Assembly: GCA_965202585.1 (NCBI GenBank)
Contig: OZ241832.1
Coordinates: 49,972,001 to 50,036,000, forward strand
From: Thalia democratica
Lineage: Eukaryota
Reading direction: 5' to 3'
DNA length: 64,000 nucleotides
Below the pieces are notes generated by a model that was not told where the DNA came from, did no database searches, and saw only the letters and a program-made list of their open reading frames with translations. This document shows positions 1 to 64,000 of this stretch, piece by piece. How positions within the stretch are numbered: position 1 is the stretch's first letter; the number at the start of each line of letters is the position of its first letter. The translations under genes and the position numbers were made by a program.

Positions 1-3000
1 CTATTAATGATTTGATGGGCAATAAAGACGACTTGTCTAGTTTCGACAATACTGAAAGGTTTGGTTTATTTTTACAGAAATTGAGATAAATAATTAAGAT
101 AGTTCTATTTTATTCAATAAAAAGTAAGTCATGGCAAAAGTAACTCTTTATTATACTAATTTTACAGAAAATAAACTTTTTTTTTTTGCAAGAACTCTAT
201 ACGGTTTATTATGGTCATTTATATTAAACTAACCTTTAGTTTAGATTTTAAGGACTCTTGTATGATCTGAAAGTATGTTTACAATACCAAACATTTATTT
301 AAAAAAAAATTTAAAATTTTTCAGTTGGTATAGACAGAGTCTAAAAATGCTCTAACTCTTGATGATGGAAAAATATTTTCAACTGTTATATATGATAAAT
401 TGATACTAGATTAATTATTCAAGATTTTTATATGCAAAACTAAGTTTTACCCTTTGAGGGATCTTCAGTTACAATATAAATTTGAAAAATAAAAGTAAAA
501 CAATACATGGAAGATACTATGAAGCAAAACAAAACAAATAAACTAGAAATTGTAAATTATGTTAGTTAGAAAACTAATCAAGAATTTGAATAGAATACTA
601 AATAAACACTATGGGTTTAGTCTGTTAAAAAACTGAATGTGAAACTGCTATATTAAAAAAAAATTAGTGGCTCAAAAGTTAAGGAATAAAGCAAAATGTT
701 TTAATCACAGCACAGACGGTAACACTTCTGCTTTGAGGTTGGAATTGTTGGAAGCTAAAAATTTTGTTTACGACGAGGGCCGATGGCTAATGGCTGATGT
801 TAGTTTCAAACATTTAAATAAAATATTTAGAAAACAGTACTTTTTTTAAAAACAGTAAAATTGTGTTTATATGGTGAAATTTGTGTTTTTATATTGTCGG
901 ATGCCTTGATTTCAGTTTCTAATTTATTACATCTTGTAATAAAAAACTTCCAATAGATTTTTAATCAAATCTATTTAAGCTAATAACATGGTTATAAAGC
1001 TTGTTGTTTCTTTTTTTTTTTAAATTCAAAGATTGCATAATAACAAATCTGTAAAAGGAAGTCAGTTTCAAGTGTTCTACTTTTTGTTACAGGACAGCCG
1101 AATGTACATTTGCAATGAGGAGATCGTTGTGAAAACCGACGACTTCACGTTTTCGCACGTCAGCATGCTGTACGAGAACACTTACAAAATTAAAAACAGA
1201 AGCAGAACCGTATCGGGTGTGTTTTCAACTGTTACTTTTGACAACTTTAGCTTGTACATTTTGAACGTGAGTGTTTTTGTCAAGCGTGAGGTGTGTTTTA
1301 TTGCTGGTCGTTGTAAAGTAAAAAAGATTACAAAAGTTATTTTGGGTAGTTTAACATAATTGAAACAATGCTTTACAGGCTAGAACCTAATATATGTATA
1401 TTTTAAATAATTTTGTTAATCAAAGTGTATAACAATTATACAATATAAAAGTTTAGCTTATGTTTGTGTAAAAAAAGTAAAATCAGTTTTATCTGTAGAT
1501 AACTAGTTTAGTTTTGCTATATTCTTTTAAAGTTGATACTGTATTCAACAATATGTTTGTAAGTTAAAATAATTTCTACAAGTTTCTCTAAAAACTTAAA
1601 AAAATATAAAACGAATACAAAACTATACATTATTTATGAAATTAAGGCTGTATGGGGTCCAACATTATTTTTTACAAAAACTAACATTAGACCTTACGTG
1701 AAAGCTAAAGATACTTTTTACAGAACAAAAGAATACTAATTAACCTTAGATATATCGTCAGTTGTGTAAAAAGTTTCCAATTCAAATGTATGGAGGAAAA
1801 AAATAATACTGCCGATGTTCTAGGAGTTTTAAAAAATCTACTAAATTTTATCATATCCTCATTTTTTAGTCGATAAGCTTAAAATATTCTGGAAATGTTC
1901 CTTACATTAAAACAAAAAACTCTGTTTATAACAATTAAAAAAAGAGTTAAAATTTAAGAATTTTACGACTTAATTTTTTTTTTTCGATAAAAAAATGTTT
2001 TTAGTCAAAATGAAATCTTTTACTAGAAACATGTATCATTAGTTAAGATTAAACTAAGCAAATTACAGGACCATTTCTTGAAAACTGTAGGAGCAGATAT
2101 ATTTTTTATGATATAGTCTTTTTTTTGTCTTTTTACTTTGGTCCTTACATAAAGAACCTACCGAGCTTTCCGACTTTGTACTCTTTTATCTCATAAACAA
2201 ATTTGAATTTTACAAAACGGTAAAAAACAACTGCTAGCTAAGTTGAAGATCTTTAAAATAATATTAAATATTTAAAAAGTGCCTTACCCTTTGTTTAAAA
2301 GCTCGCTAACTTCACTAATAAATTGAACGCTGGTTGTTTTATAAAGCTCTGAAACATTTTAATAAAACTTAATTTCACATACAAATGATTGTTTGTTGAT
2401 TACAGGAAGTTCCGACACGCACGGGGACGGCATACAAGTTGAAGTGGGGGAAAAATGCGAGAAGCACATTTACAAGGACGTTTTCTTCATATCGCTTTCG
2501 TACTGCGCCCACATGATGAACGTCATGCAGTCGATAATGAGCCCCATACAGCTGCCCCATAAGCTGCATCTCAAGTGAGTGTTTTGCATTTTCTCATGTT
2601 TTTAAAAAATTAATAGAGTTTAGTTTAAAAAGTGAGTATCTGAAGTTTATTTTATTATTAAAATGATTTACTTTCAGTTTGCCTTACATGATGAACCCCG
2701 TACAACTGCCTAATAAGCTCAGTATTGCCACAAGGTCAGGAAAAGTCAGGAAACAATGGGGATTTTGAAAAAAAGTCAGGAAAAGTCAGGAAATTTGACA
2801 ATATAAAAAAATCTGATTTTTCAGTTTAAATTTACAAAATTCTTTATTTTCCAAAGCCTCTAAATAAATGGTAAAAAATTAATTAAAAATTCATTAAAGT
2901 CAGACTAAATTGCAAAATTTTCCTAAAAATTTACAAAATTATTTAGTTTCCAATGCGTTCATCTGGTATAAATTAATAAAATATTATTTATAAAACTGCA

Positions 3001-6000
3001 AAATTTATCTGTTAACATATTGAACAACTTACCCTACTTGAACAAGCAGTTTTTGTAAGCTTTTTAGTATTGATGATCTGTAGCAAGGACACTTCCATAG
3101 TAAAACTGTGATATATACTCAAAAGTTTATCTAGCATAATTTTAGAAATCAAAGTGTTTTTTGTTTAAGTAAATAATTGAGGCAACAAAATTGGAGGTAA
3201 AAATAAATGAGTGCAAATATCCTGGTAAATAACTTTCAACACCACCTAAATTCTAAAGGTAAGTAAGTATACCTACTAAGTTTAATTTTACACAATTTTT
3301 TTTAATTAGATAAAACAACCAGCTGTGCTTTTTAATTTTTCAAAAAACACCATTTTACAGACAAGATTTGCATATTTTTTGTGATTATGACTTCATAGTA
3401 CATCAAAAGCAGTTGAATTGTCTTTAAGTGTATGTCCTTAAGTATAAGCTTTCATTTAAGGTATAAATTTATAAGTCTATGACATGTATAAGTGACTTAA
3501 TTACTATTTATGTCAAAAAAACTAAAATATGTAATTTTTGGGTTCAAATCAGTTTTTTCGGGTGCAAGATTGTTTTTTTTTTGCAATACATATTTATTGT
3601 TATCAAATTCTTCTTAATGGAGCTAAATCACATTCGAATCATATGTTTAAATGTAAATTTTACAATATGACCAAAAATTTGCTGTACTTCCTACCCCTAG
3701 TACTATTTTCAATATTTCCATTTGCACATCTAGCAATTTTAACTATGAAACAGTTTGCTTGTTAACTTATAATGATTATTAGAGTATCCATCGTTTATTC
3801 ATGGTTAAAAAATACTTTAGTTCAAATCCTTTTTGCTAATTTATAGATTTTCAAAATTTTTGGATTTAAGATAGTCAATCTTCAAGAGTTTAATTATAAC
3901 TTTTGTATACAAACCAAAAAAAATAATTCATCAATTTATTATAGCTGTAAAATTGTTTAATCTGCATAAATATATGATAAAATAATATAATTATAAAATA
4001 TTTTCTTAAGTTTAGATAAAAACACTATAAATTGTATTTTTAAACGTAAGAGTAATTTTTTGTACAAATATATCACTATCAAAACTGTTTTATATTTAAT
4101 TTTTTTTTGTAGTAAATAATTTAAACACTATTTGATTTATGAAATACAAAACTAGGTTTTTGTAGGTTTATCGTCAACTTTTAATGGTTGTGCTATTTAA
4201 AACAAACCAGTGTAACTGTCTAAACCAGGGGTCGGCAAACTGCGGCCCGCGGGCCACTTTAAAACTTTTATTCAACTAGTTTAATATACTAATATTTTCG
4301 AAAACACAAAAATAAAATTTTAGTGTTATATTTAAAGGATATTCTATCGCCTAAATTTTTTTGTTCAAAAAAAATGTCTTTAAATATTTTATTTAAAGCA
4401 CATAAAAAAACGGTCCTTTTTGACCTGCCGACCCCTCTAAACCTCTTTTTTTGAAACTGAATAGTCAGCATCTAATAGGTTTTCGAGATTAAAAACAAGT
4501 TAAGCTATTTGACACTACTAATACCATGGTTTCTCAAACTAATTTTTATATTTCCCCACTTAGCAGAAGTTTAACAAATAATTACCCCTTTACTGGTGAT
4601 TTGCCAATTTACTTTTATACCCCCTTACTCGAGATTGCCTCCCGAAAGTCGAGCATCGCCTACTTTGGGGAAGCCTGGTTAATATCAAAGCAACCTTTAA
4701 CAACATTTGTCACTTGGCGTATCCAACATTCTATTTATTTTCACAGGACTCTACTTATTTTTATAGGACATGCTACTTATTTTAATAGAACATTCTACTT
4801 TTTTTCACAGAATATTCTACTCTTTTTCACAGGACGTTCTACTTATTTTCACTGGATATTCTACTTATTTTAACAGGACATTCTACTTATTTTAACAATT
4901 TACGAGGACATTCTACTTATTTTCAAAGGGTAACCTACTTATTTTCACAGGAAATTCTACTTATTTTAACAGGACATTCTACTTATTTTCACAGGGTATT
5001 TTATTTATTTTCACAGGACATTCTATTTATTTTCACAGGACATTCTATTTATTTTCACAGGACATTCTACTTATTTTCAAAGGACATTCTACTTATTTTC
5101 ACAGGACATTCTACTTATTTTCACAGGACATTCTACTTATTTTCACAGGACATTCTACTTATTTTCACAGGACATTCTACTTATTTTCACAGAACATTCT
5201 ACTTATTTTCACAGGACATTCTACTTATTTTAACAGGACATTCTACTTAGTTTAACAGGACATTCTACTTATTTTAACAGGACATTCTACTTATTTTAAC
5301 AGGACATTCTACTTATTTTAACAGGACATTCTACTTATTTTAACAATTTACGAGGACATTCTACTTATTTTCAAAGGGTAACCTACTTATTTTCACAGGA
5401 AATTCTACTTATTTTAACAGGACATTCTACTTATTTTCACAGGGTATTCTATTTATTTTCACAGGACATTCTACTTATTTTCACAGGACATTCTACTTAT
5501 TTTCACAGGACATTCTACTTATTTTAACAGGACATTCTACTTATTTTAACAGGACATTCTACTTATTTTCAAAGGACATTCTACTTATTTTAACAGGACA
5601 TTCTACTTATTTTCACAGGAAATTCTACTTATTTTCACAGGACATTCAACTTATTTTAACAGGACATTCTACTTATTTTCACAGGACATTCTACTTATTT
5701 TCAAAGGACATTCTACTTATTTTAACAGGACATTCTACTTATTTTCACAGGACATTCTACTTATTTTCACAGGACATTCTACTTATTTTAACAGGACATT
5801 CTACTTATTTTAACAGGACATTCTACTTATTTTAACAGGACATTCTACTTATTTTCACAGGACATTCTACTTATTTTCACAGGACATTCTACTTATTTTC
5901 ACAGGACATTCTACTTATTTTCAAAGGACATTCTACTTATTTTAACAGGACATTCTACTTATTTTCACAGGACATTCTACTTATTTTAACAGGACATTCT

Positions 6001-8808
6001 ACTTATTTTAACAGGACATTCTACTTAGTTTAACAGGACATTCTACTTATTTTAACAGGACATTCTACTTATTTTAACAGGACATTCTACTTATTTTAAC
6101 AGGACATTCTACTTATTTTCACAGGACATTCTACTTATTTTAACAGGACATTCTACTTAGTTTAACAGGACATTCTACTTATTTTAACAGGACATTCTAC
6201 TTATTTTAACAGGACATTCTACTTATTTTAACAGGACATTCTACTTATTTTCACAGGATATTCTACGAGCACGGCATGTCGGAGAGCGCGTTCACCGCCT
6301 ACTACAAGCTGCTGATCGGCAACATCTGCGCGCTGTGCATGCAGCAGAAGGTCAACGTGACCTCGCCCCACAGGTTCCTCACCAACATGCGTATGCTGGT
6401 GGACAAGATATGCGAGGAGGGATGCTCGTTAGTTATTTCACTCATCAAAGTATTTTAACATAATACGGATGCTCGTTAGTTATTTCAATCATCAAAGTAT
6501 TTTAACATAATACGGATGCTCGTTAGTTATTTCACTCATCAAAGTATTTTAACATAATACGGATGCTCGTTAGTTATTTCACTCATCAAAGTATTTTAAC
6601 ATAATACGGATGCTCGTTAGTTATTTGTTTTCACTCATTAAAGTATTTTAACATAATACGGATGCTCGTTAGTTATTTGTTTTCACTCATCAAAGTATTT
6701 TAACATAATACGGATGCTCGTTAGTACGATCATTTGTTTTCACTTGTGGCTACTAGTTTCTGCATTAAAACTTACTGGTATGATTTTTGTACGTATCTGA
6801 TCTTTTGATGTTTAAAGAGTAAACTACTTAAAAGTTTCTTTACCGTACTTTAAATGGTTTAAATCAAAGTTACGTGTAGCTTGCAAAATATTTATAAATT
6901 TGTACTTGTAATACCCTCTCTAGCAACTTTACATTTGTGTATGTTTAAACTGTAGAACAGAGTTTCTGTTATCTTTTTACTGTAAAATTTATTAGTGTTT
7001 ATAAACAGGGTTAAACTCAATTTTTTTTTTATATGAAGTTAAATTTATGTTAATTTTTCAGTCATGTAATTTATTTAAATTTTTTTAGATCAGGTCCGCA
7101 CAAATACCCGCAAGAGAAGATCGATCAGTGGGAATCGGATTTGAAGTTTCACGAAATAAATGCGGATGACTTGATTTACAACTTCGAAGAAGACGATGAC
7201 GAATCCAGTGGCATTTCGCTCAGAGGGTGGGCGGTCTTCGAATCAGACAAAGACTTCAGACTGTTAGTTCGAACGTTTTTAGTAGATAAAACTTATTTGG
7301 AGTAATAATTTAGAATGCTTTGTTTTTTCATATAATTCCTGCTGCTATCTTATTTTTTTATACTAAAGTTTTATACTTATAAACTGCAATCATTGATAAC
7401 GCATCTTCTAGTTTTCAAAATATCCCAACACAAAGTATCAATTGAACTGTTTTGTAAAACGTTTTATTAATAAATTAGAACATAATTTGTTTATTGCTTC
7501 AAAAGTTAAATAACTATTGATGAGTTGCTTAATCTCACTAAAAAAGTACTTTTTGCAGTTTACTTTTGCAAGATTTACAATTTAAATCAATTTGATTTTT
7601 TACCCTTTTTAACATCTCAATAATAATAAGAACTTTGAGAGTTAAACTTGTCTTGAGGTTAAGTATGCAGTGCTACTTTTACTAATGTGTTTTTTTTATA
7701 AGTAAAGTATTATAAAGTTTAATTAACTAAATACATATTTTCAACAAAAATGAAAACTTAAACTATAGTCCAATTAAGTTTGAAATTATAAGCTTGGTTG
7801 AAATTTGAGTGATGAAAAAACTTATGACTAAGTTAAAAGGTATCCAGTTAAAATTAAGAAAGTTACAAGTTAGTGGGTTAAAATTTTAATTACGTTTGAT
7901 TAAGACTAAACTAAATGTTTGAAACTGTTTTTTATTTGTATACATATATTTCATATTTGATATTATTAGGGGTTAGACCAATAGCTTTAGAAGTAAATTT
8001 ATTGTGAATAGAAAGTACATAAAATCAAAAAAGTTGAAATTTTAAGCAATTTTTAGAGCTTAATAATATTTTTATTAAAGGCGCAAACAAAAAACCCAAA
8101 AAATTGTACTTGTGTAAAATGTTTTTTGCTGTTCCAAATTGATTTTTATTTAGAATTTAATTTCAACTATGTATTATTGTTTAGTTTAGTTTTTTTTGAA
8201 TAGGTTTTTAAAATTGATTCGCATAAATTATTTTTTTTTTGTTCAAAAAATATTTAATACAGTTTGCCATCTCTCAGAACTCAATGTATTAAACTAACTT
8301 AAAACTTGGTAAATTCGCCCTTTTACGGCAAAATACATTTATTATAAAACTTCACTTTTAATATTTTTAATATTAATCGTACAATGGAGCAGTAGCCTTC
8401 ACGATGTACTCCTGTGTACAGTAGTGTGTATAGAAATTAGTTTACTGTGCATAAAACAAAATCAATGTGAAGTAATGTTTTTTACTGGCTATTGTTTTGT
8501 CTTTTTCTAATTAAACAAGATAATTTTAAAATAAGTGATGAGTACTTAAAGAAGTATTAAGGTGAAAAAGTTCGTTCCTTATACTTTTTGTAGCCTTGTG
8601 TTCACAACTTCTGAAAATGACCACTACACATAAATAATAGAATTTATGCGTTCAACTTCCGTTTAACTGAATATTATTCAGATTGAGTCCACCAACGTCG
8701 CTATACAGCAGAAACATGGATCAATCGACCAGCATCGTGTCTTCAGCTCTTTCTACATTGTCCTACCTCGGCAAGATGATGATGTTTTCCAACAATAACG
8801 AGCAATAA
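1..8808 (+). CDS. 3' part of an unidentified multi-exon protein-coding gene. Exons <1-58, 711-798, 1093-1216, 2406-2574, (2678-2734 optional), 6257-6427, 7089-7262, 8682-8808 (TAA)
   Basis: All introns are GT-AG and the phases chain correctly (2,0,1,2,2,2) into one open frame: ..INDLMGNKDDLSSFDNTESTDGNTSALRLELLEAKNFVYDEGRWLMADDSRMYICNEEIVVKTDDFTFSHVSMLYENTYKIKNRSRTVSGSSDTHGDGIQVEVGEKCEKHIYKDVFFISLSYCAHMMNVMQSIMSPIQLPHKLHLKIFYEHGMSESAFTAYYKLLIGNICALCMQQKVNVTSPHRFLTNMRMLVDKICEEGCSSGPHKYPQEKIDQWESDLKFHEINADDLIYNFEEDDDESSGISLRGWAVFESDKDFRLLLSPPTSLYSRNMDQSTSIVSSALSTLSYLGKMMMFSNNNEQ*. Exons are GC-richer islands in AT-rich introns. Protein family not recognised. Confidence 0.85.
2678..2734 (+). CDS. 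Candidate 57-nt frame-preserving cassette exon, (N)LPYMMNPVQLPNKLSIAT(R), resembling the end of the preceding exon
   Basis: TTTACTTTCAG acceptor at 2677 and AAG|GTCAGG donor at 2735. Phase 2-2, open in the gene's frame. The peptide resembles IMSPIQLPHKL of exon 2406-2574. Its last ~16 nt overlap the apparent start of a repeat element. Confidence 0.4.
2719..2860. mobile_element. End of a non-autonomous DNA-transposon-like repeat (CAGGGTTGCCAC-like terminus, GTCAGGAAAA subrepeats)
   Basis: CAGTATTGCCAC followed by four GTCAGGAAA motifs. Similar termini occur at 49115 (CAGGGTTACCA), ~54150-54163 (GTGGCAACCCTG) and ~54361-54374 (GTAGCAACTCTG). The other end was not found. Confidence 0.4.
4226..4436. 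mobile_element. hAT-type MITE
   Basis: Left terminus CAGGGGTCGGCAAACTGCGGCCCGCGGGCC and right terminus CTGCCGACCCCT are inverted copies. Flanks GTCTAAAC / (T)CTAAAC look like a partly eroded 8-bp TSD. Confidence 0.7.
4525..4677. mobile_element. Short hAT-type MITE related to the elements at 10318 and 48625
   Basis: Termini CATGGTTTCTCAAA ... TTTGGGGAAGCCTG. Flanks ACTAATAC / GTTAATAT form a degenerate 8-bp TSD (5/8). Confidence 0.55.
4728..6266 (+). repeat. 22-bp minisatellite, ~70 copies, unit ACAGGACATTCTACTTATTTT(C/A). The last unit is the real 3' splice site of exon 6257
   Basis: Period 22 read directly (ACAGG at 5101, 5123, 5145). The terminal copy TTATTTTCACAG|GATATTCTAC runs into coding sequence. 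A longer variant block (TTTAACAATTTACGAGG...GGGTAACCTAC...GGAAATTC) occurs twice, near 4890 and 5340, showing a higher-order duplication. Confidence 0.97.
6420..6725 (+). repeat. 47/52-bp tandem repeat (4x47, 2x52, plus a terminal partial unit). Each unit begins with the exon's donor GGATGCTC|GTTAGT
   Basis: GGATGCTCGTTAGT at 6420, 6467, 6514, 6561, 6608, 6660 and 6712. The first copy overlaps the coding exon end at 6427. Confidence 0.96.
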
Positions 8809-10317
8809 CTAATGAATAGTTTTCAAACTTTAGTAACTTAAAAATATCAGTTTAAACTGTGCTCTTTGTTCAGGCGCTTTAAAGTCCTAGTTATGGTGTA
8901 AGCCAATTCAAAAACCAATAATCAATAATATTCACTTAAAAAAGTTTATAGTTTTATTAAGTATAATTAAAAACTTCAAACTCTGCTTGATTCTAAAGAC
9001 TGTTTCATATTTGAATTGTAGTTTATTTTTTAGCAAGTGTTAAATCACAACATAAAAGCCTTTTATTTTTCAATATACTTCTTCCAATAATTAAGGGGTG
9101 AGAAAATAATTTTGTTAAGGAAGAATATAGATTTATACCACTATCAAATAAAGGTACAGTTTTTTAGATCAGCTATTTACTAACCTTTTTTATTTATTAA
9201 ACCAATTTTATTGCAGTTAAAAACTAATAACAGCTTACCGACAAAAATATATCATTTATTCTTTAGAAGTAAACAAATTTTTCTACATTAAAAAAAATTT
9301 TTTTTCTATTACTTTTATAAGGAGTATAAAGTTAAATCAATAGTTCAAAACTAAAAAAGTTTTTTACTGCCTTAGCCAAATAAGAATTTACTTTTTCTTT
9401 ATCTTTAAAATGATCATATTTATAACAAATAACTTTTTACTTATTTTTAATTTAAGGGCTTTATTATTTTTCACTTTTTAATATTTTGCACTTAAACCAA
9501 GATTTTTTGTATAAATTTGGGCTGCATCTTTCAAATCAAAATTATGTTTTAACTAAGTTAAAATTTATATAACAAAAGTAAGCTTTAATTAAATTAATTT
9601 TTTTCTCAAAAAATTTTTAGCATGTTTTTTTGTTAGCTGTCTTCTTTTTTCTTTGTACATTTTAACTTCAGGTACTTTTTTTGTCCATATTTTACTATGG
9701 ACCATCATTTATATAATTTTGTCCTTTATATAAAATGCAATAAAATATAGTTCTTATAATATCTTATTAAGAACAACAGTTTTTGTAACAACAGTTTTGA
9801 ATAAAATGAAGCATTTCATTTTTTCTAAAAACTCACTACATTTACTCTCACAAAAAATAACTTTTAAGATATTTATGTTTTTCTAGTTTTTTCTATTCAT
9901 ATTCGTAAATGTACTTACTTAAATTTCAACATTAAATTATTATCTTATCAAAAATTTAAGCTTTTTGAACATATCCAAGCACCATGTTTTAATCAGAGTA
10001 CAAGTGAAGCTTATAGAACTAACTAGTTGGTAAACAGATTTGACAAACTGTTTTCACCTAAAATGCATCGCCTACATGTCATGTGGCAATCAATTTTAAA
10101 AGGAATTTATCAATCTAAAATAGTTACTTTATTCTTAATTCCAACTTACTAAGTTAGATCACGGTCAATATATTTTTTTGTGTTTTTTCTTCTTATAGAA
10201 GTAAAAATACTAAAATCACTAATTGTAGTTTACAATGACTATATAATTGCATTTAATCTTTTAAAACGTTATATTGTTTTTTTTCAAACAAAAGTATTTA
10301 AAAAGTTCTGTTTAAAC

Positions 10318-12271
10318 AAGGGTTTCCTAAATTCATTTACTAAATCGCCCCCTATTCATAAATAAAAAAAAAAAATTCCCCCCTCCCCTCCCATGATATT
10401 ATACAGTAATTTTTCTCTTGAGTACGCACTTTTGAGTTTTAAAAATTGTGTTTGAAATATAATTTAGACTGGTACTTTTTAGGAATGCACTTTTTGGCTG
10501 TGTTCAAAGTAATTTAAAGGGTTTGAGAAAATAATTTGCAGTTATTTTATTGTAAGCTTGGTAAAGTGTTTTAAAATACTTAATTATTAAAAAGCCTTTT
10601 GTATTCTGTAATAAATTCTGTTTAAATATGAATTGTTTTGAAACTAATGAACCGTTTAGGTTAGTGGTGGACAGATTTTTTAGTAGTAGGTCAGATTTAC
10701 TAAAAAATTATTTATCGTGTCGACTTGTTAAAAAAATGTACTGGGGTGCTGCTTAATTTAAAATCTAACATATAGTAAATTTTAAAAACTCGAGCAAAAT
10801 TGTAATAAAATTATTAGTATTAGTGTAATAAAGTGCTATTGGGAACTGAAAACCAAATTGAAAGCGCATTTCAAAATATCAAGTATCAAAAAAACTAAAT
10901 TTTATTTGTTTTGCACAAGTAGTTTTCAAGTTACTTAGTCGGCCGAAATTTGACTGGACCGTACGTTACCCATCTGAAATCTTAACTGAAACCTGACATT
11001 ATAATAATCTCTGATGTAACGAGCTTCGCACATTTAGTAGTTAATGCTAAGTAACTAGTGGCTCAATATACTTTAATTATTGTGATTATCAAATACTTAT
11101 AATAGCAACTAATTTGCATATACACTACCTAGAAATGGATCAAAATTGCACGAGGTTATTAAACTGCACAAGGTTATTAAATTGCGCGAGGTTATTAAAT
11201 TGCGCGAGGAGACTAAATTGCACGAGAACAAAATTGCACGAGGATAAATTTGCACGAGGGTACAAAACTGCACGAGGGAACAAAATTGCATGAAGACAAT
11301 TTTGCACCATGGGTCAGTTTTGCACGAGTTACATTTTTGCAGTAGAGTAAAAAAAAAACAGAAAAACAAAAATAAAAAAAAGGTACCGACCGAGGGTTTG
11401 GGGTAACAGTGATAAAAAAAATAATGATTAAAAAAAAAAGTTACCGACTGAGGGTTAAGAGTAGAAGTGATAGCAGAAAAAAAAACTAAAAAAAAAGATA
11501 TAAACAAATAAAAATTTAATTTATGCAAAAAAGTCTCCGTGCAAAAGTGTCTTCATGCAATTTTGTGCACTCGTGCAATTTTGTACGTTCGTGAAAATTG
11601 GACAGCTACCCACACTACCTATACTTAAAATATTTAACTACCATGTGAGTACGTGATAATTAAAATACACTTTTTTTAATTTTGTAGTGCAAACTCAAAA
11701 ACAAAATATTGATTTTAAAAAATAACTTACAAAATATAACTTAATTAATAACAATTACTTTTTTATTCTATAGAAAAATTTACTTAAATATGTTTTTTCT
11801 TTTAGTCTAACTAAGTGACTTTTCAAAAAACAATTGGAAATATCAAGAGGTGATAGTTTAAAATAGATAACATAGATTTTTTTAAACAATTTATGATCCC
11901 AAATAGCATATATGCCAGGTTATGAAATGGTGAGAGGGGTTCTATTCATCTATGACTTATGTAGTTGTTAAATGAAAAAAAGATAGGAATAAAAATATAC
12001 ATTTTATTTGAAAATAGTAGTCCTAAGCACTAAATTTTTTTCTGTATTTTACGTAAACAAAATGGACTTTTTTTTAAAGTTCTTATTTCCTTAGGGTCAA
12101 ATATTCAATAACAAGCTACAATTAGTTTAAAAATTACCTACAATTTAGAAAGTAAAAATTTTATAACTGCCTAAAATTTTGAAATCGCCCCCCACCCCTT
12201 TACTAGTTATTGCCCTCGACTTACTAAAATTGCCCCCAGGGGGACGGTACCGCCCACTTTGGGAAATCCTT
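10318..12271 (-). mobile_element. Non-autonomous hAT (Buster/Charlie-like) element, inverted relative to the copy at 48625, with a nested insertion
   Basis: TIRs AAGGGTTTCCTAAA / TTTGGGAAATCCTT. 8-bp TSD GTTTAAAC (10310-10317, 12272-12279) with central TA. Internal segments (10920-11000, 11810-11970, 12180-12271) match the reverse complement of parts of 48625-51363. Confidence 0.85.
11131..11611. mobile_element. Mutator-like non-autonomous element nested in the hAT element
   Basis: Perfect 9-bp TSD ACACTACCT (11122-11130, 11612-11620). Both ends are built of inverted arrays of AAATTGCACGAG-like subrepeats. Confidence 0.75.
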
Positions 12272-12389
12272 GTTTAAACCATTATAACTGTGAAACAATT
12301 AGAAAAACAAAACGTCTTTGATATTTCAAACTGAAATTAAAGATATAAAAAGAAAGAACTACGAAGAAAATTAAACTATCAATTTAAAC

Positions 12390-14542
12390 GGGTGGGTGTC
12401 AGAATGGCACAGCGATACTTTAGCACGGTGGGTAACGTTTACACGGCGTCATTTTAGTACGGTGCGTCACTTTTACACGGCGTCATTTTAGCACGGTGCG
12501 TCACTTTAGCACAGTGGGTCACTTTTTCACGGTGTATTACTTTAGCACAGTGTCACTTTGTCACGGTGGGTCAATTTTGAACGGAGCGTTATTTTTGCAT
12601 GAAATAAAGCTTTTCAATAGGAGGTTCTATGAAACTTTTTATTCAACTGCTAAAAACTATATGTTAAATATCTAAAATTGTAGGAATTTTAATCTTGAAG
12701 TAAGATTTTTTTAATTTGTCCATTAGTTTTTTAAGAAAAACTTAACTTTATACTTTTTAGTAGTAATAGTTTTAACTTTTTAACACTATTTAGTATCAAA
12801 CTAAAAATATTAAAGTGTGTTGCTTAGTAGTTATATACATTCTAAATAAGTAATAGGATAGAACAAATAATATAACAACTAATAAATACGATAATATTTT
12901 TGTTTTAATTAAATGAAAGCTAAGATAGTTCAAAACTTTGTAAAGAAAACTCAGAAATCAAAGTAGTAAAACTGTTTAAAAACAAATCAAAATATGTTTT
13001 TAAAAACTGTTTTAGTGTATTCTTATTTACTGATTTTGTAATTAATGTTTAATATTTTTTAATTATTTATATCATATGGTAATATAATACTTTAAAAATT
13101 CTAAAATGTTAATTTATTTAGGCTAGAAAGTTTAGTAAAACTAAGAAAAGCTTTTAAGTATTAACCCTATTTAATTTTATTGATCCCTATAATTTAATTA
13201 AGTTGACCAAAAAACTTGAAAACTTTATACTGTATTTTTTGAAACAACTTTATTTTTTCAAGTATTGAGTTTAATTTCATACAACATAAATTTGTTTTAG
13301 ATTAGATGTAGTCTGTGTTTTTCAACGTGACAATAAATTTTTAAACTTTTATTTTTAAGTAAGTTCTTAAAAAAACGTGTTGATTTATAGAAATTTTGCA
13401 CTATAATTGTTCTTACTTTTTATTAATAAAAAAACCGTTAAAAAAAAAAAAGTTATAAAATATGTAATTTAGAATGTTTTCTAACACAGCATTTGTATTT
13501 TTTAAGACGTTTCAATTCTAAAAACTCTGTAATTGTTGATAACAATTCTTGCAGCAAGTAATTAATTATTTAACGTTTATTTTTCATTGCATATTCTTAA
13601 ATGACATCTATGATTTTAGTTTTACTATTTATGCAAAATTTTCGTTATAAGCCTTTTATCCAATATATAAACATGAAAAGCGGTGAAACGTAAAAAATAA
13701 GGAGTTTTAGAATTCTTTATGTGTGTATAAATGTTATCTATGAACTTGAATTTTAAAGTTTTTAAAACTAATGTGTTAAGCAACTGTAATTTTAAAACAT
13801 AAAAATAAGTTTTTTGTTTTAATATTTAACATCAAAACGCAAAACAAAACAATTAAAGATTTGATTTCAGAAGTAAATTTAACTTTCTTTTTATGTTTGT
13901 AATATTTTTACTTTATGAAATTGAACTTGAGTTACTCATAAATTGTTTTAATACCTATGCCAGTATAACTCACTACATGTTTATAAAAATATTTTTAAAT
14001 ATGTAGTGTTAGCTTAATATTTATAATTATATTTGTTTTTTTAAATTTAGCTATATATACTTTTAGAAAGTTGTCAAAAAAATACATAGTATTACATCGA
14101 AATTAAAAAAAAAATTCCAAAATAAAGTTATAAATAAAATTTAAGTGTTTTACGATTCTAATGCCATTCATTACTTTTAATTTTAAATTTAGTTTTTAAA
14201 AACGTGTTTTACATACTACAGAGGTCTTAATAATTATAGTATAAAATGTATTATCGAAAAATTTTCAAATGGAGGTTTAAAAAGATTTAGCTTGTGCAAA
14301 ACAACGCTCATTCCGAAAAAAAAAAGATAAAAAAGACTCTTCAAACAAAAACAAAGTAGAAAAAACTGCAAAAATGACGCTCGGTAAAAAACTGACGCCC
14401 CATGTAAAAGTGACCCGTAGTGCTAATGTGACGAACCGTGCTAGAATGACGCCCGGCTAAAGTGATGTCGTACAAAAGTGACGCACCGTGCAAAAGTGAC
14501 TCACCATGCCAAAGTGACGCCATGCTATTCTGACCCGCTCCC
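12390..14542. mobile_element. ~2.15-kb foldback/MULE-like non-autonomous element with ~200-bp TIRs made of tandem subrepeats
   Basis: Left arm GGGTGGGTGTCAGAATGGCAC...(TCACTTTAGCACGGTG)n matches the reverse complement of the right arm 14350-14542 (GGGAGCGGGTCAGAATAGCATGG...). The interior is AT-rich with no ORF. The 9-bp flanks match only 6/9. Confidence 0.75.
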
Positions 14543-16628
14543 ATTTTAATAGGGTCAGCCTATTTTAAGTCGATGATTAGTTTTCTTAAAAAAGCTCGTG
14601 TTCTCGCAAGCCGCAGTTTATAGATAAAAGTCTTCCATGGGCCGCAGTTCTTAAAGCAATTTTAATAGCCAATATGAAAAACTTTAATGTATCAAAGTAT
14701 GATAAAATAAGTAACAATAGAGCACTAGTAACAATTAACTAACAAGTTCAGAGCAAAATTGTAGATTTTTTACTACAACCAAAAAAGATTATATTTAATA
14801 AGTATGACTTTTGTTATAATACCTGGCTTGCCGCAATTTCCTAACTTTTAGTTAGGGAGTATCCAGCAGAATAACAAATAAATTGGCTATGAAAAGTGTT
14901 TGATCTTCAAGTACAATAGTATTTTTTTTTGACGAAAAGATAAAACCAGCTGATTCCAAATGTGATATTTAAATAAACGACTCTTAAAAACTTATATTAT
15001 TCTGAAAAATGTTTTTCAGGGCCCAGATCCGGGCTAGTCATTTTCACTTCAAGGATCTTTCTCGCAGGTCGTATGTAGCCCATACCAAGTTTATTTCCTC
15101 GTCTTTTGTTTCATAGTAAAATATAAATTGTAGAACTTTTTATAGTTTAAAAAACATTGTAAGTAAAATAGCCAAGTTTTAGCCATTGGAACAGTGTTTC
15201 TTTTCTGGAACATTTTAATTATTTATGTTTTGCTGATTCTAAAATCTTGAAAACTATCTAAATCTAGCTTTGTACTAGTTTAGTTTATAAAATGTTTAGA
15301 TGTTCAAATATATTTAAGCTTAATGTATTTCCTTTTTTTAATTTTCAAAATAAGCTTTTTTTTTGTGAAATTTATTAATTTTTGTACACTATTTAAATTG
15401 TTGCATTACTTAAACCTTTCTATTTGATCTACTAGCTACCTTAGTTAATTTATTTTTTTTATAATAAAATTTTAATACTTGATATAATGAAATGATATTA
15501 AACAAATACTTTAAGTTTAGAACATGAAAGAATTGAAAATGCAAAATTTTATATATCTCTATTAAAAGTTGTTATAGAAGTTGAACCAATCTTATAGTAA
15601 TCTAACATAAGGATACCTCAGTACAAAAGCCTGCCCTTGTCTAATATTATTAAAGAAGAAACTGATAGTATTCCAGTATACATATAAATAATCTAACATA
15701 TATATGTACAATTATTATAGCAAGATAAATCGCCTAAAGTTTAACACTTTTATAAATTTATAAAGTTTATAGTGTAACATATTAATAAACTACTAAAAAG
15801 TAAACAAGTAGCTAATTTATTTTATATATATATATATTAATATGAATTTAAACTACTCTAGAGTTTGCGTACAACAGTTAATTGGCATGGCACTCTAAAA
15901 AATAGAAATAAAAGACTTCTGTTGTTACTAAGTACTTAAAAGTAGACATTAAAACCATCAAAAAATACACAAATTAAGTCTGTTTATTTTAAGTAAACAT
16001 ACCTCCGTCTTTTGAGGCAAACTTATTTGTTTCTACAAACCTGAAAATATTTTATCTAAAAGAATAACGTTTCTGATAAAAAACTTTGAGTTTTATTACA
16101 AAACTTTAAATGTCAGTAAAGTAAATAATTTAAATTATATTTTTATTTCAAATTATTGGCTTCGACTGCGTAAGTTGTCAGGCTTTTTTTTTTGTATTTT
16201 ATTAAATTTATTTTAGATTCATTATGTTCTAGAGTAAATAAGTATTTTGACAACAATCAAACCTTTATTCATAGAATATTTTTTTCGATAAAAAAACTAA
16301 TTCTTTTTGCTTTATTATTTACCGCCATAATAACTTGATTAATAAAAACCTAGTAAAAACGTTATCAGTTTAGTACATGTTTTAAATAAGAAAACTTTTT
16401 AAAATTTATTTGTTAGAAAATTAACTAGCTACAATACTACAATTTACATGAGTTTATTTAATTCTGAAACTATACACTTATCAACCCAAAATACTAGAAA
16501 GTACCTTAAAAAGATAATCAATCTCCTATGTTTATAAAAAAACATTTTAAAGCATATTACAAAAAAAAACAAGAGTTAGAGCATCAATTAGCATAGCTTC
16601 AAAAGTACTGATGACTAAAACGTTTTAT

Positions 16629-19600
16629 CTAGTTTTTGGGAGTATAGTTGTCGGCACATGAGAATCGTTTGCAGCTAAAAAACTTTTCTATGGTCGCTTC
16701 ATCTACGTTCTCTCTATTCTTTTGATGATTTGCTACAAATGCTTGAAGTACTTCAATCAGACGTTTCTTGAGTTCTCCCGATAAAAGTTCTCCTTTAGCA
16801 TATGCCTAAAATTAATATGAAGATAGATTTATAAATTTTATAAAAAAAAATTAACTAATGACATTACTTTGAAATTATCTACCATGTTTAAAAGTATACA
16901 TCGTTACTAACAGCTTTAATTTTTTCATATTCTTCATCATCGTCTAAGAAGAAATTAAGATATTTAATGCACACATCAACTTCAATATTTCCTCCAAGTT
17001 TTCGGTGCAATTCAACTGTATCTTGGCCTCCACTGAATGCGTACTTATTAATCTGTATAAAATTTTTTAAAATCATGTAAATCACTTATATATCAAAGTA
17101 AATAACTAAGAATACTTTTAAATAAGATCCAGTTAGAATATTACGTTAAACTAAAATAAAATGAAAAATAATTTTTTTGAAGTAATACCTTGGTTTTTAT
17201 TTGTTGGGGAGTATCAGTGAGAAATATTCCGCTGTTTTCATCTGAAGCACTCATTTTAGAGACGGCTCCTTGCAATGCCGGAAAAAATACGGAGTGAATC
17301 AACGCAGGCTTTTTGAATCCTAACGTTGGTGCATAATGCCTTGTCAAGCGGAAGTATGGATCCTAAAATAATTGAAAATAACTAATTAAGTAAAGTTTAG
17401 TTTAGAAACTTTGATGTTATGTTAGTTTGTTCTTCGATGATAGTGCTATAGATAAGCTACTATCATATGCATACACATATACTTTGCTAGATGCATTGAG
17501 CTTTTAAGTAAAATGATTTAATGAAACTAATAAAATTAATAAGTTCTAATTTTTAAAAGGTCTTAATTATAAATAATATTACATTTTTGCCCTTTTTAAA
17601 ATAGTTGATAAGACCTAGATAAGTATTTGTAGAAGCAATAACAAATAAAAATTATTTTTGATACTAAATATGTAAAATTAAAATAGACTCAGTTTTCATT
17701 AAGTAAAATTTTTTTAATTAATAGTTTTATAGCGTTAAACTTGTGTAAACATATTTTAAAACTCATCATAAACCGACTGTTTGAGCAATTGAATATAATT
17801 AAAAACTATCAGTTTTTAATATTACCAAATTAAACTTATATAAATAACAAAATGTTTGGACATTACCTGATCAATAGCGCATGGAATGAGGCATTCCACG
17901 TCTCTACATCCGTTAAAAATGTGTGGAAAACTGGAAGAAAATGAAGGGCAAGCTTGCACTGGTGGAAAACTTACTTGTCCTAGAATAAAATTTATTTATT
18001 TTTAATTAGTGATAAGTATTTTCAAAAATAAAAAAAATAAATATATGTAAAACTATACTTTTATATGTATTGTTCTATAATAAGAGTTTAAACTTTTTAA
18101 TTCAACTACTTAAAAATACGTTGTTTATCTGTTTTAGATTGAATTAAAACTTTTAACTAACCAATATTATTATCTCCCTCGAAGCCGAAGCAGCCTTTTA
18201 CTTGATTTAATGTGACAGCCTTTTTAAACTTGATAATATTCTTAAAGAATTCTTTTCTGTAAGCATGAATTATTTTTATTTAAACTTAAATGTTTATGCT
18301 TACTATTAATTTTTATTTTAATTTAAAATTGTTTTTATAAGCGTTTCAAACATGTTTTAATAAATAGATTTCACTATTTATAAACATTTCCTTTTCAAAT
18401 GCAAAAATTAAATAGTTACTTACCCATGTCCCTCAGTTATATATTCAACATCAGTAAAAATAAAAGTTTTGTCCGGGTCAAATCCGCACGCGATAATATC
18501 TTTGGCGTTTGCGTAAGCTAAATCGGTGTAATCATCAAGGTTCTTGCCGTCTTTGAAGAAAAACTTTTTATCATCAGTCATCTGGATGACTAAAGGCACA
18601 TCAAACACTTTCTGAAGCCATCTGGTATAAAGATAACTAGTAAAAACTTGTTCCGAAACTTGCAGTTTTAGTGTGTTAAGTGTAAAGTTTAGTAGTAACA
18701 TAAAAGGCTGAGTATAATTAAAAGAAAACAACTTAATAAAAAGCTTAAACTATAAAAAGTACGTTTTGAAAATATTATTTCTAAACATTAAAAAACACAT
18801 TTAATAATTGTGTATTAATTAGTGTGCAACTAACTGAGTGAACATGAAATGAACCATATGACCAAGATGCATGGCAGTAGATGAAGGTCCACGTCCAGTG
18901 TACAAATAAAAAGGCTTCCCAGCTATGTAGTTCGTTAACACTTGATCCAGTTCTCTTAATGAAAAATTATGATAAATCAATAAGCTTTTTAAAAAATGTT
19001 AAAACTTGCAAACAGAGACACTTATTAGATATTTGTTTTAGTAATATTAGCAATGCAACACAAATTTTCCGTAGATAACTCAATACTTTTATGGTAAGTT
19101 ATGATCAACTACAATTACAGAAAATAGATACATTATTTTTAGAATAATAAAAAAAATATGTTTTTAAAATTTCTATCCTATAATTTTTATACTGATGTTT
19201 TTAAATTATTTTATGTTTGTTAACTAATAATAAAAACTTATGAGAAAAAAATATTTTTCTTCTAAGAAAGGTATGCATTTTCATAATCTTTTTGTCAAGA
19301 ACTTCTTGAAATTTTTGTAACACATCTTCACTAATTCTTTCTGATCCAAACTTAACTGAAAATTATACTTTTTATTTTTATTCATGCTTATAACTATTAA
19401 GGTTTATTAAAAGTTAAGTCCGGTAGATCATTTTTCTAAAGTTTTTAACTTAAGACGTTCCTCTAATATAAGACCTAATTAATGATGATAAAACAGCAAA
19501 ATATCTGGTTAACGAGTAGTAGTTAGACAAAAAGTTTAATGATATCTAGTAAAGTGATTAAATTGTTTTAACTGTTTAGTTTAAAAAGATTTTTCATTAA

Positions 19601-19814
19601 AAATAACTTTATGAAGACTACCAAAATTCTTAAAAAAAAAATTAAAAGAAAAATCAAGATCAAACTTATATAAATGGTTCAGCTTACCAATGAGTTTTTC
19701 ATAATCAATTCCTTTATTGCTTGATGCCTTTACAGACCACGGATCTACAACATCTTCAGTTTCTGAGTTATTCATTGAAGTGTTTTCCATTTTACGATTA
19801 ATTTCTTCTGCCAT
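16629..19814 (-). CDS. WARS1: Cytoplasmic tryptophanyl-tRNA synthetase, copy 1 (420 aa; open frame with motif substitutions). Exons 19814-19688, 19355-19238, 18954-18835, 18621-18424, 18256-18162, 17979-17867, 17362-17189, 17052-16912, 16805-16629
   Basis: The nine GT-AG exons sum to 1263 nt. Eukaryotic TrpRS signatures are present: [26 protein letters not shown] (HIGH), AIDQDPYFR, KMSAS, YAFSGG, GELKK. No N-terminal WHEP domain. Carries [12 protein letters not shown] and QMTDDKK where sister copies have [12 protein letters not shown] and QMTDDEK. Confidence 0.93.
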
Positions 19815-20427
19815 TTTAGCTTTTATGTAATAATTTTCTGAAAATTTTTAGTGAATAGGATTTAGTATAGAACAAATTTAAATTGTAACTAAGTTTTTAA
19901 GATCCATTCTTTAAAATACCTAATTTATTTTTTTCTGTAAAATTTTTTAACATGAAAAATAATATTAATAATTTCTTTTTAATTTAAATTATAATTGACG
20001 TAATTGACAAGCAAAAAATATGTATGTACCCTAAAAGTTAAAGAAATATTAAAATTTTAAAATAGTTTTAAATATAAGATGTTGCAAAAGTCTTTTTTAA
20101 AGAGGTTTGAAAATATTAAATTTTTAACTTAACATATTATAGACTTATAAAAATGATACTTAAATTTCTCATAACCACTTGTTTAGAACCTAAACTGTAC
20201 TTAAAGTTTTTTTAAAACTTTATTTATCCTGAATTTTATCCTAAGCTGTTACTCGTTGCTCTATTACCTACAAATGATATTAAGAATGCTTGCGTGTAAA
20301 ATAAAAAGTTGTAATTTTCTAATTAAATCCAAGAATCGCTTCATTAAAACTATTTAACAGGATTATGTAATTTGATAACTTTTTATATTACTTATTTTTT
20401 CATTGTTAAAGTAAAAGACTAACTTAC

Positions 20428-20628
20428 TTCAGCGTGAGGTTTTTAAATCAATATGTGTCAGAAACTAAGTTAAATAATTTCATACAAGCTATAATACTAA
20501 ATAACATATTTATAAACCACAAGGACTTTTGAGTTAATAAAACAGAGTCATTGAAATCAGCTAAGACTCTAAAATTTTCTCGGTGTACCCTTAATTTTGC
20601 ACAGAAGTTTAAACATATACAAGTTTGC
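20428..20628 (-). other. Candidate non-coding 5'-UTR exon upstream of each TrpRS copy (equivalents near 26.2-26.4, 32.0-32.2, 37.8-38.0 kb and 43617-43818; diverged extra copy 44705-44904)
   Basis: ATATTACAG|G acceptor and GCTGAA|GTAAGT donor. A matching acceptor TTTTCAG| lies 23 nt upstream of the TrpRS ATG (19838-19840). Splice signals persist in the diverged sixth copy. Confidence 0.5.
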
Positions 20629-21528
20629 CTGTAATATATTAAAGGATATGCAAGATATGAAGTATTATAGTCATTTACTTTAAAAATGAAAAACATAGTG
20701 AGATATAAAAAAGGAATCATATTGCTTTATCCATTTAAGAGGTTTAAATGAACCGTTTCTATAAACTAATTAGAAATTTACCTCAAAAATATTTTGGAGA
20801 CGCAACTTTATTTTATAAAGAAAAAAAGATACAACAACATGATAATTTTTTTAGTTGCCAAAAAAGTAAAATATACAAATCCTATTAACATTTGTTAAAG
20901 GTCATTTATGATACAATTAAATAGATAATCTATTACATCTAATTGAAGACTGAAAAACATACAAAGAAAAAAAAAACATTTAAATAATGATATAGTCTTT
21001 GTAAACTATACCTCTCTACTAAAAATTCCATAAATGTTTCCCATAAAACATATGTCATAAACTTTCAACATAATATTTAAATAAAGATGTTTAGAAAAAA
21101 ATCCTAGTTAGGCCTGAGCTATGCAAATAAGTTTTCACTGAACTGAGGAAAACCTTACTTAAATGAAATGAAACAAACTTCCTACAAATATATTTACTTT
21201 TTATATTCTCGTAGGAGAAAAGCCAAAATGTTATTTGAACTGAAATGTGTTCTCAAGCAAACACAAAAAACTAAACACATAATGAATAATTATCATTTTA
21301 TCCAAAAATCTGAAATTAAACGCCTTAATTATGTACTTATTTATTCATAGTTTAAAAAAATAGTTTATCATAAATTTTATACTGTGGGCAAAACTCTAAA
21401 TGAAAGTTGAGGAGGCTTTTATAAGTGCTAAAAAAGCACAGTATTATCCACTCAAGCGTTAAATCATTAATTAGTTTTACATTTCATTTAACTATTGACA
21501 AAAAATTGAGTACAATTCAAAAAGTTTG

Positions 21529-21684
21529 AAGTGGTTTACCGGATCCAAAATATCGAAAACAGCCGAATCAGAGTCTCATTTTGAAATTAGAATTCGGCAG
21601 AATCAGAATTCGAGTTTTAATTTGAAATTTAGGATTTGGCAGAATCCGAATCCGAGTCCAAGTTTTTGATTCTGTAGATCACTA
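21529..21684. mobile_element. ~150-bp MITE-like element in every inter-gene spacer of the array (also 27312-27460, 33123-33271, 38933-39081)
   Basis: Imperfect inverted termini AAGTGGTTTACCGGATC / GATTCTGTAGATCACTA with internal GAATCCGAAT/GGATTCGGC subrepeats. No TSD seen. Confidence 0.55.
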
Positions 21685-22447
21685 CTTAACATATTGCAGA
21701 CTTATAACATTGATATTTAAATTAATCATAATCGCTAGTTTAGAATCTGAACTATACTTAAAGTCTTTTATATTTTATTTTTTCTGAATAAGTTATTTAT
21801 CCTAAGCTCTTACTTCTTGTCCTGTAACCTACAGATGACGATATTGAATGCTAGCTTAAAATAAAAACTTAAACAGAATAAGTAAATAAATAAAAAACTA
21901 AGTATAGTGTCGGTTCTAAACTAGCGATTATGATGAATTAAAGTAAAAATGTTATAGGTTCACAATTGTTAAATTGAATAATCAAATGTTTTAAACATGT
22001 CTCTTAATTACAGATTAGATACATACATAAAACCTTTATACCTTCATTGATATCACTACATATAATTTTGTAAAAAACTGTTTCAAATTTTACAAGTTTA
22101 GAAACTAAAAATAAAAAACTTTTGCAACTTCTCAAAACGACCTATTGTAAACCTTTTAGTAATCGGTTTGTACACTGTTTGGATACAGTTTAACGTCTTG
22201 TCCAGGACTAAGTGGCACAAAATGAATAAATAATAACCAAAGGTGTAAGAAACTACAGACTTACAAAATGATACATAATTATAAATTTATTAATTTTTTT
22301 TTTTTTTTAAATTAAGTTTATTATAAAGTTATACACTACACGAAACTAAAAAAAATGAAAAAACCCAACGAATATTACAAAAAAAAAACAAGAATTGGAG
22401 CATCAAGTAGCATAGCTTCAAAAGTACTGATGACTAAAACGTTTTAT

Positions 22448-25400
22448 CTAGTTTTTGGGAATATAGTTGTCGGCACATGAGAATCGTTTGCAGCTAAAAA
22501 ACTTTTCTATGGTCGCTTCATCTACGTTCTCTCTATTCTTTTGATGATTTGCTACAAATGCTTGAAGTACTTCAATCAGACGTTTCTTGAGTTCTCCCGA
22601 TAAAAGTTCTCCTTTAGCATATGCCTAAAATTAGTATGAAGATACAATTATCAAATTTAAATAAAAGTCACTTTAAAATTAAATAGCAAGTTTAAAAATA
22701 TACAACGTTACTGACAGCTTTAATTTTTTCATATTCTTCATCATCGTCTAAGAAGAAATTAAGATATTTAATGCACACATCAACTGCAATATTTCCTCCA
22801 AGTTTTCGGTGCAATTCAACTGTATCTTGGCCTCCACTGAATGCGTACTTATTAATCTGTGTAAAGTTTTTAAAATTCATGTAAATCACTTATACATCAA
22901 AGTAAATAACTAAAAATACTTTTAAATAAGATCCAGTTAGAATATCACGTTAAACTAAAATAAAATGAAAAATAATTTTTTTGAAAAAATACCTTAGTTT
23001 TTATTTGTTGGGGCGTATCAGTGAGAAATATTCCGCTGTTTTCATCTGAAGCACTCATCTTAGAGACGGCTCCTTGCAATGCCGGAAAAAACACGGAGTG
23101 AATCAACGCAGGCTTTTTGAATCCTAACGTTGGTGCATAATGCCTTGCCAAGCGGAAGTATGGATCCTATAATAATTGAAAATAATTAATTAAGTAAAGT
23201 TTAGTTTAGAAACTTTGATGTTATGTTAGTTTGTTCTTCGATTATAGCGCTATGGATCATATGCATACACATATACTTTGCTAGATGCATTGAGCTTTTA
23301 AGGAAAAGGATCTGATTTCACTAATAAAATAAATAAGTTTAAACTTTTAAAAGGCTTTAATTTAAAATACTATTATATTTTTGCCCTTTTTAAAATAGTT
23401 GATAAGATCTAGAAAAGTATTTGTAGAAGCAATAACAAATTAATTTTTTTATGATACTAAATATGTAAAATTAAAATCATACACAGTTTTCATTAAGTAC
23501 ACTTTTTTTCATTAATAGTTTTATAGCGTTAAACTTGGGTAAACATATTTCAAAACTCATCGTAAAACGACTGTTTAAGCAATTGAATGTAAATTAAAAC
23601 TATCAGTTTGTATTATTATTAAATTGAACTAGTATAAATAACAAAATATTTGGACATTACCTGATCGATAGCGCATGGAATGAGGCATTCCACGTCTCTA
23701 CATCCGTTAAAAATGTGTGGAAAACTGGAAGAAAATGAAGGACAAGCTTGTACTGGTGGAAAACTTACTTGTCCTAGAATAAAATTTATTTATTTTTAAT
23801 TAGTGATAAGTATATTTTCGAAAATTAAATAAACAAACATATGTAAAACTATACTTTTATATGTATTGTTCTATAATAAGAGTTTAAAATTTTTAATTCA
23901 ACTACTTAAAAATACGTTGTTTATCTGTTTTAGATTGAATTTAAATTTTTAACTAACCAATATTATTATCTCCTTCGAAGCCGAAGCAGCCTTTAACTTG
24001 ATTTAATGTGACAGCTTTTTTAAACTTGATAATATTCTTAAAGAATTCTTTTCTGTAAGCATGAATTATTTTTATTTAAACTTAAATGTTTATGCTTACT
24101 ATTAACTTTTATTTTAATTTAAAATTGTTTTTATAAGCGTTTCAAACATGTTTTAATAAATAGATTTCACTTTTTATAAACGTTTCTGTTTTAAATGCAA
24201 AAATTAAATAGCTACTTACCCATGTCCCTCAGTTATATATTCAACATCAGTAAAAATAAATGTTTTGTCCGGGTCGAATCCGCAAGCAATAATATCTTTG
24301 GCGTTTTCGTAAGCTAAATCGGTGTAATCATCAAGGTTCTTGCCGTCTTTGAAGAAAAACTTTTCATCATCAGTCATCTGGATGACTAAAGCCACATCAA
24401 ACACTTTCTGAAGCCATCTGGTATAAAAATAACTAGTAAAAACTTGTTCCGAAACTTGCAGTTTTAGTGTGTTAAGTGTAAAATTTAGTAGTAACATAAA
24501 TATCTGAGTATAATTAAAAGCTTAAACTATAAAAAGTAATTTTTGAAAATATTCTTTCTAAACATTAAAAAACACATCTAATAATTGTGTATTAATAACT
24601 GTGCCACTAACTGAGTGAACATGAAAGGAACCATATGACCAAGATGCATGGCAGTAGATGAAGGTCCACGTCCAGTGTACAAATAAAAAGGCTTCCCAGC
24701 TATGTAGTTCGTCAACACTTGATCCAATTCTCTTAATGAAAAATTATGATAAATCAATAAGCTTTTTAAAAGATGTCAAAACTTGCAAACAGAGACACTT
24801 ATTAGATATTTGTTAGTAATATTAGCAATGCAAGACAGATTTTCCGTAGATAACTCAATTACTTTTATGGTAATTTATGGTAGTCCAACTACAACTACAG
24901 AAAATAGATACATTATTTTTAGAATAATTAAAAAAAAAGATGTTTTTGAAACTTCTATTTGCATTAATTTTTATACTGATGTTTTTAAATTATTTTGTTT
25001 ATGTTAACTAATAATAAAAACCTATGAGAAAAAAATATTTTTCTTCTAAGAAAGGTATGCATTTTCATATTCTTTTTGTCAAGAACTTCTTGAAATTTTT
25101 GTAACACATCTTCACTGATTCTTTCTGATCCAAACTTAACTGCAAATTATACTTGTTATTTTTATTCATGCTTATAACTATTAAGGTTTATTAAAAGTTA
25201 AGTACGGTAGATCATTTTTCTAAAGTTTTTAACTTAAGACGTTCCTATAATATAAGACCTAATTAATGATGATAAAAAAGCAAAAAATCTGGTTAACGAG
25301 TAGTAGTTAGACAAAAAGTTTAGTGATATCTAGTAAAGTGATTAAATTGTTTTAACTGTTTAGTTTAAAAAGATTTTTCATTAAAAATAACTTTATGAAG

Positions 25401-25601
25401 ACTACCAAAATTCTTAAAAAAAAAAAATTGAAAAGAAAAATCAAGATCAAACTTTTATAAATGGTTCAGCTTACCAATGAGTTTTTCATAATCAATTCCT
25501 TTATTGCTTGATGCCTTTACAGACCACGGATCTACAACATCTTCATTTTCTGAGTTATTTATTGAAGTGTTTTCCATTTTACGAGTAACTTCTTCTGCCA
25601 T
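22448..25601 (-). CDS. WARS1: Tryptophanyl-tRNA synthetase, copy 2 (apparently intact, 9 exons)
   Basis: All nine exons are in frame with GT-AG borders. [28 protein letters not shown] and SGELKK are intact. It is the only copy with canonical ENAKDI. Private changes: DVAL, RLARH, GNIAV. Confidence 0.93.
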
Positions 25602-28226
25602 TTTAGCTTTTATGTAATAGTTTTCTGAAAATTTTTAGTGAATAGGGTTTAGTAAAGAAAAAATTTAAATTGTAACTAAGTTTTTAAGATCCATTCCTTA
25701 AAATACTTAATCTATTTTTTTTCTGTAAAATTTCTCAACATGAAAAGTAATATTAATAAGTTTTTTATTAACTTAAATTATAATTGACGTAATTGACAAG
25801 CAAAAAATAGGTATGTACCCTAAAAGTTAAGGAAATATTAAAATTTTTAATATAAGATGTTGCAAAAGTCTTTTTTTTTTCAAAGAGGTTTGAAAATATT
25901 ATATTTGTAACTTAAAATATTATAGACTTATAAAAATGATACTTAAATTCATCATAACCACTAGTTTAGAACATAAACTGTACTTAAAGTTTTTTTAAAA
26001 CTTTATTTATCCTGAATTTTATCCTAAGCTGTTACTCGTTGCTCTGTTACCTTGAAATGACTTTTAGAATGCTTGCATGTAAAATAAAAAGTTGTAATTT
26101 TCTAATTAGTTCCAATAATCGCTTCATTAAAACTATTTAACAGGATTAGGTAATTTGATACCTTTTTATATTATTTATTTTTCATTGCAAAGTAAAAGAC
26201 TAACTTACTTCAGCGTGAAGTTTTTTATGTGTCAGAAACTAAGTTAAATAATTTCATACAAGCTATAATACTAAATAATATATTTATAAACCACAAGGAC
26301 TTTTGAGTTAATAAAATAGAGTCATTGAAATCAGCTAAGACTCTAAAATTTTTACGGTGTATCCTTAACTTTGCACAGAAGTTTAAACAAATACAAGTTT
26401 GCCTGTAATATATCAAATGATATGCAAGATATGAAGTAAGTTAGTCTTTTATTTTAAAAATGAAAAAATTAGTTAGATATAAAAAGGAATCATATTGCTT
26501 AATCTAGTTAAGTGGTTTAAATGAACCGTTTCTATAAACTAATTAGAAATTTACCTCAAAAATATTATGGAGACGCAACTTTAATTTAAAAAGTTAAAAA
26601 GACACAACAAAATGACAATTTTTTTTAGTTGCAAAAAAAGTAAAATATACAAAACCTATTAATATTTGTTAAAGGTCATTTTATGACACAATCAAATAAA
26701 TAATCAATAACATCTAAATGGAGACTGAAAACCATATTAAGAAAAAAAAAACTTTAAATAAATTATATAGGCTTTGTAAACTATACCTCTCTACTATAAA
26801 TTCCATAAAATTTTGCCATGAAATAGAGGTCATAAACTTTCAAGGTAATCATTAAATAAAGAAGCTTAGAAAAAAATCCTAGTTAGGCCTGAGCTATACA
26901 AATAAGTTTTCACTGAACTGAGGTGACCTGAGGAAAACCGTACTAAAATGAAATAAAACAAACTTCTTACAAGTATACTTATTTTTCATATTCACGTAGG
27001 AAAAAAGCCAAAATGTGATTTGAAATGAAATAGGTTCAAAAGCAAACACAAAAAACTAAACACATGATGAATAACTATAACTTTATCCAAAAAGCTAAAA
27101 TAAAACGCCTTAATTATGTACTTATTTATTTTATAGTCAAACAAAAATTGTTTATCATAAATTTTATACTGTGTGCAAAACTCTAAATGAAAGTTGAAGA
27201 GGCGTTTATAAGTGTTAAAAAGCAGTTTTATCCACTCAAGAATGAAATCATTAATTATTTTTACATTTCATATAACTTTTGACAAAAATTTAGTACAATT
27301 CAAAAAGTTTGAAGTGGTTTACCGGATCCAAAACCTCGGAAAGGGCCGAATCAGAGTCTCATTTTGAAATTAGGATTCGGCAGAATCCGAATTCGAGTTT
27401 TATTTTGAAATTATGATTCGGCCGGATCCGAATTAAAGTTTTTGATTCTGTAGATCACTACTTAACATATTGCAGACTTATAACATTGATACTTAAATTA
27501 ATCATAATCGCTAGTTTAGAACTTGAACTATACTTAAAGTTTGTTATATTTTATTTTTTTTGAATAAGTTATTTATCCTAAGCTCTTACTTCTTTTCTTG
27601 TAACCTACAGATGGCGATTTTGAATGCTACCTTAGAATAAAAACTTAAACAGAATAAGTAAATTAAGAAAAAAATTAAGTATAGTTTCGGTTCTAAACTA
27701 GCGATTATGATGAATTAAAGTAAAAATATTATAAGTTCACAATATGTTAAGTTGAACAATCAAATGTGTTAAACATGTCTCTTAATTATAGATTAGATAC
27801 ATTTATAAAAAATTTATACTTGATTGGTATCATTACTTATAATTTTGTAAAAAATTGTTTCACATATTACAAGTTTAGAAACTAAAAATAAAAGACTTTT
27901 ACAACTTTTCAAAACGACCTAGTGTAAACCTTTTAGTTATCGGTTCGTACACTGTTTGGATACAGTTTAACGTCTTGTCCAGGACTAAGTGGCACAAAAT
28001 GAACAAATAATAGCCATAGGTGTAGGAAACTATAGATTTACAAAATGATATATAATTATAAATTTAATAATAAAACTTTTTTTGGTAAAAATTAAGTTTA
28101 TTATAAATTATACACTTCACGAAACTAAACAAACTGAAAAAGCCCAACGCATATTACAAAAAAAAAACAAGAATTGGAGCATCAATTAGCATAGCTTCAA
28201 AAGTACTGATGACTAAAAAGTTTTGT

Positions 28227-31200
28227 CTAGTTTTTGGGAATATAGTTGTCGGCACATGAGAATCGTTTGCAGCTAAAAAACTTTTCTATGGTCGCTTCAT
28301 CTACGTTCTCTCTATTCTTTTGATGATTTGCTACAAATGCTTGAAGTACTTCAATCAGACGTTTCTTGAGTTCTTCCGATAAAAGTTCTCCTTTAGCATA
28401 TGCCTAAAATTAATATGAAGATAAAATTATCAAATTTAAATAAAAGTTACTTTAAAATTTAATACCAAGTTTGAAAATATATAACGTTACTGACAGCTTT
28501 AATTTTTTCATATTCTTCATCATCGTCTAAGAAGAAATTAAGATATTTAATGCACACATCAACTTCAATATTTCCTCCAAGTTTTCGGTGCAATTCAACT
28601 GTATCTTGGCCTCCACTGAATGCGTACTTACTAATCTGTATAAAATTTTTAAAAATCATGTAAATCACTTATATATCAAAGTAAATAACTAAGAATATTT
28701 TTAAATAAGATCCAATTAGATTATTAAGTTAAACTAAAATAAAATGAAAGATAATTTTTTTGAAGTAATACCTTGGTTTTTATTTGTTGGGGCGTATCAG
28801 TGAGAAATATTCCGCTGTTTTCATCTGAAGCACTCATCTTAGAGACGGCTCCTTGCAATGCCGGAAAAAATACGGAGTGAATCAACGCAGGCTTTTTGAA
28901 TCCTAACGTTGGTGCATAATGCCTTGTCAAGCGGAAGTATGGATCCTATAACAATTGTAAATATTTAATTAAGTACAGTTTAATTTAGAAACTTTAATTT
29001 CATGTTAGTTTTTTCTTTGACAATAGCTTTATGGATAAAGTATTTTCATGTACATACACATATACTTTGCAAGAAGCCTTGAGCTTTTAAGGAAAATAAT
29101 CTGATTTAACTAATAAAATAAGTTCTAATTTTTAAAAGGCGCTAACTAAAAATACTACTACATTTTTGCCCTTTTAAAAATAGTTGATAAGATCTAGAAA
29201 TGTATTTGTAGAAGCAATAACAAATTAAAACTATTTTAGATACTAAATATGTAAAATCAAAATCATACTCAGTTTTCATTAAGTACAATTTTTTTCATTA
29301 ATAGTTTTATAGCGTTAAATTTGTGTAAACATATTTCAAAACTCATCGTAAACCGACTGTTTAAGCAATTGAATGTAAATTAAAACTATCAGTTTGTATT
29401 ATTATTAAATTAAACTAGTATAAATAACAAAGTATTTGGACATTACCTGATCGATAGCGCATGGAATGAGGCATTCCACGTCTCTACATCCGTTAAAAAT
29501 GTGTGGAAAACTGGAAGAAAATGAAGGGCAAGCTTGTACTGGTGGAAAGCTTACTTGTCCTAGAATAAAATTTATATACTTTTATTTAGTGATAAGTATT
29601 TATTCCTAAATTAAATAAATATATGTAAAACTATACTTTTATATGTATTGTTTTATAATAAGAATTTAAACTTTATAATTCAACTACTTGAAAATACGTT
29701 GTTTATCTGTTTTAAATTGAATTAAAACTTTTAACTAACCAATATTATTATCTCCTTCGAAGCCGAAACAGCCTTTTACTTGATTTAGTGTGACAGCTTT
29801 TTTAAACTTGATAATGTTCTTGAAGAATTCTTTTCTGTAAACATGAAATATTTTTTATAAACTTAAACGCTTATGCTTACTATTAGTTTATATTTTAATT
29901 TAACATTATTATTATAAGCGTTTCAACCATGTTTTAATAAATAGATTTCACTTTTTATAAAAATTTCTGAGTTCAAATTAAAAAAATTGAATATCCACTT
30001 ACCCATGTCCCTCAGTTATATATTCAACATCAGTGAAAATAAAAGTTTTGTCCGGGTCAAATCCGCAAGCGATAATATCTTTGGCGTTTGCGTAAGCTAA
30101 ATCGGTGTAATCATCAAGGTTCTTGCCGTCTTTGAAGAAAAACTTTTCATCGTCAGTCATCTGTATGACTAACGGCACATCAAACACTTTCTGAAGCCAT
30201 CTGGTATAAAGATAACTAGTAAAAACTTGTTCCGAAACTTGCAGTTTTAGTGTGTTAGGTGTAAAGTTTAGTAGTAACATAAAAGGCTGAGTATAATTAA
30301 AAGAAAACAACTTAATAAAAAGCTTAAACTATAAAAAGTACGTTTTAAAATTACTATTTCTAAACATTACAAACACATTAAAATATTGTGTATTAATAAC
30401 TGTGCCACTAACTGAGTGAACATGAAAGGAACCATATGACCAAGATGCATGGCAGTAGATGAAGGTCCACGTCCAGTGTACAAATAAAACGGCTTCCCAG
30501 CTATGTAGTTCGTCAACACTTGATCCAATTCTCTGGATGGAAAATTATGATAAATCAATAAGCTTTTTAAATGATGTCAAAACTTGCAAACAGAGACACT
30601 TATTAGATATTTGTTTTAGTAATATTAGCAATGCAACACAGATTTTCCGTAGATAACTCAATACTTTTATGGTAAGTTATGATCAACTACAATTACGGAA
30701 AACAGATACATTATTTTTAGAATAATTAAAAAAAAGACGTTTTTAAAATTTCTATTTGCATTAATTTTTATACTGATGTTTTTGAATTATTTTGTATTTG
30801 TTAACTAATAATAAAAACCTATGAGAAAAAATATTTTTCTTCTAAGAAAGGTATGCATTTTCATATTCCTTTTGTCAAGAACTTCTTGAAATTTTTGTAA
30901 CACATCTTCACTAATTCTTTCTGATCCAAACTTAACTGAAAATTATACTTTTTATATTTATCCATGCTTATAACTATTAAGGTTTATTAAAAGTTAAGTC
31001 CGGTAGATCATTTTTCTAAAGTTTTTAACTTAAGACGTTCCTATAATATAAGACCTAATTAATGATGATAAAACAGCAAAATATCTGGTTAACAAGGAGT
31101 AGTTAGACATAAAGTTTAGTGATATCTAGTAAAGTGATTAAATTGTTTTAACTGTTTAGTTTAGAAAGATTTTTCATTAAAAATAACTTTATGAAGACTA

Positions 31201-31395
31201 CCAAAATTCTTAAAAAAAAAATTGAAAAGAAAAATCAAGATCAAACTTATATAAATGGTTTAGCTTACCAATGAGTTTTTCATAATCAATTCCTTTATTG
31301 CTTGATGCCTTTACAGACCATGGATCTACAACATCTTCAGTTTCTGAGTTATTTATTGAAGTGTTTTCCATTTTACGAGTAATTTCTTCTGCCAT
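28227..31395 (-). pseudogene. WARS1: Tryptophanyl-tRNA synthetase, copy 3; 1-bp deletion in exon 2 predicts a frameshift
   Basis: The A-run at 30826-30831 has 6 nt versus 7 in copies 1, 2 and 5. Exon 2 then ends in phase 1 and exon 3 reads (E)NWIKC-stop. Also SGELKK to SEELKK (28374-28376) and INKY to ISKY. A homopolymer sequencing error cannot be excluded. Confidence 0.7.
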
Positions 31396-34037
31396 TTTAG
31401 CTTTTATGTAATAGTTTTCTGAAAATTTTTAGAGAATAGGATTTAGTATAGAAAAAATCTAAATTGTAACTAAGTTTTTAAGATCCATTCCTTACAATAA
31501 TTACTAGTTAAGTTAAATAATTACGAGTAATAGTTAATTTTTTAGAAAAGAGAAATTAATATTTTTTTTTAACCTAAATTATTGACATAATTGACAAGTA
31601 AAAAAATATGTATATACCCTAAAAGTTAAGGAAATATTAAAATTTTAAAATAGTTTTAAATATAAGAAGTTGCAAAAGTCTTTTTTTTTTCAAAGAGGTT
31701 TGAAAATATTATATTTTTAACTTAACATATTATAGACTTATAAAAATGGTACTTAAATTCCTCATAACCACTATTTAGAACCTAAACTGTACTTAAAGTT
31801 TTTTTAAAACTTTATTTATCCTGAATCTTATCCTAAGCTGTTACTCGTTGCTCTATTACCTTGGAATTATTTTTAGAATGCTTGCGTGTAAAACAAAAGT
31901 TGTAATTTTCTAATTACTTCCAAGAATTGCTTCATTAAAACCATTTAACAGGATTAGGTAATTTGATACCTTTTTATATTACTTATTTTTCATTGTTAAA
32001 GTAAAAGACTAACTTACTTCAGCGTGAAGTTTTTAAACCAATATGTGTCAGAAACTAAGTTAAATAATTTCTTACAAGCTATAATACTAAATAATATATT
32101 TATAAACCACAAGGACTTTTGAGTTAATAAAATAGAGTCATTGAAATCAGCTAAGACTCTAAAGTTTTTACGGTGTATCCTTAATATTGCACAGAAGTTT
32201 AAACAAATACAAGTTTTCCTGTAATATATCAAAGGATATGCAAGATATGAAGTAAGTTAGTCTTTTATTTTAAAAATGAAAAAATTAGTGAGATATAAAA
32301 AGGAATCATATTGCTTAATCTAGTTAAAAGGTTTAAATGTGCTGTTTCTATAAACTAATTAGAAATTTACCTCAAAAATATTATGGAGACGCAACTTTAT
32401 TTTAAAAAGTTAAAAAGACACAACAAAATGACAATTTTTTTTGATTGCAAAAAAAGTAAAATAAACAAATCCTATTAATATTTGTTAAAGGTCATTTTAT
32501 GACACAATCAAATAAATAATCAATAACATCTAAGACTGAAAACCATATTAAGAAAAAAAAAACTTTAAATAAATTATATAGGCTTTGTAAACTATACCTC
32601 TCTACTATAAATTCCATAAAATTTTGCCATGAAATAGAGGTCATAAACTTTCAAGGTAATCATTAAATAAAGAAGCTTAGAAAAAAATCCTAGTTAGGCC
32701 TGAGCTATGCAAATAAGTTTTCACTGAACTGAGGTGACCTGAGGAAAACCGTACTAAAATGAAATAAAACAAACTTCTTACAAGTATACTTATTTTTCAT
32801 ATTCACGTAGGAAAAAAGCCAAAATGTTATTTGAAATGAAATAGGTTCAAAAGCAAACACAAAAAACTAAACACATGATGAATAACTATAACTTTATCCA
32901 AAAAGCTAAAATAAAACGCCTTAATTATGTACTTATTTATTTTATAGTCAAACAAAAATTGTTTATCATAAATTTTATACTGTGTGCAAAACTCTAAATG
33001 AAAGTTGAAGAGGCGTTTATAAGTGTTAAAAAGCAGTTTTATCCACTCAAGAGTGAAATCATTAATTATTTTTACATTTCATATAACTTTTGACAAAAAT
33101 TTAGTACAATTCAAAAAGTTTGAAGTGGTTTACCGGATCCAAAACCTCGGAAAGGGCCGAATCAGAGTCTCATTTTGAAATTAGGATTCGGCAGAATCCG
33201 AATTCGAGTTTTATTTTGAAATTATGATTCGGCCGGATCCGAATCAAAGTTTTTGATTCTGTAGATCACTACTTAACATATTGCAGACTTATAACATTGA
33301 TACTTAAATTAATCATAATCGCTAGTTTAGAACTTGAACTATACTTAAAGTTTGTTATATTTTATTTTTTTTGAATAAGTTATTTATCCTAAGCTCTTAC
33401 TTCTTTTCTTGTAACCTACAGATGGCGATTTTGAATGCTAGCTTAGAATAAAAACTTAAACAGAATAAGTAAATTAAGAAAAAAATTAAGTATAGTTTCG
33501 GTTCTAAACTAGCGATTATGATGAATTAAAGTAAAAATATTATAAGTTCACAATATGTTAAGTTGAACAATCAAATGTGTTAAACATGTCTCTTAATTAT
33601 AGATTAGATACATTTATAAAAAATTTATACTTGATTGGTATCATTACTTATAATTTTGTAAAAAATTGTTTCACATATTACAAGTTTAGAAACTAAAAAT
33701 AAAAGACTTTTACAACTTTTCAAAACGACCTAGTGTAAACCTTTTAGTTATCGGTTCGTACACTGTTTGGATACAGTTTAACGTCTTGTCCAGGACTAAG
33801 TGGCACAAAATGAACAAATAATAGCCATAGGTGTAGGAAACTATAGATTTACAAAATGATATATAATTATAAATTTAATAATAAAACTTTTTTTGGTAAA
33901 AATTAAGTTTATTATAAATTATACACTTCACGAAACTAAACAAACTGAAAAAGCCCAACGCATATTACAAAAAAAAAACAAGAATTGGAGCATCAATTAG
34001 CATAGCTTCAAAAGTACTGATGACTAAAAAGTTTTGT

Positions 34038-37000
34038 CTAGTTTTTGGGAATATAGTTGTCGGCACATGAGAATCGTTTGCAGCTAAAAAACTTTTCTAT
34101 GGTCGCTTCATCTACGTTCTCTCTATTCTTTTGATGATTTGCTACAAATGCTTGAAGTACTTCAATCAGACGTTTCTTGAGTTCTTCCGATAAAAGTTCT
34201 CCTTTAGCATATGCCTAAAATTAATATGAAGATAAAATTATCAAATTTAAATAAAAGTTACTTTAAAATTTAATACCAAGTTTGAAAATATATAACGTTA
34301 CTAACAGCTTTAATTTTTTCATATTCTTCATCATCGTCTAAGAAGAAATTAAGATATTTAATGCACACATCAACTTCAATATTTCCTCCAAGTTTTCGGT
34401 GCAATTCAACTGTATCTTGGCCTCCACTGAATGCGTACTTACTAATCTGTATAAAATTTTTAAAAATCATGTAAATCACTTATATATCAAAGTAAATAAC
34501 TAAGAATATTTTTAAATAAGATCCAATTAGATTATTAAGTTAAACTAAAATAAAATGAAAGATAATTTTTTTGAAGTAATACCTTGGTTTTTATTTGTTG
34601 GGGCGTATCAGTGAGAAATATTCCGCTGTTTTCATCTGAAGCACTCATCTTAGAGACGGCTCCTTGCAATGCCGGAAAAAATACGGAGTGAATCAACGCA
34701 GGCTTTTTGAATCCTAACGTTGGTGCATAATGCCTTGTCAAGCGGAAGTATGGATCCTATAACAATTGTAAATATTTAATTAAGTACAGTTTAATTTAGA
34801 AACTTTAATTTCATGTTAGTTTTTTCTTTGACAATAGCTTTATGGATAAAGTATTTTCATGTACATACACATATACTTTGCAAGAAGCCTTGAGCTTTTA
34901 AGGAAAATAATCTGATTTAACTAATAAAATAAGTTCTAATTTTTAAAAGGCGCTAACTAAAAATACTACTACATTTTTGCCCTTTTAAAAATAGTTGATA
35001 AGATCTAGAAATGTATTTGTAGAAGCAATAACAAATTAAAACTATTTTTGATACTAAATATGTAAAATCAAAATCATACTCAGTTTTCATTAAGTACAAT
35101 TTTTTTCATTAATAGTTTTATAGCGTTAAATTTGTGTAAACATATTTCAAAACTCATCGTAAACCGACTGTTTAAGCAATTGAATGTAAATTAAAACTAT
35201 CAGTTTGTATTATTATTAAATTAAACTAGTATAAATAACAAAGTATTTGGACATTACCTGATCGATAGCGCATGGAATGAGGCATTCCACGTCTCTACAT
35301 CCGTTAAAAATGTGTGGAAAACTGGAAGAAAATGAAGGGCAAGCTTGTACTGGTGGAAAGCTTACTTGTCCTAGAATAAAATTTATATACTTTTATTTAG
35401 TGATAAGTATTTATTCCTAAATTAAATAAATATATGTAAAACTATACTTTTATATGTATTGTTTTATAATAAGAATTTAAACTTTATAATTCAACTACTT
35501 GAAAATACGTTGTTTATCTGTTTTAAATTGAATTAAAACTTTTAACTAACCAATATTATTATCTCCTTCGAAGCCGAAACAGCCTTTTACTTGATTTAGT
35601 GTGACAGCTTTTTTAAACTTGATAATGTTCTTGAAGAATTCTTTTCTGTAAACATGAAATATTTTTTATAAACTTAAACGCTTATGCTTACTATTAGTTT
35701 ATATTTTAATTTAACATTATTATTATAAGCGTTTCAACCATGTTTTAATAAATAGATTTCACTTTTTATAAAAATTTCTGAGTTCAAATTAAAAAAATTG
35801 AATATCCACTTACCCATGTCCCTCAGTTATATATTCAACATCAGTGAAAATAAAAGTTTTGTCCGGGTCAAATCCGCAAGCGATAATATCTTTGGCGTTT
35901 GCGTAAGCTAAATCGGTGTAATCATCAAGGTTCTTGCCGTCTTTGAAGAAAAACTTTTCATCGTCAGTCATCTGTATGACTAACGGCACATCAAACACTT
36001 TCTGAAGCCATCTGGTATAAAGATAACTAGTAAAAACTTGTTCCGAAACTTGCAGTTTTAGTGTGTTAGGTGTAAAGTTTAGTAGTAACATAAAAGGCTG
36101 AGTATAATTAAAAGAAAACAACTTAATAAAAAGCTTAAACTATAAAAAGTACGTTTTAAAATTACTATTTCTAAACATTACAAACACATTAAAATATTGT
36201 GTATTAATAACTGTGCCACTAACTGAGTGAACATGAAAGGAACCATATGACCAAGATGCATGGCAGTAGATGAAGGTCCACGTCCAGTGTACAAATAAAA
36301 CGGCTTCCCAGCTATGTAGTTCGTCAACACTTGATCCAATTCTCTGGATGGAAAATTATGATAAATCAATAAGCTTTTTAAATGATGTCAAAACTTGCAA
36401 ACAGAGACACTTATTAGATATTTGTTTTAGTAATATTAGCAATGCAACACAGATTTTCCGTAGATAACTCAATACTTTTATGGTAAGTTATGATCAACTA
36501 CAATTACGGAAAACAGATACATTATTTTTAGAATAATTAAAAAAAAGACGTTTTTAAAATTTCTATTTGCATTAATTTTTATACTGATGTTTTTGAATTA
36601 TTTTGTATTTGTTAACTAATAATAAAAACCTATGAGAAAAAATATTTTTCTTCTAAGAAAGGTATGCATTTTCATATTCCTTTTGTCAAGAACTTCTTGA
36701 AATTTTTGTAACACATCTTCACTAATTCTTTCTGATCCAAACTTAACTGAAAATTATACTTTTTATATTTATCCATGCTTATAACTATTAAGGTTTATTA
36801 AAAGTTAAGTCCGGTAGATCATTTTTCTAAAGTTTTTAACTTAAGACGTTCCTATAATATAAGACCTAATTAATGATGATAAAACAGCAAAATATCTGGT
36901 TAACAAGGAGTAGTTAGACATAAAGTTTAGTGATATCTAGTAAAGTGATTAAATTGTTTTAACTGTTTAGTTTAGAAAGATTTTTCATTAAAAATAACTT

Positions 37001-37206
37001 TATGAAGACTACCAAAATTCTTAAAAAAAAAATTGAAAAGAAAAATCAAGATCAAACTTATATAAATGGTTTAGCTAACCAATGAGTTTTTCATAATCAA
37101 TTCCTTTATTGCTTGATGCCTTTACAGACCATGGATCTACAACATCTTCAGTTTCTGAGTTATTTATTGAAGTGTTTTCCATTTTACGAGTAATTTCTTC
37201 TGCCAT
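34038..37206 (-). pseudogene. WARS1: Tryptophanyl-tRNA synthetase, copy 4; near-identical to copy 3 with the same frameshift
   Basis: Offset exactly 5811 bp from copy 3 at both start and stop. 6-A run at 36637-36642, same SEELKK and ISKY. Only scattered SNPs differ (e.g. exon 1 donor GTTAGC vs GTAAGC). Confidence 0.7.
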
Positions 37207-39846
37207 TTTAGCTTTTATGTAATAGTTTTCTGAAAATTTTTAGAGAATAGGATTTAGTATAGAAAAAATCTAAATTGTAACTAAGTTTTTAAGATCCATT
37301 CCTTACAATAATTACTAGTTAAGTTAAATAATTACGAGTAATAGTTAATTTTTTAGAAAAGAGAAATTAATATTTTTTTTAACCTAAATTATTGACATAA
37401 TTGACAAGTAAAAAAATATGTATATACCCTAAAAGTTAAGGAAATATTAAAATTTTAAAATAGTTTTAAATATAAGAAGTTGCAAAAGTCTTTTTTTTTT
37501 CAAAGAGGTTTGAAAATATTATATTTTTAACTTAACATATTATAGACTTATAAAAATGGTACTTAAATTCCTCATAACCACTATTTAGAACCTAAACTGT
37601 ACTTAAAGTTTTTTTAAAACTTTATTTATCCTGAATCTTATCCTAAGCTGTTACTCGTTGCTCTATTACCTTGGAATTATTTTTAGAATGCTTGCGTGTA
37701 AAACAAAAGTTGTAATTTTCTAATTAGTTCCAAGAATTGCTTCATTAAAACCATTTAACAGGATTAGGTAATTTGATACCTTTTTATATTACTTATTTTT
37801 CATTGTTAAAGTAAAAGACTAACTTACTTCAGCGTGAAGTTTTTAAACCAATATGTGTCAGAAACTAAGTTAAATAATTTCTTACAAGCTATAATACTAA
37901 ATAATATATTTATAAACCACAAGGACTTTTGAGTTAATAAAATAGAGTCATTGAAATCAGCTAAGACTCTAAAGTTTTTACGGTGTATCCTTAATATTGC
38001 ACAGAAGTTTAAACAAATACAAGTTTTCCTGTAATATATCAAAGGATATGCAAGATATGAAGTAAGTTAGTCTTTTATTTTAAAAATGAAAAAATTAGTG
38101 AGATATAAAAAGGAATCATATTGCTTAATCTAGTTAAAAGGTTTAAATGAGCTGTTTCTATAAACTAATTAGAAATTTACCTCAAAAATATTATGGAGAC
38201 GCAACTTTATTTTAAAAAGTTAAAAAGACACAACAAAATGACAATTTTTTTTGATTGCAAAAAAAGTAAAATAAACAAATCCTATTAATATTTGTTAAAG
38301 GTCATTTTATGACACAATCAAATAAATAATCAATAACATCTAAGACTGAAAACCATATTAAGAAAAAAAAAACTTTAAATAAATTATATAGGCTTTGTAA
38401 ACTATACCTCTCTACTATAAATTCCATAAAATTTTGCCATGAAATAGAGGTCATAAACTTTCAAGGTAATCATTAAATAAAGAAGCTTAGAAAAAAATCC
38501 TAGTTAGGCCTGAGCTATGCAAATAAGTTTTCACTGAACTGAGGTGACCTGAGGAAAACCGTACTAAAATGAAATAAAACAAACTTCTTACAAGTATACT
38601 TATTTTTCATATTCACGTAGGAAAAAAGCCAAAATGTTATTTGAAATGAAATAGGTTCAAAAGCAAACACAAAAAACTAAACACATGATGAATAACTATA
38701 ACTTTATCCAAAAAGCTAAAATAAAACGCCTTAATTATGTACTTATTTATTTTATAGTCAAACAAAAATTGTTTATCATAAATTTTATACTGTGTGCAAA
38801 ACTCTAAATGAAAGTTGAAGAGGCGTTTATAAGTGTTAAAAAGCAGTTTTATCCACTCAAGAGTGAAATCATTAATTATTTTTACATTTCATATAACTTT
38901 TGACAAAAATTTAGTACAATTCAAAAAGTTTGAAGTGGTTTACCGGATCCAAAACCTCGGAAAGGGCCGAATCAGAGTCTCATTTTGAAATTAGGATTCG
39001 GCAGAATCCGAATTCGAGTTTTATTTTGAAATTATGATTCGGCCGGATCCGAATCAAAGTTTTTGATTCTGTAGATCACTACTTAACATATTGCAGACTT
39101 ATAACATTGATACTTAAATTAATCATAATCGCTAGTTTAGAACTTGAACTATACTTAAAGTTTGTTATATTTTATTTTTTTTGAATAAGTTATTTATCCT
39201 AAGCTCTTACTTCTTTTCTTGTAACCTACAGATGGCGATTTTGAATGCTAGCTTAGAATAAAAACTTAAACAGAATAAGTAAATTAAGAAAAAAATTAAG
39301 TATAGTTTCGGTTCTAAACTAGCGATTATGATGAATTAAAGTAAAAATATTATAAGTTCACAATATGTTAAGTTGAACAATCAAATGTGTTAAACATGTC
39401 TCTTAATTATAGATTAGATACATTTATAAAAACTTTATACTTGATTGGTATCATTACTTATAATTTTGTAAAAAATTGTTTCACATATTACAAGTTAAGA
39501 AACTAAAAATAAAAGACTTTTACAACTTTTCAAAACGACCTAGTGTAAACCTTTTAGTTATCGGTTCGTACACTGTTTGGATACAGTTTAACGTCTTGTC
39601 CAGGACTAAGTGGCACAAAATGAACAAATAATAGCCATAGGTGTAGGAAACTATAGATTTACAAAATGATACATAATTATAAATTTAATAATAAAACTTT
39701 TTTTGGTAAAAATTAAGTTTATTATAAATTATACACTTCACGAAACTAAACAAACTGAAAAAGCCCAACGCATATTACAAAAAAAAACAAGAATTGGAGC
39801 ATCAATTAGCATAGCTTCAAAAGTACTGATGACTAAAAAGTTTTGT

Positions 39847-42800
39847 CTAGTTTTTGGGAATATAGTTGTCGGCACATGAGAATCGTTTGCAGCTAAAAAA
39901 CTTTTCTATGGTCGCTTCATCTACGTTCTCTCTATTCTTTTGATGATTTGCTACAAATGCTTGAAGTACTTCAATCAGACGTTTCTTGAGTTCTCCCGAT
40001 AAAAGTTCTCCTTTAGCATATGCCTAAAATTAATATGAAGATAAAATTATCAAATTTAAATAAAAGTTACTTTAAAATTTAATACCAAGTTTGAAAATAT
40101 ATAACGTTACTAACAGCTTTAATTTTTTCATATTCTTCATCATCGTCTAAGAAGAAATTAAGATATTTAATGCACACATCAACTTCAATATTTCCTCCAA
40201 GTTTTCGGTGCAATTCAACTGTATCTTGGCCTCCACTGAATGCGTACTTATTAATCTGTATAAAATTTTTAAAAATCATGTAAATCACTTATATATCAAA
40301 GTAAATAACTAAGAATACTTTTAAATAAGATCAAATTAGATTATTAAGTTAAACTAAAATAAAATAAAAAATAATTTTTTTGAAAAAATACCTTAGTTTT
40401 TATTTGTTGGGGCGTATCAGTGAGAAATATTCCGCTGTTTTCATCTGAAGCACTCATCTTAGAGACGGCTCCTTGCAATGCCGGAAAAAACACGGAGTGA
40501 ATCAACGCAGGCTTTTTGAATCCTAACGTTGGTGCATAATGTCTTGTCAAGCGGAAGTATGGATCCTATAATAATTGAAAATAACTAATTAAGTAAAGTT
40601 TAATTTAGAAACTTTAATGTTATGTTAGTTTGTTCTTCGATTATAGCGCTATGGATCATATGCATACACATATACTTTGCAAGAAGCATTGAGCTTTTAA
40701 GGAAAATAATGTGATTTAACTAATAAAATAAGTTCTAATTTTTAAAAGGCTCTAACTAAAAATACTACTACATTTTTGCCCTTTTTAAAATAGTTGATAA
40801 GATCTAGAAAAGTATTTGTAGAAGCAATAACAAATTATTTTTTTTTTTGATACTAAATATGTAAAATAAAATCGTACTCAGTTTTCATTAAATACAATAT
40901 TTTTCATTAATAGTTTTATAGCGTTAAATTTGGGTAAACATATTTCAAAACTCATCATAAACCGAATGTTTAAGCAATTGAATGTAAATTAAAACTATCA
41001 GTTTGTATTATTATTAAATTGAACTAGTATAAATAACAAAATGCTTTGACATTACCTGATCGATAGCGCATGGAATGAGACATTCCACGTCTCTACATCC
41101 GTTAAAAATGTGTGGAAAACTGGAAGAAAATGAAGGGCAAGCTTGCACTGGTGGAAAACTTACTTGTCCTAGAATAAAATTTATTTATTTTTATTTAGTG
41201 ATAAATTTTTATTCCAAAATTAAATAAATATATGTAAAACTATACTTTTATATGTATTGTTCTATAATAAGAATTTGAACTTTTTAATTCAACTACTTGA
41301 AAATACGTTGTTTATCTGTTTTAGATTGAATTAAAACTTTTAATTAACCAATATTATTATCTCCTTCGAAGCCGAAACAGCCTTTTACTTGATTTAATGT
41401 AACAGCCTTTTTAAACTTGATAATATTCTTGAAGAATTCTTTTCTGTGAGCATAAATTATTTTATATAAACTTAAATGTTTATGCTTACTGTTAGTTTTT
41501 ATTTTAAATTAACATTACTTTTATAAGCGTTTCAAACGTGTTTTAATAATTAGATTTCACTTTTTATAAAATTTTTTGTTTCAAATTAAAAAAATTGAAT
41601 ATCCATTACCCATGTCCCTCAGTTATATATTCAACATCAGTGAAAATAAAAGTTTTGTCCGGGTCAAATCCGCAAGCGATAATATCTTTGGCGTTTGCGT
41701 AAGCTAAATCGGTGTAATCATCAAGGTTCTTGCCGTCCTTGAAGAAAAATTTTTCATCATCAGTCATCTGTATGACTAACGGCACATCAAACACTTTCTG
41801 AAGCCATCTGGTATAAAAATAGCTAGTAAAAACTTGTTCCGAAAATTGCAGTTTTAGTGTGTTAAGTGTAAAGTTTAGTAGTAACAAAAATATCTGAGTA
41901 TAATTAAAAGAAAACAACTTAATAAAAAGCTTAAACTATAAAAAGTAATTTTTGAAAATATTATTTCTAAACATTAAAAACACATTAAATTATTGTGTAT
42001 TAATTACTGTGCCACTAACTGAGTGAACATGAAAGGAACCATATGACCAAGATGCATAGCAGTAGATGAAGGTCCACGTCCAGTGTACAAATAAAACGGC
42101 TTCCCAGCTATGTAGTTCATTAACACTTGATCCAATTCTCTGGATGGAAAATTATGATAAATCAATAAGCTTTTTATAAAGTCAAAACTTGCACATAGAT
42201 ACTTATTAGATATTTCATTTAATAATATTAGCAACGCAACACAGATTTTCCGTAGATAACTCTATACTTTTATAGAAGTTTATGATAGTTCAACTACAAA
42301 TATAGAAAATAGATACATTATTTTTAGAATAATTAAAAAAAAAGACGTTTTTAAAATTTCTATTTGCATTAATTTTTATACTGATGTTTTTAAACTAATT
42401 TGTATTTGTTAACTAATAATAAAAACCTATGAGAAAAAAATATTTTTCTTCTAAGAAAGGTATGCATTTTCATATTCTTTTCGTCTAGAACTTCTTGAAA
42501 TTTTTCTAACACATCTTCACTAATTCTTTCTGATCCAAACTTAACTGCAAATTATACTTTTTATTTTTATCCATGCTTATACTTATTAAGGTTTATTAAA
42601 AGTTAAGTCCCGTAGATCATTTTTCTAAAGTTTTTAACTTAAGACGTTCCTATAATATAAGACCTAATTAATGATGATAAAACAGCAAAATATCTGGTTA
42701 ACGAGTAGTAATTAGACAGAAAGTTTAATGATATCTAGTAAAGTGATTAAATTGTTTTAACTGTTTACAAAGATTTTTTATTAAAAATAACTTTATGAAG

Positions 42801-42999
42801 ACTACCAAAATTCTTAAAAATAAAATTGAAAAGAAAAATCAAGATCAAACTTATATAAATGGTTCAGCTTACCAATGAGTTTTTCATAATCAATTCCTTT
42901 ATTGCTTGATGCCTTTACAGACCACGGATCTACAACATCTTCAGTTTCTGAGTTATTTATTGAAGTGTTTTCCATTTTACGAGTAATTTCTTCTGCCAT
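39847..42999 (-). CDS. WARS1: Tryptophanyl-tRNA synthetase, copy 5 (apparently intact, 9 exons)
   Basis: All exons are in frame, with the 7-A run at 42434-42440. [42 protein letters not shown] and SGELKK are all intact. Confidence 0.93.
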
Positions 43000-43329
43000 T
43001 TTTGCTTTTATGTAATAGTTTTCTGAAAATTTTTAATGAACAGGAATTAGTATAGAAAAAATCTAAATTGTAACTAAGTTTTTAAGAACCATTCCCTAAA
43101 ATACTTATTTTAATCTTTCTGTAAAATTTTTTAACATGAAAAATAATATTAATAACTTTTTTTTTAACTTAAATTATAGTTCACATAAATTACAAGCAAA
43201 AAATATGTATGTACCCTAAAAGTTAAGGAAATATTAAAATTTTAAATCAGTTTTAACTATAAGAAGTTGCAAAAGTCTTTTTTTTTTCAAAGAGGTTTGA
43301 AAATATTATATTTGTAACTTAAAATATTA

Positions 43330-45730
43330 TAGACTTATAAAAATGATACTTAAATTCCTCATAACCACTAATATAGAACCTAAACTGTACTTAAAGTTAA
43401 AAAAAAATTTTTTATCCTGAATTTTATCCTAAGCTGTTACTCGTTGCTCTCTTACCTTGAAATGACTTTTAGAATGCTTGCATGTAAAATAAAAAGTTGT
43501 AATTTTCTAATTAGTTCCAAAAATCGCTTCATTAAAACCATTTAACAGGATTAGGTAATTTGATACTTTTTTATATCTCACTTAGTTTTCATTATTAAAG
43601 TAAAAGACTAACTTACTTCAGCAAGAGGTTTTTAAATCAATATGTGTCAGAAACTAAGTTAAATAATTTCTTACAAGCTATAATACTAAATAATATATTT
43701 ATAAACCACAAGGACTTTTGAGTTAATAAAATAAAAGTCATTGAAATCAGCTAAGACTCTAAAGTTTTTACGGTGTACCCTTAATTTTGCACAGAAGTTT
43801 AAACAAATACAAGTTTGCCTGTAATATATTAAAGGATATGCAAGATATGAAGTATTATAGTCATTTACTTTAAAAATGAAAAAAATAGTGAGATATAAAA
43901 AGGAATCATATTACTTAATCCACTTAAGTGGTTTAAATGAACAGTTTCTATAAATTAATTAGAAATTTACCTCAAAAATATTTTGGAGACACAACTTTAT
44001 TTTAGAAAGTCAGCATGACATTTTTTTTAGTTGCAAAAAAGTAAACTATACAAACCTTATTAGTATTTGTTAAAGGTAATTTATTGATTAAATTAAATAA
44101 ATAATAAATAACATCTAAATGGAGACTGAAAACCATATAAAGAAAAAAAAATACAATAAATAATTACCTGGTCTTTGTAAACTATACCTCTCTACTTAAA
44201 ATTCCATAAATTTTTCCCATGAAATATATGTCATAAATTTTCAACATAATCTTAATAGAGATGCTTAAAAAAAAATCCTTGTTAGGCCTGAGCTGTGCAA
44301 ATAAGTTTTCACTGAATTTAGCTGACCTGAAGAAAACCTTACTAAAATAAAATGAAACAATTTACCTAGAAGCATATTTACTTTTTTAATTCTCGTAGGA
44401 TAAAAGCCAAAATGTTATTTGAACTGAACAACGGGTTTTAAATTCAACATAACCACTAATTTAGAACCTAAACTATACTTGAAGTTTCTTAAAAATTTAT
44501 TTATTCTGAATTTTATCTCAAGCTGTTACTCCTAGCCCTCTTACCAACAGATTATTTTATTGAATGATTTTATGTAAAATAAAAAGTTAGATTTTTCTAA
44601 TTATTTCCAAGAATTGCTTCATTAAAATCATTTAACAGGATTAAGTAATTTGATTCCTTTCCATTTCTCACTTATTTTATTTTCAAAATAAAATAATAAC
44701 GTACTTCAGCGTGAGTTTTTAAATTCAGTAGTTTTAGACATTATCTAAAATAATTTCTTATAAGCAGAAATATTAAATAAATTATAAATAAATAATAAAG
44801 ACTTTTGAATTAATAAAGTAAGAGTCATTTAAGTTAGCTAAGATTTAAAATTTATTCAATATAGCCATAATTTTGCACAAAAGCTTAAAAAAATACAAGT
44901 ATACCTGTAATATATTAAAGAATAAACAAATTATTTTTTTATAGTTGCAGAAGTCTGTTATTTTTAATTTCAATAATTTTAAATTTTGCAGAAGAAGTAC
45001 AGAAAACTATAAGTAATGATATCAATGGAGGTATTATGGTTTTATATTTGTGCCTAATTTATTATTTCAGAGAAAGGTTTAAAACAATATTAAATACTTA
45101 AAATAACATTTTGTAGACTTGTAATATTGGTATTTAAATTATATAAAAAGGAATCATACTGCTCAATCAAGTTAAGTGGTTTAAATGAACCGTTTCTATA
45201 AACTAATTAGAAATTTACCTCAAAAATATTTTGGATACGCAACTTTATTTTACAAGAAAAAAAAAAACACAATAACATGATAATTTTTTAAATCAGGAAA
45301 AAAGTAAAATATATAAATACTAGAAATATTTGATAAAGGTCATTTATGACACCATTAAATAAATAACATCTAAATGGAGACTGAAAACCATATTAAAAAA
45401 AAAGAAAGATACTTTAAATAATTAAATAGTCTTTGTAAGCTATACCTCTCTACTAAAAATTCTATAAATGTTTACCATAAAACATATGTCATAAACTTTC
45501 AACATAATCTTTAAATAAAGATGTTTAGAAAAAAAATCCTAGTTAGGCCTGAGCTGAGCTATGCTAATAAGTTTTAACTGAGCTGAGATGACCTGAGGAA
45601 AACCTTACTTAAATGAAATGAAACAAACTTAATACTAGTATATTTATTTTTTATATTCTCGTAGGAGAAAAGCCAAAATGTTATTTGAATTGAAATAAGT
45701 TCACAGACAAACAAAAAAAAAACTAAACTG
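43330..45730 (-). repeat. Older tandem duplication of the ~1.1-1.3-kb TrpRS upstream module (43330-44430 and 44440-45730)
   Basis: Two successive diverged copies of the same landmarks: TAGAACCTAAACT.TACTT, AAGCTGTTACTC, the UTR-like exon, AAGGAATCATA, GTTAGGCCTGAGCT and TTCTCGTAGGA. Confidence 0.8.
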
Positions 45731-48121
45731 AGGATGAATTAGAAAAATATCTTTTTTTTTTAATTTACTTCTCCTACCAATTATACACTTCATATTGACT
45801 TCCTTTGGCATATTTTTTTATACACTTGATATTTTATTTTCCAGAAAAACATTTCTAAGATTTAACCGTTTTATTCACAATTTTTCATCTAAAACTAAGC
45901 AAGTTACTGGTTAGTTGACGCAGCTGCTTTCAATTATTTTACAGACGACAGAGAAAATTTTAGTTGTCAGCACAAAATAAAGTTAAACCTTTGCTCATTT
46001 ATGTTTTTAAAATTAAATTAAGAAATCAATAAGTAAGTTGTCCTAATCGCTAAATTTATTTACACAAACAATTCTTTTAAGTTTTATATCCATAATTAGT
46101 AGGTATTGTGTACTAAGTTTGTTTATAGTAGTTAAAACTTTGAATATTGAACAAACAAAAGTTTTGAATAAAAATTGATGCTTTCAAATTATATGAAAAA
46201 ATTATAAGTAATAATGGATAGTTTATCGTTACTTAGTATTCTTATTGATTTTTCATGAAAATTTCTCAGCAGTTTTTCTCTGAAGACACATCATTTGTAT
46301 ACAAAATTTGTTTAAAAATACTTTTAGCACTAAAAAACTAATCAATTATTGTTTGTTAAAAGTATAAACTATTTGAATAAACATTTAGTGTATAAAATTT
46401 TGAAATTTAGAATAGTTTAATTTATAGTTATGTTTAAACTTATGACAAGTTTTATGCTCTCACTACTAAGGTTTTTTCAATATTAACCTTACTTAATAAT
46501 TTTCTAAAGTAAAAATACTGAATTTAACAAGCACTAAGATAAAACAATTAAAGAGTTGTATGTGAAAATAGCAAATCTTTACATTTCAATATAAAACAAA
46601 CAGTTTTTATTTAGTATTCAGATTTCTTGCAAATCTGCTAAACAATGTGTTTGGCACAAGTTTTTGTAACAATTGAAACAAAACTTTCTAAAATTTGTCT
46701 TAACTACTTGAGTAAATTTTTATTAGTTATCTAATAAAAAGTAATAAAACTATTTAAAATTTTTGTTGTATTTAGAATATATAGCGATACTTATTTTCAA
46801 CTAATTTCTTGTTTTGAATATAATAAATCATTATTATTATTAGTAAGTACAAAACAAGCTGTTTATTATATTTTTAATTTTAAGTTTAACAGCTTAGAGA
46901 CCAGGTGACTTTCATGCTTGATTTTTTTTATACTTTAAGAAAAAGATAAGATCATAATTAATAGCCCAATAGTTTCAAAATGTAAAGTACTATTATAAAT
47001 GAAAAAAAAAACACTTATTTACATAAAATATGTTTTTCTACTACTAAAATTATTCGAATTTAGTAGTTTATTACAGATGCGGTTCTTAGACTAATCTCTA
47101 AAGAAAATAGGAAAAAGAGGAAAAAATATTTTTAATAAAAACGATGTTAAGTTAAGAAATTTATTAGTAGAACTGCCTGTTCTTTTTACTAAAGTTTTGA
47201 ATGTTAAGTCCAAACAATTTTTACAACTGCATATAAGCATCAAGCAAGCTATATCACTTTTTTGTCTTATGAATATCTTTGGAACAGCTGGAAAAAATTT
47301 AAATATGTTTTGCATAATAAATTAAATACAAATCTGTAAACTATGAGAGCCTGTTTCTAAAAGGAAACCCTTAAATAAATTTTACAAAAATTTCAGTTGA
47401 AAACGCTAGTTTAAATAAATAAATTAAAACAATTTACTTTTTTTGAACTACGTATTGTAGTTTTATTTAAAGTTTAATAGTTTTCAAAATAAACTGCACT
47501 CTTATATCTTTTAAAATAAGTCAATAGGAAGCAAATTTTTATTTGTTTTAAACAAAAAGCAATTAAAAATTTGGTTTTATTAAATCAGATACCCGTACAT
47601 CTATAACCATGATATTTTCTTTTGATTTTTTTCATTGTTGTAGTTTACTAAAACTCATCATGTAACTTTAAATACACTTATTTACTTTTAAAAACATATG
47701 TTAAGCAAATGTTACATGTTATTAGTTTTTTTGATAATGCAGTTAAAAACTAATTTACTGAAAATCAGATTCCCGTACGTATTGTAGTATTATACTGTTA
47801 TTATATATAATTTAAAGGTAAATATAAACGGTTTTATTTATAAAAAGTGATGAAAATTACTTCATTTATAAATAGTTTTATCAACTAAGAAAAGAATATC
47901 AATATTGTTTGCAGAGATATAAAGCATAGCTAAATTTGAAATAAACTATACGTAATTTTTTTTTACGTTTAGAGGCTAAAAAAAAACAGACCTCAAGAGA
48001 AAAATCTTTGATTTAGAAAATTTATCTGGTTTGTGGTTTTCAATCTCTAGATTTTTTTCAACTAAAATCGGTATTCTAAAAATAAGTTTTACATAAAAAA
48101 TATAAACATTTTGAATAGTGA

Positions 48122-48225
48122 ATTTCCTGGACATACGTTAAAAGGTATCAGTGGTATGCGATTAGATAACTGAAAGGTTTTTTCGTGCACCAGGTTCTAG
48201 GACCAAATATTTTGAACGCTTTTAT
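48122..48225. repeat. Dispersed ~100-bp repeat. Inverted relative at ~58770-58865 and related segments in each array spacer (e.g. 22140-22210)
   Basis: Shared motifs TCCTGGACA...AAAGGTTTTT..GT.CACCAGGT...GGACCAAA, seen by eye at moderate identity. Confidence 0.45.
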
Positions 48226-48624
48226 TTTTGTCGTTTATTAAATAACATAAGCTGAATATCTTTAGTTTGTAGCTTTAGTAGGATAAACTTTGATTTTTTT
48301 TAATTTGTAGAGCAGTGATTGTCAAGCTAATAAAAATTTGTGTACACTAAACTACAATAAACAAAAGCGGTGCACACTAAGATCTAGTTTTAATAAATGC
48401 CGCAAGTGGAGGGGCTACGTAAACACTTTTATCAGTTAATTTCTCCACATTTCCGAACTGAATTTATATTTACATTAACAAACGAAGCTGAAATTTATTA
48501 TTTGAACTTTTTAATATTTCTATTGATCTTTATATTTGGTGTACCCTATTTCCACAATGATATTTTATTTATCTAGCATTGTCTTACATAACTATTATTA
48601 AACACATCTCTGCAATCACTACAC

Positions 48625-51363
48625 CAGGGTTTCCCAAAGTGGGCGATATCGCCCCCCTGGGGGCGATAATTAGTAAGGGGGCGAAAGGGTGGGCGATAAC
48701 TAGTAAAGGGGCGAAAAGGGGGCGATTTTAAAATTTTGGGCTGTCATAAAATTTTTACTTTTTTTCTTGCTATGTTACTAGTTTTAGCTTGCTATTAAAT
48801 ATTTGACCCTGAGATAAAACTTAAACAAAAAAGTTTATTTTTTTTATGTAAAATATAGAGAAAAAAATCAAGTACTTATGACTCCTATTTTCAAGTAAAT
48901 TACATATTTTCATTTATATGTTTTGTTATTTGACAATTACATAGATCATAGACGATCGGAATCCCTCTCACCACTTTATAACCTGACATATATGTTATTT
49001 GGGATCATAAATGGTTTGTAAAATTCTATGTTATCTATTACCAACTATCACCTCATGATATTTTCAATTGCTTTTTGAAAAGTCACTAAGTTAGACTGAG
49101 AAATAAAACTATACAGGGTTACCAATTTACCTAGAAACCTGGAAAAAACTGGAATTTGACAATTTAGGCAAAAAAAACCGTAAAAAATCTGGAATTATTA
49201 ACAATTTCAACATATTAAATAGTAAAATTCTGATTTGACACAAAAAAGCTACCCTTTAGATAAAAATATGGATTCCTTCAAGGCAGATCTTTTTGAAGTA
49301 AACGACTTACAGGAAACCTTCTCAGACTTACAAACTAACCTTGAACTTAAAGTAAATTTTTCCAAAGAACGATATGAAAGCTTTTGGAATAAACAAAAAA
49401 TAAGGCAAAAGTATCCAATCATTTGAGAGGAATTTAGATTGTTGTTTATAGTTTTTCCTTCTAGCTATGTTGTTGAAAAAACTTTCAGTTCATTATCAAC
49501 ATCTTAAGCAAAAGATCTAATCTAGATATTTGTAAAGGAGGCTTTATTTTACTGATTAAGAACTAAATTAAAAAAAACTTGCATGCAGTAATGAAGCTCA
49601 TCCTTTACATTATATTAGACTTAAGTAGCAGACATTATTTTATGAAAGTTTATTTATTTTTTTTTGATCTTTTAAAATACTTCTTATTTAACCTGGTTTG
49701 TAATGTATTTTAAAAGTCTTTTTATAATAAAAAAATTATTAAGTTAAGTATTCTACAACAGGTTTGAATAATGCCTAATAAATGTTAATTACGGTAGACT
49801 TCCTCTTGAGTTCGCACTTTTTACCCAAAAAAAGAATGCAAATTTATATTTTCTTAAATTTAATTTAAATAAAGTCTTTTACTAACTAAGTATTGATAAA
49901 ACAAAAAATACACAATATTTGATATTTTATATAGATTTATTTTTTTTATGAATGTTCTTTTTAGGTTTTAGTTGATTTCATATTTATTCATAACGCTATT
50001 GCATATAACATATTTAATTTTATCACTTTGTAAATAAAAATGTTAATAATTTTTGAGTTTGCACTTTTTTATTTTGTTCAAAGTTCGATTTCAAGCGGAA
50101 GTCTACTGTATTTATTAGACGGCATATGTTTTAAATCTGTTAATAGTTTTATTTTGACCTGGTTAATTTTGTAGTTTATATTTGTCGTTTTATATTACAC
50201 TAAAATGTTTTATAGCGTAGTGATAAAAGTATTTGTTTGAAAGAAATTTATTTGACATATTTTTGTTATCACTTGTTTAATCTGTAAAAATAAAAAAATC
50301 TTGATAATCATTAAATTTTTATTTCAAATTTTTTTTTTGGTTTTAAAAGAGTATAGATTTGAAGTCTCTATTTGAAATGACTTTAAATTTTTCATTTAAA
50401 AGGTTCTTAAACTCAATTTTATTTTTTAACTTGATTTATTATTGTTAAAAAATCAATATATCAAGGAATTTTAAACTCTTAATAAAACTGTTTTTTGTTT
50501 TATCTCAATTTTTAATATATTAATAATTAGAATATGTTTTTTTTTTAATAGCTCAACACTAGTTTTTGGTTTTTCACTACTTCTGGTAAATTATTACTGG
50601 CTAATAACTAACGGCTTAATTAAGTTACTTAGTATTAACTTTTAAATGTGCGAAATTCTTTATATGAGAGATTATGAAAATTTCAGGTTTCAGTTAAGAT
50701 TTCAGATCGGTAACGTACGGTAAGATCAAGTCAAATTTCGTACCGCTAAGTAACTTGAAAACTACTTGTGCAAAAAAAAAAAATTTTTTGATACTTAATA
50801 TTTTGAAATACACTTTCAACCTGGTTTTCAGATCAATAAGTATTTCCTAGATCACATAAATACTAAATCATTTTATTACAATTTTGATCGAATTTTTTGA
50901 TTTTCTTATATGTTATTTTATAAAATTATTCAGCCCGCAATAACATTTTTTTAACGAGTTGAAACTAGAAAAGATTTTTAAGTAAATATGAATTGCTGGT
51001 TACAAAAGTTGCCCACCACTACCCTAAAAGTTTGATTAGTTTTAAAACAATTCATATTTAAATAGGATTGATTACAGATTACACAAGGCTTTTTAATAAT
51101 CAAGTATTTTAATACACTTTACTGGGCGTATAAGAAAACAACTGTAACTTATTTTCTCAAGCCCTGTAAACTACTTTGAATACAGCCACAAAAATGCTTG
51201 CATAAGAAATACTAGACTAAAATACATTTCAAACACAACGTTTTTGGCTCAAAAATTTGTACTCAAGAGAAAAACTACTTTGTAAAATCGTGGGGTTGGG
51301 GGGCGATTATTTTTCAAATTTCTGAAAAGGGGGCGATTTAGTAAATGAGTTTGGGAAACCTTG
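48625..51363 (+). mobile_element. Defective hAT DNA transposon of the Buster/Charlie group (2739 bp)
   Basis: TIRs CAGGGTTTCCCAAA / TTTGGGAAACCTTG. Perfect 8-bp TSD CACTACAC (48617-48624, 51364-51371) with the central TA typical of Buster-type targets. GGGGCGA subterminal repeats at both ends and a transposase remnant inside. Confidence 0.9.
49235..49612 (+). pseudogene. C-terminal remnant of a hAT (Buster/ZBED5-like) transposase dimerization domain
   Basis: ...ESFWNKQKIRQKYPII*EEFRLLFIVFPSSYVVEKTFS..(frameshift)..KRSNLDI...EAHPLH matches the hAT FPSxYxxExxFS motif and the Buster-like H-P-x-H terminus. Contains a stop and frameshifts. Confidence 0.75.
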
Positions 51364-52714
51364 CACTACACAATGTTCAGTACAGTACTTTTAGAATAGT
51401 ATATCAAATATTAAACACACTTTATGTCTTTTGCTTTGTGATTATTGTCTGTATTAACTAAAAATGTTGAACAAATAAGAAAACGACAAAAAAAACGAGT
51501 TAAAAACAGCTCAGTTCAAAATAATGTATATATTGTTGCTCTCCGTAAAGTTGATCCTGACATTATTCATACACTGAAATATTGCACTTCACGATGTTCA
51601 TGGTTGTAACTGATTGTAACTTTTTTTGTTAAACAAACTAAATACTGAAAGTTAGACTATGATCAATTAAACATATTCTAAGGTTAGATATGAAATTTCT
51701 TACATAAAACTTCATTTTAAGTTTTTAGATGAACATATTAATTTAGTTTGAGTTTGTTACTTTTTCAAGTAAAAATATTATATGACCAAAAACCAATTTA
51801 TAATTCAATAAATTAGTTTAGATTCCTTTTTTAAAATATGTTGGCCAAAAATTAATAAAAAAAGTAATAAAGTTTAAAAGAAAAAAAATCATCAAATAAC
51901 TTAACACATGGTCAATTAAAAAAAAAGATTAAGATTCAGAAAAAAATATTAAACTAGTCTAAATATTTCAAAAATAAATTTAATCAAATATGTGTCAGCA
52001 TGAGTTTTTCAAAAAAAAACTTTGCCTTAGTTTTTGAACTATTAACTAGCCTTAAAGTTATCCTGAGTAGTCTGAGTGTGTGAAAATCCTGGTTTTTAAA
52101 TAACTAAATGCAATTATTGACTTCTGATAGTAGTAAATAGATATAAAAAAATACTAGCTAGTAGTAAAAAAATTGTGCTGATTTTTAAGTATTTTAAACT
52201 TTATTTTTTATAAAAAATTTTAAATAAACAAACTTCAATTGTAAAAGTAGTTTTAGATTTGTATTATGAACTAAAAAAATATTTTACTGAATTGTTTAAA
52301 ACTTATTGCTCGGTTATTTTTTAAAAATCTGACTTAGTTTAAAAAGGAAGTTCAATAAAAATTCAAGTTCTAGTTAGTAAGACATTTAAAATGTAAAAAA
52401 AAGAAAAAATAACATTCTAATAGTTTGCAACTAAAATAAATTTAAATATGCAAACACAAGGGTTACGACTTTTTTAGTCAAAACTGTCCTGATTGATCAG
52501 AAAATGTCCTGAATAACTTTAAACTGTCTGTAGTCATCCAAGGGTTTTTATAAATTCTTTTTTTCAATTTAAATTTTTTCAAAGGCAAGAAAAACCAAGC
52601 TTTTCAACAAAAATGATCATAAAATAATTCATTAATACTAAATCAACTACATCTCATTCAAAATGTGAGAAAAAAAATTGTTTGAAAAAAATGAATTTGT
52701 TTTTTTTTAAATTC

Positions 52715-52812
52715 AGGCTGACTCAGAATAGTTTTTAACTCAGTATTTCTTTTAACTCAGTATAGTTTTTAAATTTTAGGCTGAGTAAAAGAAAAATATT
52801 CTGAGTCAGCCT
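52715..52812. repeat. Short inverted-repeat cassette (16-bp perfect arms) within a degenerate repeat region rich in CTGAGT/ACTCAG motifs (~52.0-54.4 kb)
   Basis: AGGCTGACTCAGAATA (52715-52730) and TATTCTGAGTCAGCCT (52797-52812). Confidence 0.7.
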
Positions 52813-55800
52813 AAGTTAAAAAAAAAAAATCAAGATTTCCTGAGTCATCTTGTGTCATACTGAAAATTTAATTTTTTTTCAAGTATCCTGGATGCGTGGC
52901 AATCGTGTTTTTTAACTGAAATATCATAGTTATAAAAAACAGATATAAAGTAAACAATTTAAAAAAATAATCTTAAGGTAAAAAGGGTTGTAAACTAAAA
53001 ATAAAAACTAGTTTAAAGTACAGAAAAAAAGTCTAAATTAACTTGAGTATTTGAAAAATTTTTACTAGTCTGAGTTTTAATAAGAACATCAAAAAACCTT
53101 TGAACTACCTATGTATTTTCGATTACAGAATAAAAATATACTGAAATATTTAAAAAAGATATTAGTTAACAGCCTTTTTTTTCAAATGTTCAATACAGTT
53201 AAAAAACTGAAGAATTGTAAAATATTTGGAATTTAAAAAAAACACTACTAATTTTTTTAAATCAGTTCTAACTTAAAGAGAAAAATTAATTTAAAGTTTC
53301 ACATATACTAAATTTTAGTTGTTAATATAAAGATATATGTTATAACACAACAAAACAATTTTTTATAGTCAATATTAATAATGTTTGTTAAACATAAAGT
53401 AAAAATTACTTTTTTTAACTAACATATTATAAAACCTCTAACAAAATTGTTAAAATTGCAGCCTTTATTTATTGAATAAACAAAAGAATAGAGATCTTTA
53501 GTTAGTAGTTCAATAACAATTTAGTTTTTTACAAAGAGTATAATTGTTAGGTTTGCTTTTCTGGTAAATAAAACTAAATCAGCCTGAGTAACCAAGAACA
53601 AGCATAAGTAGAGTTGTTACTTTTCAAGTCAAAAAACTTTCTTGAATGACTAGAATCTATCCTGAGCCTTAAATTTCTGAAATAGTTTAAAAAAATTAGC
53701 TTATCTAACAAAATTGTCTATAAAAAAGCAGAAAACCGAAACTACAACAAAAAAATGTAATTAAAGATCTAAAAACATTGGAATGAGATTTTCAAAAAAT
53801 CTTTAAACTGTTCTGAGATAGATTATTATAAGATCTAAACTGTCCTGAGTTATTCTAAATGTGTGAAACTCTGCATGAGTTACATCAAACTAGTTTTGGT
53901 CATTTTGAGTTTTTGAACAAAAAAAAGAGAAAATCAAAGCTGAAAACGTATGTAGCTGTTTACTTAAAATAACAATATGATAAAAAAATAATTAAGGTCT
54001 AAATAAAAAATTTATAATTTTCAAATATAATTTTTGACATAAATGTACTCAGAGATTTAACAGAAATACCAAAACTAGACTACAATTTGCAAAGAAAAAA
54101 AACATGCTTAGTAAGATTGTATTCCTAAAAAAAGTTTAACTAGAATGATTGTGTGGCAACCCTGAATCATACTAGAACTGGATTCCTATAAGAACTGGAT
54201 TCCATAATGCTTTCAAAATTAGAAATATATAAATTTAACTAAATTAAAATTTCTTAAAAGACACACCTAATTAACCAGAGATATACAATAGAACCCCAGA
54301 AAAACCTAAGCCAGCTTGAGATTTTCAAATATTCTTTACAAAATTCAAACTAGCTTCAGTGTGTAGCAACTCTGTATTTTCTTTAAACTTAATAATTTCT
54401 GTTTAAATTATGAATAAAAATATAACTATTACTAAATTTGAGTTATTTTCAACTTAAAATTGTTACTTAAAATTTATTCATTACTACTGACATGAACATA
54501 TTTAAAGAGAATTGTTAATATACTTTATCTATAACATAAATTCATAAATTTTTCTGTAAATATAAATAAATTTAAACTTTAATTATTACTGAACTACTTT
54601 AAACATCATTATAGGAATAATTGTTTAGTTTAAAAATTGTGTAATATTAATAAGTAGTTTTTAATTAATAAAAGGGAACTTTCTCTTTTAAGCATAATGT
54701 TGTAATTTACTAATATTACTAAAAATAAGAAAATATTAAACTTTTAAATTTGGTCCTTTAATCATGATTGTAGCTCGATGACATTACTCAACTTTTAATA
54801 ATAAACTACGTAATGTTATTAAAATTTCTTAAACAAATAGTATTAGAAAGTGTAATTACAATTAAGTTCTACATGAATTATACATAAGTAACATGACCGG
54901 ATTCTAGATGAGCGTTAATTTTAATTACTAAAGTTTTTAGTATATAAATACAATGAGACCAGGCTCCAGACAAGTACAGTTGTACCTGTAAATGATTATT
55001 TGACCTCAGTAAGAACCGAACATTTTAATTGTTTGTTTTTACCAGAAGATTTTAATAAAACGTTACTGCTCTTTATATGATGTACAAAACTGTATAAACA
55101 CCTTCGAAATTTATTTAAGTAAACGGTTGACATTTGACAACGCACTTATTAACTAATAAAAATTCAAAAACAATATTCAATTAAAACAGCAACTTATTTA
55201 CCTTGAAAAGAGAAATATTAAGTCTTATTAAATTTTATATTGAAAACAATTTCTAATAAATAATTTGGATACCAATTTTGTCATCAGATCAAGACTAAGA
55301 CCCGAGTTTCGTTTTTTTATGAAGCTAATAACTTTTTCTCACAGTACATGTGATGGCTTGGCTCTGAAGTTAATCGCTGTTTTTCTTTTAATTGTTTCAA
55401 GTTTGTAATAATCGTGTGTTTATAGTTGCATCCGAGTAGTATAAACTTATGTTTAGTTTAATTTAACTGTGTCTATCAAATTAAATTATTAGTGTAATAT
55501 ATGTTTTTATGTTAAATATCAAATTCACTCTAGATTAACCACAAAAAGTTGTAGCAAGCTTGTATAGAAAATATTTTCAAAGCTGTAGTAAACTATAGTA
55601 AATCAGCTTTAGTTTGTATTAGTTTCATATTTTTTTATATACCTTATCTTGATAACAGTATTTGTTTCGAAATCTTAAAAGCTGAAATAATAGGTTATCT
55701 ATCATCGTTATTAGCGAAAAGTTTTATAAACGCTTACGGTTAAGTTTTTTGCAGTGTTTTAAATTCTTAAATATCACACATAAGATATAAAAATAAACAT

Positions 55801-58129
55801 TTTTCAATAAAAGTCTATCATTAAAACTTAAGAATACAATTATGTATAACTATAAGTAACTAAAAAATCGAACCAGCTATTTTACAAAAGAAGTAGAGAG
55901 TTGTATTAGAAGTTCTACTACTTAAGTATGGTCAAATTTAGCGAGTATCTTTTTATTTATTAGCTATGATAAAACTTACCTAAAAGGCATTTACATAATA
56001 TTTTATTCAAAAAAAAAAAGTTAATGATAAAGCAATCTAAAGTTAAAAAAAAATCTTTTTAAGGTTGAATAACCTGTAAGTGTACCAATGTTAGAAGACA
56101 ATTTATTATGTAGAAAAAAACGTTTAATAATTATTTTTTTGATTATTCAATGGCAAAAGTCTTAGCAACAAAAACTTTTAAACTTTCTTTGTTGTTTAGG
56201 TACTCTTTTATTAAAAAAAAAAATGTAGAATAAAACACGTGATGTATAATTTATTTAAAAATTTAATGAAATTATTTAATACCTAAATAAAGTAATACAA
56301 CTTTTCGTCATTTTGAAAGTGTTGCTTAAATAGTGTACTTTCAAATAGTATTATTAGCATTATGTTAGACATTTCAAATATACCTACCTGTGATTATACT
56401 TGCTTGATTTCTATCAGCAGTTGGCCACATTATTACTAAATCATTACAGTTTAACTTAAAAACAAGCGTTTATACAGAATCACAACTTTTTATTTTCGAA
56501 TTCTGGCTTATTTGAATGTTGTAGTTTGAATAAAACTTTTTTCGATGACAAAACAGAATCTGATTAACTGTTTTAGATATAAAGAACTAATTTTTATTTT
56601 GTGTTTTTGTTTATGTTTTGTCTTGCAACAACAAATAGTTATACAAACATTTATGTGAAACTTATGCTAAAAAAACTTAATATTTACGATGTTTTCTATA
56701 AACATCGAAAATTATTTTTGAAATTGTTAAAGTACGCAAACATGTGATTAAAGAAGTGTTCTGATTTTTGTTTTATTTAGGTTAGAAAAAAAAAACTTGC
56801 AATATATAACAAAAAGTTTAGAACGCTTTTGTTTTCAGATCAACTTATAAATTTAAATTCATGATATAAACACTTACTTTTTGCTGTACTATATTAATAC
56901 ATACTTGATTATTGCTTATATCTAGTTTTGTATTATCAACAATCATAAAATGTTTTCATAATTGTTGTTTTAATTTTTTTATAGTTCTGAAGAAAGTCGA
57001 GTTGTTAAAATGTTAGTATATATAGTTATTTTATATTTATTTCTTATGTATACAGTTTAATGACTTGTTTACTGCTGCAGAAAGGTCTTTAAATGCTTTC
57101 TGTTTTTCTGTATTTAAAAAGCTTTATTGCATTTGGTAACAATTTTGCTCAACAAAGCAAAATATAACATTGTTTATTAAATTTAAGTTTTATTTGTATG
57201 TTTAAAGTTTGCATTAAGATAGGCATGTTAATTACACAAGAAGGTTCATGCTTAAGAAGCCTTTTAAGAAAATAATTTTGCTGTTTACATACCTTCTAAA
57301 ACAAGTTTAGTTGTTATTTTAGATGCAAATATTAAATAAAACATTTTATGAAAATAATGTAACGGTTTTAAAAACATTAAGTATAAAGGTTTGTGCAAAA
57401 CTTGACTTAAACTCGTTTAAAATATAGAAATTAGTGTATAAAAATAAAAAAATAACTAAATGTTAAGATGAACGAATTTTAATAAGTTTTTTACATAAAT
57501 TTATTGAAAAAAAAGTGTATTATAACATTAAACAATAAGATTTTTTATTGAATTTGCCAGTAACTATTTTTTTAAACTACTAAAAATATGTTGTAAAATA
57601 AATTCTTACTATCAAAAAATATTTCTATTAAATTTTATACTGAAAAGTAATGAAAAAATTACAGCATTAAATTAAAATGCTTTACTCTTAAACAGTTACA
57701 GATTAGAAATCTAATGTAAACGAACGAAGGTTTTTTAAATTTGATAAAACTATACCAAACACAAGTAAAAACAGCGCAGAGTTTTATTTAATATAATTTT
57801 TACAATGCGTTTTACCTTTTTTAAAAAGAAAAGGTTTTCCTTATAAAACACTTGTTTATAAGTACGATCAAACTAACCGGTTTTACTATTTTAAGCAGAT
57901 GCTATGTAAAGATAAATAAATAGAATGTTAATGGTTAATGTCTAAAGTAAAAATTATTTTAAGGAACAGGTTTCGGTGACAAAATTATACAGTGATATAA
58001 TTATTTATTTTATTTACTTTTTATTATAATCCTTTTATAACATGAATTAATTGGTATGAAAAACTAAAAAATGAAAATATCAAAAGCCCCAATTAGCAGT
58101 GAAAAAAATCAAAGTGAAAAAGCACTCAC

Positions 58130-58339
58130 GGTGGCTTGCAAAAATGGCGTGCGGAAAAAGTTCAGGTTTTCGATGTTTCTCGGTGCAAACCGTTCGCTGA
58201 AAGACAGTACAAAGTTATGATAATTAGAAGATTACTTGGTATTAGAAAGGCAGTTTGTTTGCCCGGCAACAGTTTGATTGCTCACATTACTTACTGGTTT
58301 GCACTTATTATCCCACGCCAACAACATAAAATAATACAC
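58130..58339 (-). other. Two candidate small exons (58339-58295, 58196-58130) of an unidentified spliced transcript
   Basis: GC-richer island with CCATTTAAG| acceptor, ACCA|GTAAGT donor, a 98-nt intron ending CTTTGTACTGTCTTTCAG|, and CCACC|GTGAGT donor. Two of the spliced frames are open. No recognisable product. Confidence 0.35.
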
Positions 58340-61300
58340 CTTAAATGGAAGAAGTAATTCAAAAATTAGTGAGCATTACCGAAGGGCACATTTTTTTTGT
58401 TTAACAAGGCTTTTAATGAAGTGGTTTAGTTTGTATGAAAAAATGCAAGAGTTCTACCGATACTACTGTTTCAAGATACTTTAAAACATTTGATAACTTT
58501 AAAACTAAACTGATTGTAGAATTAATCTAAATGCGACAAAAAGAAAGATCATTAGTTTGTTTAAAATAGATTTTATAATTAAGAACAATATATTAAAAAG
58601 TCGGTATTTTTCAAGAGTTACAGCAAATAACATTTTTATTAATATAAGTTTGTACACTAAAACTAGTTAGCTTACTTTGTCAGTTTTAAAGAAAATTAAA
58701 ACATAACTTTTTAACCTTATTTAGCTAAACATAATTATACTAACATAATGTTTATTGAACGACAAAAAATACGCTCGGAAAATTTGGTCCAAAGACCTGG
58801 TGTACTAAAAAACCTTTAAGATATCGATTCGTAATTTAGAACAATTTAGTGTCATGTCCAGGACAGATTATAAGATAATTATACAAAATACTGCTTAAAA
58901 AGTTTGAATGTTATATGATAAACAACTGTTTTGTTTGTTAGTTTTAAAAATTATAATTTAGATTTAGTCATTTAGTAAACTTTTTATAAAATAGATAATT
59001 AAGCTAAAGCTAAAACATTCATTAAATTGTACATTTGCACTAAGTTTAGCCACAATCATAAGAAATACGCGGAGAAGTCAAAAAACAGAAAAATATTTTG
59101 AAAAAATAAAGTACTACTTCAAGCTAAAAATTTTATCTAAATTGATTTATAAAAGGTTTGAACTTGCTAAGCAACAAATGAAATGTAAGTTTGGATTAGC
59201 ATGAAAGTTCAATAAATCGGCTGTCTGAATTGTTGTTATCATTGTTTTTACACAACAGTTTCAAGTATTAGTTCAGGATATTTCTTATGCAACGAAAAAA
59301 GTATGTGCTGATGTAAGAAAAATATCAAAAAAAAAAATTTAAGTAGACCAATCTATCGCACATTTGTATTAGTAATTCATTCATTCATTTTAAATAGCAT
59401 TATATTAGTAGTGATAAGCATTTAAAGCAGTTTTTCAGCACTATAGAATAATTTCTCTTAAAAAAAATTAAGTAAGCAATAATCAAATATAAACTTTTAT
59501 TTTACTCTTTAAGATACACTAGTAATACTTTACTTATCATATTTTGGTTTACTCTTACTATTTCTCTGTTTGTTAATTAAAAGTAAGAGTATTTCATTTA
59601 ATCTTTTCTCAAAAGATAAGTTATTTATAGCTTTTATCAACATTACATCATTTAAACGTGATGCAAAGCTAAGTTGATTCAGTTAAACAAAATTAAAATA
59701 AGGTAAACTTTATTAAAAAAAAAAAGTTTAGCACCTTTTTATTAGTGCTATGGTTTTCAAAAACTATCCCTATAAGGAGTTAGCAAAATATGTAAGTAAA
59801 TAAAACAATGTTTGGTAATTACAAATTTTTACAAGAGATCTTTATTAGGTTATTAACTTTATTTTTGTCTTTTATTAAACATTTACAAGTATTTTGTATC
59901 ACTAACGACTAAATTAATATTTAGTTTCTAGAAATTAGACTTATTTATATAATTAAATGGAAAAAATATTAAGTATTTTAAAATTTACAAAGCTTTAACA
60001 ACAAAAACGTCAAATAAATCAGTGCTATTATTTAGAACAAAAACAAATATATAGAAATTAACAACGATTAATGAAAAAAAGATGTTTGACAGTTGTACTA
60101 AATAAGTTTAAGAGCATTTAGTTTAGGAATGTATAGAAACTAGAATTTAAACAGCATACCTAGTCTTAACGTATATTGATACAAATTATCCTAAAATGTT
60201 TATGGTGAGTTTTTAAAATTTAAACCTATTAAATAAATGGTTTTTGGCAAACATGATTCTAAAATTTTAATTAAAGTAAATTAAAAATAGAATCACAATG
60301 TCTAAAAAACCGCATAGTAAAAAAAAGAAGTCAAAACTTAGTTCACAGTATCTAATTTAACAGTTTAAAAATTAAACTACAACCAAGTTGAATTTAAAGT
60401 AATATAAGTTTCTAAACAGAAGTTATGGTTTATTATTAAAGTTTAAAAATATAACTTTTAGTGTTACATTTTTGCATACATAAAATTAAATACTAAATTA
60501 ATAAGCTGATGTATATATTTTTAAACTGAAGCAACTTGATAGATGTTTATATTTGAATATGCAAGGACTATAGATCGACGCTACAGAATGATAGCTACTT
60601 TTTTAAACATTCACAAAAACTATATTTATATTTTTTTCAGGAAAACTTATTTTTGACTTGGTAGTTTTAAATTTTTTAAGTACCTGGTAAGTATCAAAAA
60701 CTTAATTAATTTTTTTCGATTTATGAAATGAAATTAAAAAAATATTTTAGTTATTAGAGTTATCACTTAAAAGTTTAAAAACTTTATATATTTGAACATT
60801 TTTAATGGTTTTTGATATGCAAGCAATATGTAATAAAACTGCTTCAAAAAGTGTTGATCTAAGCAATGAATAAAATCTCGTAAGTCTATAAAAATAAAAA
60901 TTACTTAATTAGCTTTTTCTTACAAGTATTTTTCGGCAATTGAGTAAACCTTTTTGATCGATAATTCATTTCATCGTCATCATTTCACGAGCAATTACTA
61001 AATGAACTTAAACTTTAGAGAAATTTTAATGAAAAACAGCCGAATTATATACCCAACCTCACCGCATACTTGTGCCCGACATAAACCAAATCATTGTGCT
61101 CGGCCGAGATAAATAAATTTTAAATTGGCTTCTTCACATAAAACATCGCCTTTTAATTTGAGTCGCGAAAGATGATTAGGCCTCCTTGCAGCTGCACTTA
61201 AGGCCAGAATGAGGTATAATTTGAAATAATAAGCCGCAGTTCAAAGCGCTTTTCCAGATCTAATCTAAAGTATTACATTCGACGGTTTAGCCCTTTAAAC

Positions 61301-62872
61301 AAGTAATATTCTATCAACTTTTGGCCGATAAAAACTGACAAGATAATTTTGGATATTTCAAACCCGCTCGAAAATGTTGTTACGAGCTTTAGATGTTATC
61401 AACTTGATAATTTATTTGAAAACAGAAACTGTGAGTGTTAATTATACGACTGTACTTGTTCGAATGTTGTTGTTGTATAAAGCTTTGTTTAGTTTTTTTA
61501 AATGTTATATTTTTAAATTAGTAAGGTAAACAAAAATTAGAATATACTATTTTTAAGCTAAATAATCTACAGTAGAAAGTTAGATTTGTTTTATTTTTGT
61601 ACATAAACTGTTTCCCAAAAAAAAAAAAGACTTAAAGTAAGAAAATAAGTCTCAAAATGATATTTGAAAACTTTTTAATTAAACATATAAAACTTTGTTT
61701 AAAAAATATAACAGTTTGTAAAACAAAAAAAAAAAAAAAAAGCAACTTATTGTGATAAATAGATTAGTTGGTATTTTTGCTAAATGTCAAAAAAATTATA
61801 TTGCTATAAAGTTTAAAAACAATCACTATGTTTTGTACGTTTTTTAGCAGACAAACTTAAAAATTAAGTTTGAATTTGTGAAACGACTTATTTAATAAAG
61901 TAATTGATATATAACCTTTTATCAGTATTTTATACAACTCTAACTACTTTTGACAACGGAAAACGTCAAACACAAATATAAATAAAACTTGACTATTAAA
62001 CACAAATTTTCATTCAGTCATAATTAATTTAAAATGTCCTTAAAAAGTTTAAACTCTACAAGTGTGTATACTTAAACTGGGCTGAATATTCTACACATGT
62101 GTCGCTGATTGGCTGATCTATTTTCATAGAGATAAAACTATCCAACCGTAAATTTTGATGCTTATATCATATTTTAAAGCCACAAGTTGTTACAAGTTAG
62201 CAAAAGACTTAATTTAAAATTCAAAAATCTGTTCTTAAATATTAAACCTTACTATTTTCAGAAATTTGTAAACAATTTAACTGTAATACATCTGTAGGAT
62301 GAGAAAAAATTATTCAATAATAATTTAACTTAATAATAATTATTTAATTAGGATTATTTATTTTTACTGCTAATATAAGGTTATGAGTGGTGGGGTTCAT
62401 TATTTTGGTTTAAAAATTCACAGTTATTACCTAGGATGAAGTTGCACCAATGTCAAGGTGAAATTATATTGAATTTAATGTCTTTCTAACCATTATTTTA
62501 GGCTAAAAATAAATGTTTTATGCTAACTATGTTTAGCCTGAAATATACTTTGTTTTAAACAAGAATTAAATACATAGTGCACATAAATAAAATTTATTTA
62601 TGACAAACTAAAGTATTCGATTGATTATGTTTTACAATATCATAATCAATATAAAAAATTGAAATAATTTAATTGCTTTATATTGTTTAATAAAAGCAAT
62701 TATATATTTAAGTTTTATTAATTTATGATATATAACTCAATTTATGTACTTATAAATATAAATTTTTAGCCAAAAATTATAGTTAAGAATACAACAAATA
62801 CAATATAACTTCAGTTAGATATTGGTGCAACATCATACTAGATAATTATCAAATTCACATTGGCTTTAAAAA

Positions 62873-63295
62873 AGATATAGCCGGTCAAATTCTGAGGCAA
62901 CAATAGGTTCCATATTGGAGGCACAACTAAAACAGCAAATAACTAGAATTCACTAAAGATATACCTCCAAGCATTTTTGAAATTACTATCACAAATTTTT
63001 AGGAAATGTTCCTTGCAATATTTAAAAATACTGGTGCAAGTAATATTAAAATTATTAAAAAATATATATAAAAAATAAAACATTTTTTGTTTTTTTGTTA
63101 TAAAATTTTTATTTTATTTTATTTTTACAAAAGACTTTTCTAAACATTGCAAGGAACATTTTCTAAAAATTTGAGGTAGTTATCTCAAAAAACCTAGGAG
63201 AATATATATTCTTAGTGATTTCTAGTTATTTGCTGTTTTAGTTGTGCCTCCCATAAAGAACCTATTGTTGCCTCCGACTTTGACCGGTTATATCT
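62873..63295. mobile_element. Palindromic MITE/foldback with ~155-bp arms and a ~110-bp AT-rich spacer
   Basis: AGATATAGCCGGTCAAA...GGAGGCACAACTAAAACAGCAAATAACTAGAA...AATGTTCCTTGCAAT is mirrored by ATTGCAAGGAACATT...TTCTAGTTATTTGCTGTTTTAGTTGTGCCTCC...TGACCGGTTATATCT. A related fragment lies at ~2148-2180. Confidence 0.8.
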
Positions 63296-63547
63296 CAAAG
63301 ATTGTTTTGAATTTTTTAAATCTGTAAATAGCATCTTGTAGCTCAGTAAAAACTTTATAAAATAAGATCACATTCTGAAAAAAGTGTTTTAACCCCCTTA
63401 TGCCCTTAAATTTATCCTTATCTTACACGGATGCGTACTTCTTAAAGATACTCTTTGAATGTAATAGATAAATAATAACTGGCTTTTTATTTATTTTTTA
63501 TAATTATATGTGGTTACTTACACAATTATATAAATAAATAAAAATAT

Positions 63548-63612
63548 GGAAGTGGTGGGCTTTGAACCCTTACACAGGTGTTTACACTGCTTTAACTTTT
63601 CGTCCATGTTGT
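63548..63612 (-). other. Degenerate tRNA-like/SINE-head fragment
   Basis: The minus strand reads ATGGACGAAAAGTTAAAGCAG...AAGGGTTCAAAGCCCACCACTTCCA, with eroded A-box-like and B-box-like motifs. No intact cloverleaf. Confidence 0.3.
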
Positions 63613-64000
63613 CTGTGGTAAAGCAGCACATTTTCCGTTTATTAATGTAAAAATTTTAACAACTTTTCAAAAGTTTTTGCATTGAATAATTCATTTATTC
63701 ATAAATACTAATTCAATAAAAATATGATAACATAATTAATTATGTACCAATTTTGTTAACATAACAAAACAACTAAATTAACATTTAAATTAATTTAATC
63801 GTTATTTTTAATCAAGTATAATACTTGCTATTTAAAAAACTACAAAAAAACAAAACAAAATTATACGTTATACACACAACAAGTTAATACATAAAACAAA
63901 CAAGATAATTGACTTAGTTAAACTAAATAAAAGTAATAGTTACTTTAATTTAAACTGTTATGCCTAAGTATAAGCTTAATATTTTAACCTACAATTAATA

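Follow-up and report, generated by a model that had tools for sequence, protein, structure and literature searches.

Tandem arrays of both splice junctions flank one exon of an ATG14-like gene

The window, by which we mean the whole stretch of 64,000 nt that was analysed, carries several exons of an ATG14-like gene, and one of them (exon B) lies between two minisatellites whose repeat units contain copies of its own two splice sites. The features are as follows.

Ending at about 56-58, forward strand: a further upstream exon, seen in RNA contigs
709-798 and 1093-1215/6, forward strand: upstream exons with GT..AG joints in RNA contigs
2406-2574, forward strand: exon A with the donor GTGAGT, joined from 1215/6 to 2405/6 and with a loose contig end behind 2575
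4585-4690, forward strand: an old dispersed-repeat (transposon-like) block that is kept in a relative
4725-6256, forward strand: the acceptor-side minisatellite of 69 units, mostly of 22 bp (unit-by-unit parse and TRF)
6227-6232, forward strand: TTTTAAC of the penultimate unit (A-type), read from the sequence as a candidate branch point by the yUnAy consensus
6257-6427, forward strand: exon B (171 nt), with RNA contigs that begin at 6257 and stop at 6427
6420-6750, forward strand: the donor-side minisatellite with four units of 47 bp, two of 52 bp and a partial, diverged seventh copy
7089-7262, forward strand: exon C with the donor GTTAGT, joined to 6427, with loose contig ends at 6427 and 7089
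8682-9239, forward strand: the last exon, coding to the TAA stop at 8806-8808 and followed by the 3′ UTR

The gene model was fixed by the contigs of two marine metatranscriptome runs (X1 and X2), both from one sample; for 1-4900 the runs X7 and X9 contributed nothing usable. The contig on exon A continues behind position 2575 into ATATTCTACGAGC..., which is the start of exon B, and a contig lying on 6257-6418 has the end of exon A before 6257. The intron between these two exons is 3682 nt long and contains the 22-bp array. Contigs stopping at 6427 carry on with the start of exon C, and one contig piece covers 7177-7262 together with 8682-9239. Exon B has a GC content of about 58%, is present as a single copy in the genome and encodes IFYEHGMSES...DKICEEGCS, its first base being the third base of a codon and its last two bases being two codon bases. 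Skipping of this exon would keep the frame but lose 57 conserved residues.

The peptide encoded by exon B gave weak hits, both at the matching position, against the Pfam entry of ATG14 (E = 0.045) and against residues 337-383 of human ATG14 in the PDB (E = 1.2), and a protein atlas search with exon B alone returned nothing informative. Using phmmer and exon B as query we found two full-length proteins, P0002 (E = 5e-8) and P0003 (E = 6e-4), and a profile made from the proteins found by phmmer matched residues 75-406 of human ATG14 (Barkor) with E = 1.5e-19. According to this profile match the host gene is an orthologue of the autophagy gene ATG14 (Barkor, family PF10186), and exon B lies within the conserved C-terminal half of the protein. 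The orthologue P0003 has N-terminal CxxC repeats; the N-terminal exons of the gene described here are located outside the window or were not reconstructed.

TRF reported the 22-bp array at 4726-6266 with 90-94% matches. Parsed backwards from the acceptor, the array proper (4725-6256) consists of 69 units, and a further 10 nt extend into exon B. Each unit is composed of 12 nt of acceptor and 10 nt of exon start, namely GACATTCTAC as the copy of the exon start and TTATTTT[C/A]ACAG as pyrimidine tract and AG. An AG terminates 68 of the 69 units, the endings being TCACAG in 30, TAACAG in 28 and TCAAAG in 6 of them, which agrees well with the about 70 acceptor copies that a sequence-only reading of this DNA had claimed 5′ of the exon at 6257-6427. 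The same reading had noted a single C>T at the true acceptor, and indeed GACATTCTAC begins 51 of the units and exon B itself begins with GATATTCTAC, so that no difference separates the decoy acceptors and the real site between -12 and +2, and a single C/T distinguishes them at +3. Divergence is highest in the distal units (4725-5016), which have up to 4 changes or a changed length, and the proximal two thirds of the array are nearly uniform. There is also an internal duplication of 448 bp (4877-5016 versus 5325-5464) with an identity of 97-99%. In a search of the 802-Mb genome the sequence of the 22-bp unit was found at this locus only.

The general consensus of a branch point is yUnAy, and the TTTTAAC of the penultimate unit with its branch A at 6231, 25 nt 5′ of the real AG, would be a candidate branch point for exon B. 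The AG of the penultimate unit itself (6233-6234) would be too near to this branch A to be used. The motif TTTTAAC is present in all 28 A-type units, and every unit of the array contains a branch-point-like TTTTAAC or TTCAC that precedes the AG of the same unit by only 3-4 nt and the AG of the next unit by about 25 nt. The copy with branch A at 6231 is suitably spaced for the real AG, and 27 other copies are equally well spaced. As all units are alike in this respect, the last acceptor is not distinguishable from the others by local signals.

On the other side of exon B, TRF found the 47-bp array at 6420-6725 with 6.3 copies and 96% matches. Its units start at 6420, 6467, 6514 and 6561 (47 bp), 6608 and 6660 (52 bp) and 6712 (partial), and each of them opens with GGATGCTC, the last 8 nt of the exon, followed by GTTAGT. 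This combination occurs seven times including the real donor, leaving six extra copies with their GT at 6475, 6522, 6569, 6616, 6668 and 6720; both direct reading of the units and TRF agree with the seven donor copies in units of 47 and 52 bp that had been proposed. The first four units are identical from -8 to +39, and again the unit sequence was restricted to this locus when the 802-Mb genome was searched. With the exon boundaries fixed by RNA, the 22-bp unit includes 10 nt and the 47-bp unit 8 nt of exon. The two edges of exon B scored 19.5 and 20 against the adjoining intron, and inverted or reversed controls reached 5-8. Since both units are unique in the 802-Mb genome and the edge scores are far above the controls, the two arrays around exon B are not a product of chance.

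What the additional sites would do to the protein follows from the reading frame. Among the 71 AG sites in the region 4700-6256, the one next to 6257 alone leads to the full C-terminus and the other 70 do not. Many A-type units give an immediate TAA if exon A is spliced there, and all six decoy donors run into one common TAA, 13 codons beyond exon B. This frame check of 71 AG sites and six donors supports three earlier claims, namely that only the innermost pair of sites gives the full-length protein, that an in-frame TAA lies behind the decoy donors and that the A-variant acceptor units contain TAA.

The RNA contigs join 2574 to 6257 and 6427 to 7089, which is exactly the innermost pair. Mapping of the RNA junctions had been named as the way to check the sequence-only reading, and the assembled contigs of X1 and X2 join the exon-adjacent sites only. 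Joints between exon A and a repeat unit or between a decoy donor and exon C were not found among the contigs of these two runs from one environmental sample. The RNA depth over 6558-6756 was 0 in X1 and 0.5 in X2, compared to 22-80 for the contigs of exon B, and it is near zero despite the about six-fold amplification that the repeat would give to any read-through. From the upstream array one contig of 99 nt was obtained (X1, depth 2.4), which is within the intron background when the tens-fold repetition of its words is allowed for. The decoy sites are essentially silent at steady state, and this has to be read as an upper bound and not as proof of absence. It is limited to the steady state because the evidence consists of assembled contigs, in which rare isoforms are lost, and because NMD would hide RNA spliced at the decoys.

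The history of both arrays could be followed with the help of a related species. The best phmmer match, P0001, is a mis-called ORF on a metagenome contig of 1655 bp (L010) and reads through repeats and intron. L010 contains the end of exon A, an intron of 961 nt (3682 nt here) and exon B, which again has 171 nt and is 82% identical, with differences at 18 of 56 third codon positions. In front of this exon the acceptor copy TTTTCACAGGAC occurs twice, at 971 and, 18 nt further on, at 989, and behind it the donor is present three times, with the real one at 1161 and extra copies at 1371 and 1433. The copy at 1371 reads GGATGCTCGTTAGT and is preceded by a homologue of the 47/52-bp unit, and the copy at 1433 is decayed. 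The first decoy donor of L010 and the unit here are identical in 14/14 positions at a third-position divergence of about 32%, which is weakly suggestive of constraint (p ~0.05 by our own estimate). As L010 has two acceptor and three donor copies, both junction-spanning duplications are older than the split of the two species, and the growth to 69 and 6-7 units is specific to the lineage studied here. The unique sequence at about 4637-4724 aligns with the sequence directly 5′ of the L010 acceptor, and from this the 1.5-kb array is an expansion in this lineage. The conserved block at 4585-4690 likewise identifies the array as sequence inserted into the ancestral intron. The idea that each array began as a duplication spanning an exon boundary is thus strengthened, as the relative has copies of the same two junctions. 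It had been combined with the assumption of unrelated seed sequences, and this part needs a small correction since the 10-mer TATTTTAACA is common to both units, which makes them not entirely unrelated. A scan of metagenome contigs revealed no further related genomic loci.

The direction of the copying can be deduced from the repeated exon residues. At the position of the Ile in exon B two of three orthologues have Thr and the third has Lys, and the array consensus GACATT retains the Thr codon, so that the T at 6259 is the derived state and the ancestral Thr codon is kept in the array. An old distal unit (4833) reads GACGTTCTAC, like the exon of the relative. At the end of exon B, Gly-Cys-Ser/Leu is largely conserved in the orthologues. 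Because the exon residues that are repeated are conserved in orthologues, the exon came first, and the direction is from exon to array. A dispersed satellite or the tail of a transposon was rejected as the source of the units: the units occur at this locus only, and the transposon-like block at 4585-4690 ends about 35 nt before the acceptor array and is older.

From these data we favour, with a probability of roughly 0.6, that the arrays are tolerated and silent minisatellites that were seeded by boundary duplications, and that the choice of the splice sites is anchored on the exon. Two old and small tandem duplications seeded the arrays, each happening to lie across a different splice junction of exon B, the acceptor seed with 12 nt of intron and 10 nt of exon and the donor seed with 8 nt of exon and about 40 nt on the intron side. 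Such a duplication would leave one intact junction beside the exon body and for this reason would be tolerated. Unequal exchange or replication slippage could then have turned two copies into 69 and 6-7 units in this lineage. The spliceosome uses the exon-adjacent acceptor and donor only; on the donor side this fits the rule known from human F7, by which the most upstream of the identical 5′ sites is taken, and on the acceptor side it would imply a choice of branch point and AG that is anchored from the exon side. Since local signals cannot mark the last acceptor, we infer exon definition as the mechanism, in which the context of a GC-rich exon body and of the first donor 171 nt away would decide, and not a first-come use in 5′-to-3′ direction. 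The surplus sites would then be silent passengers at steady state.

That the arrays are neutral is likewise what we infer, and a rough calculation speaks to some degree against it. The density of minisatellites is about one per 7-9 kb, and when about 150,000 exons are assumed, which is our own figure and makes the estimate a crude one, exons with an array at either end should under neutrality number on the order of one in a whole genome and far fewer than one in the approximately 10 Mb examined. Two arrays on one exon are unusual, yet no special mechanism is required. Pairing of the arrays in order to loop out or circularise exon B was also considered and rejected, since no complementarity or inverted repeats linking the two arrays were found. 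The same applies to a structured or known RNA, as there is no Rfam match in 1-16000 and the folding of 6147-6520 shows nothing unusual (z = -0.19).

It is rather unlikely that the arrays are regulatory decoys. In this case they would capture splicing and lead to frameshifted or stop-containing mRNAs for NMD, with the copy number or a factor coating the repeats setting the output of ATG14, or the repeated sites would recruit U1 and U2AF/U2 and strengthen exon definition. The match of decoy acceptors (-12 to +2) and decoy donors (-8 to +39) to the real sites and the premature stop resulting from every decoy would fit such a function, and so would the low-depth array contig in the RNA library (X1, depth 2.4) and the fact that decoys at both junctions, including the 14/14 donor copy, have been kept from the time when the two species, by now fairly diverged, separated. 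However, contigs with decoy junctions were not found in X1 and X2, the RNA depth is about zero over the donor array and within the intron background over the acceptor array despite its tens-fold repeated words, and the contig depth is similar for exons A, B and D. Moreover, the relative copes with two to three decayed copies, which means that exon B does not need large arrays. The suggestion of the sequence-only reading that copy number tunes productive versus NMD-bound mRNA is so far not supported. The near-exclusive use of the real acceptor behind 68 near-identical 3′ splice sites, all well formed with a branch-point-like motif, a pyrimidine tract and AG|G, could also be taken as a choice that is dictated from the exon side, as opposed to scanning or a first-come rule, in arrays that may at the same time bleed a copy-number-dependent share of ATG14 into NMD. 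In this combined form we regard the proposal as unlikely.

Quite improbable is that this locus represents the extreme of a genome-wide copying of exon edges and splice sites into introns, for example by boundary-triggered repair or template switching. Both junctions of one exon are affected, both seeds are old and the donor of exon A may have a weak echo some 55 nt further down (score 11.5 versus 6-7), but in the 700 nt beside 64 other exon edges direct copies were no better than inverted or reversed controls. The mean local-alignment scores at these edges were 8.8 for direct, 8.6 for inverted and 8.8 for reversed sequences (Wilcoxon p 0.43 and 0.95), where 50 edges belong to myosin-head exons, 6 to MIB_HERC2 exons and 8 are RNA-confirmed edges of the ATG14-like gene, and where the sensitivity is reduced because edges taken from profile matches only approximate those of the exons. 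A scan of 27 myosin-head exons for 15/18 matches resulted in 4 direct and 3 inverted matches, and nine other junctions of the ATG14-like gene showed no copy over the control. An array beside a myosin exon (L027) was rejected as an echo because it is T-rich low-complexity sequence. With no excess at 64 other exon edges of this genome, the duplication mechanism anchored at splice junctions that had been suggested for the locus is not supported.

One could finally argue that the arrays exist but are far shorter than assembled, their length having been inflated by the assembler, as the copy numbers come from one assembly only, contigs built from the short reads of other runs end at both arrays and do not allow 69 units to be verified, and the internal duplication of 448 bp is 97-99% identical; this is very unlikely in view of the ordered variant structure and the decayed distal edge of the array, of a summed depth over the array that is several-fold above that of single-copy sequence, and of DNA contigs from X3 and X5 that begin exactly at the first word with the exon-specific T (6229/6231). 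A start at precisely the first exon-specific word of 31 letters is expected only when the words upstream of it are repeated. X3 and X5 are runs labelled as two organisms, and their DNA contigs are about 1% different from the window, stop in both cases at 6438, immediately ahead of the base in which 47-bp and 52-bp units differ, and resume at 6680/6711. The stop at 6438 is a hint that haplotypes may differ in the first unit behind the exon. The array depth relative to single-copy depth also differs between runs, which is no more than suggestive of copy-number polymorphism.

How the spliceosome chooses among identical neighbouring sites is still debated. A key natural model, for donors only, is the 37-bp VNTR in IVS7 of human F7, in which the exon-intron boundary lies within the first unit, 5-9 identical pseudo 5′ splice sites come after the real donor and only the most upstream, exon-adjacent donor is used, the pseudo-sites being functional but silent (Borensztajn et al. 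2006, PMC1557585). The tolerated minisatellites proposed here resemble this case in several aspects: the true junction lies inside the first unit of the 47/52-bp donor array, the pseudo-sites copy the authentic site exactly (donors from -8 to +39, acceptors from -12 to +2) and only the exon-adjacent sites are present in the RNA contigs of one environmental sample. In contrast, the F7 array is confined to the donor side and exon B has an acceptor array of 69 units in addition; two of the pseudo-sites in F7 are in frame and here none is; and the evidence from the marine invertebrate-like animal analysed here consists of sequence and RNA contigs.

Two further kinds of repeats should be mentioned. 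As far as the available text of Lehmann et al. goes, tandem duplication of splice junctions can lead to intron sliding or to new introns (Lehmann et al. 2010, PMC2891723), and artificial constructs with duplicated donors or acceptors in gamma-globin are known to us as cited in PMC1557585. The duplications described in that part of PMC2891723 are similar to ours in being a short tandem copy over a junction with one working and one spare site, but they comprise two copies and the creation or movement of introns, whereas here long arrays are found and the intron position is unmoved, because exon B has 171 nt in both species. The spl-TRs are intronic VNTRs associated with splicing variation (Genome Res 2023, PMC10078293), and what they share with the arrays is that splicing close by may in principle depend on how long an intronic repeat is. 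According to the accessible part of PMC10078293 they are statistical associations and mostly repeats without splice sites, whereas the units here contain splice sites. The donor array is a further case of the F7 type, and the acceptor array of 69 units as well as the presence of both arrays on one exon are new.

In summary, the exon B locus is the mirror case of the F7 VNTR, with an acceptor side added to a donor array, and the relative keeps a starting state of two to three copies. It makes testable whether the choice of an acceptor is anchored on the exon, what silent pseudo-sites cost in terms of NMD, and how duplications of a junction are first tolerated and then expanded. It is also a warning for gene prediction, as the automatic call P0001 in the relative read through repeats and intron. 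If the choice of sites were indeed made from the exon side and the arrays did bleed transcripts into NMD, they would be a heritable and fast-mutating dial on the initiation of autophagy.

Within the ATG14-like gene, the intron between exon A (2406-2574) and exon B (6257-6427) carries one copy of a dispersed element family whose core reads ...CCCCTTTACT...ATCGCCCACTTTGGGAAACCCTGG. This copy (4585-4690) is orthologous to positions 875-950 of L010, a 1655-bp metagenome contig from a related species, and therefore predates the species split. Two further stretches of the intron, 2625-3280 and 4100-4430, showed a high RNA-contig depth of up to ~1660 and many variants in the metatranscriptome runs X1 and X2, and they probably do not belong to the ATG14 transcript but are dispersed repeats that are expressed.

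Features in the window
4585-4690; 12148-12320; 48560-48745 (minus strand): dispersed element family
10140-12100, also 12419-12599 and 14367-14520: very high-copy repeat, based on word depth in DNA runs
12419-12599 and 14367-14520: second 18-bp array pair, in inverted orientation
16632, 22451, 28230, 34041 and 39850 (minus strand): C-terminal exon ORFs of tryptophanyl-tRNA synthetase

In the DNA runs X3 and X5 the summed word depth of the high-copy repeat at 10140-12100 reached 4e4 to 2.7e5, compared with 60-100 for single-copy sequence, and 18-bp arrays (AAATTGCACGAGG...) are located inside it. The tryptophanyl-tRNA synthetase gene is present in five tandem copies on the minus strand (16600-42200, period ~5.8 kb), some of them with altered frames.

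At position 6392 in exon B the reference has a T versus a G in all four runs compared (two RNA, two DNA); the T is private to the assembly and is a synonymous third-position difference. On the donor side of this exon, L010 has a GC-richer spacer of ~140 nt (1183-1320) between the real donor and the first repeat unit that is without counterpart in the window and may be an insertion.

A possible weak echo of the exon A donor, that is a copy of exon edge and splice site inside the adjacent intron, was observed ~55 nt into the intron at 2628-2641 (AAAAAGTGAGTATC against CTCAAGTGAGTGTT). It scored 11.5 versus 6-7 in the inverted or reversed controls and could be due to chance.

The 10-mer TATTTTAACA occurs in the otherwise unrelated units of both arrays (4725-6256 and 6420-6725), as does a TTATTT(T)CAC motif, for which we roughly estimate a chance of 0.02-0.05. 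This common sequence may reflect a branch-point or pyrimidine-tract-like sequence, or else a shared history.

Follow-up and report, generated by a model that had tools for sequence, protein, structure and literature searches.

Two inverted arrays of predicted cytoplasmic-type tryptophanyl-tRNA synthetase genes in Thalia democratica

The genome of Thalia democratica contains 13 tryptophanyl-tRNA synthetase (TrpRS) genes in two inverted tandem arrays of five and eight copies, together with one pseudogene and one parent-like gene, C9. This is a real, selected and still-turning-over expansion from a C9-like gene, in which most copies are probably working enzymes giving extra or specially regulated charging of tryptophan (Trp). 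The first array, array A, lies in the window, by which we mean the whole 64,000-nucleotide stretch analyzed (contig OZ241832.1, positions 49,972,001 to 50,036,000 of the forward strand); feature positions are given in window coordinates.

Array A consists of five direct repeats arranged head-to-tail in ~5.8 kb units (spacing 5.78-5.82 kb), where a preliminary description of this DNA had placed it. Homology of the units spans 16549..45739 (-), including spacer-like remnants upstream of copy 5, and each unit holds a TrpRS gene of the 420-aa cytoplasmic type on the minus strand, with nine exons and GT-AG at all borders. The copies are A1 (16629..19814), A2 (22448..25601), A3 (28227..31395), A4 (34038..37206) and A5 (39847..42999), all (-). 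As the preliminary description had noted, the copies diverge: A3 and A4 are near-identical and the introns of the remaining window copies are 7-9% apart. Its "five complete" genes hold as five units of nine exons each, but A3 and A4 are frameshifted. The spacer at 37207..39846 (-), one of four between the genes, is homologous to the spacers of array B, and a dispersed repeat lies within it at ~38222-39082. No tRNA genes and no Rfam families were found in the whole window, so no tRNA-Trp or RNA gene was co-amplified, and no convincing second gene was found in the array spacers or flanks.

By their sequence, the array genes encode a eukaryotic cytoplasmic-type TrpRS, a class Ic aminoacyl-tRNA synthetase (aaRS). 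All five exons tested (3, 4, 7, 8 and 9) had their best profile match in tryptophan--tRNA ligase (trpS) models and not in TyrRS, in a test run on single exons, which cannot reach whole-protein cut-offs. The best PDB matches of array exons were human cytoplasmic TrpRS structures (WARS1; PDB 1r6t, 2quh, 1o5t), with which the arrays share the class Ic fold family and the HxGH, KMSAS and AIDQ motifs. HLGH, an HxGH (HIGH-type) signature of the Rossmann fold, is present in 13/13 copies and C9 and maps to human residues 170-173; exon 7 aligns with human residues 314-371 with KMSAS kept (E=2e-24), and AIDQ closes exon 6 in every copy. The human Trp pocket (Y159, Q194, E199, Q284 and Q313) aligns with the array proteins (PMC2275098), and its residues are kept in A2, A5, B1-B8, C9 and the exon sequences of A3/A4, the exception being A1 with Lys at the E199 equivalent. 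These conserved catalytic motifs favor the array copies as putative working enzymes. In a full-length homologue search, array TrpRS was ~61-65% identical to bilaterian TrpRS. There are only ~22 residues ahead of the conserved VDPW motif, leaving no room for a WHEP domain, which is missing from the array proteins; in the homologue list, PF00458 occurs in vertebrate entries and some unnamed ones and is absent from named invertebrate entries.

A genome-wide exon-4 protein search accounted for 16/16 candidates as members of the two arrays (5 + 8), C9 and a pseudogene. This search was needed because the array exons are short: a whole-genome PF00579 profile scan missed both arrays and found the mitochondrial TrpRS, a single intronless gene, and other loci. 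Array B is inverted, lies 1.17 Mb from array A on the same chromosome-scale contig and has eight intact copies. The frame is open over all exons in A1, A2, A5 and B1-B8 (420-421 aa). A dead copy at 46.9 Mb, 3 Mb away, has stops, frameshifts and lost splice sites. The single parent-like C9 gene is on another contig, with 10 exons, 440 aa and a Lys-rich C-terminal tail. The preliminary description had proposed a lineage-specific expansion. The expansion is confirmed and, at 13 array copies besides C9 and the pseudogene, exceeds what was proposed; its lineage-specificity is supported only insofar as the array copies are much nearer to each other and to C9 than to any other TrpRS retrieved.

Copy number was taken from the summed depth of independent read-derived contigs in two samples, a rough proxy. 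Flank unitigs had a depth of 55-82, and summed array depth was ~1018 in sample X1 and ~1119 (vs 83) in sample X3, or ~14.7x and ~13.5x single-copy, respectively. A B-type-matching unitig had a depth of 570 (~8x), and an A3/A4-specific unitig 144.7 (~2x). An assembly artefact, with haplotypes or collapsed reads laid out falsely as tandem copies, would fit the near-identity of A3 and A4; this reading is largely refuted and exceedingly improbable. Read depth is ~13-15x that of the flank and not that of one copy, single positions are covered by as many as six different unitigs, and introns differ by 7-17% between copies, far above allelic variation. Haplotype mis-assembly is excluded by unitig depth, the A3/A4 unitig at 2x and the intron divergence.

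In the tree, C9 falls outside, the pseudogene is basal, and A and B each form a clade. The arrays can be aligned with C9 through introns, intron 9 is precisely lost in the arrays, and the proteins are ~91% identical. A retrocopy origin is excluded, since 8/9 introns are at the same positions and some can still be aligned with C9, as is a viral or giant-virus origin, given the kept introns and the protein identity. The array genes thus go back to DNA-level duplication of a conventional gene resembling the 10-exon C9 copy, and the array lineage is without the last intron and the Lys-rich C-terminal tail of that gene. The upstream flank at 44688..48310 (-), 85% identical to that of array B, marks an inverted segmental duplication of array and flank. 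Segmental duplication and unequal crossing-over have enlarged the arrays in a process that is still ongoing, with single copies born and dying, as seen in the dead copy, in A3/A4 with their frameshift and in A1 with its mutated active site. The family has the features of birth-and-death evolution: same-orientation units with homologous spacers, very young neighbor duplicates (A3=A4; B4-B5=B6-B7) and a dead member.

Three of the five window copies (A1, A3 and A4) bear lesions that are likely disabling. Copy A1 has three near-invariant residues substituted (R82K, P117H and E140K), and its exon 2 ends in A, not G. The E140K codon (18567-18569) is at the position equivalent to human E199, the Trp-binding Glu. 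A1 looks like the sole candidate non-charging paralogue, and its changes match early decay equally well. In the assembled sequence, exon 2 of both A3 and A4 has T6 in place of T7 (30826-30831 and 36637-36642, respectively), a 1-bp deletion that breaks the frame. The frame would be recovered if exon 3 were spliced at the second AG in its CAGAG acceptor, a speculative rescue that changes a near-invariant His-Arg, kept in 20 and 21 of 22 homologues, respectively, to Leu-Ile. A pattern scan for the T6/T7 site in JGI metagenomes gave 0 matches. Copy A2 carries P131A (codon 24390-24392) on a near-invariant Pro, copy A5 has 0 substitutions among the conserved residues checked, and both, with intact 420-aa frames, look sound by sequence.

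Purifying selection on the array coding sequence is strong. Maximum-likelihood omega is 0.11 for the arrays (A 0.14; B 0.11), and not near 1 as the neutral decay raised in the preliminary description would have it. Pairwise dN/dS is 0.05-0.18, with 0.37 for the two youngest pairs, and introns have diverged by 0.08 within arrays and by 0.16 between them, in agreement with dS. The pseudogene serves as the family's example of decay. Terminal branches have a raised N:S ratio (28:30, omega ~0.25), and with the three lesioned window copies this suggests that part of the family may be redundant. The arrays could also have grown near-neutrally, by unequal crossing-over at a repeat-rich locus with no adaptive benefit, purifying selection persisting because a defective subunit, once expressed, would poison the obligate TrpRS dimers that it forms with good ones. 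TrpRS dimerization is established (PMC2275098), and the dispersed repeat in the spacers, the very recent duplicates, the lesions in A1 and A3/A4, the dead copy and the raised terminal N:S all fit. We consider such growth unlikely, because 13 copies persist at dS 0.05-0.17 and omega ~0.11, array B is intact in 8/8 copies, the second sample has a similar copy number, and a dominant-negative cost would be escaped more easily by silencing or losing copies than by keeping them over the long term.

Array-type transcripts are spliced in nature: marine metatranscriptome contigs of this type are joined exactly at the E7/E8 border. Two contigs have 4 and 7 mismatches from A1 vs 28 and 20 from C9, and the contigs match 0 assembled copies exactly.

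For a selected expansion, most array copies would be working enzymes, and the tail-less isoform may add extra or specially regulated Trp-charging capacity. The analysis turned up no cause for an unusually high demand for Trp charging. The paralogues might instead have been neofunctionalized outside bulk translation, in Trp buffering, in withstanding Trp analogues or inhibitors of TrpRS, or in signaling or immunity as in mammalian WARS1. Consistent with this, the array N-terminus departs from C9 (12 of the first 18 residues), the Lys-rich tail is missing, the arrays are derived at 8 polarizable sites vs 3 for C9, and A1 has lost a Trp ligand; in C. elegans, depleting WARS-1 is reported to be harmful when Trp is in excess (PMC10995160). 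A new function is nevertheless quite unlikely: catalytic motifs and pocket residues are kept in 10/11 open-frame copies (A1 excepted), which points to canonical chemistry; the WHEP domain is absent, no signal-peptide-like N-terminus was seen in the array proteins when the sequence was read by eye, and no signal of positive selection was detected in the array copies. It is possible, though not likely, that the 13 array genes encode a distinct selected tail-less isoform whose high dosage is adaptive in this marine animal, e.g. under exposure to high or toxic Trp or Trp analogues, or in a specialized cell type.

Cytoplasmic aaRSs in animals are textbook single-copy housekeeping genes, and a literature search found no published report of an animal TrpRS array. 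Unlike human WARS1, the array proteins are without WHEP and number 13 copies vs one, and they also lack the Lys-rich tail of C9. Bacterial auxiliary TrpRS II, an inhibitor-resistant or stress-induced enzyme (PDB 1yi8 and 2a4m, distant matches), is likewise an extra paralogue beside a housekeeping TrpRS, but it is bacterial-type, strongly diverged and present as one extra copy, whereas the arrays comprise many near-identical eukaryotic copies; the bacterial-type matches in this genome pertain to its mitochondrial enzyme and not to the arrays. Copy-number variation on Leishmania donovani chromosome 23 takes in TrpRS and so, like the arrays, raises a eukaryotic TrpRS in copy number, but it is ~3.5-fold, strain-variable and within a multi-gene amplified segment, not a dedicated array of diverged, selected copies (PMC6262978). 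Gene models from other eukaryotes that fuse two TrpRS (P0001, P0269, P0277 and P0340), which are gene predictions, suggest adjacent tandem duplicates, with two copies only vs 13 here, and the second half of P0001 has a degenerate HIGH motif.

A 13-copy TrpRS family with an intact parent gene, kept under purifying selection, is a natural experiment that bears on aaRS dosage, the role of an appended Lys-rich tail and the tolerance of obligate dimers to duplication. For biochemistry, ready contrasts are at hand in the C9 parent protein, a tail-less consensus protein and A1 as a natural E199K-equivalent mutant. If the arrays are an adaptive tandem family, this would be the first animal case known to us of a cytoplasmic aaRS amplified in this way, and if the dosage is adaptive, it would point to an unrecognized pressure, linked to tryptophan, on a planktonic marine animal.

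A direct-repeat search of the window, which is AT-rich (22-30% G+C) and has zero N, revealed five in-register direct repeats from ~16.5 kb to 45.7 kb with start-to-start distances of 5.78-5.82 kb. One unit of this array (array A) carries a 9-exon gene on the minus strand with canonical GT-AG introns. Exons from one unit were projected onto all five, giving minus-strand spans from ATG to stop of 19814-16629 (A1), 25601-22448 (A2), 31395-28227 (A3), 37206-34038 (A4) and 42999-39847 (A5). A1, A2 and A5 each yield an uninterrupted 420-aa translation. The preliminary description had counted five complete tryptophanyl-tRNA synthetase (TrpRS) units; the fivefold repeat structure stands, but completeness does not, as the near-identical A3 and A4 have six T rather than seven in an exon 2 T-run (30826-30831 and 36637-36642, respectively), resulting in a frameshift. 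Elsewhere in the window, a long tandem array of ~70 copies of a 22-bp unit, each unit ending in the splice-acceptor-like TTTTCACAGG, occupies 4726-6266, and a 47-bp unit is then repeated six times (6420-6725).

All five exons tested (3, 4, 7, 8 and 9) had tryptophan--tRNA ligase models as the top match. Exon 4 aligns with human TrpRS residues 182-241, and the whole length of exon 7 matches residues 314-371 of the human cytoplasmic enzyme, KMSAS included (E=2e-24). HLGH, AIDQ and KMSAS are found in all copies of array A and of a second array, B. The array proteins have no space for a WHEP domain N-terminal to the conserved VDPW motif, and in this they differ from vertebrate WARS1. Judged by sequence, they look like cytoplasmic TrpRS in every test, except for A1 (one pocket residue) and A3 and A4 (frame).

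The 802 Mb assembly was searched with the exon 4 protein and all 16 candidates were scored, resolving into TrpRS loci that include both arrays, a single gene on contig C9 and a pseudogene. Array B lies inverted on the plus strand at C8:48782515-48822344 (48.78-48.82 Mb), 1.17 Mb from the window (C8:49972001-50036000), and comprises eight copies with a period of ~5.25 kb, all with GT-AG introns across 9/9 exons and open frames of 420-421 aa. The pseudogene (C8:46915554-46919582, 46.9 Mb), a dead copy of the array lineage, has lost its start codon and has several stops, several 1-bp frameshifting indels and three mutated splice sites. A separate canonical WARS locus, the existence of which had been left to be checked, was found at C9:9809838-9817638 (9.81 Mb) as a single parent-like gene of 10 exons with larger introns, encoding 440 aa with a Lys-rich C-terminal tail that is missing from the array genes. 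An intronless, bacterial-type locus of 351 aa (C5:40.5 Mb; 40.527 Mb, L001:1429-2484), the sole one of its kind detected, has human mitochondrial TrpRS as its best PDB match and is presumably the mitochondrial enzyme.

Copy number was checked with Logan read-derived contigs of two samples, X1 and X3, mapped over the left boundary of array A. In X1, unitigs with depths of 55-82 span the unique flank (14.7-16.5 kb) without a mismatch, and summed depth over A1 (at least 90% likeness) averages ~1018, or ~14.7x flank; in X3, flank (~0.5% different from the window) and A1 region have depths of ~83 and ~1119 (~13.5x). Summed unitig depth, here taken from contigs, is not itself copy number and is rough. 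Single positions are covered by up to six distinct unitigs. One unitig of depth 570 (~8x) has the B-type base at 16984/40187 and by base and depth appears to stand for the eight B copies; another has the A3/A4-only indel pattern (144.7, ~2x), and one is specific to A5 (42). These depths, though rough, fit closely both the assembled total of 13 copies and the reality of A3 and A4 as two copies, and an assembly artefact is very improbable. Introns are as deep as exons in X1-X3 and their contigs contain no intron-skipping joints, so these samples behave as DNA runs.

Synonymous divergence (dS) is 0.07-0.09 within array A, 0.05-0.09 within array B, 0.11-0.17 between them and 0.70-0.87 between the arrays and the C9 gene, with intron divergences of 0.081, 0.085 and 0.162 for the first three. 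In a maximum likelihood tree rooted on C9, the pseudogene splits first, and A and B are each recovered as a clade (100% and 74% support, respectively). The alignment of array units to the C9 locus starts 26 nt before the ATG and runs across several introns, with intron 9 precisely missing from the arrays; they thus arose by DNA duplication, and retroposition is ruled out. At sites polarised by 22 distant TrpRS, the outgroup residue survives in C9 at 8 and in the arrays at 3, and the identity of C9 to bilaterian enzymes is 2-3 points higher, which marks it as the conservative, parent-like gene. Upstream of array A, 3.6 kb of sequence (44688-48310) shares 85% identity, inverted, with the region upstream of array B, so an array or proto-array was duplicated with its flank as one segment. 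Near-identical pairs show that unequal crossing-over has recently duplicated a single unit (A3/A4) and a block of two (B4-B5 to B6-B7). The A and B spacers are homologous, including a dispersed repeat, which, sitting in every array spacer, may have promoted such exchange. The spacer repeat is one of two dispersed repeat families in the window (13900-14550 and 38222-39082), each with >1000 first-look genome candidates at 70-80% identity.

Nonsynonymous divergence (dN) among array copies is just 0.003-0.017. Pairwise dN/dS is 0.05-0.18, with 0.37 in the two youngest pairs, which have very few differing sites. Codon models gave omega of 0.14 for array A, 0.11 for array B and 0.11 for all 13 copies, the last far from the value near 1 of neutral decay. 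With intact catalytic motifs in 13 copies, this argues that most of the genes make a working TrpRS and that selection acts against loss of function. The same constraint could persist in a near-neutral expansion, since bad subunits would harm a dimeric enzyme, but we consider this unlikely.

Copy-specific changes in array A (28 non-synonymous, 30 synonymous) give omega ~0.25. Compared with 22 distant homologues, A1 carries R82K, P117H and E140K, and A2 carries P131A, all at invariant or nearly invariant positions. A1 E140 corresponds in the exon 4 alignment to human E199, which hydrogen-bonds the tryptophan alpha-amino group (PMC2275098). The last exon 2 base of A1 (19238) is A for G, ahead of a weak GTTTTT donor, and this may also weaken A1 splicing. 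Given the A1 substitutions and the A3/A4 frameshift, A5 and probably A2 alone look fully sound in the window. Array B is much cleaner, with conserved-position changes only in B5 (P96H) and B4 (Y364S). Overall, the pattern is one of a family under selection whose members turn over by birth and death.

The organism is represented in marine metagenomes. Two marine metatranscriptomes each contain one contig with intron 7 exactly removed (17189 joined to 17052), differing from A1 at 4/243 and 7/204 positions; C9 would give 28 and 20, so both are array-type. Another contig has a C9-type N-terminus with exon 1 spliced to exon 2. Marine samples thus contain spliced transcripts of both gene types. The reading we think probable is that the arrays encode mostly working TrpRS and that, most simply, the tail-less isoform would give extra or separately regulated tryptophan-charging capacity; a new role outside translation is less likely even than near-neutral expansion.

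A literature search found no report of an animal TrpRS tandem family. The nearest items are a multi-gene copy-number variation in Leishmania that includes TrpRS (roughly 3.5-fold) and gene models from other eukaryotes in which two copies are fused. These models, four predicted proteins of ~780-825 aa (P0001, P0269, P0277 and P0340; P0269 and P0277 from plants), hint at adjacent duplicates elsewhere: P0001 has two TrpRS bodies in tandem, the second with a degenerate HIGH motif, and the other three, by their length, appear also to be double. Tandem expansion is itself an ordinary process; what is unusual here is its target, TrpRS, and the strength of the constraint.

Follow-up and report, generated by a model that had tools for sequence, protein, structure and literature searches.

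When a TrpRS gene keeps a fully open reading frame and encodes a protein altered at three conserved positions, is it still an enzyme gene, a pseudogene at its start, or a protein put to another use? This question is raised by a 64,000-nt stretch of Thalia democratica DNA (GCA_965202585.1 OZ241832.1:49972001-50036000; hereafter the window), which has a G+C content of ~25% in a genome of 801 Mb and parts of which are present in marine metagenome runs. Five tandem repeat units of ~5.8 kb extend from 16549 to ~45700, each with one nine-exon TrpRS gene on the minus strand. The gene of the edge unit, the 3'-most of the five, is copy 1 (A1). The first-pass annotation had described it as a full-length frame with three altered conserved residues, including the Trp-binding glutamate, and had taken it to be either a very young pseudogene or a catalytically dead pseudo-enzyme. 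We find this to be the right pair of options, but the weight given to the intact frame was misplaced, as roughly every second copy drifting neutrally with so few changes would still have an open frame (see below).

A1 was delineated by tblastn and a splice model (Table 1). All of its introns are GT..AG, and its 1263-nt CDS encodes 420 residues and a stop codon with no internal stop or frameshift, as had been annotated, so that A1 does not show the broken frame by which pseudogenes are recognized. The product is a full-length TrpRS homologue: a search of the PDB with exon 4 recovers 19 distinct TrpRS sequences (best E=1e-20), and the whole protein is alignable with 31 full-length homologues as a eukaryotic/archaeal-type TrpRS of class Ic (Pfam PF00579). 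Human cytoplasmic TrpRS (WARS1; 2QUH, 2QUI, 1R6T, 2AKE, and others) has the same eukaryotic/archaeal-type class I fold, and A1 exon 4 corresponds to its residues 182-242 (E=1e-18). Both proteins carry the HLGH and KMSAS signatures as well as Y159, Q194, K200, Q284, and Q313, so that five of the six Trp-pocket residues are retained in A1 and the sixth, at position 199, is Lys. The two differ in that A1, at 420 residues, has no WHEP domain, in that it has Lys for Glu199, His for Pro176, and Lys for Arg141, and in that the human gene is single whereas A1 belongs to a genomic family of at least 14.

Table 1. Positions in the window of the A1 gene, its private replacements, and the neighbouring TrpRS copies.
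Feature	Position	Strand	Description
TrpRS copy A1	16629..19814	minus	9 exons, 420-aa open frame (tblastn and splice model)
A1 exons 1-3	19814-19688, 19355-19238, 18954-18835	minus	tblastn and splice model
A1 exons 4-6	18621-18424, 18256-18162, 17979-17867	minus	tblastn and splice model
A1 exons 7-9	17362-17189, 17052-16912, 16805-16629	minus	tblastn and splice model
A1 3' flank	16549..16628	minus	similarity to other repeat units stops ~80 nt past the stop codon (array boundary)
Codon at human Glu199	18567..18569	minus	AAA (Lys); GAA in all other copies
Codon at human Pro176	18849..18851	minus	CAT (His); CCT in all other copies; altered base 18850
Exon 2 end and intron-2 donor	19232..19240	minus	G-to-A at 19238
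A1-private N66I	19285..19287	minus	in variable N-terminal extension
A1-private T6N	19797-19799	minus	
A1-private I14M	19773-19775	minus	
TrpRS copy A2	22448..25601	minus	frame intact; E199, P176, R141 kept; Pro190Ala
TrpRS copy A3	28227..31395	minus	1-bp deletion in exon 2 (30821-30839), frame shifted
TrpRS copy A4	34038..37206	minus	same frameshift as A3 (36632-36650)
TrpRS copy A5	39847..42999	minus	intact; consensus at all invariant positions

The flanks of A1 differ in how much they share with the other repeat units. Upstream, the 300 nt before the ATG are conserved with the sister copies. Downstream, beyond the point at which similarity stops, the AATAAA found at +124 in the sisters is missing, and a different AATAAA lies at +166. 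We also noted a TTTTCAG ~24 nt before the ATG, conserved in A1-A5 (in A1, within 19815-19845 of the window), which looks like a splice acceptor, either of a 5'-UTR intron or of a trans-splice site.

Six amino acid replacements are private to A1: T6N, I14M, N66I, R82K, P117H, and E140K. The last three fall at human Arg141, Pro176, and Glu199, respectively, and are the changes reported earlier; the assembly bears them out at the annotated codons, with AAA, CAT, and AAA in A1 at Glu199, Pro176, and Arg141 where the other copies have GAA, CCT, and AGA. At the Glu199 codon the altered base is 18569 (plus-strand T, C elsewhere), the Arg141 codon is split between 19239-19238 and 18954, and the Pro176 position lies three residues past the HLGH signature. 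E, P, and R are kept at these columns in 12 of 12 other array copies and in a related gene on chromosome 9. Residue 1 of A1 exon 4 corresponds to Trp182 in full-length chains of human TrpRS, placing the new Lys at human position 199 and confirming that the altered glutamate is the one that binds the α-amino group of Trp (PMC2275098, PMC1538984, PMC12093056).

Conservation at these positions is nearly absolute. When 1.84 billion cluster representatives were scanned with exon 4, 150 homologues emerged. They comprise 151 aligned stretches, in which position 199 is E in 150 and K in none; the remaining one has D and comes from a double-length protein, of which it represents the second, degenerate module. 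Among 31 full-length homologues that are mutually less than 50% identical, position 199 is E in 31/31, while positions 141 and 176 are R and P, each in 30/30. With the same exon as query, the nearest fragments in a collection of 5.8 billion proteins are 85-95% identical and all have E, none K. These fragments come from ENA metagenomes and all run into the intron, hence they are genomic, and a transcriptome of this species seems to be missing from the collection.

The structural role of the lost residue suggests what its replacement would do. Glu199 hydrogen-bonds the α-amino group of bound Trp, and the adjoining Lys200 binds the Trp carboxylate (PMC2275098 and PMC1538984, both crystallographic; PMC12093056). 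Lys at 199 would therefore present a second positive charge to the substrate ammonium group. Because Glu199 contacts the substrate directly and is near-invariant, it is a sound inference that the charge reversal would cripple Trp activation, leaving it lost or severely weakened, in a protein whose other motifs are intact. Our literature search found no mutagenesis of Glu199 and gave nothing usable on the roles of Arg141 and Pro176.

The Arg141 substitution has a second predicted consequence, since base 19238 is the last of exon 2. The donor of intron 2 reads TAA|GTTTTT instead of TAG|GTTTTT, in agreement with the altered AA|GT context annotated earlier, and is the only one among 112 donors in 14 family genes with neither a G at -1 nor a G at +5. 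By the rules of U1 recognition, a donor that lacks both should splice more weakly, and so the A1 intron-2 donor should be weakened. Retention of the intron leads to a stop after 11 further codons.

We asked whether the A1 bases have support in read data, using Logan contigs placed on 16400-20000. The matching runs came from two organisms and several marine metagenomes and were all DNA-like (introns covered, without splice joints), with no RNA run among them. Letters private to A1 introns, T at each of 17068, 17757, and 19000, occur at the depth of a single copy in runs that represent two samples and two studies, so the A1 locus is real. At the exonic private sites 17255, 19286, and 19773, contigs from three runs carry only the letter of the 12 paralogues, and 18569, 18850, and 19238 are spanned by no contig, so that the A1 letters there are neither supported nor excluded. 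These exonic blanks arise because Logan contigs, which here are 45-230 nt long and end at paralogue differences, drop minority branches by design. Taken at face value, the exonic contigs agree with a view in which the three bases are not fixed in the species and represent either a rare haplotype carried by the individual that was sequenced or, in a collapsed repeat, an assembly or consensus error, and 13 near-identical copies are indeed hard to assemble. We nevertheless regard this view as very unlikely: the private intron letters recur across samples and studies, three substitution errors within 670 bp are improbable in a chromosome-scale assembly, and a rare allele would still represent a decaying copy.

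A1 belongs to a large family. A whole-genome search found at least 14 TrpRS copies, and contig depth in run X1, ~570-650 in exons compared with ~40 at A1-private intron letters, fits roughly 14 copies. Eight intact copies of 420 aa (B1-B8; C8:48782000-48822900) form another tandem array 1.2 Mb from the window and share 87-89% DNA identity with A5. A long-intron TrpRS gene on chromosome 9 (C9:9808500-9817500) has the same exon structure and phases as the array genes, from which it is separated by a dS of 0.7-0.8, and is probably the original gene. Two further loci are relics of earlier copies: an old pseudogene (L005, C8:46914500-46920500; C8:46.915-46.919 Mb) with stops in nearly every exon and 73-81% DNA identity, and a lone exon-1 fragment with two stops (L007:2829-2915; C8:50224000-50229500), 0.2 Mb from the array. 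The spacers between array copies contain no Rfam family and no ORF of at least 50 aa that we linked to a known gene; outside the array, the ORFs at 4526-4873 and 11109-11528 have no Pfam match.

The neighbours of A1 are themselves damaged. It had been stated that the sister copies retain the consensus, which holds at the three positions discussed here but not beyond them. A3 and A4 share a deletion in exon 2 that shortens a plus-strand run of seven A to six, and A2 carries Pro190Ala (codon 24390-24392, in FDVPLVIQ), at a position that is P in 31/31 distant homologues; A2 may thus be a second copy of the array that is losing function. A3 and A4 share 99.9% identity, and the repeat units that carry them 99.8% over 6.85 kb. 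Their common frameshift reflects either very recent duplication of an already frameshifted copy or an artefact of homopolymer or duplication assembly. A4 also has GTTAGC in place of GTAAGC at its intron-1 donor. A5 is the only clean copy of this array. With A3 and A4 frameshifted and an invariant proline of A2 changed to alanine, the array around A1 is decaying.

To compare selection on A1 and its sisters, we used private differences together with pairwise Nei-Gojobori estimates. Pairwise dN/dS across the family is 0.05-0.18 (about 0.1), with dS of 0.07-0.09 among the A copies, which indicates that the family as a whole is maintained by selection. In A1, private changes amount to 0.8% of exon positions versus 2.8% of intron positions, and in A1 and sister copies alike the exons are 3-4 times slower than the introns. 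Constraint thus acted on A1 through most of the time since its separation, and if it was lost completely, this must have happened recently. Its private exonic changes number 9-10, including six replacements and three silent changes, and in this 6:3 ratio A1 is not significantly different from the other copies (19:22; p=0.46). A1 stands apart in the placement of its replacements: the 42 positions (10%) that we class as near-invariant took three of the six in A1, compared with 1 of 19 in the other copies (Fisher p=0.03; p=0.015 without A2). This suggests that A1 lacks the constraint that the other copies show and has escaped catalytic constraint.

These comparisons bear on whether A1 could still be a working TrpRS that tolerates the three substitutions, perhaps at the price of a higher Km for Trp, and adds to the dosage of the family. 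An open frame, a full set of signature motifs, the conservative nature of the R-to-K change, and exons that evolve as slowly relative to introns as those of the sisters are what such a gene should display. It would, however, be a TrpRS with a Lys seen at 199 in none of the 151 stretches and with residues at 141 and 176 that none of 30 homologues has, altered at a glutamate that touches the substrate ammonium group directly, and functional copies almost never change positions of this kind (the 1 in 19 above). We therefore judge continued catalytic function of A1 to be improbable.

Nor is the open frame informative. Under a mutation spectrum derived from the introns, 6.8% of neutral changes create a stop, so that 49-53% of copies with 9-10 changes would remain open, and A1 would be expected to lack a stop about as often as not even under complete neutrality. 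We therefore favour, with a probability of about 0.5, a reading in which A1 is a real and separate member of the TrpRS family that has very recently lost its canonical job and in which pseudogenisation is beginning. According to this reading, Lys199 beside Lys200 would repel the ammonium group of the substrate, abolishing or greatly reducing Trp activation; a share of A1 transcripts would keep intron 2 and run into the early stop; the open 420-aa frame would survive only because too few mutations have accumulated so far; and the loss would be tolerated because at least 10 intact copies back it up. The weakened splice donor, the loss of the shared 3' flank including the site of the sisters' poly(A) signal, and the lesions in neighbouring copies all favour decay. 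Against it stand the conserved 5' flank, with nothing that points to silence, and the distribution of replacements along the protein.

That distribution is the argument for an alternative in which A1 is a retained, non-catalytic or re-aimed subunit, its fold, dimer contacts, and tRNA anticodon-binding domain being kept by selection. Such a protein would form asymmetric dimers with active copies or, with no charging activity of its own, would serve to bind Trp, a Trp-like ligand, or tRNA-Trp. Neutral drift of the whole gene predicts that 10% of replacements fall on near-invariant positions, and the three of six observed in the catalytic region have a probability of 0.017 under this expectation; a rough Poisson likelihood places release restricted to the invariant positions ~21-fold above neutrality of the whole gene. 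Both values are post hoc and derive from nine substitutions in a case that was picked for these very hits. In addition, codons 1-140 and 141-420 have N:S of 6:0 and 0:3 (Fisher p=0.012), with the silent changes confined to codons 214-293, so that the last two thirds of the protein acquired no replacement while silent changes and the 2.8% private intron changes accrued; the N-terminal third, though, is also the most changed part of the other copies (11/19 replacements). The remaining pocket and signature residues are all kept, which the alternative would lead one to expect. On the other hand, the same set of mutations weakens a splice donor, which is odd for a gene in use, the 3' flank is lost, and the neighbours are decaying. 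The sole evidence for a retained non-catalytic protein is the clustering of substitutions, which hints at it weakly, and on balance we hold retention to be a doubtful alternative to early pseudogenisation. A specific version, in which A1 has been converted, is in our view unlikely: selection would have removed or re-aimed the amino-acid site and kept the dimer contacts and tRNA-binding domain, making A1 a dead partner in asymmetric dimers or a binder of a Trp-like compound with no free amino group. In a converted A1, Lys at 199 beside Lys200 would create a doubly positive site for the α-group.

We also considered gene conversion as the source of the three changes. A single tract from a degenerate donor was set aside, as intron 3, which lies between two of the changes, has 1 private change in 181 nt; the known pseudogene L005 was set aside as donor because it keeps E and R.

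As TrpRS is dimeric, the earlier suggestion that A1 could modulate active copies in heterodimers is in principle plausible, yet we infer that the effect would be weak. The subunits of such a heterodimer are 97-98% identical. In TrpRS each tRNA spans both subunits (PMC1538984, PMC2275098) and only one site is active at a time (PMC2275098), so the loss of one site should leave a dimer able to charge tRNA. A dimer of A1 and a working copy should thus charge at the good site, by way of the unchanged C-terminal domain of A1. The same geometry makes a dead partner structurally tolerable, which fits a retained A1 subunit. Since A1 is 1 of at least 11 intact-frame copies, any dominant-negative effect should be small, and a subunit of this abundance with one dead site is expected to alter total charging little, which argues against a gene retained for that purpose.

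A1 resembles the unprocessed pseudogenes that tandem arrays generate by birth-and-death evolution in being a redundant duplicate with changes at otherwise kept positions, a splice site predicted to be weak, and a 3' flank no longer shared with its sisters. The L005 pseudogene, in which almost all exons contain stops, differs from A1, whose frame is free of stops and shifts and whose private exonic changes number only 9-10. Synthetases that form asymmetric pseudo-dimers, with one of the two sites dead, are also known, the double-length TyrRS of Leishmania major being an example. Like a putative A1 heterodimer, such proteins are class Ic dimers in which one site lacks substrate-binding residues and its partner works; they differ in that a single chain contains both halves and in that the dead state is conserved, whereas the dead site of an A1 heterodimer would come from a separate, recently mutated gene. 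Non-catalytic synthetase paralogues used for binding or regulation, such as HisZ, the HisRS-like domain of GCN2, and insect SLIMP, parallel the pseudo-enzyme reading of A1 in keeping a synthetase fold after the loss of aminoacylation, but they are old, diverged, and conserved across lineages, whereas A1 is six residues from working sisters and has no known orthologue. Our literature search retrieved no relevant work on amplified TrpRS genes or on pseudo-enzymes among synthetases.

The double-length protein encountered in the conservation scan (P0002) is a 793-aa TrpRS on a metagenomic JGI/IMG contig of 2936 nt. Its first module keeps HMGH and QLTDDEK and has lost KMSAS, while in the second AIDQ and KMSSS are kept, HxGH is degenerate, and Tyr159 and Glu199 are replaced by His and Asp, respectively. 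The two modules may complement each other in a fused pseudo-dimer, comparable to the Leishmania major TyrRS. The existence of a double TrpRS with degenerate modules counts in favour of the idea that a non-catalytic TrpRS subunit such as A1 can be retained.

On its own, a duplicate disabled within a large tandem family is what birth-and-death evolution ordinarily produces. It is unusual for an animal to have at least 14 copies of a synthetase gene, mostly under purifying selection, and A1, A2, and the A3/A4 pair illustrate how a TrpRS array sheds its members. Being six residues from working sisters, three of them invariant, A1 also provides a natural mutant set for the contributions of Glu199, Pro176, and Arg141, and the activity of a TrpRS heterodimer with one dead site bears on half-of-the-sites catalysis. 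Should the site-restricted pattern hold in more haplotypes, A1 would offer an unusually early snapshot of pseudo-enzyme formation, and if conversion of A1 were true, this would be a pseudo-enzyme only a few substitutions from its birth, inside a 14-copy synthetase family.
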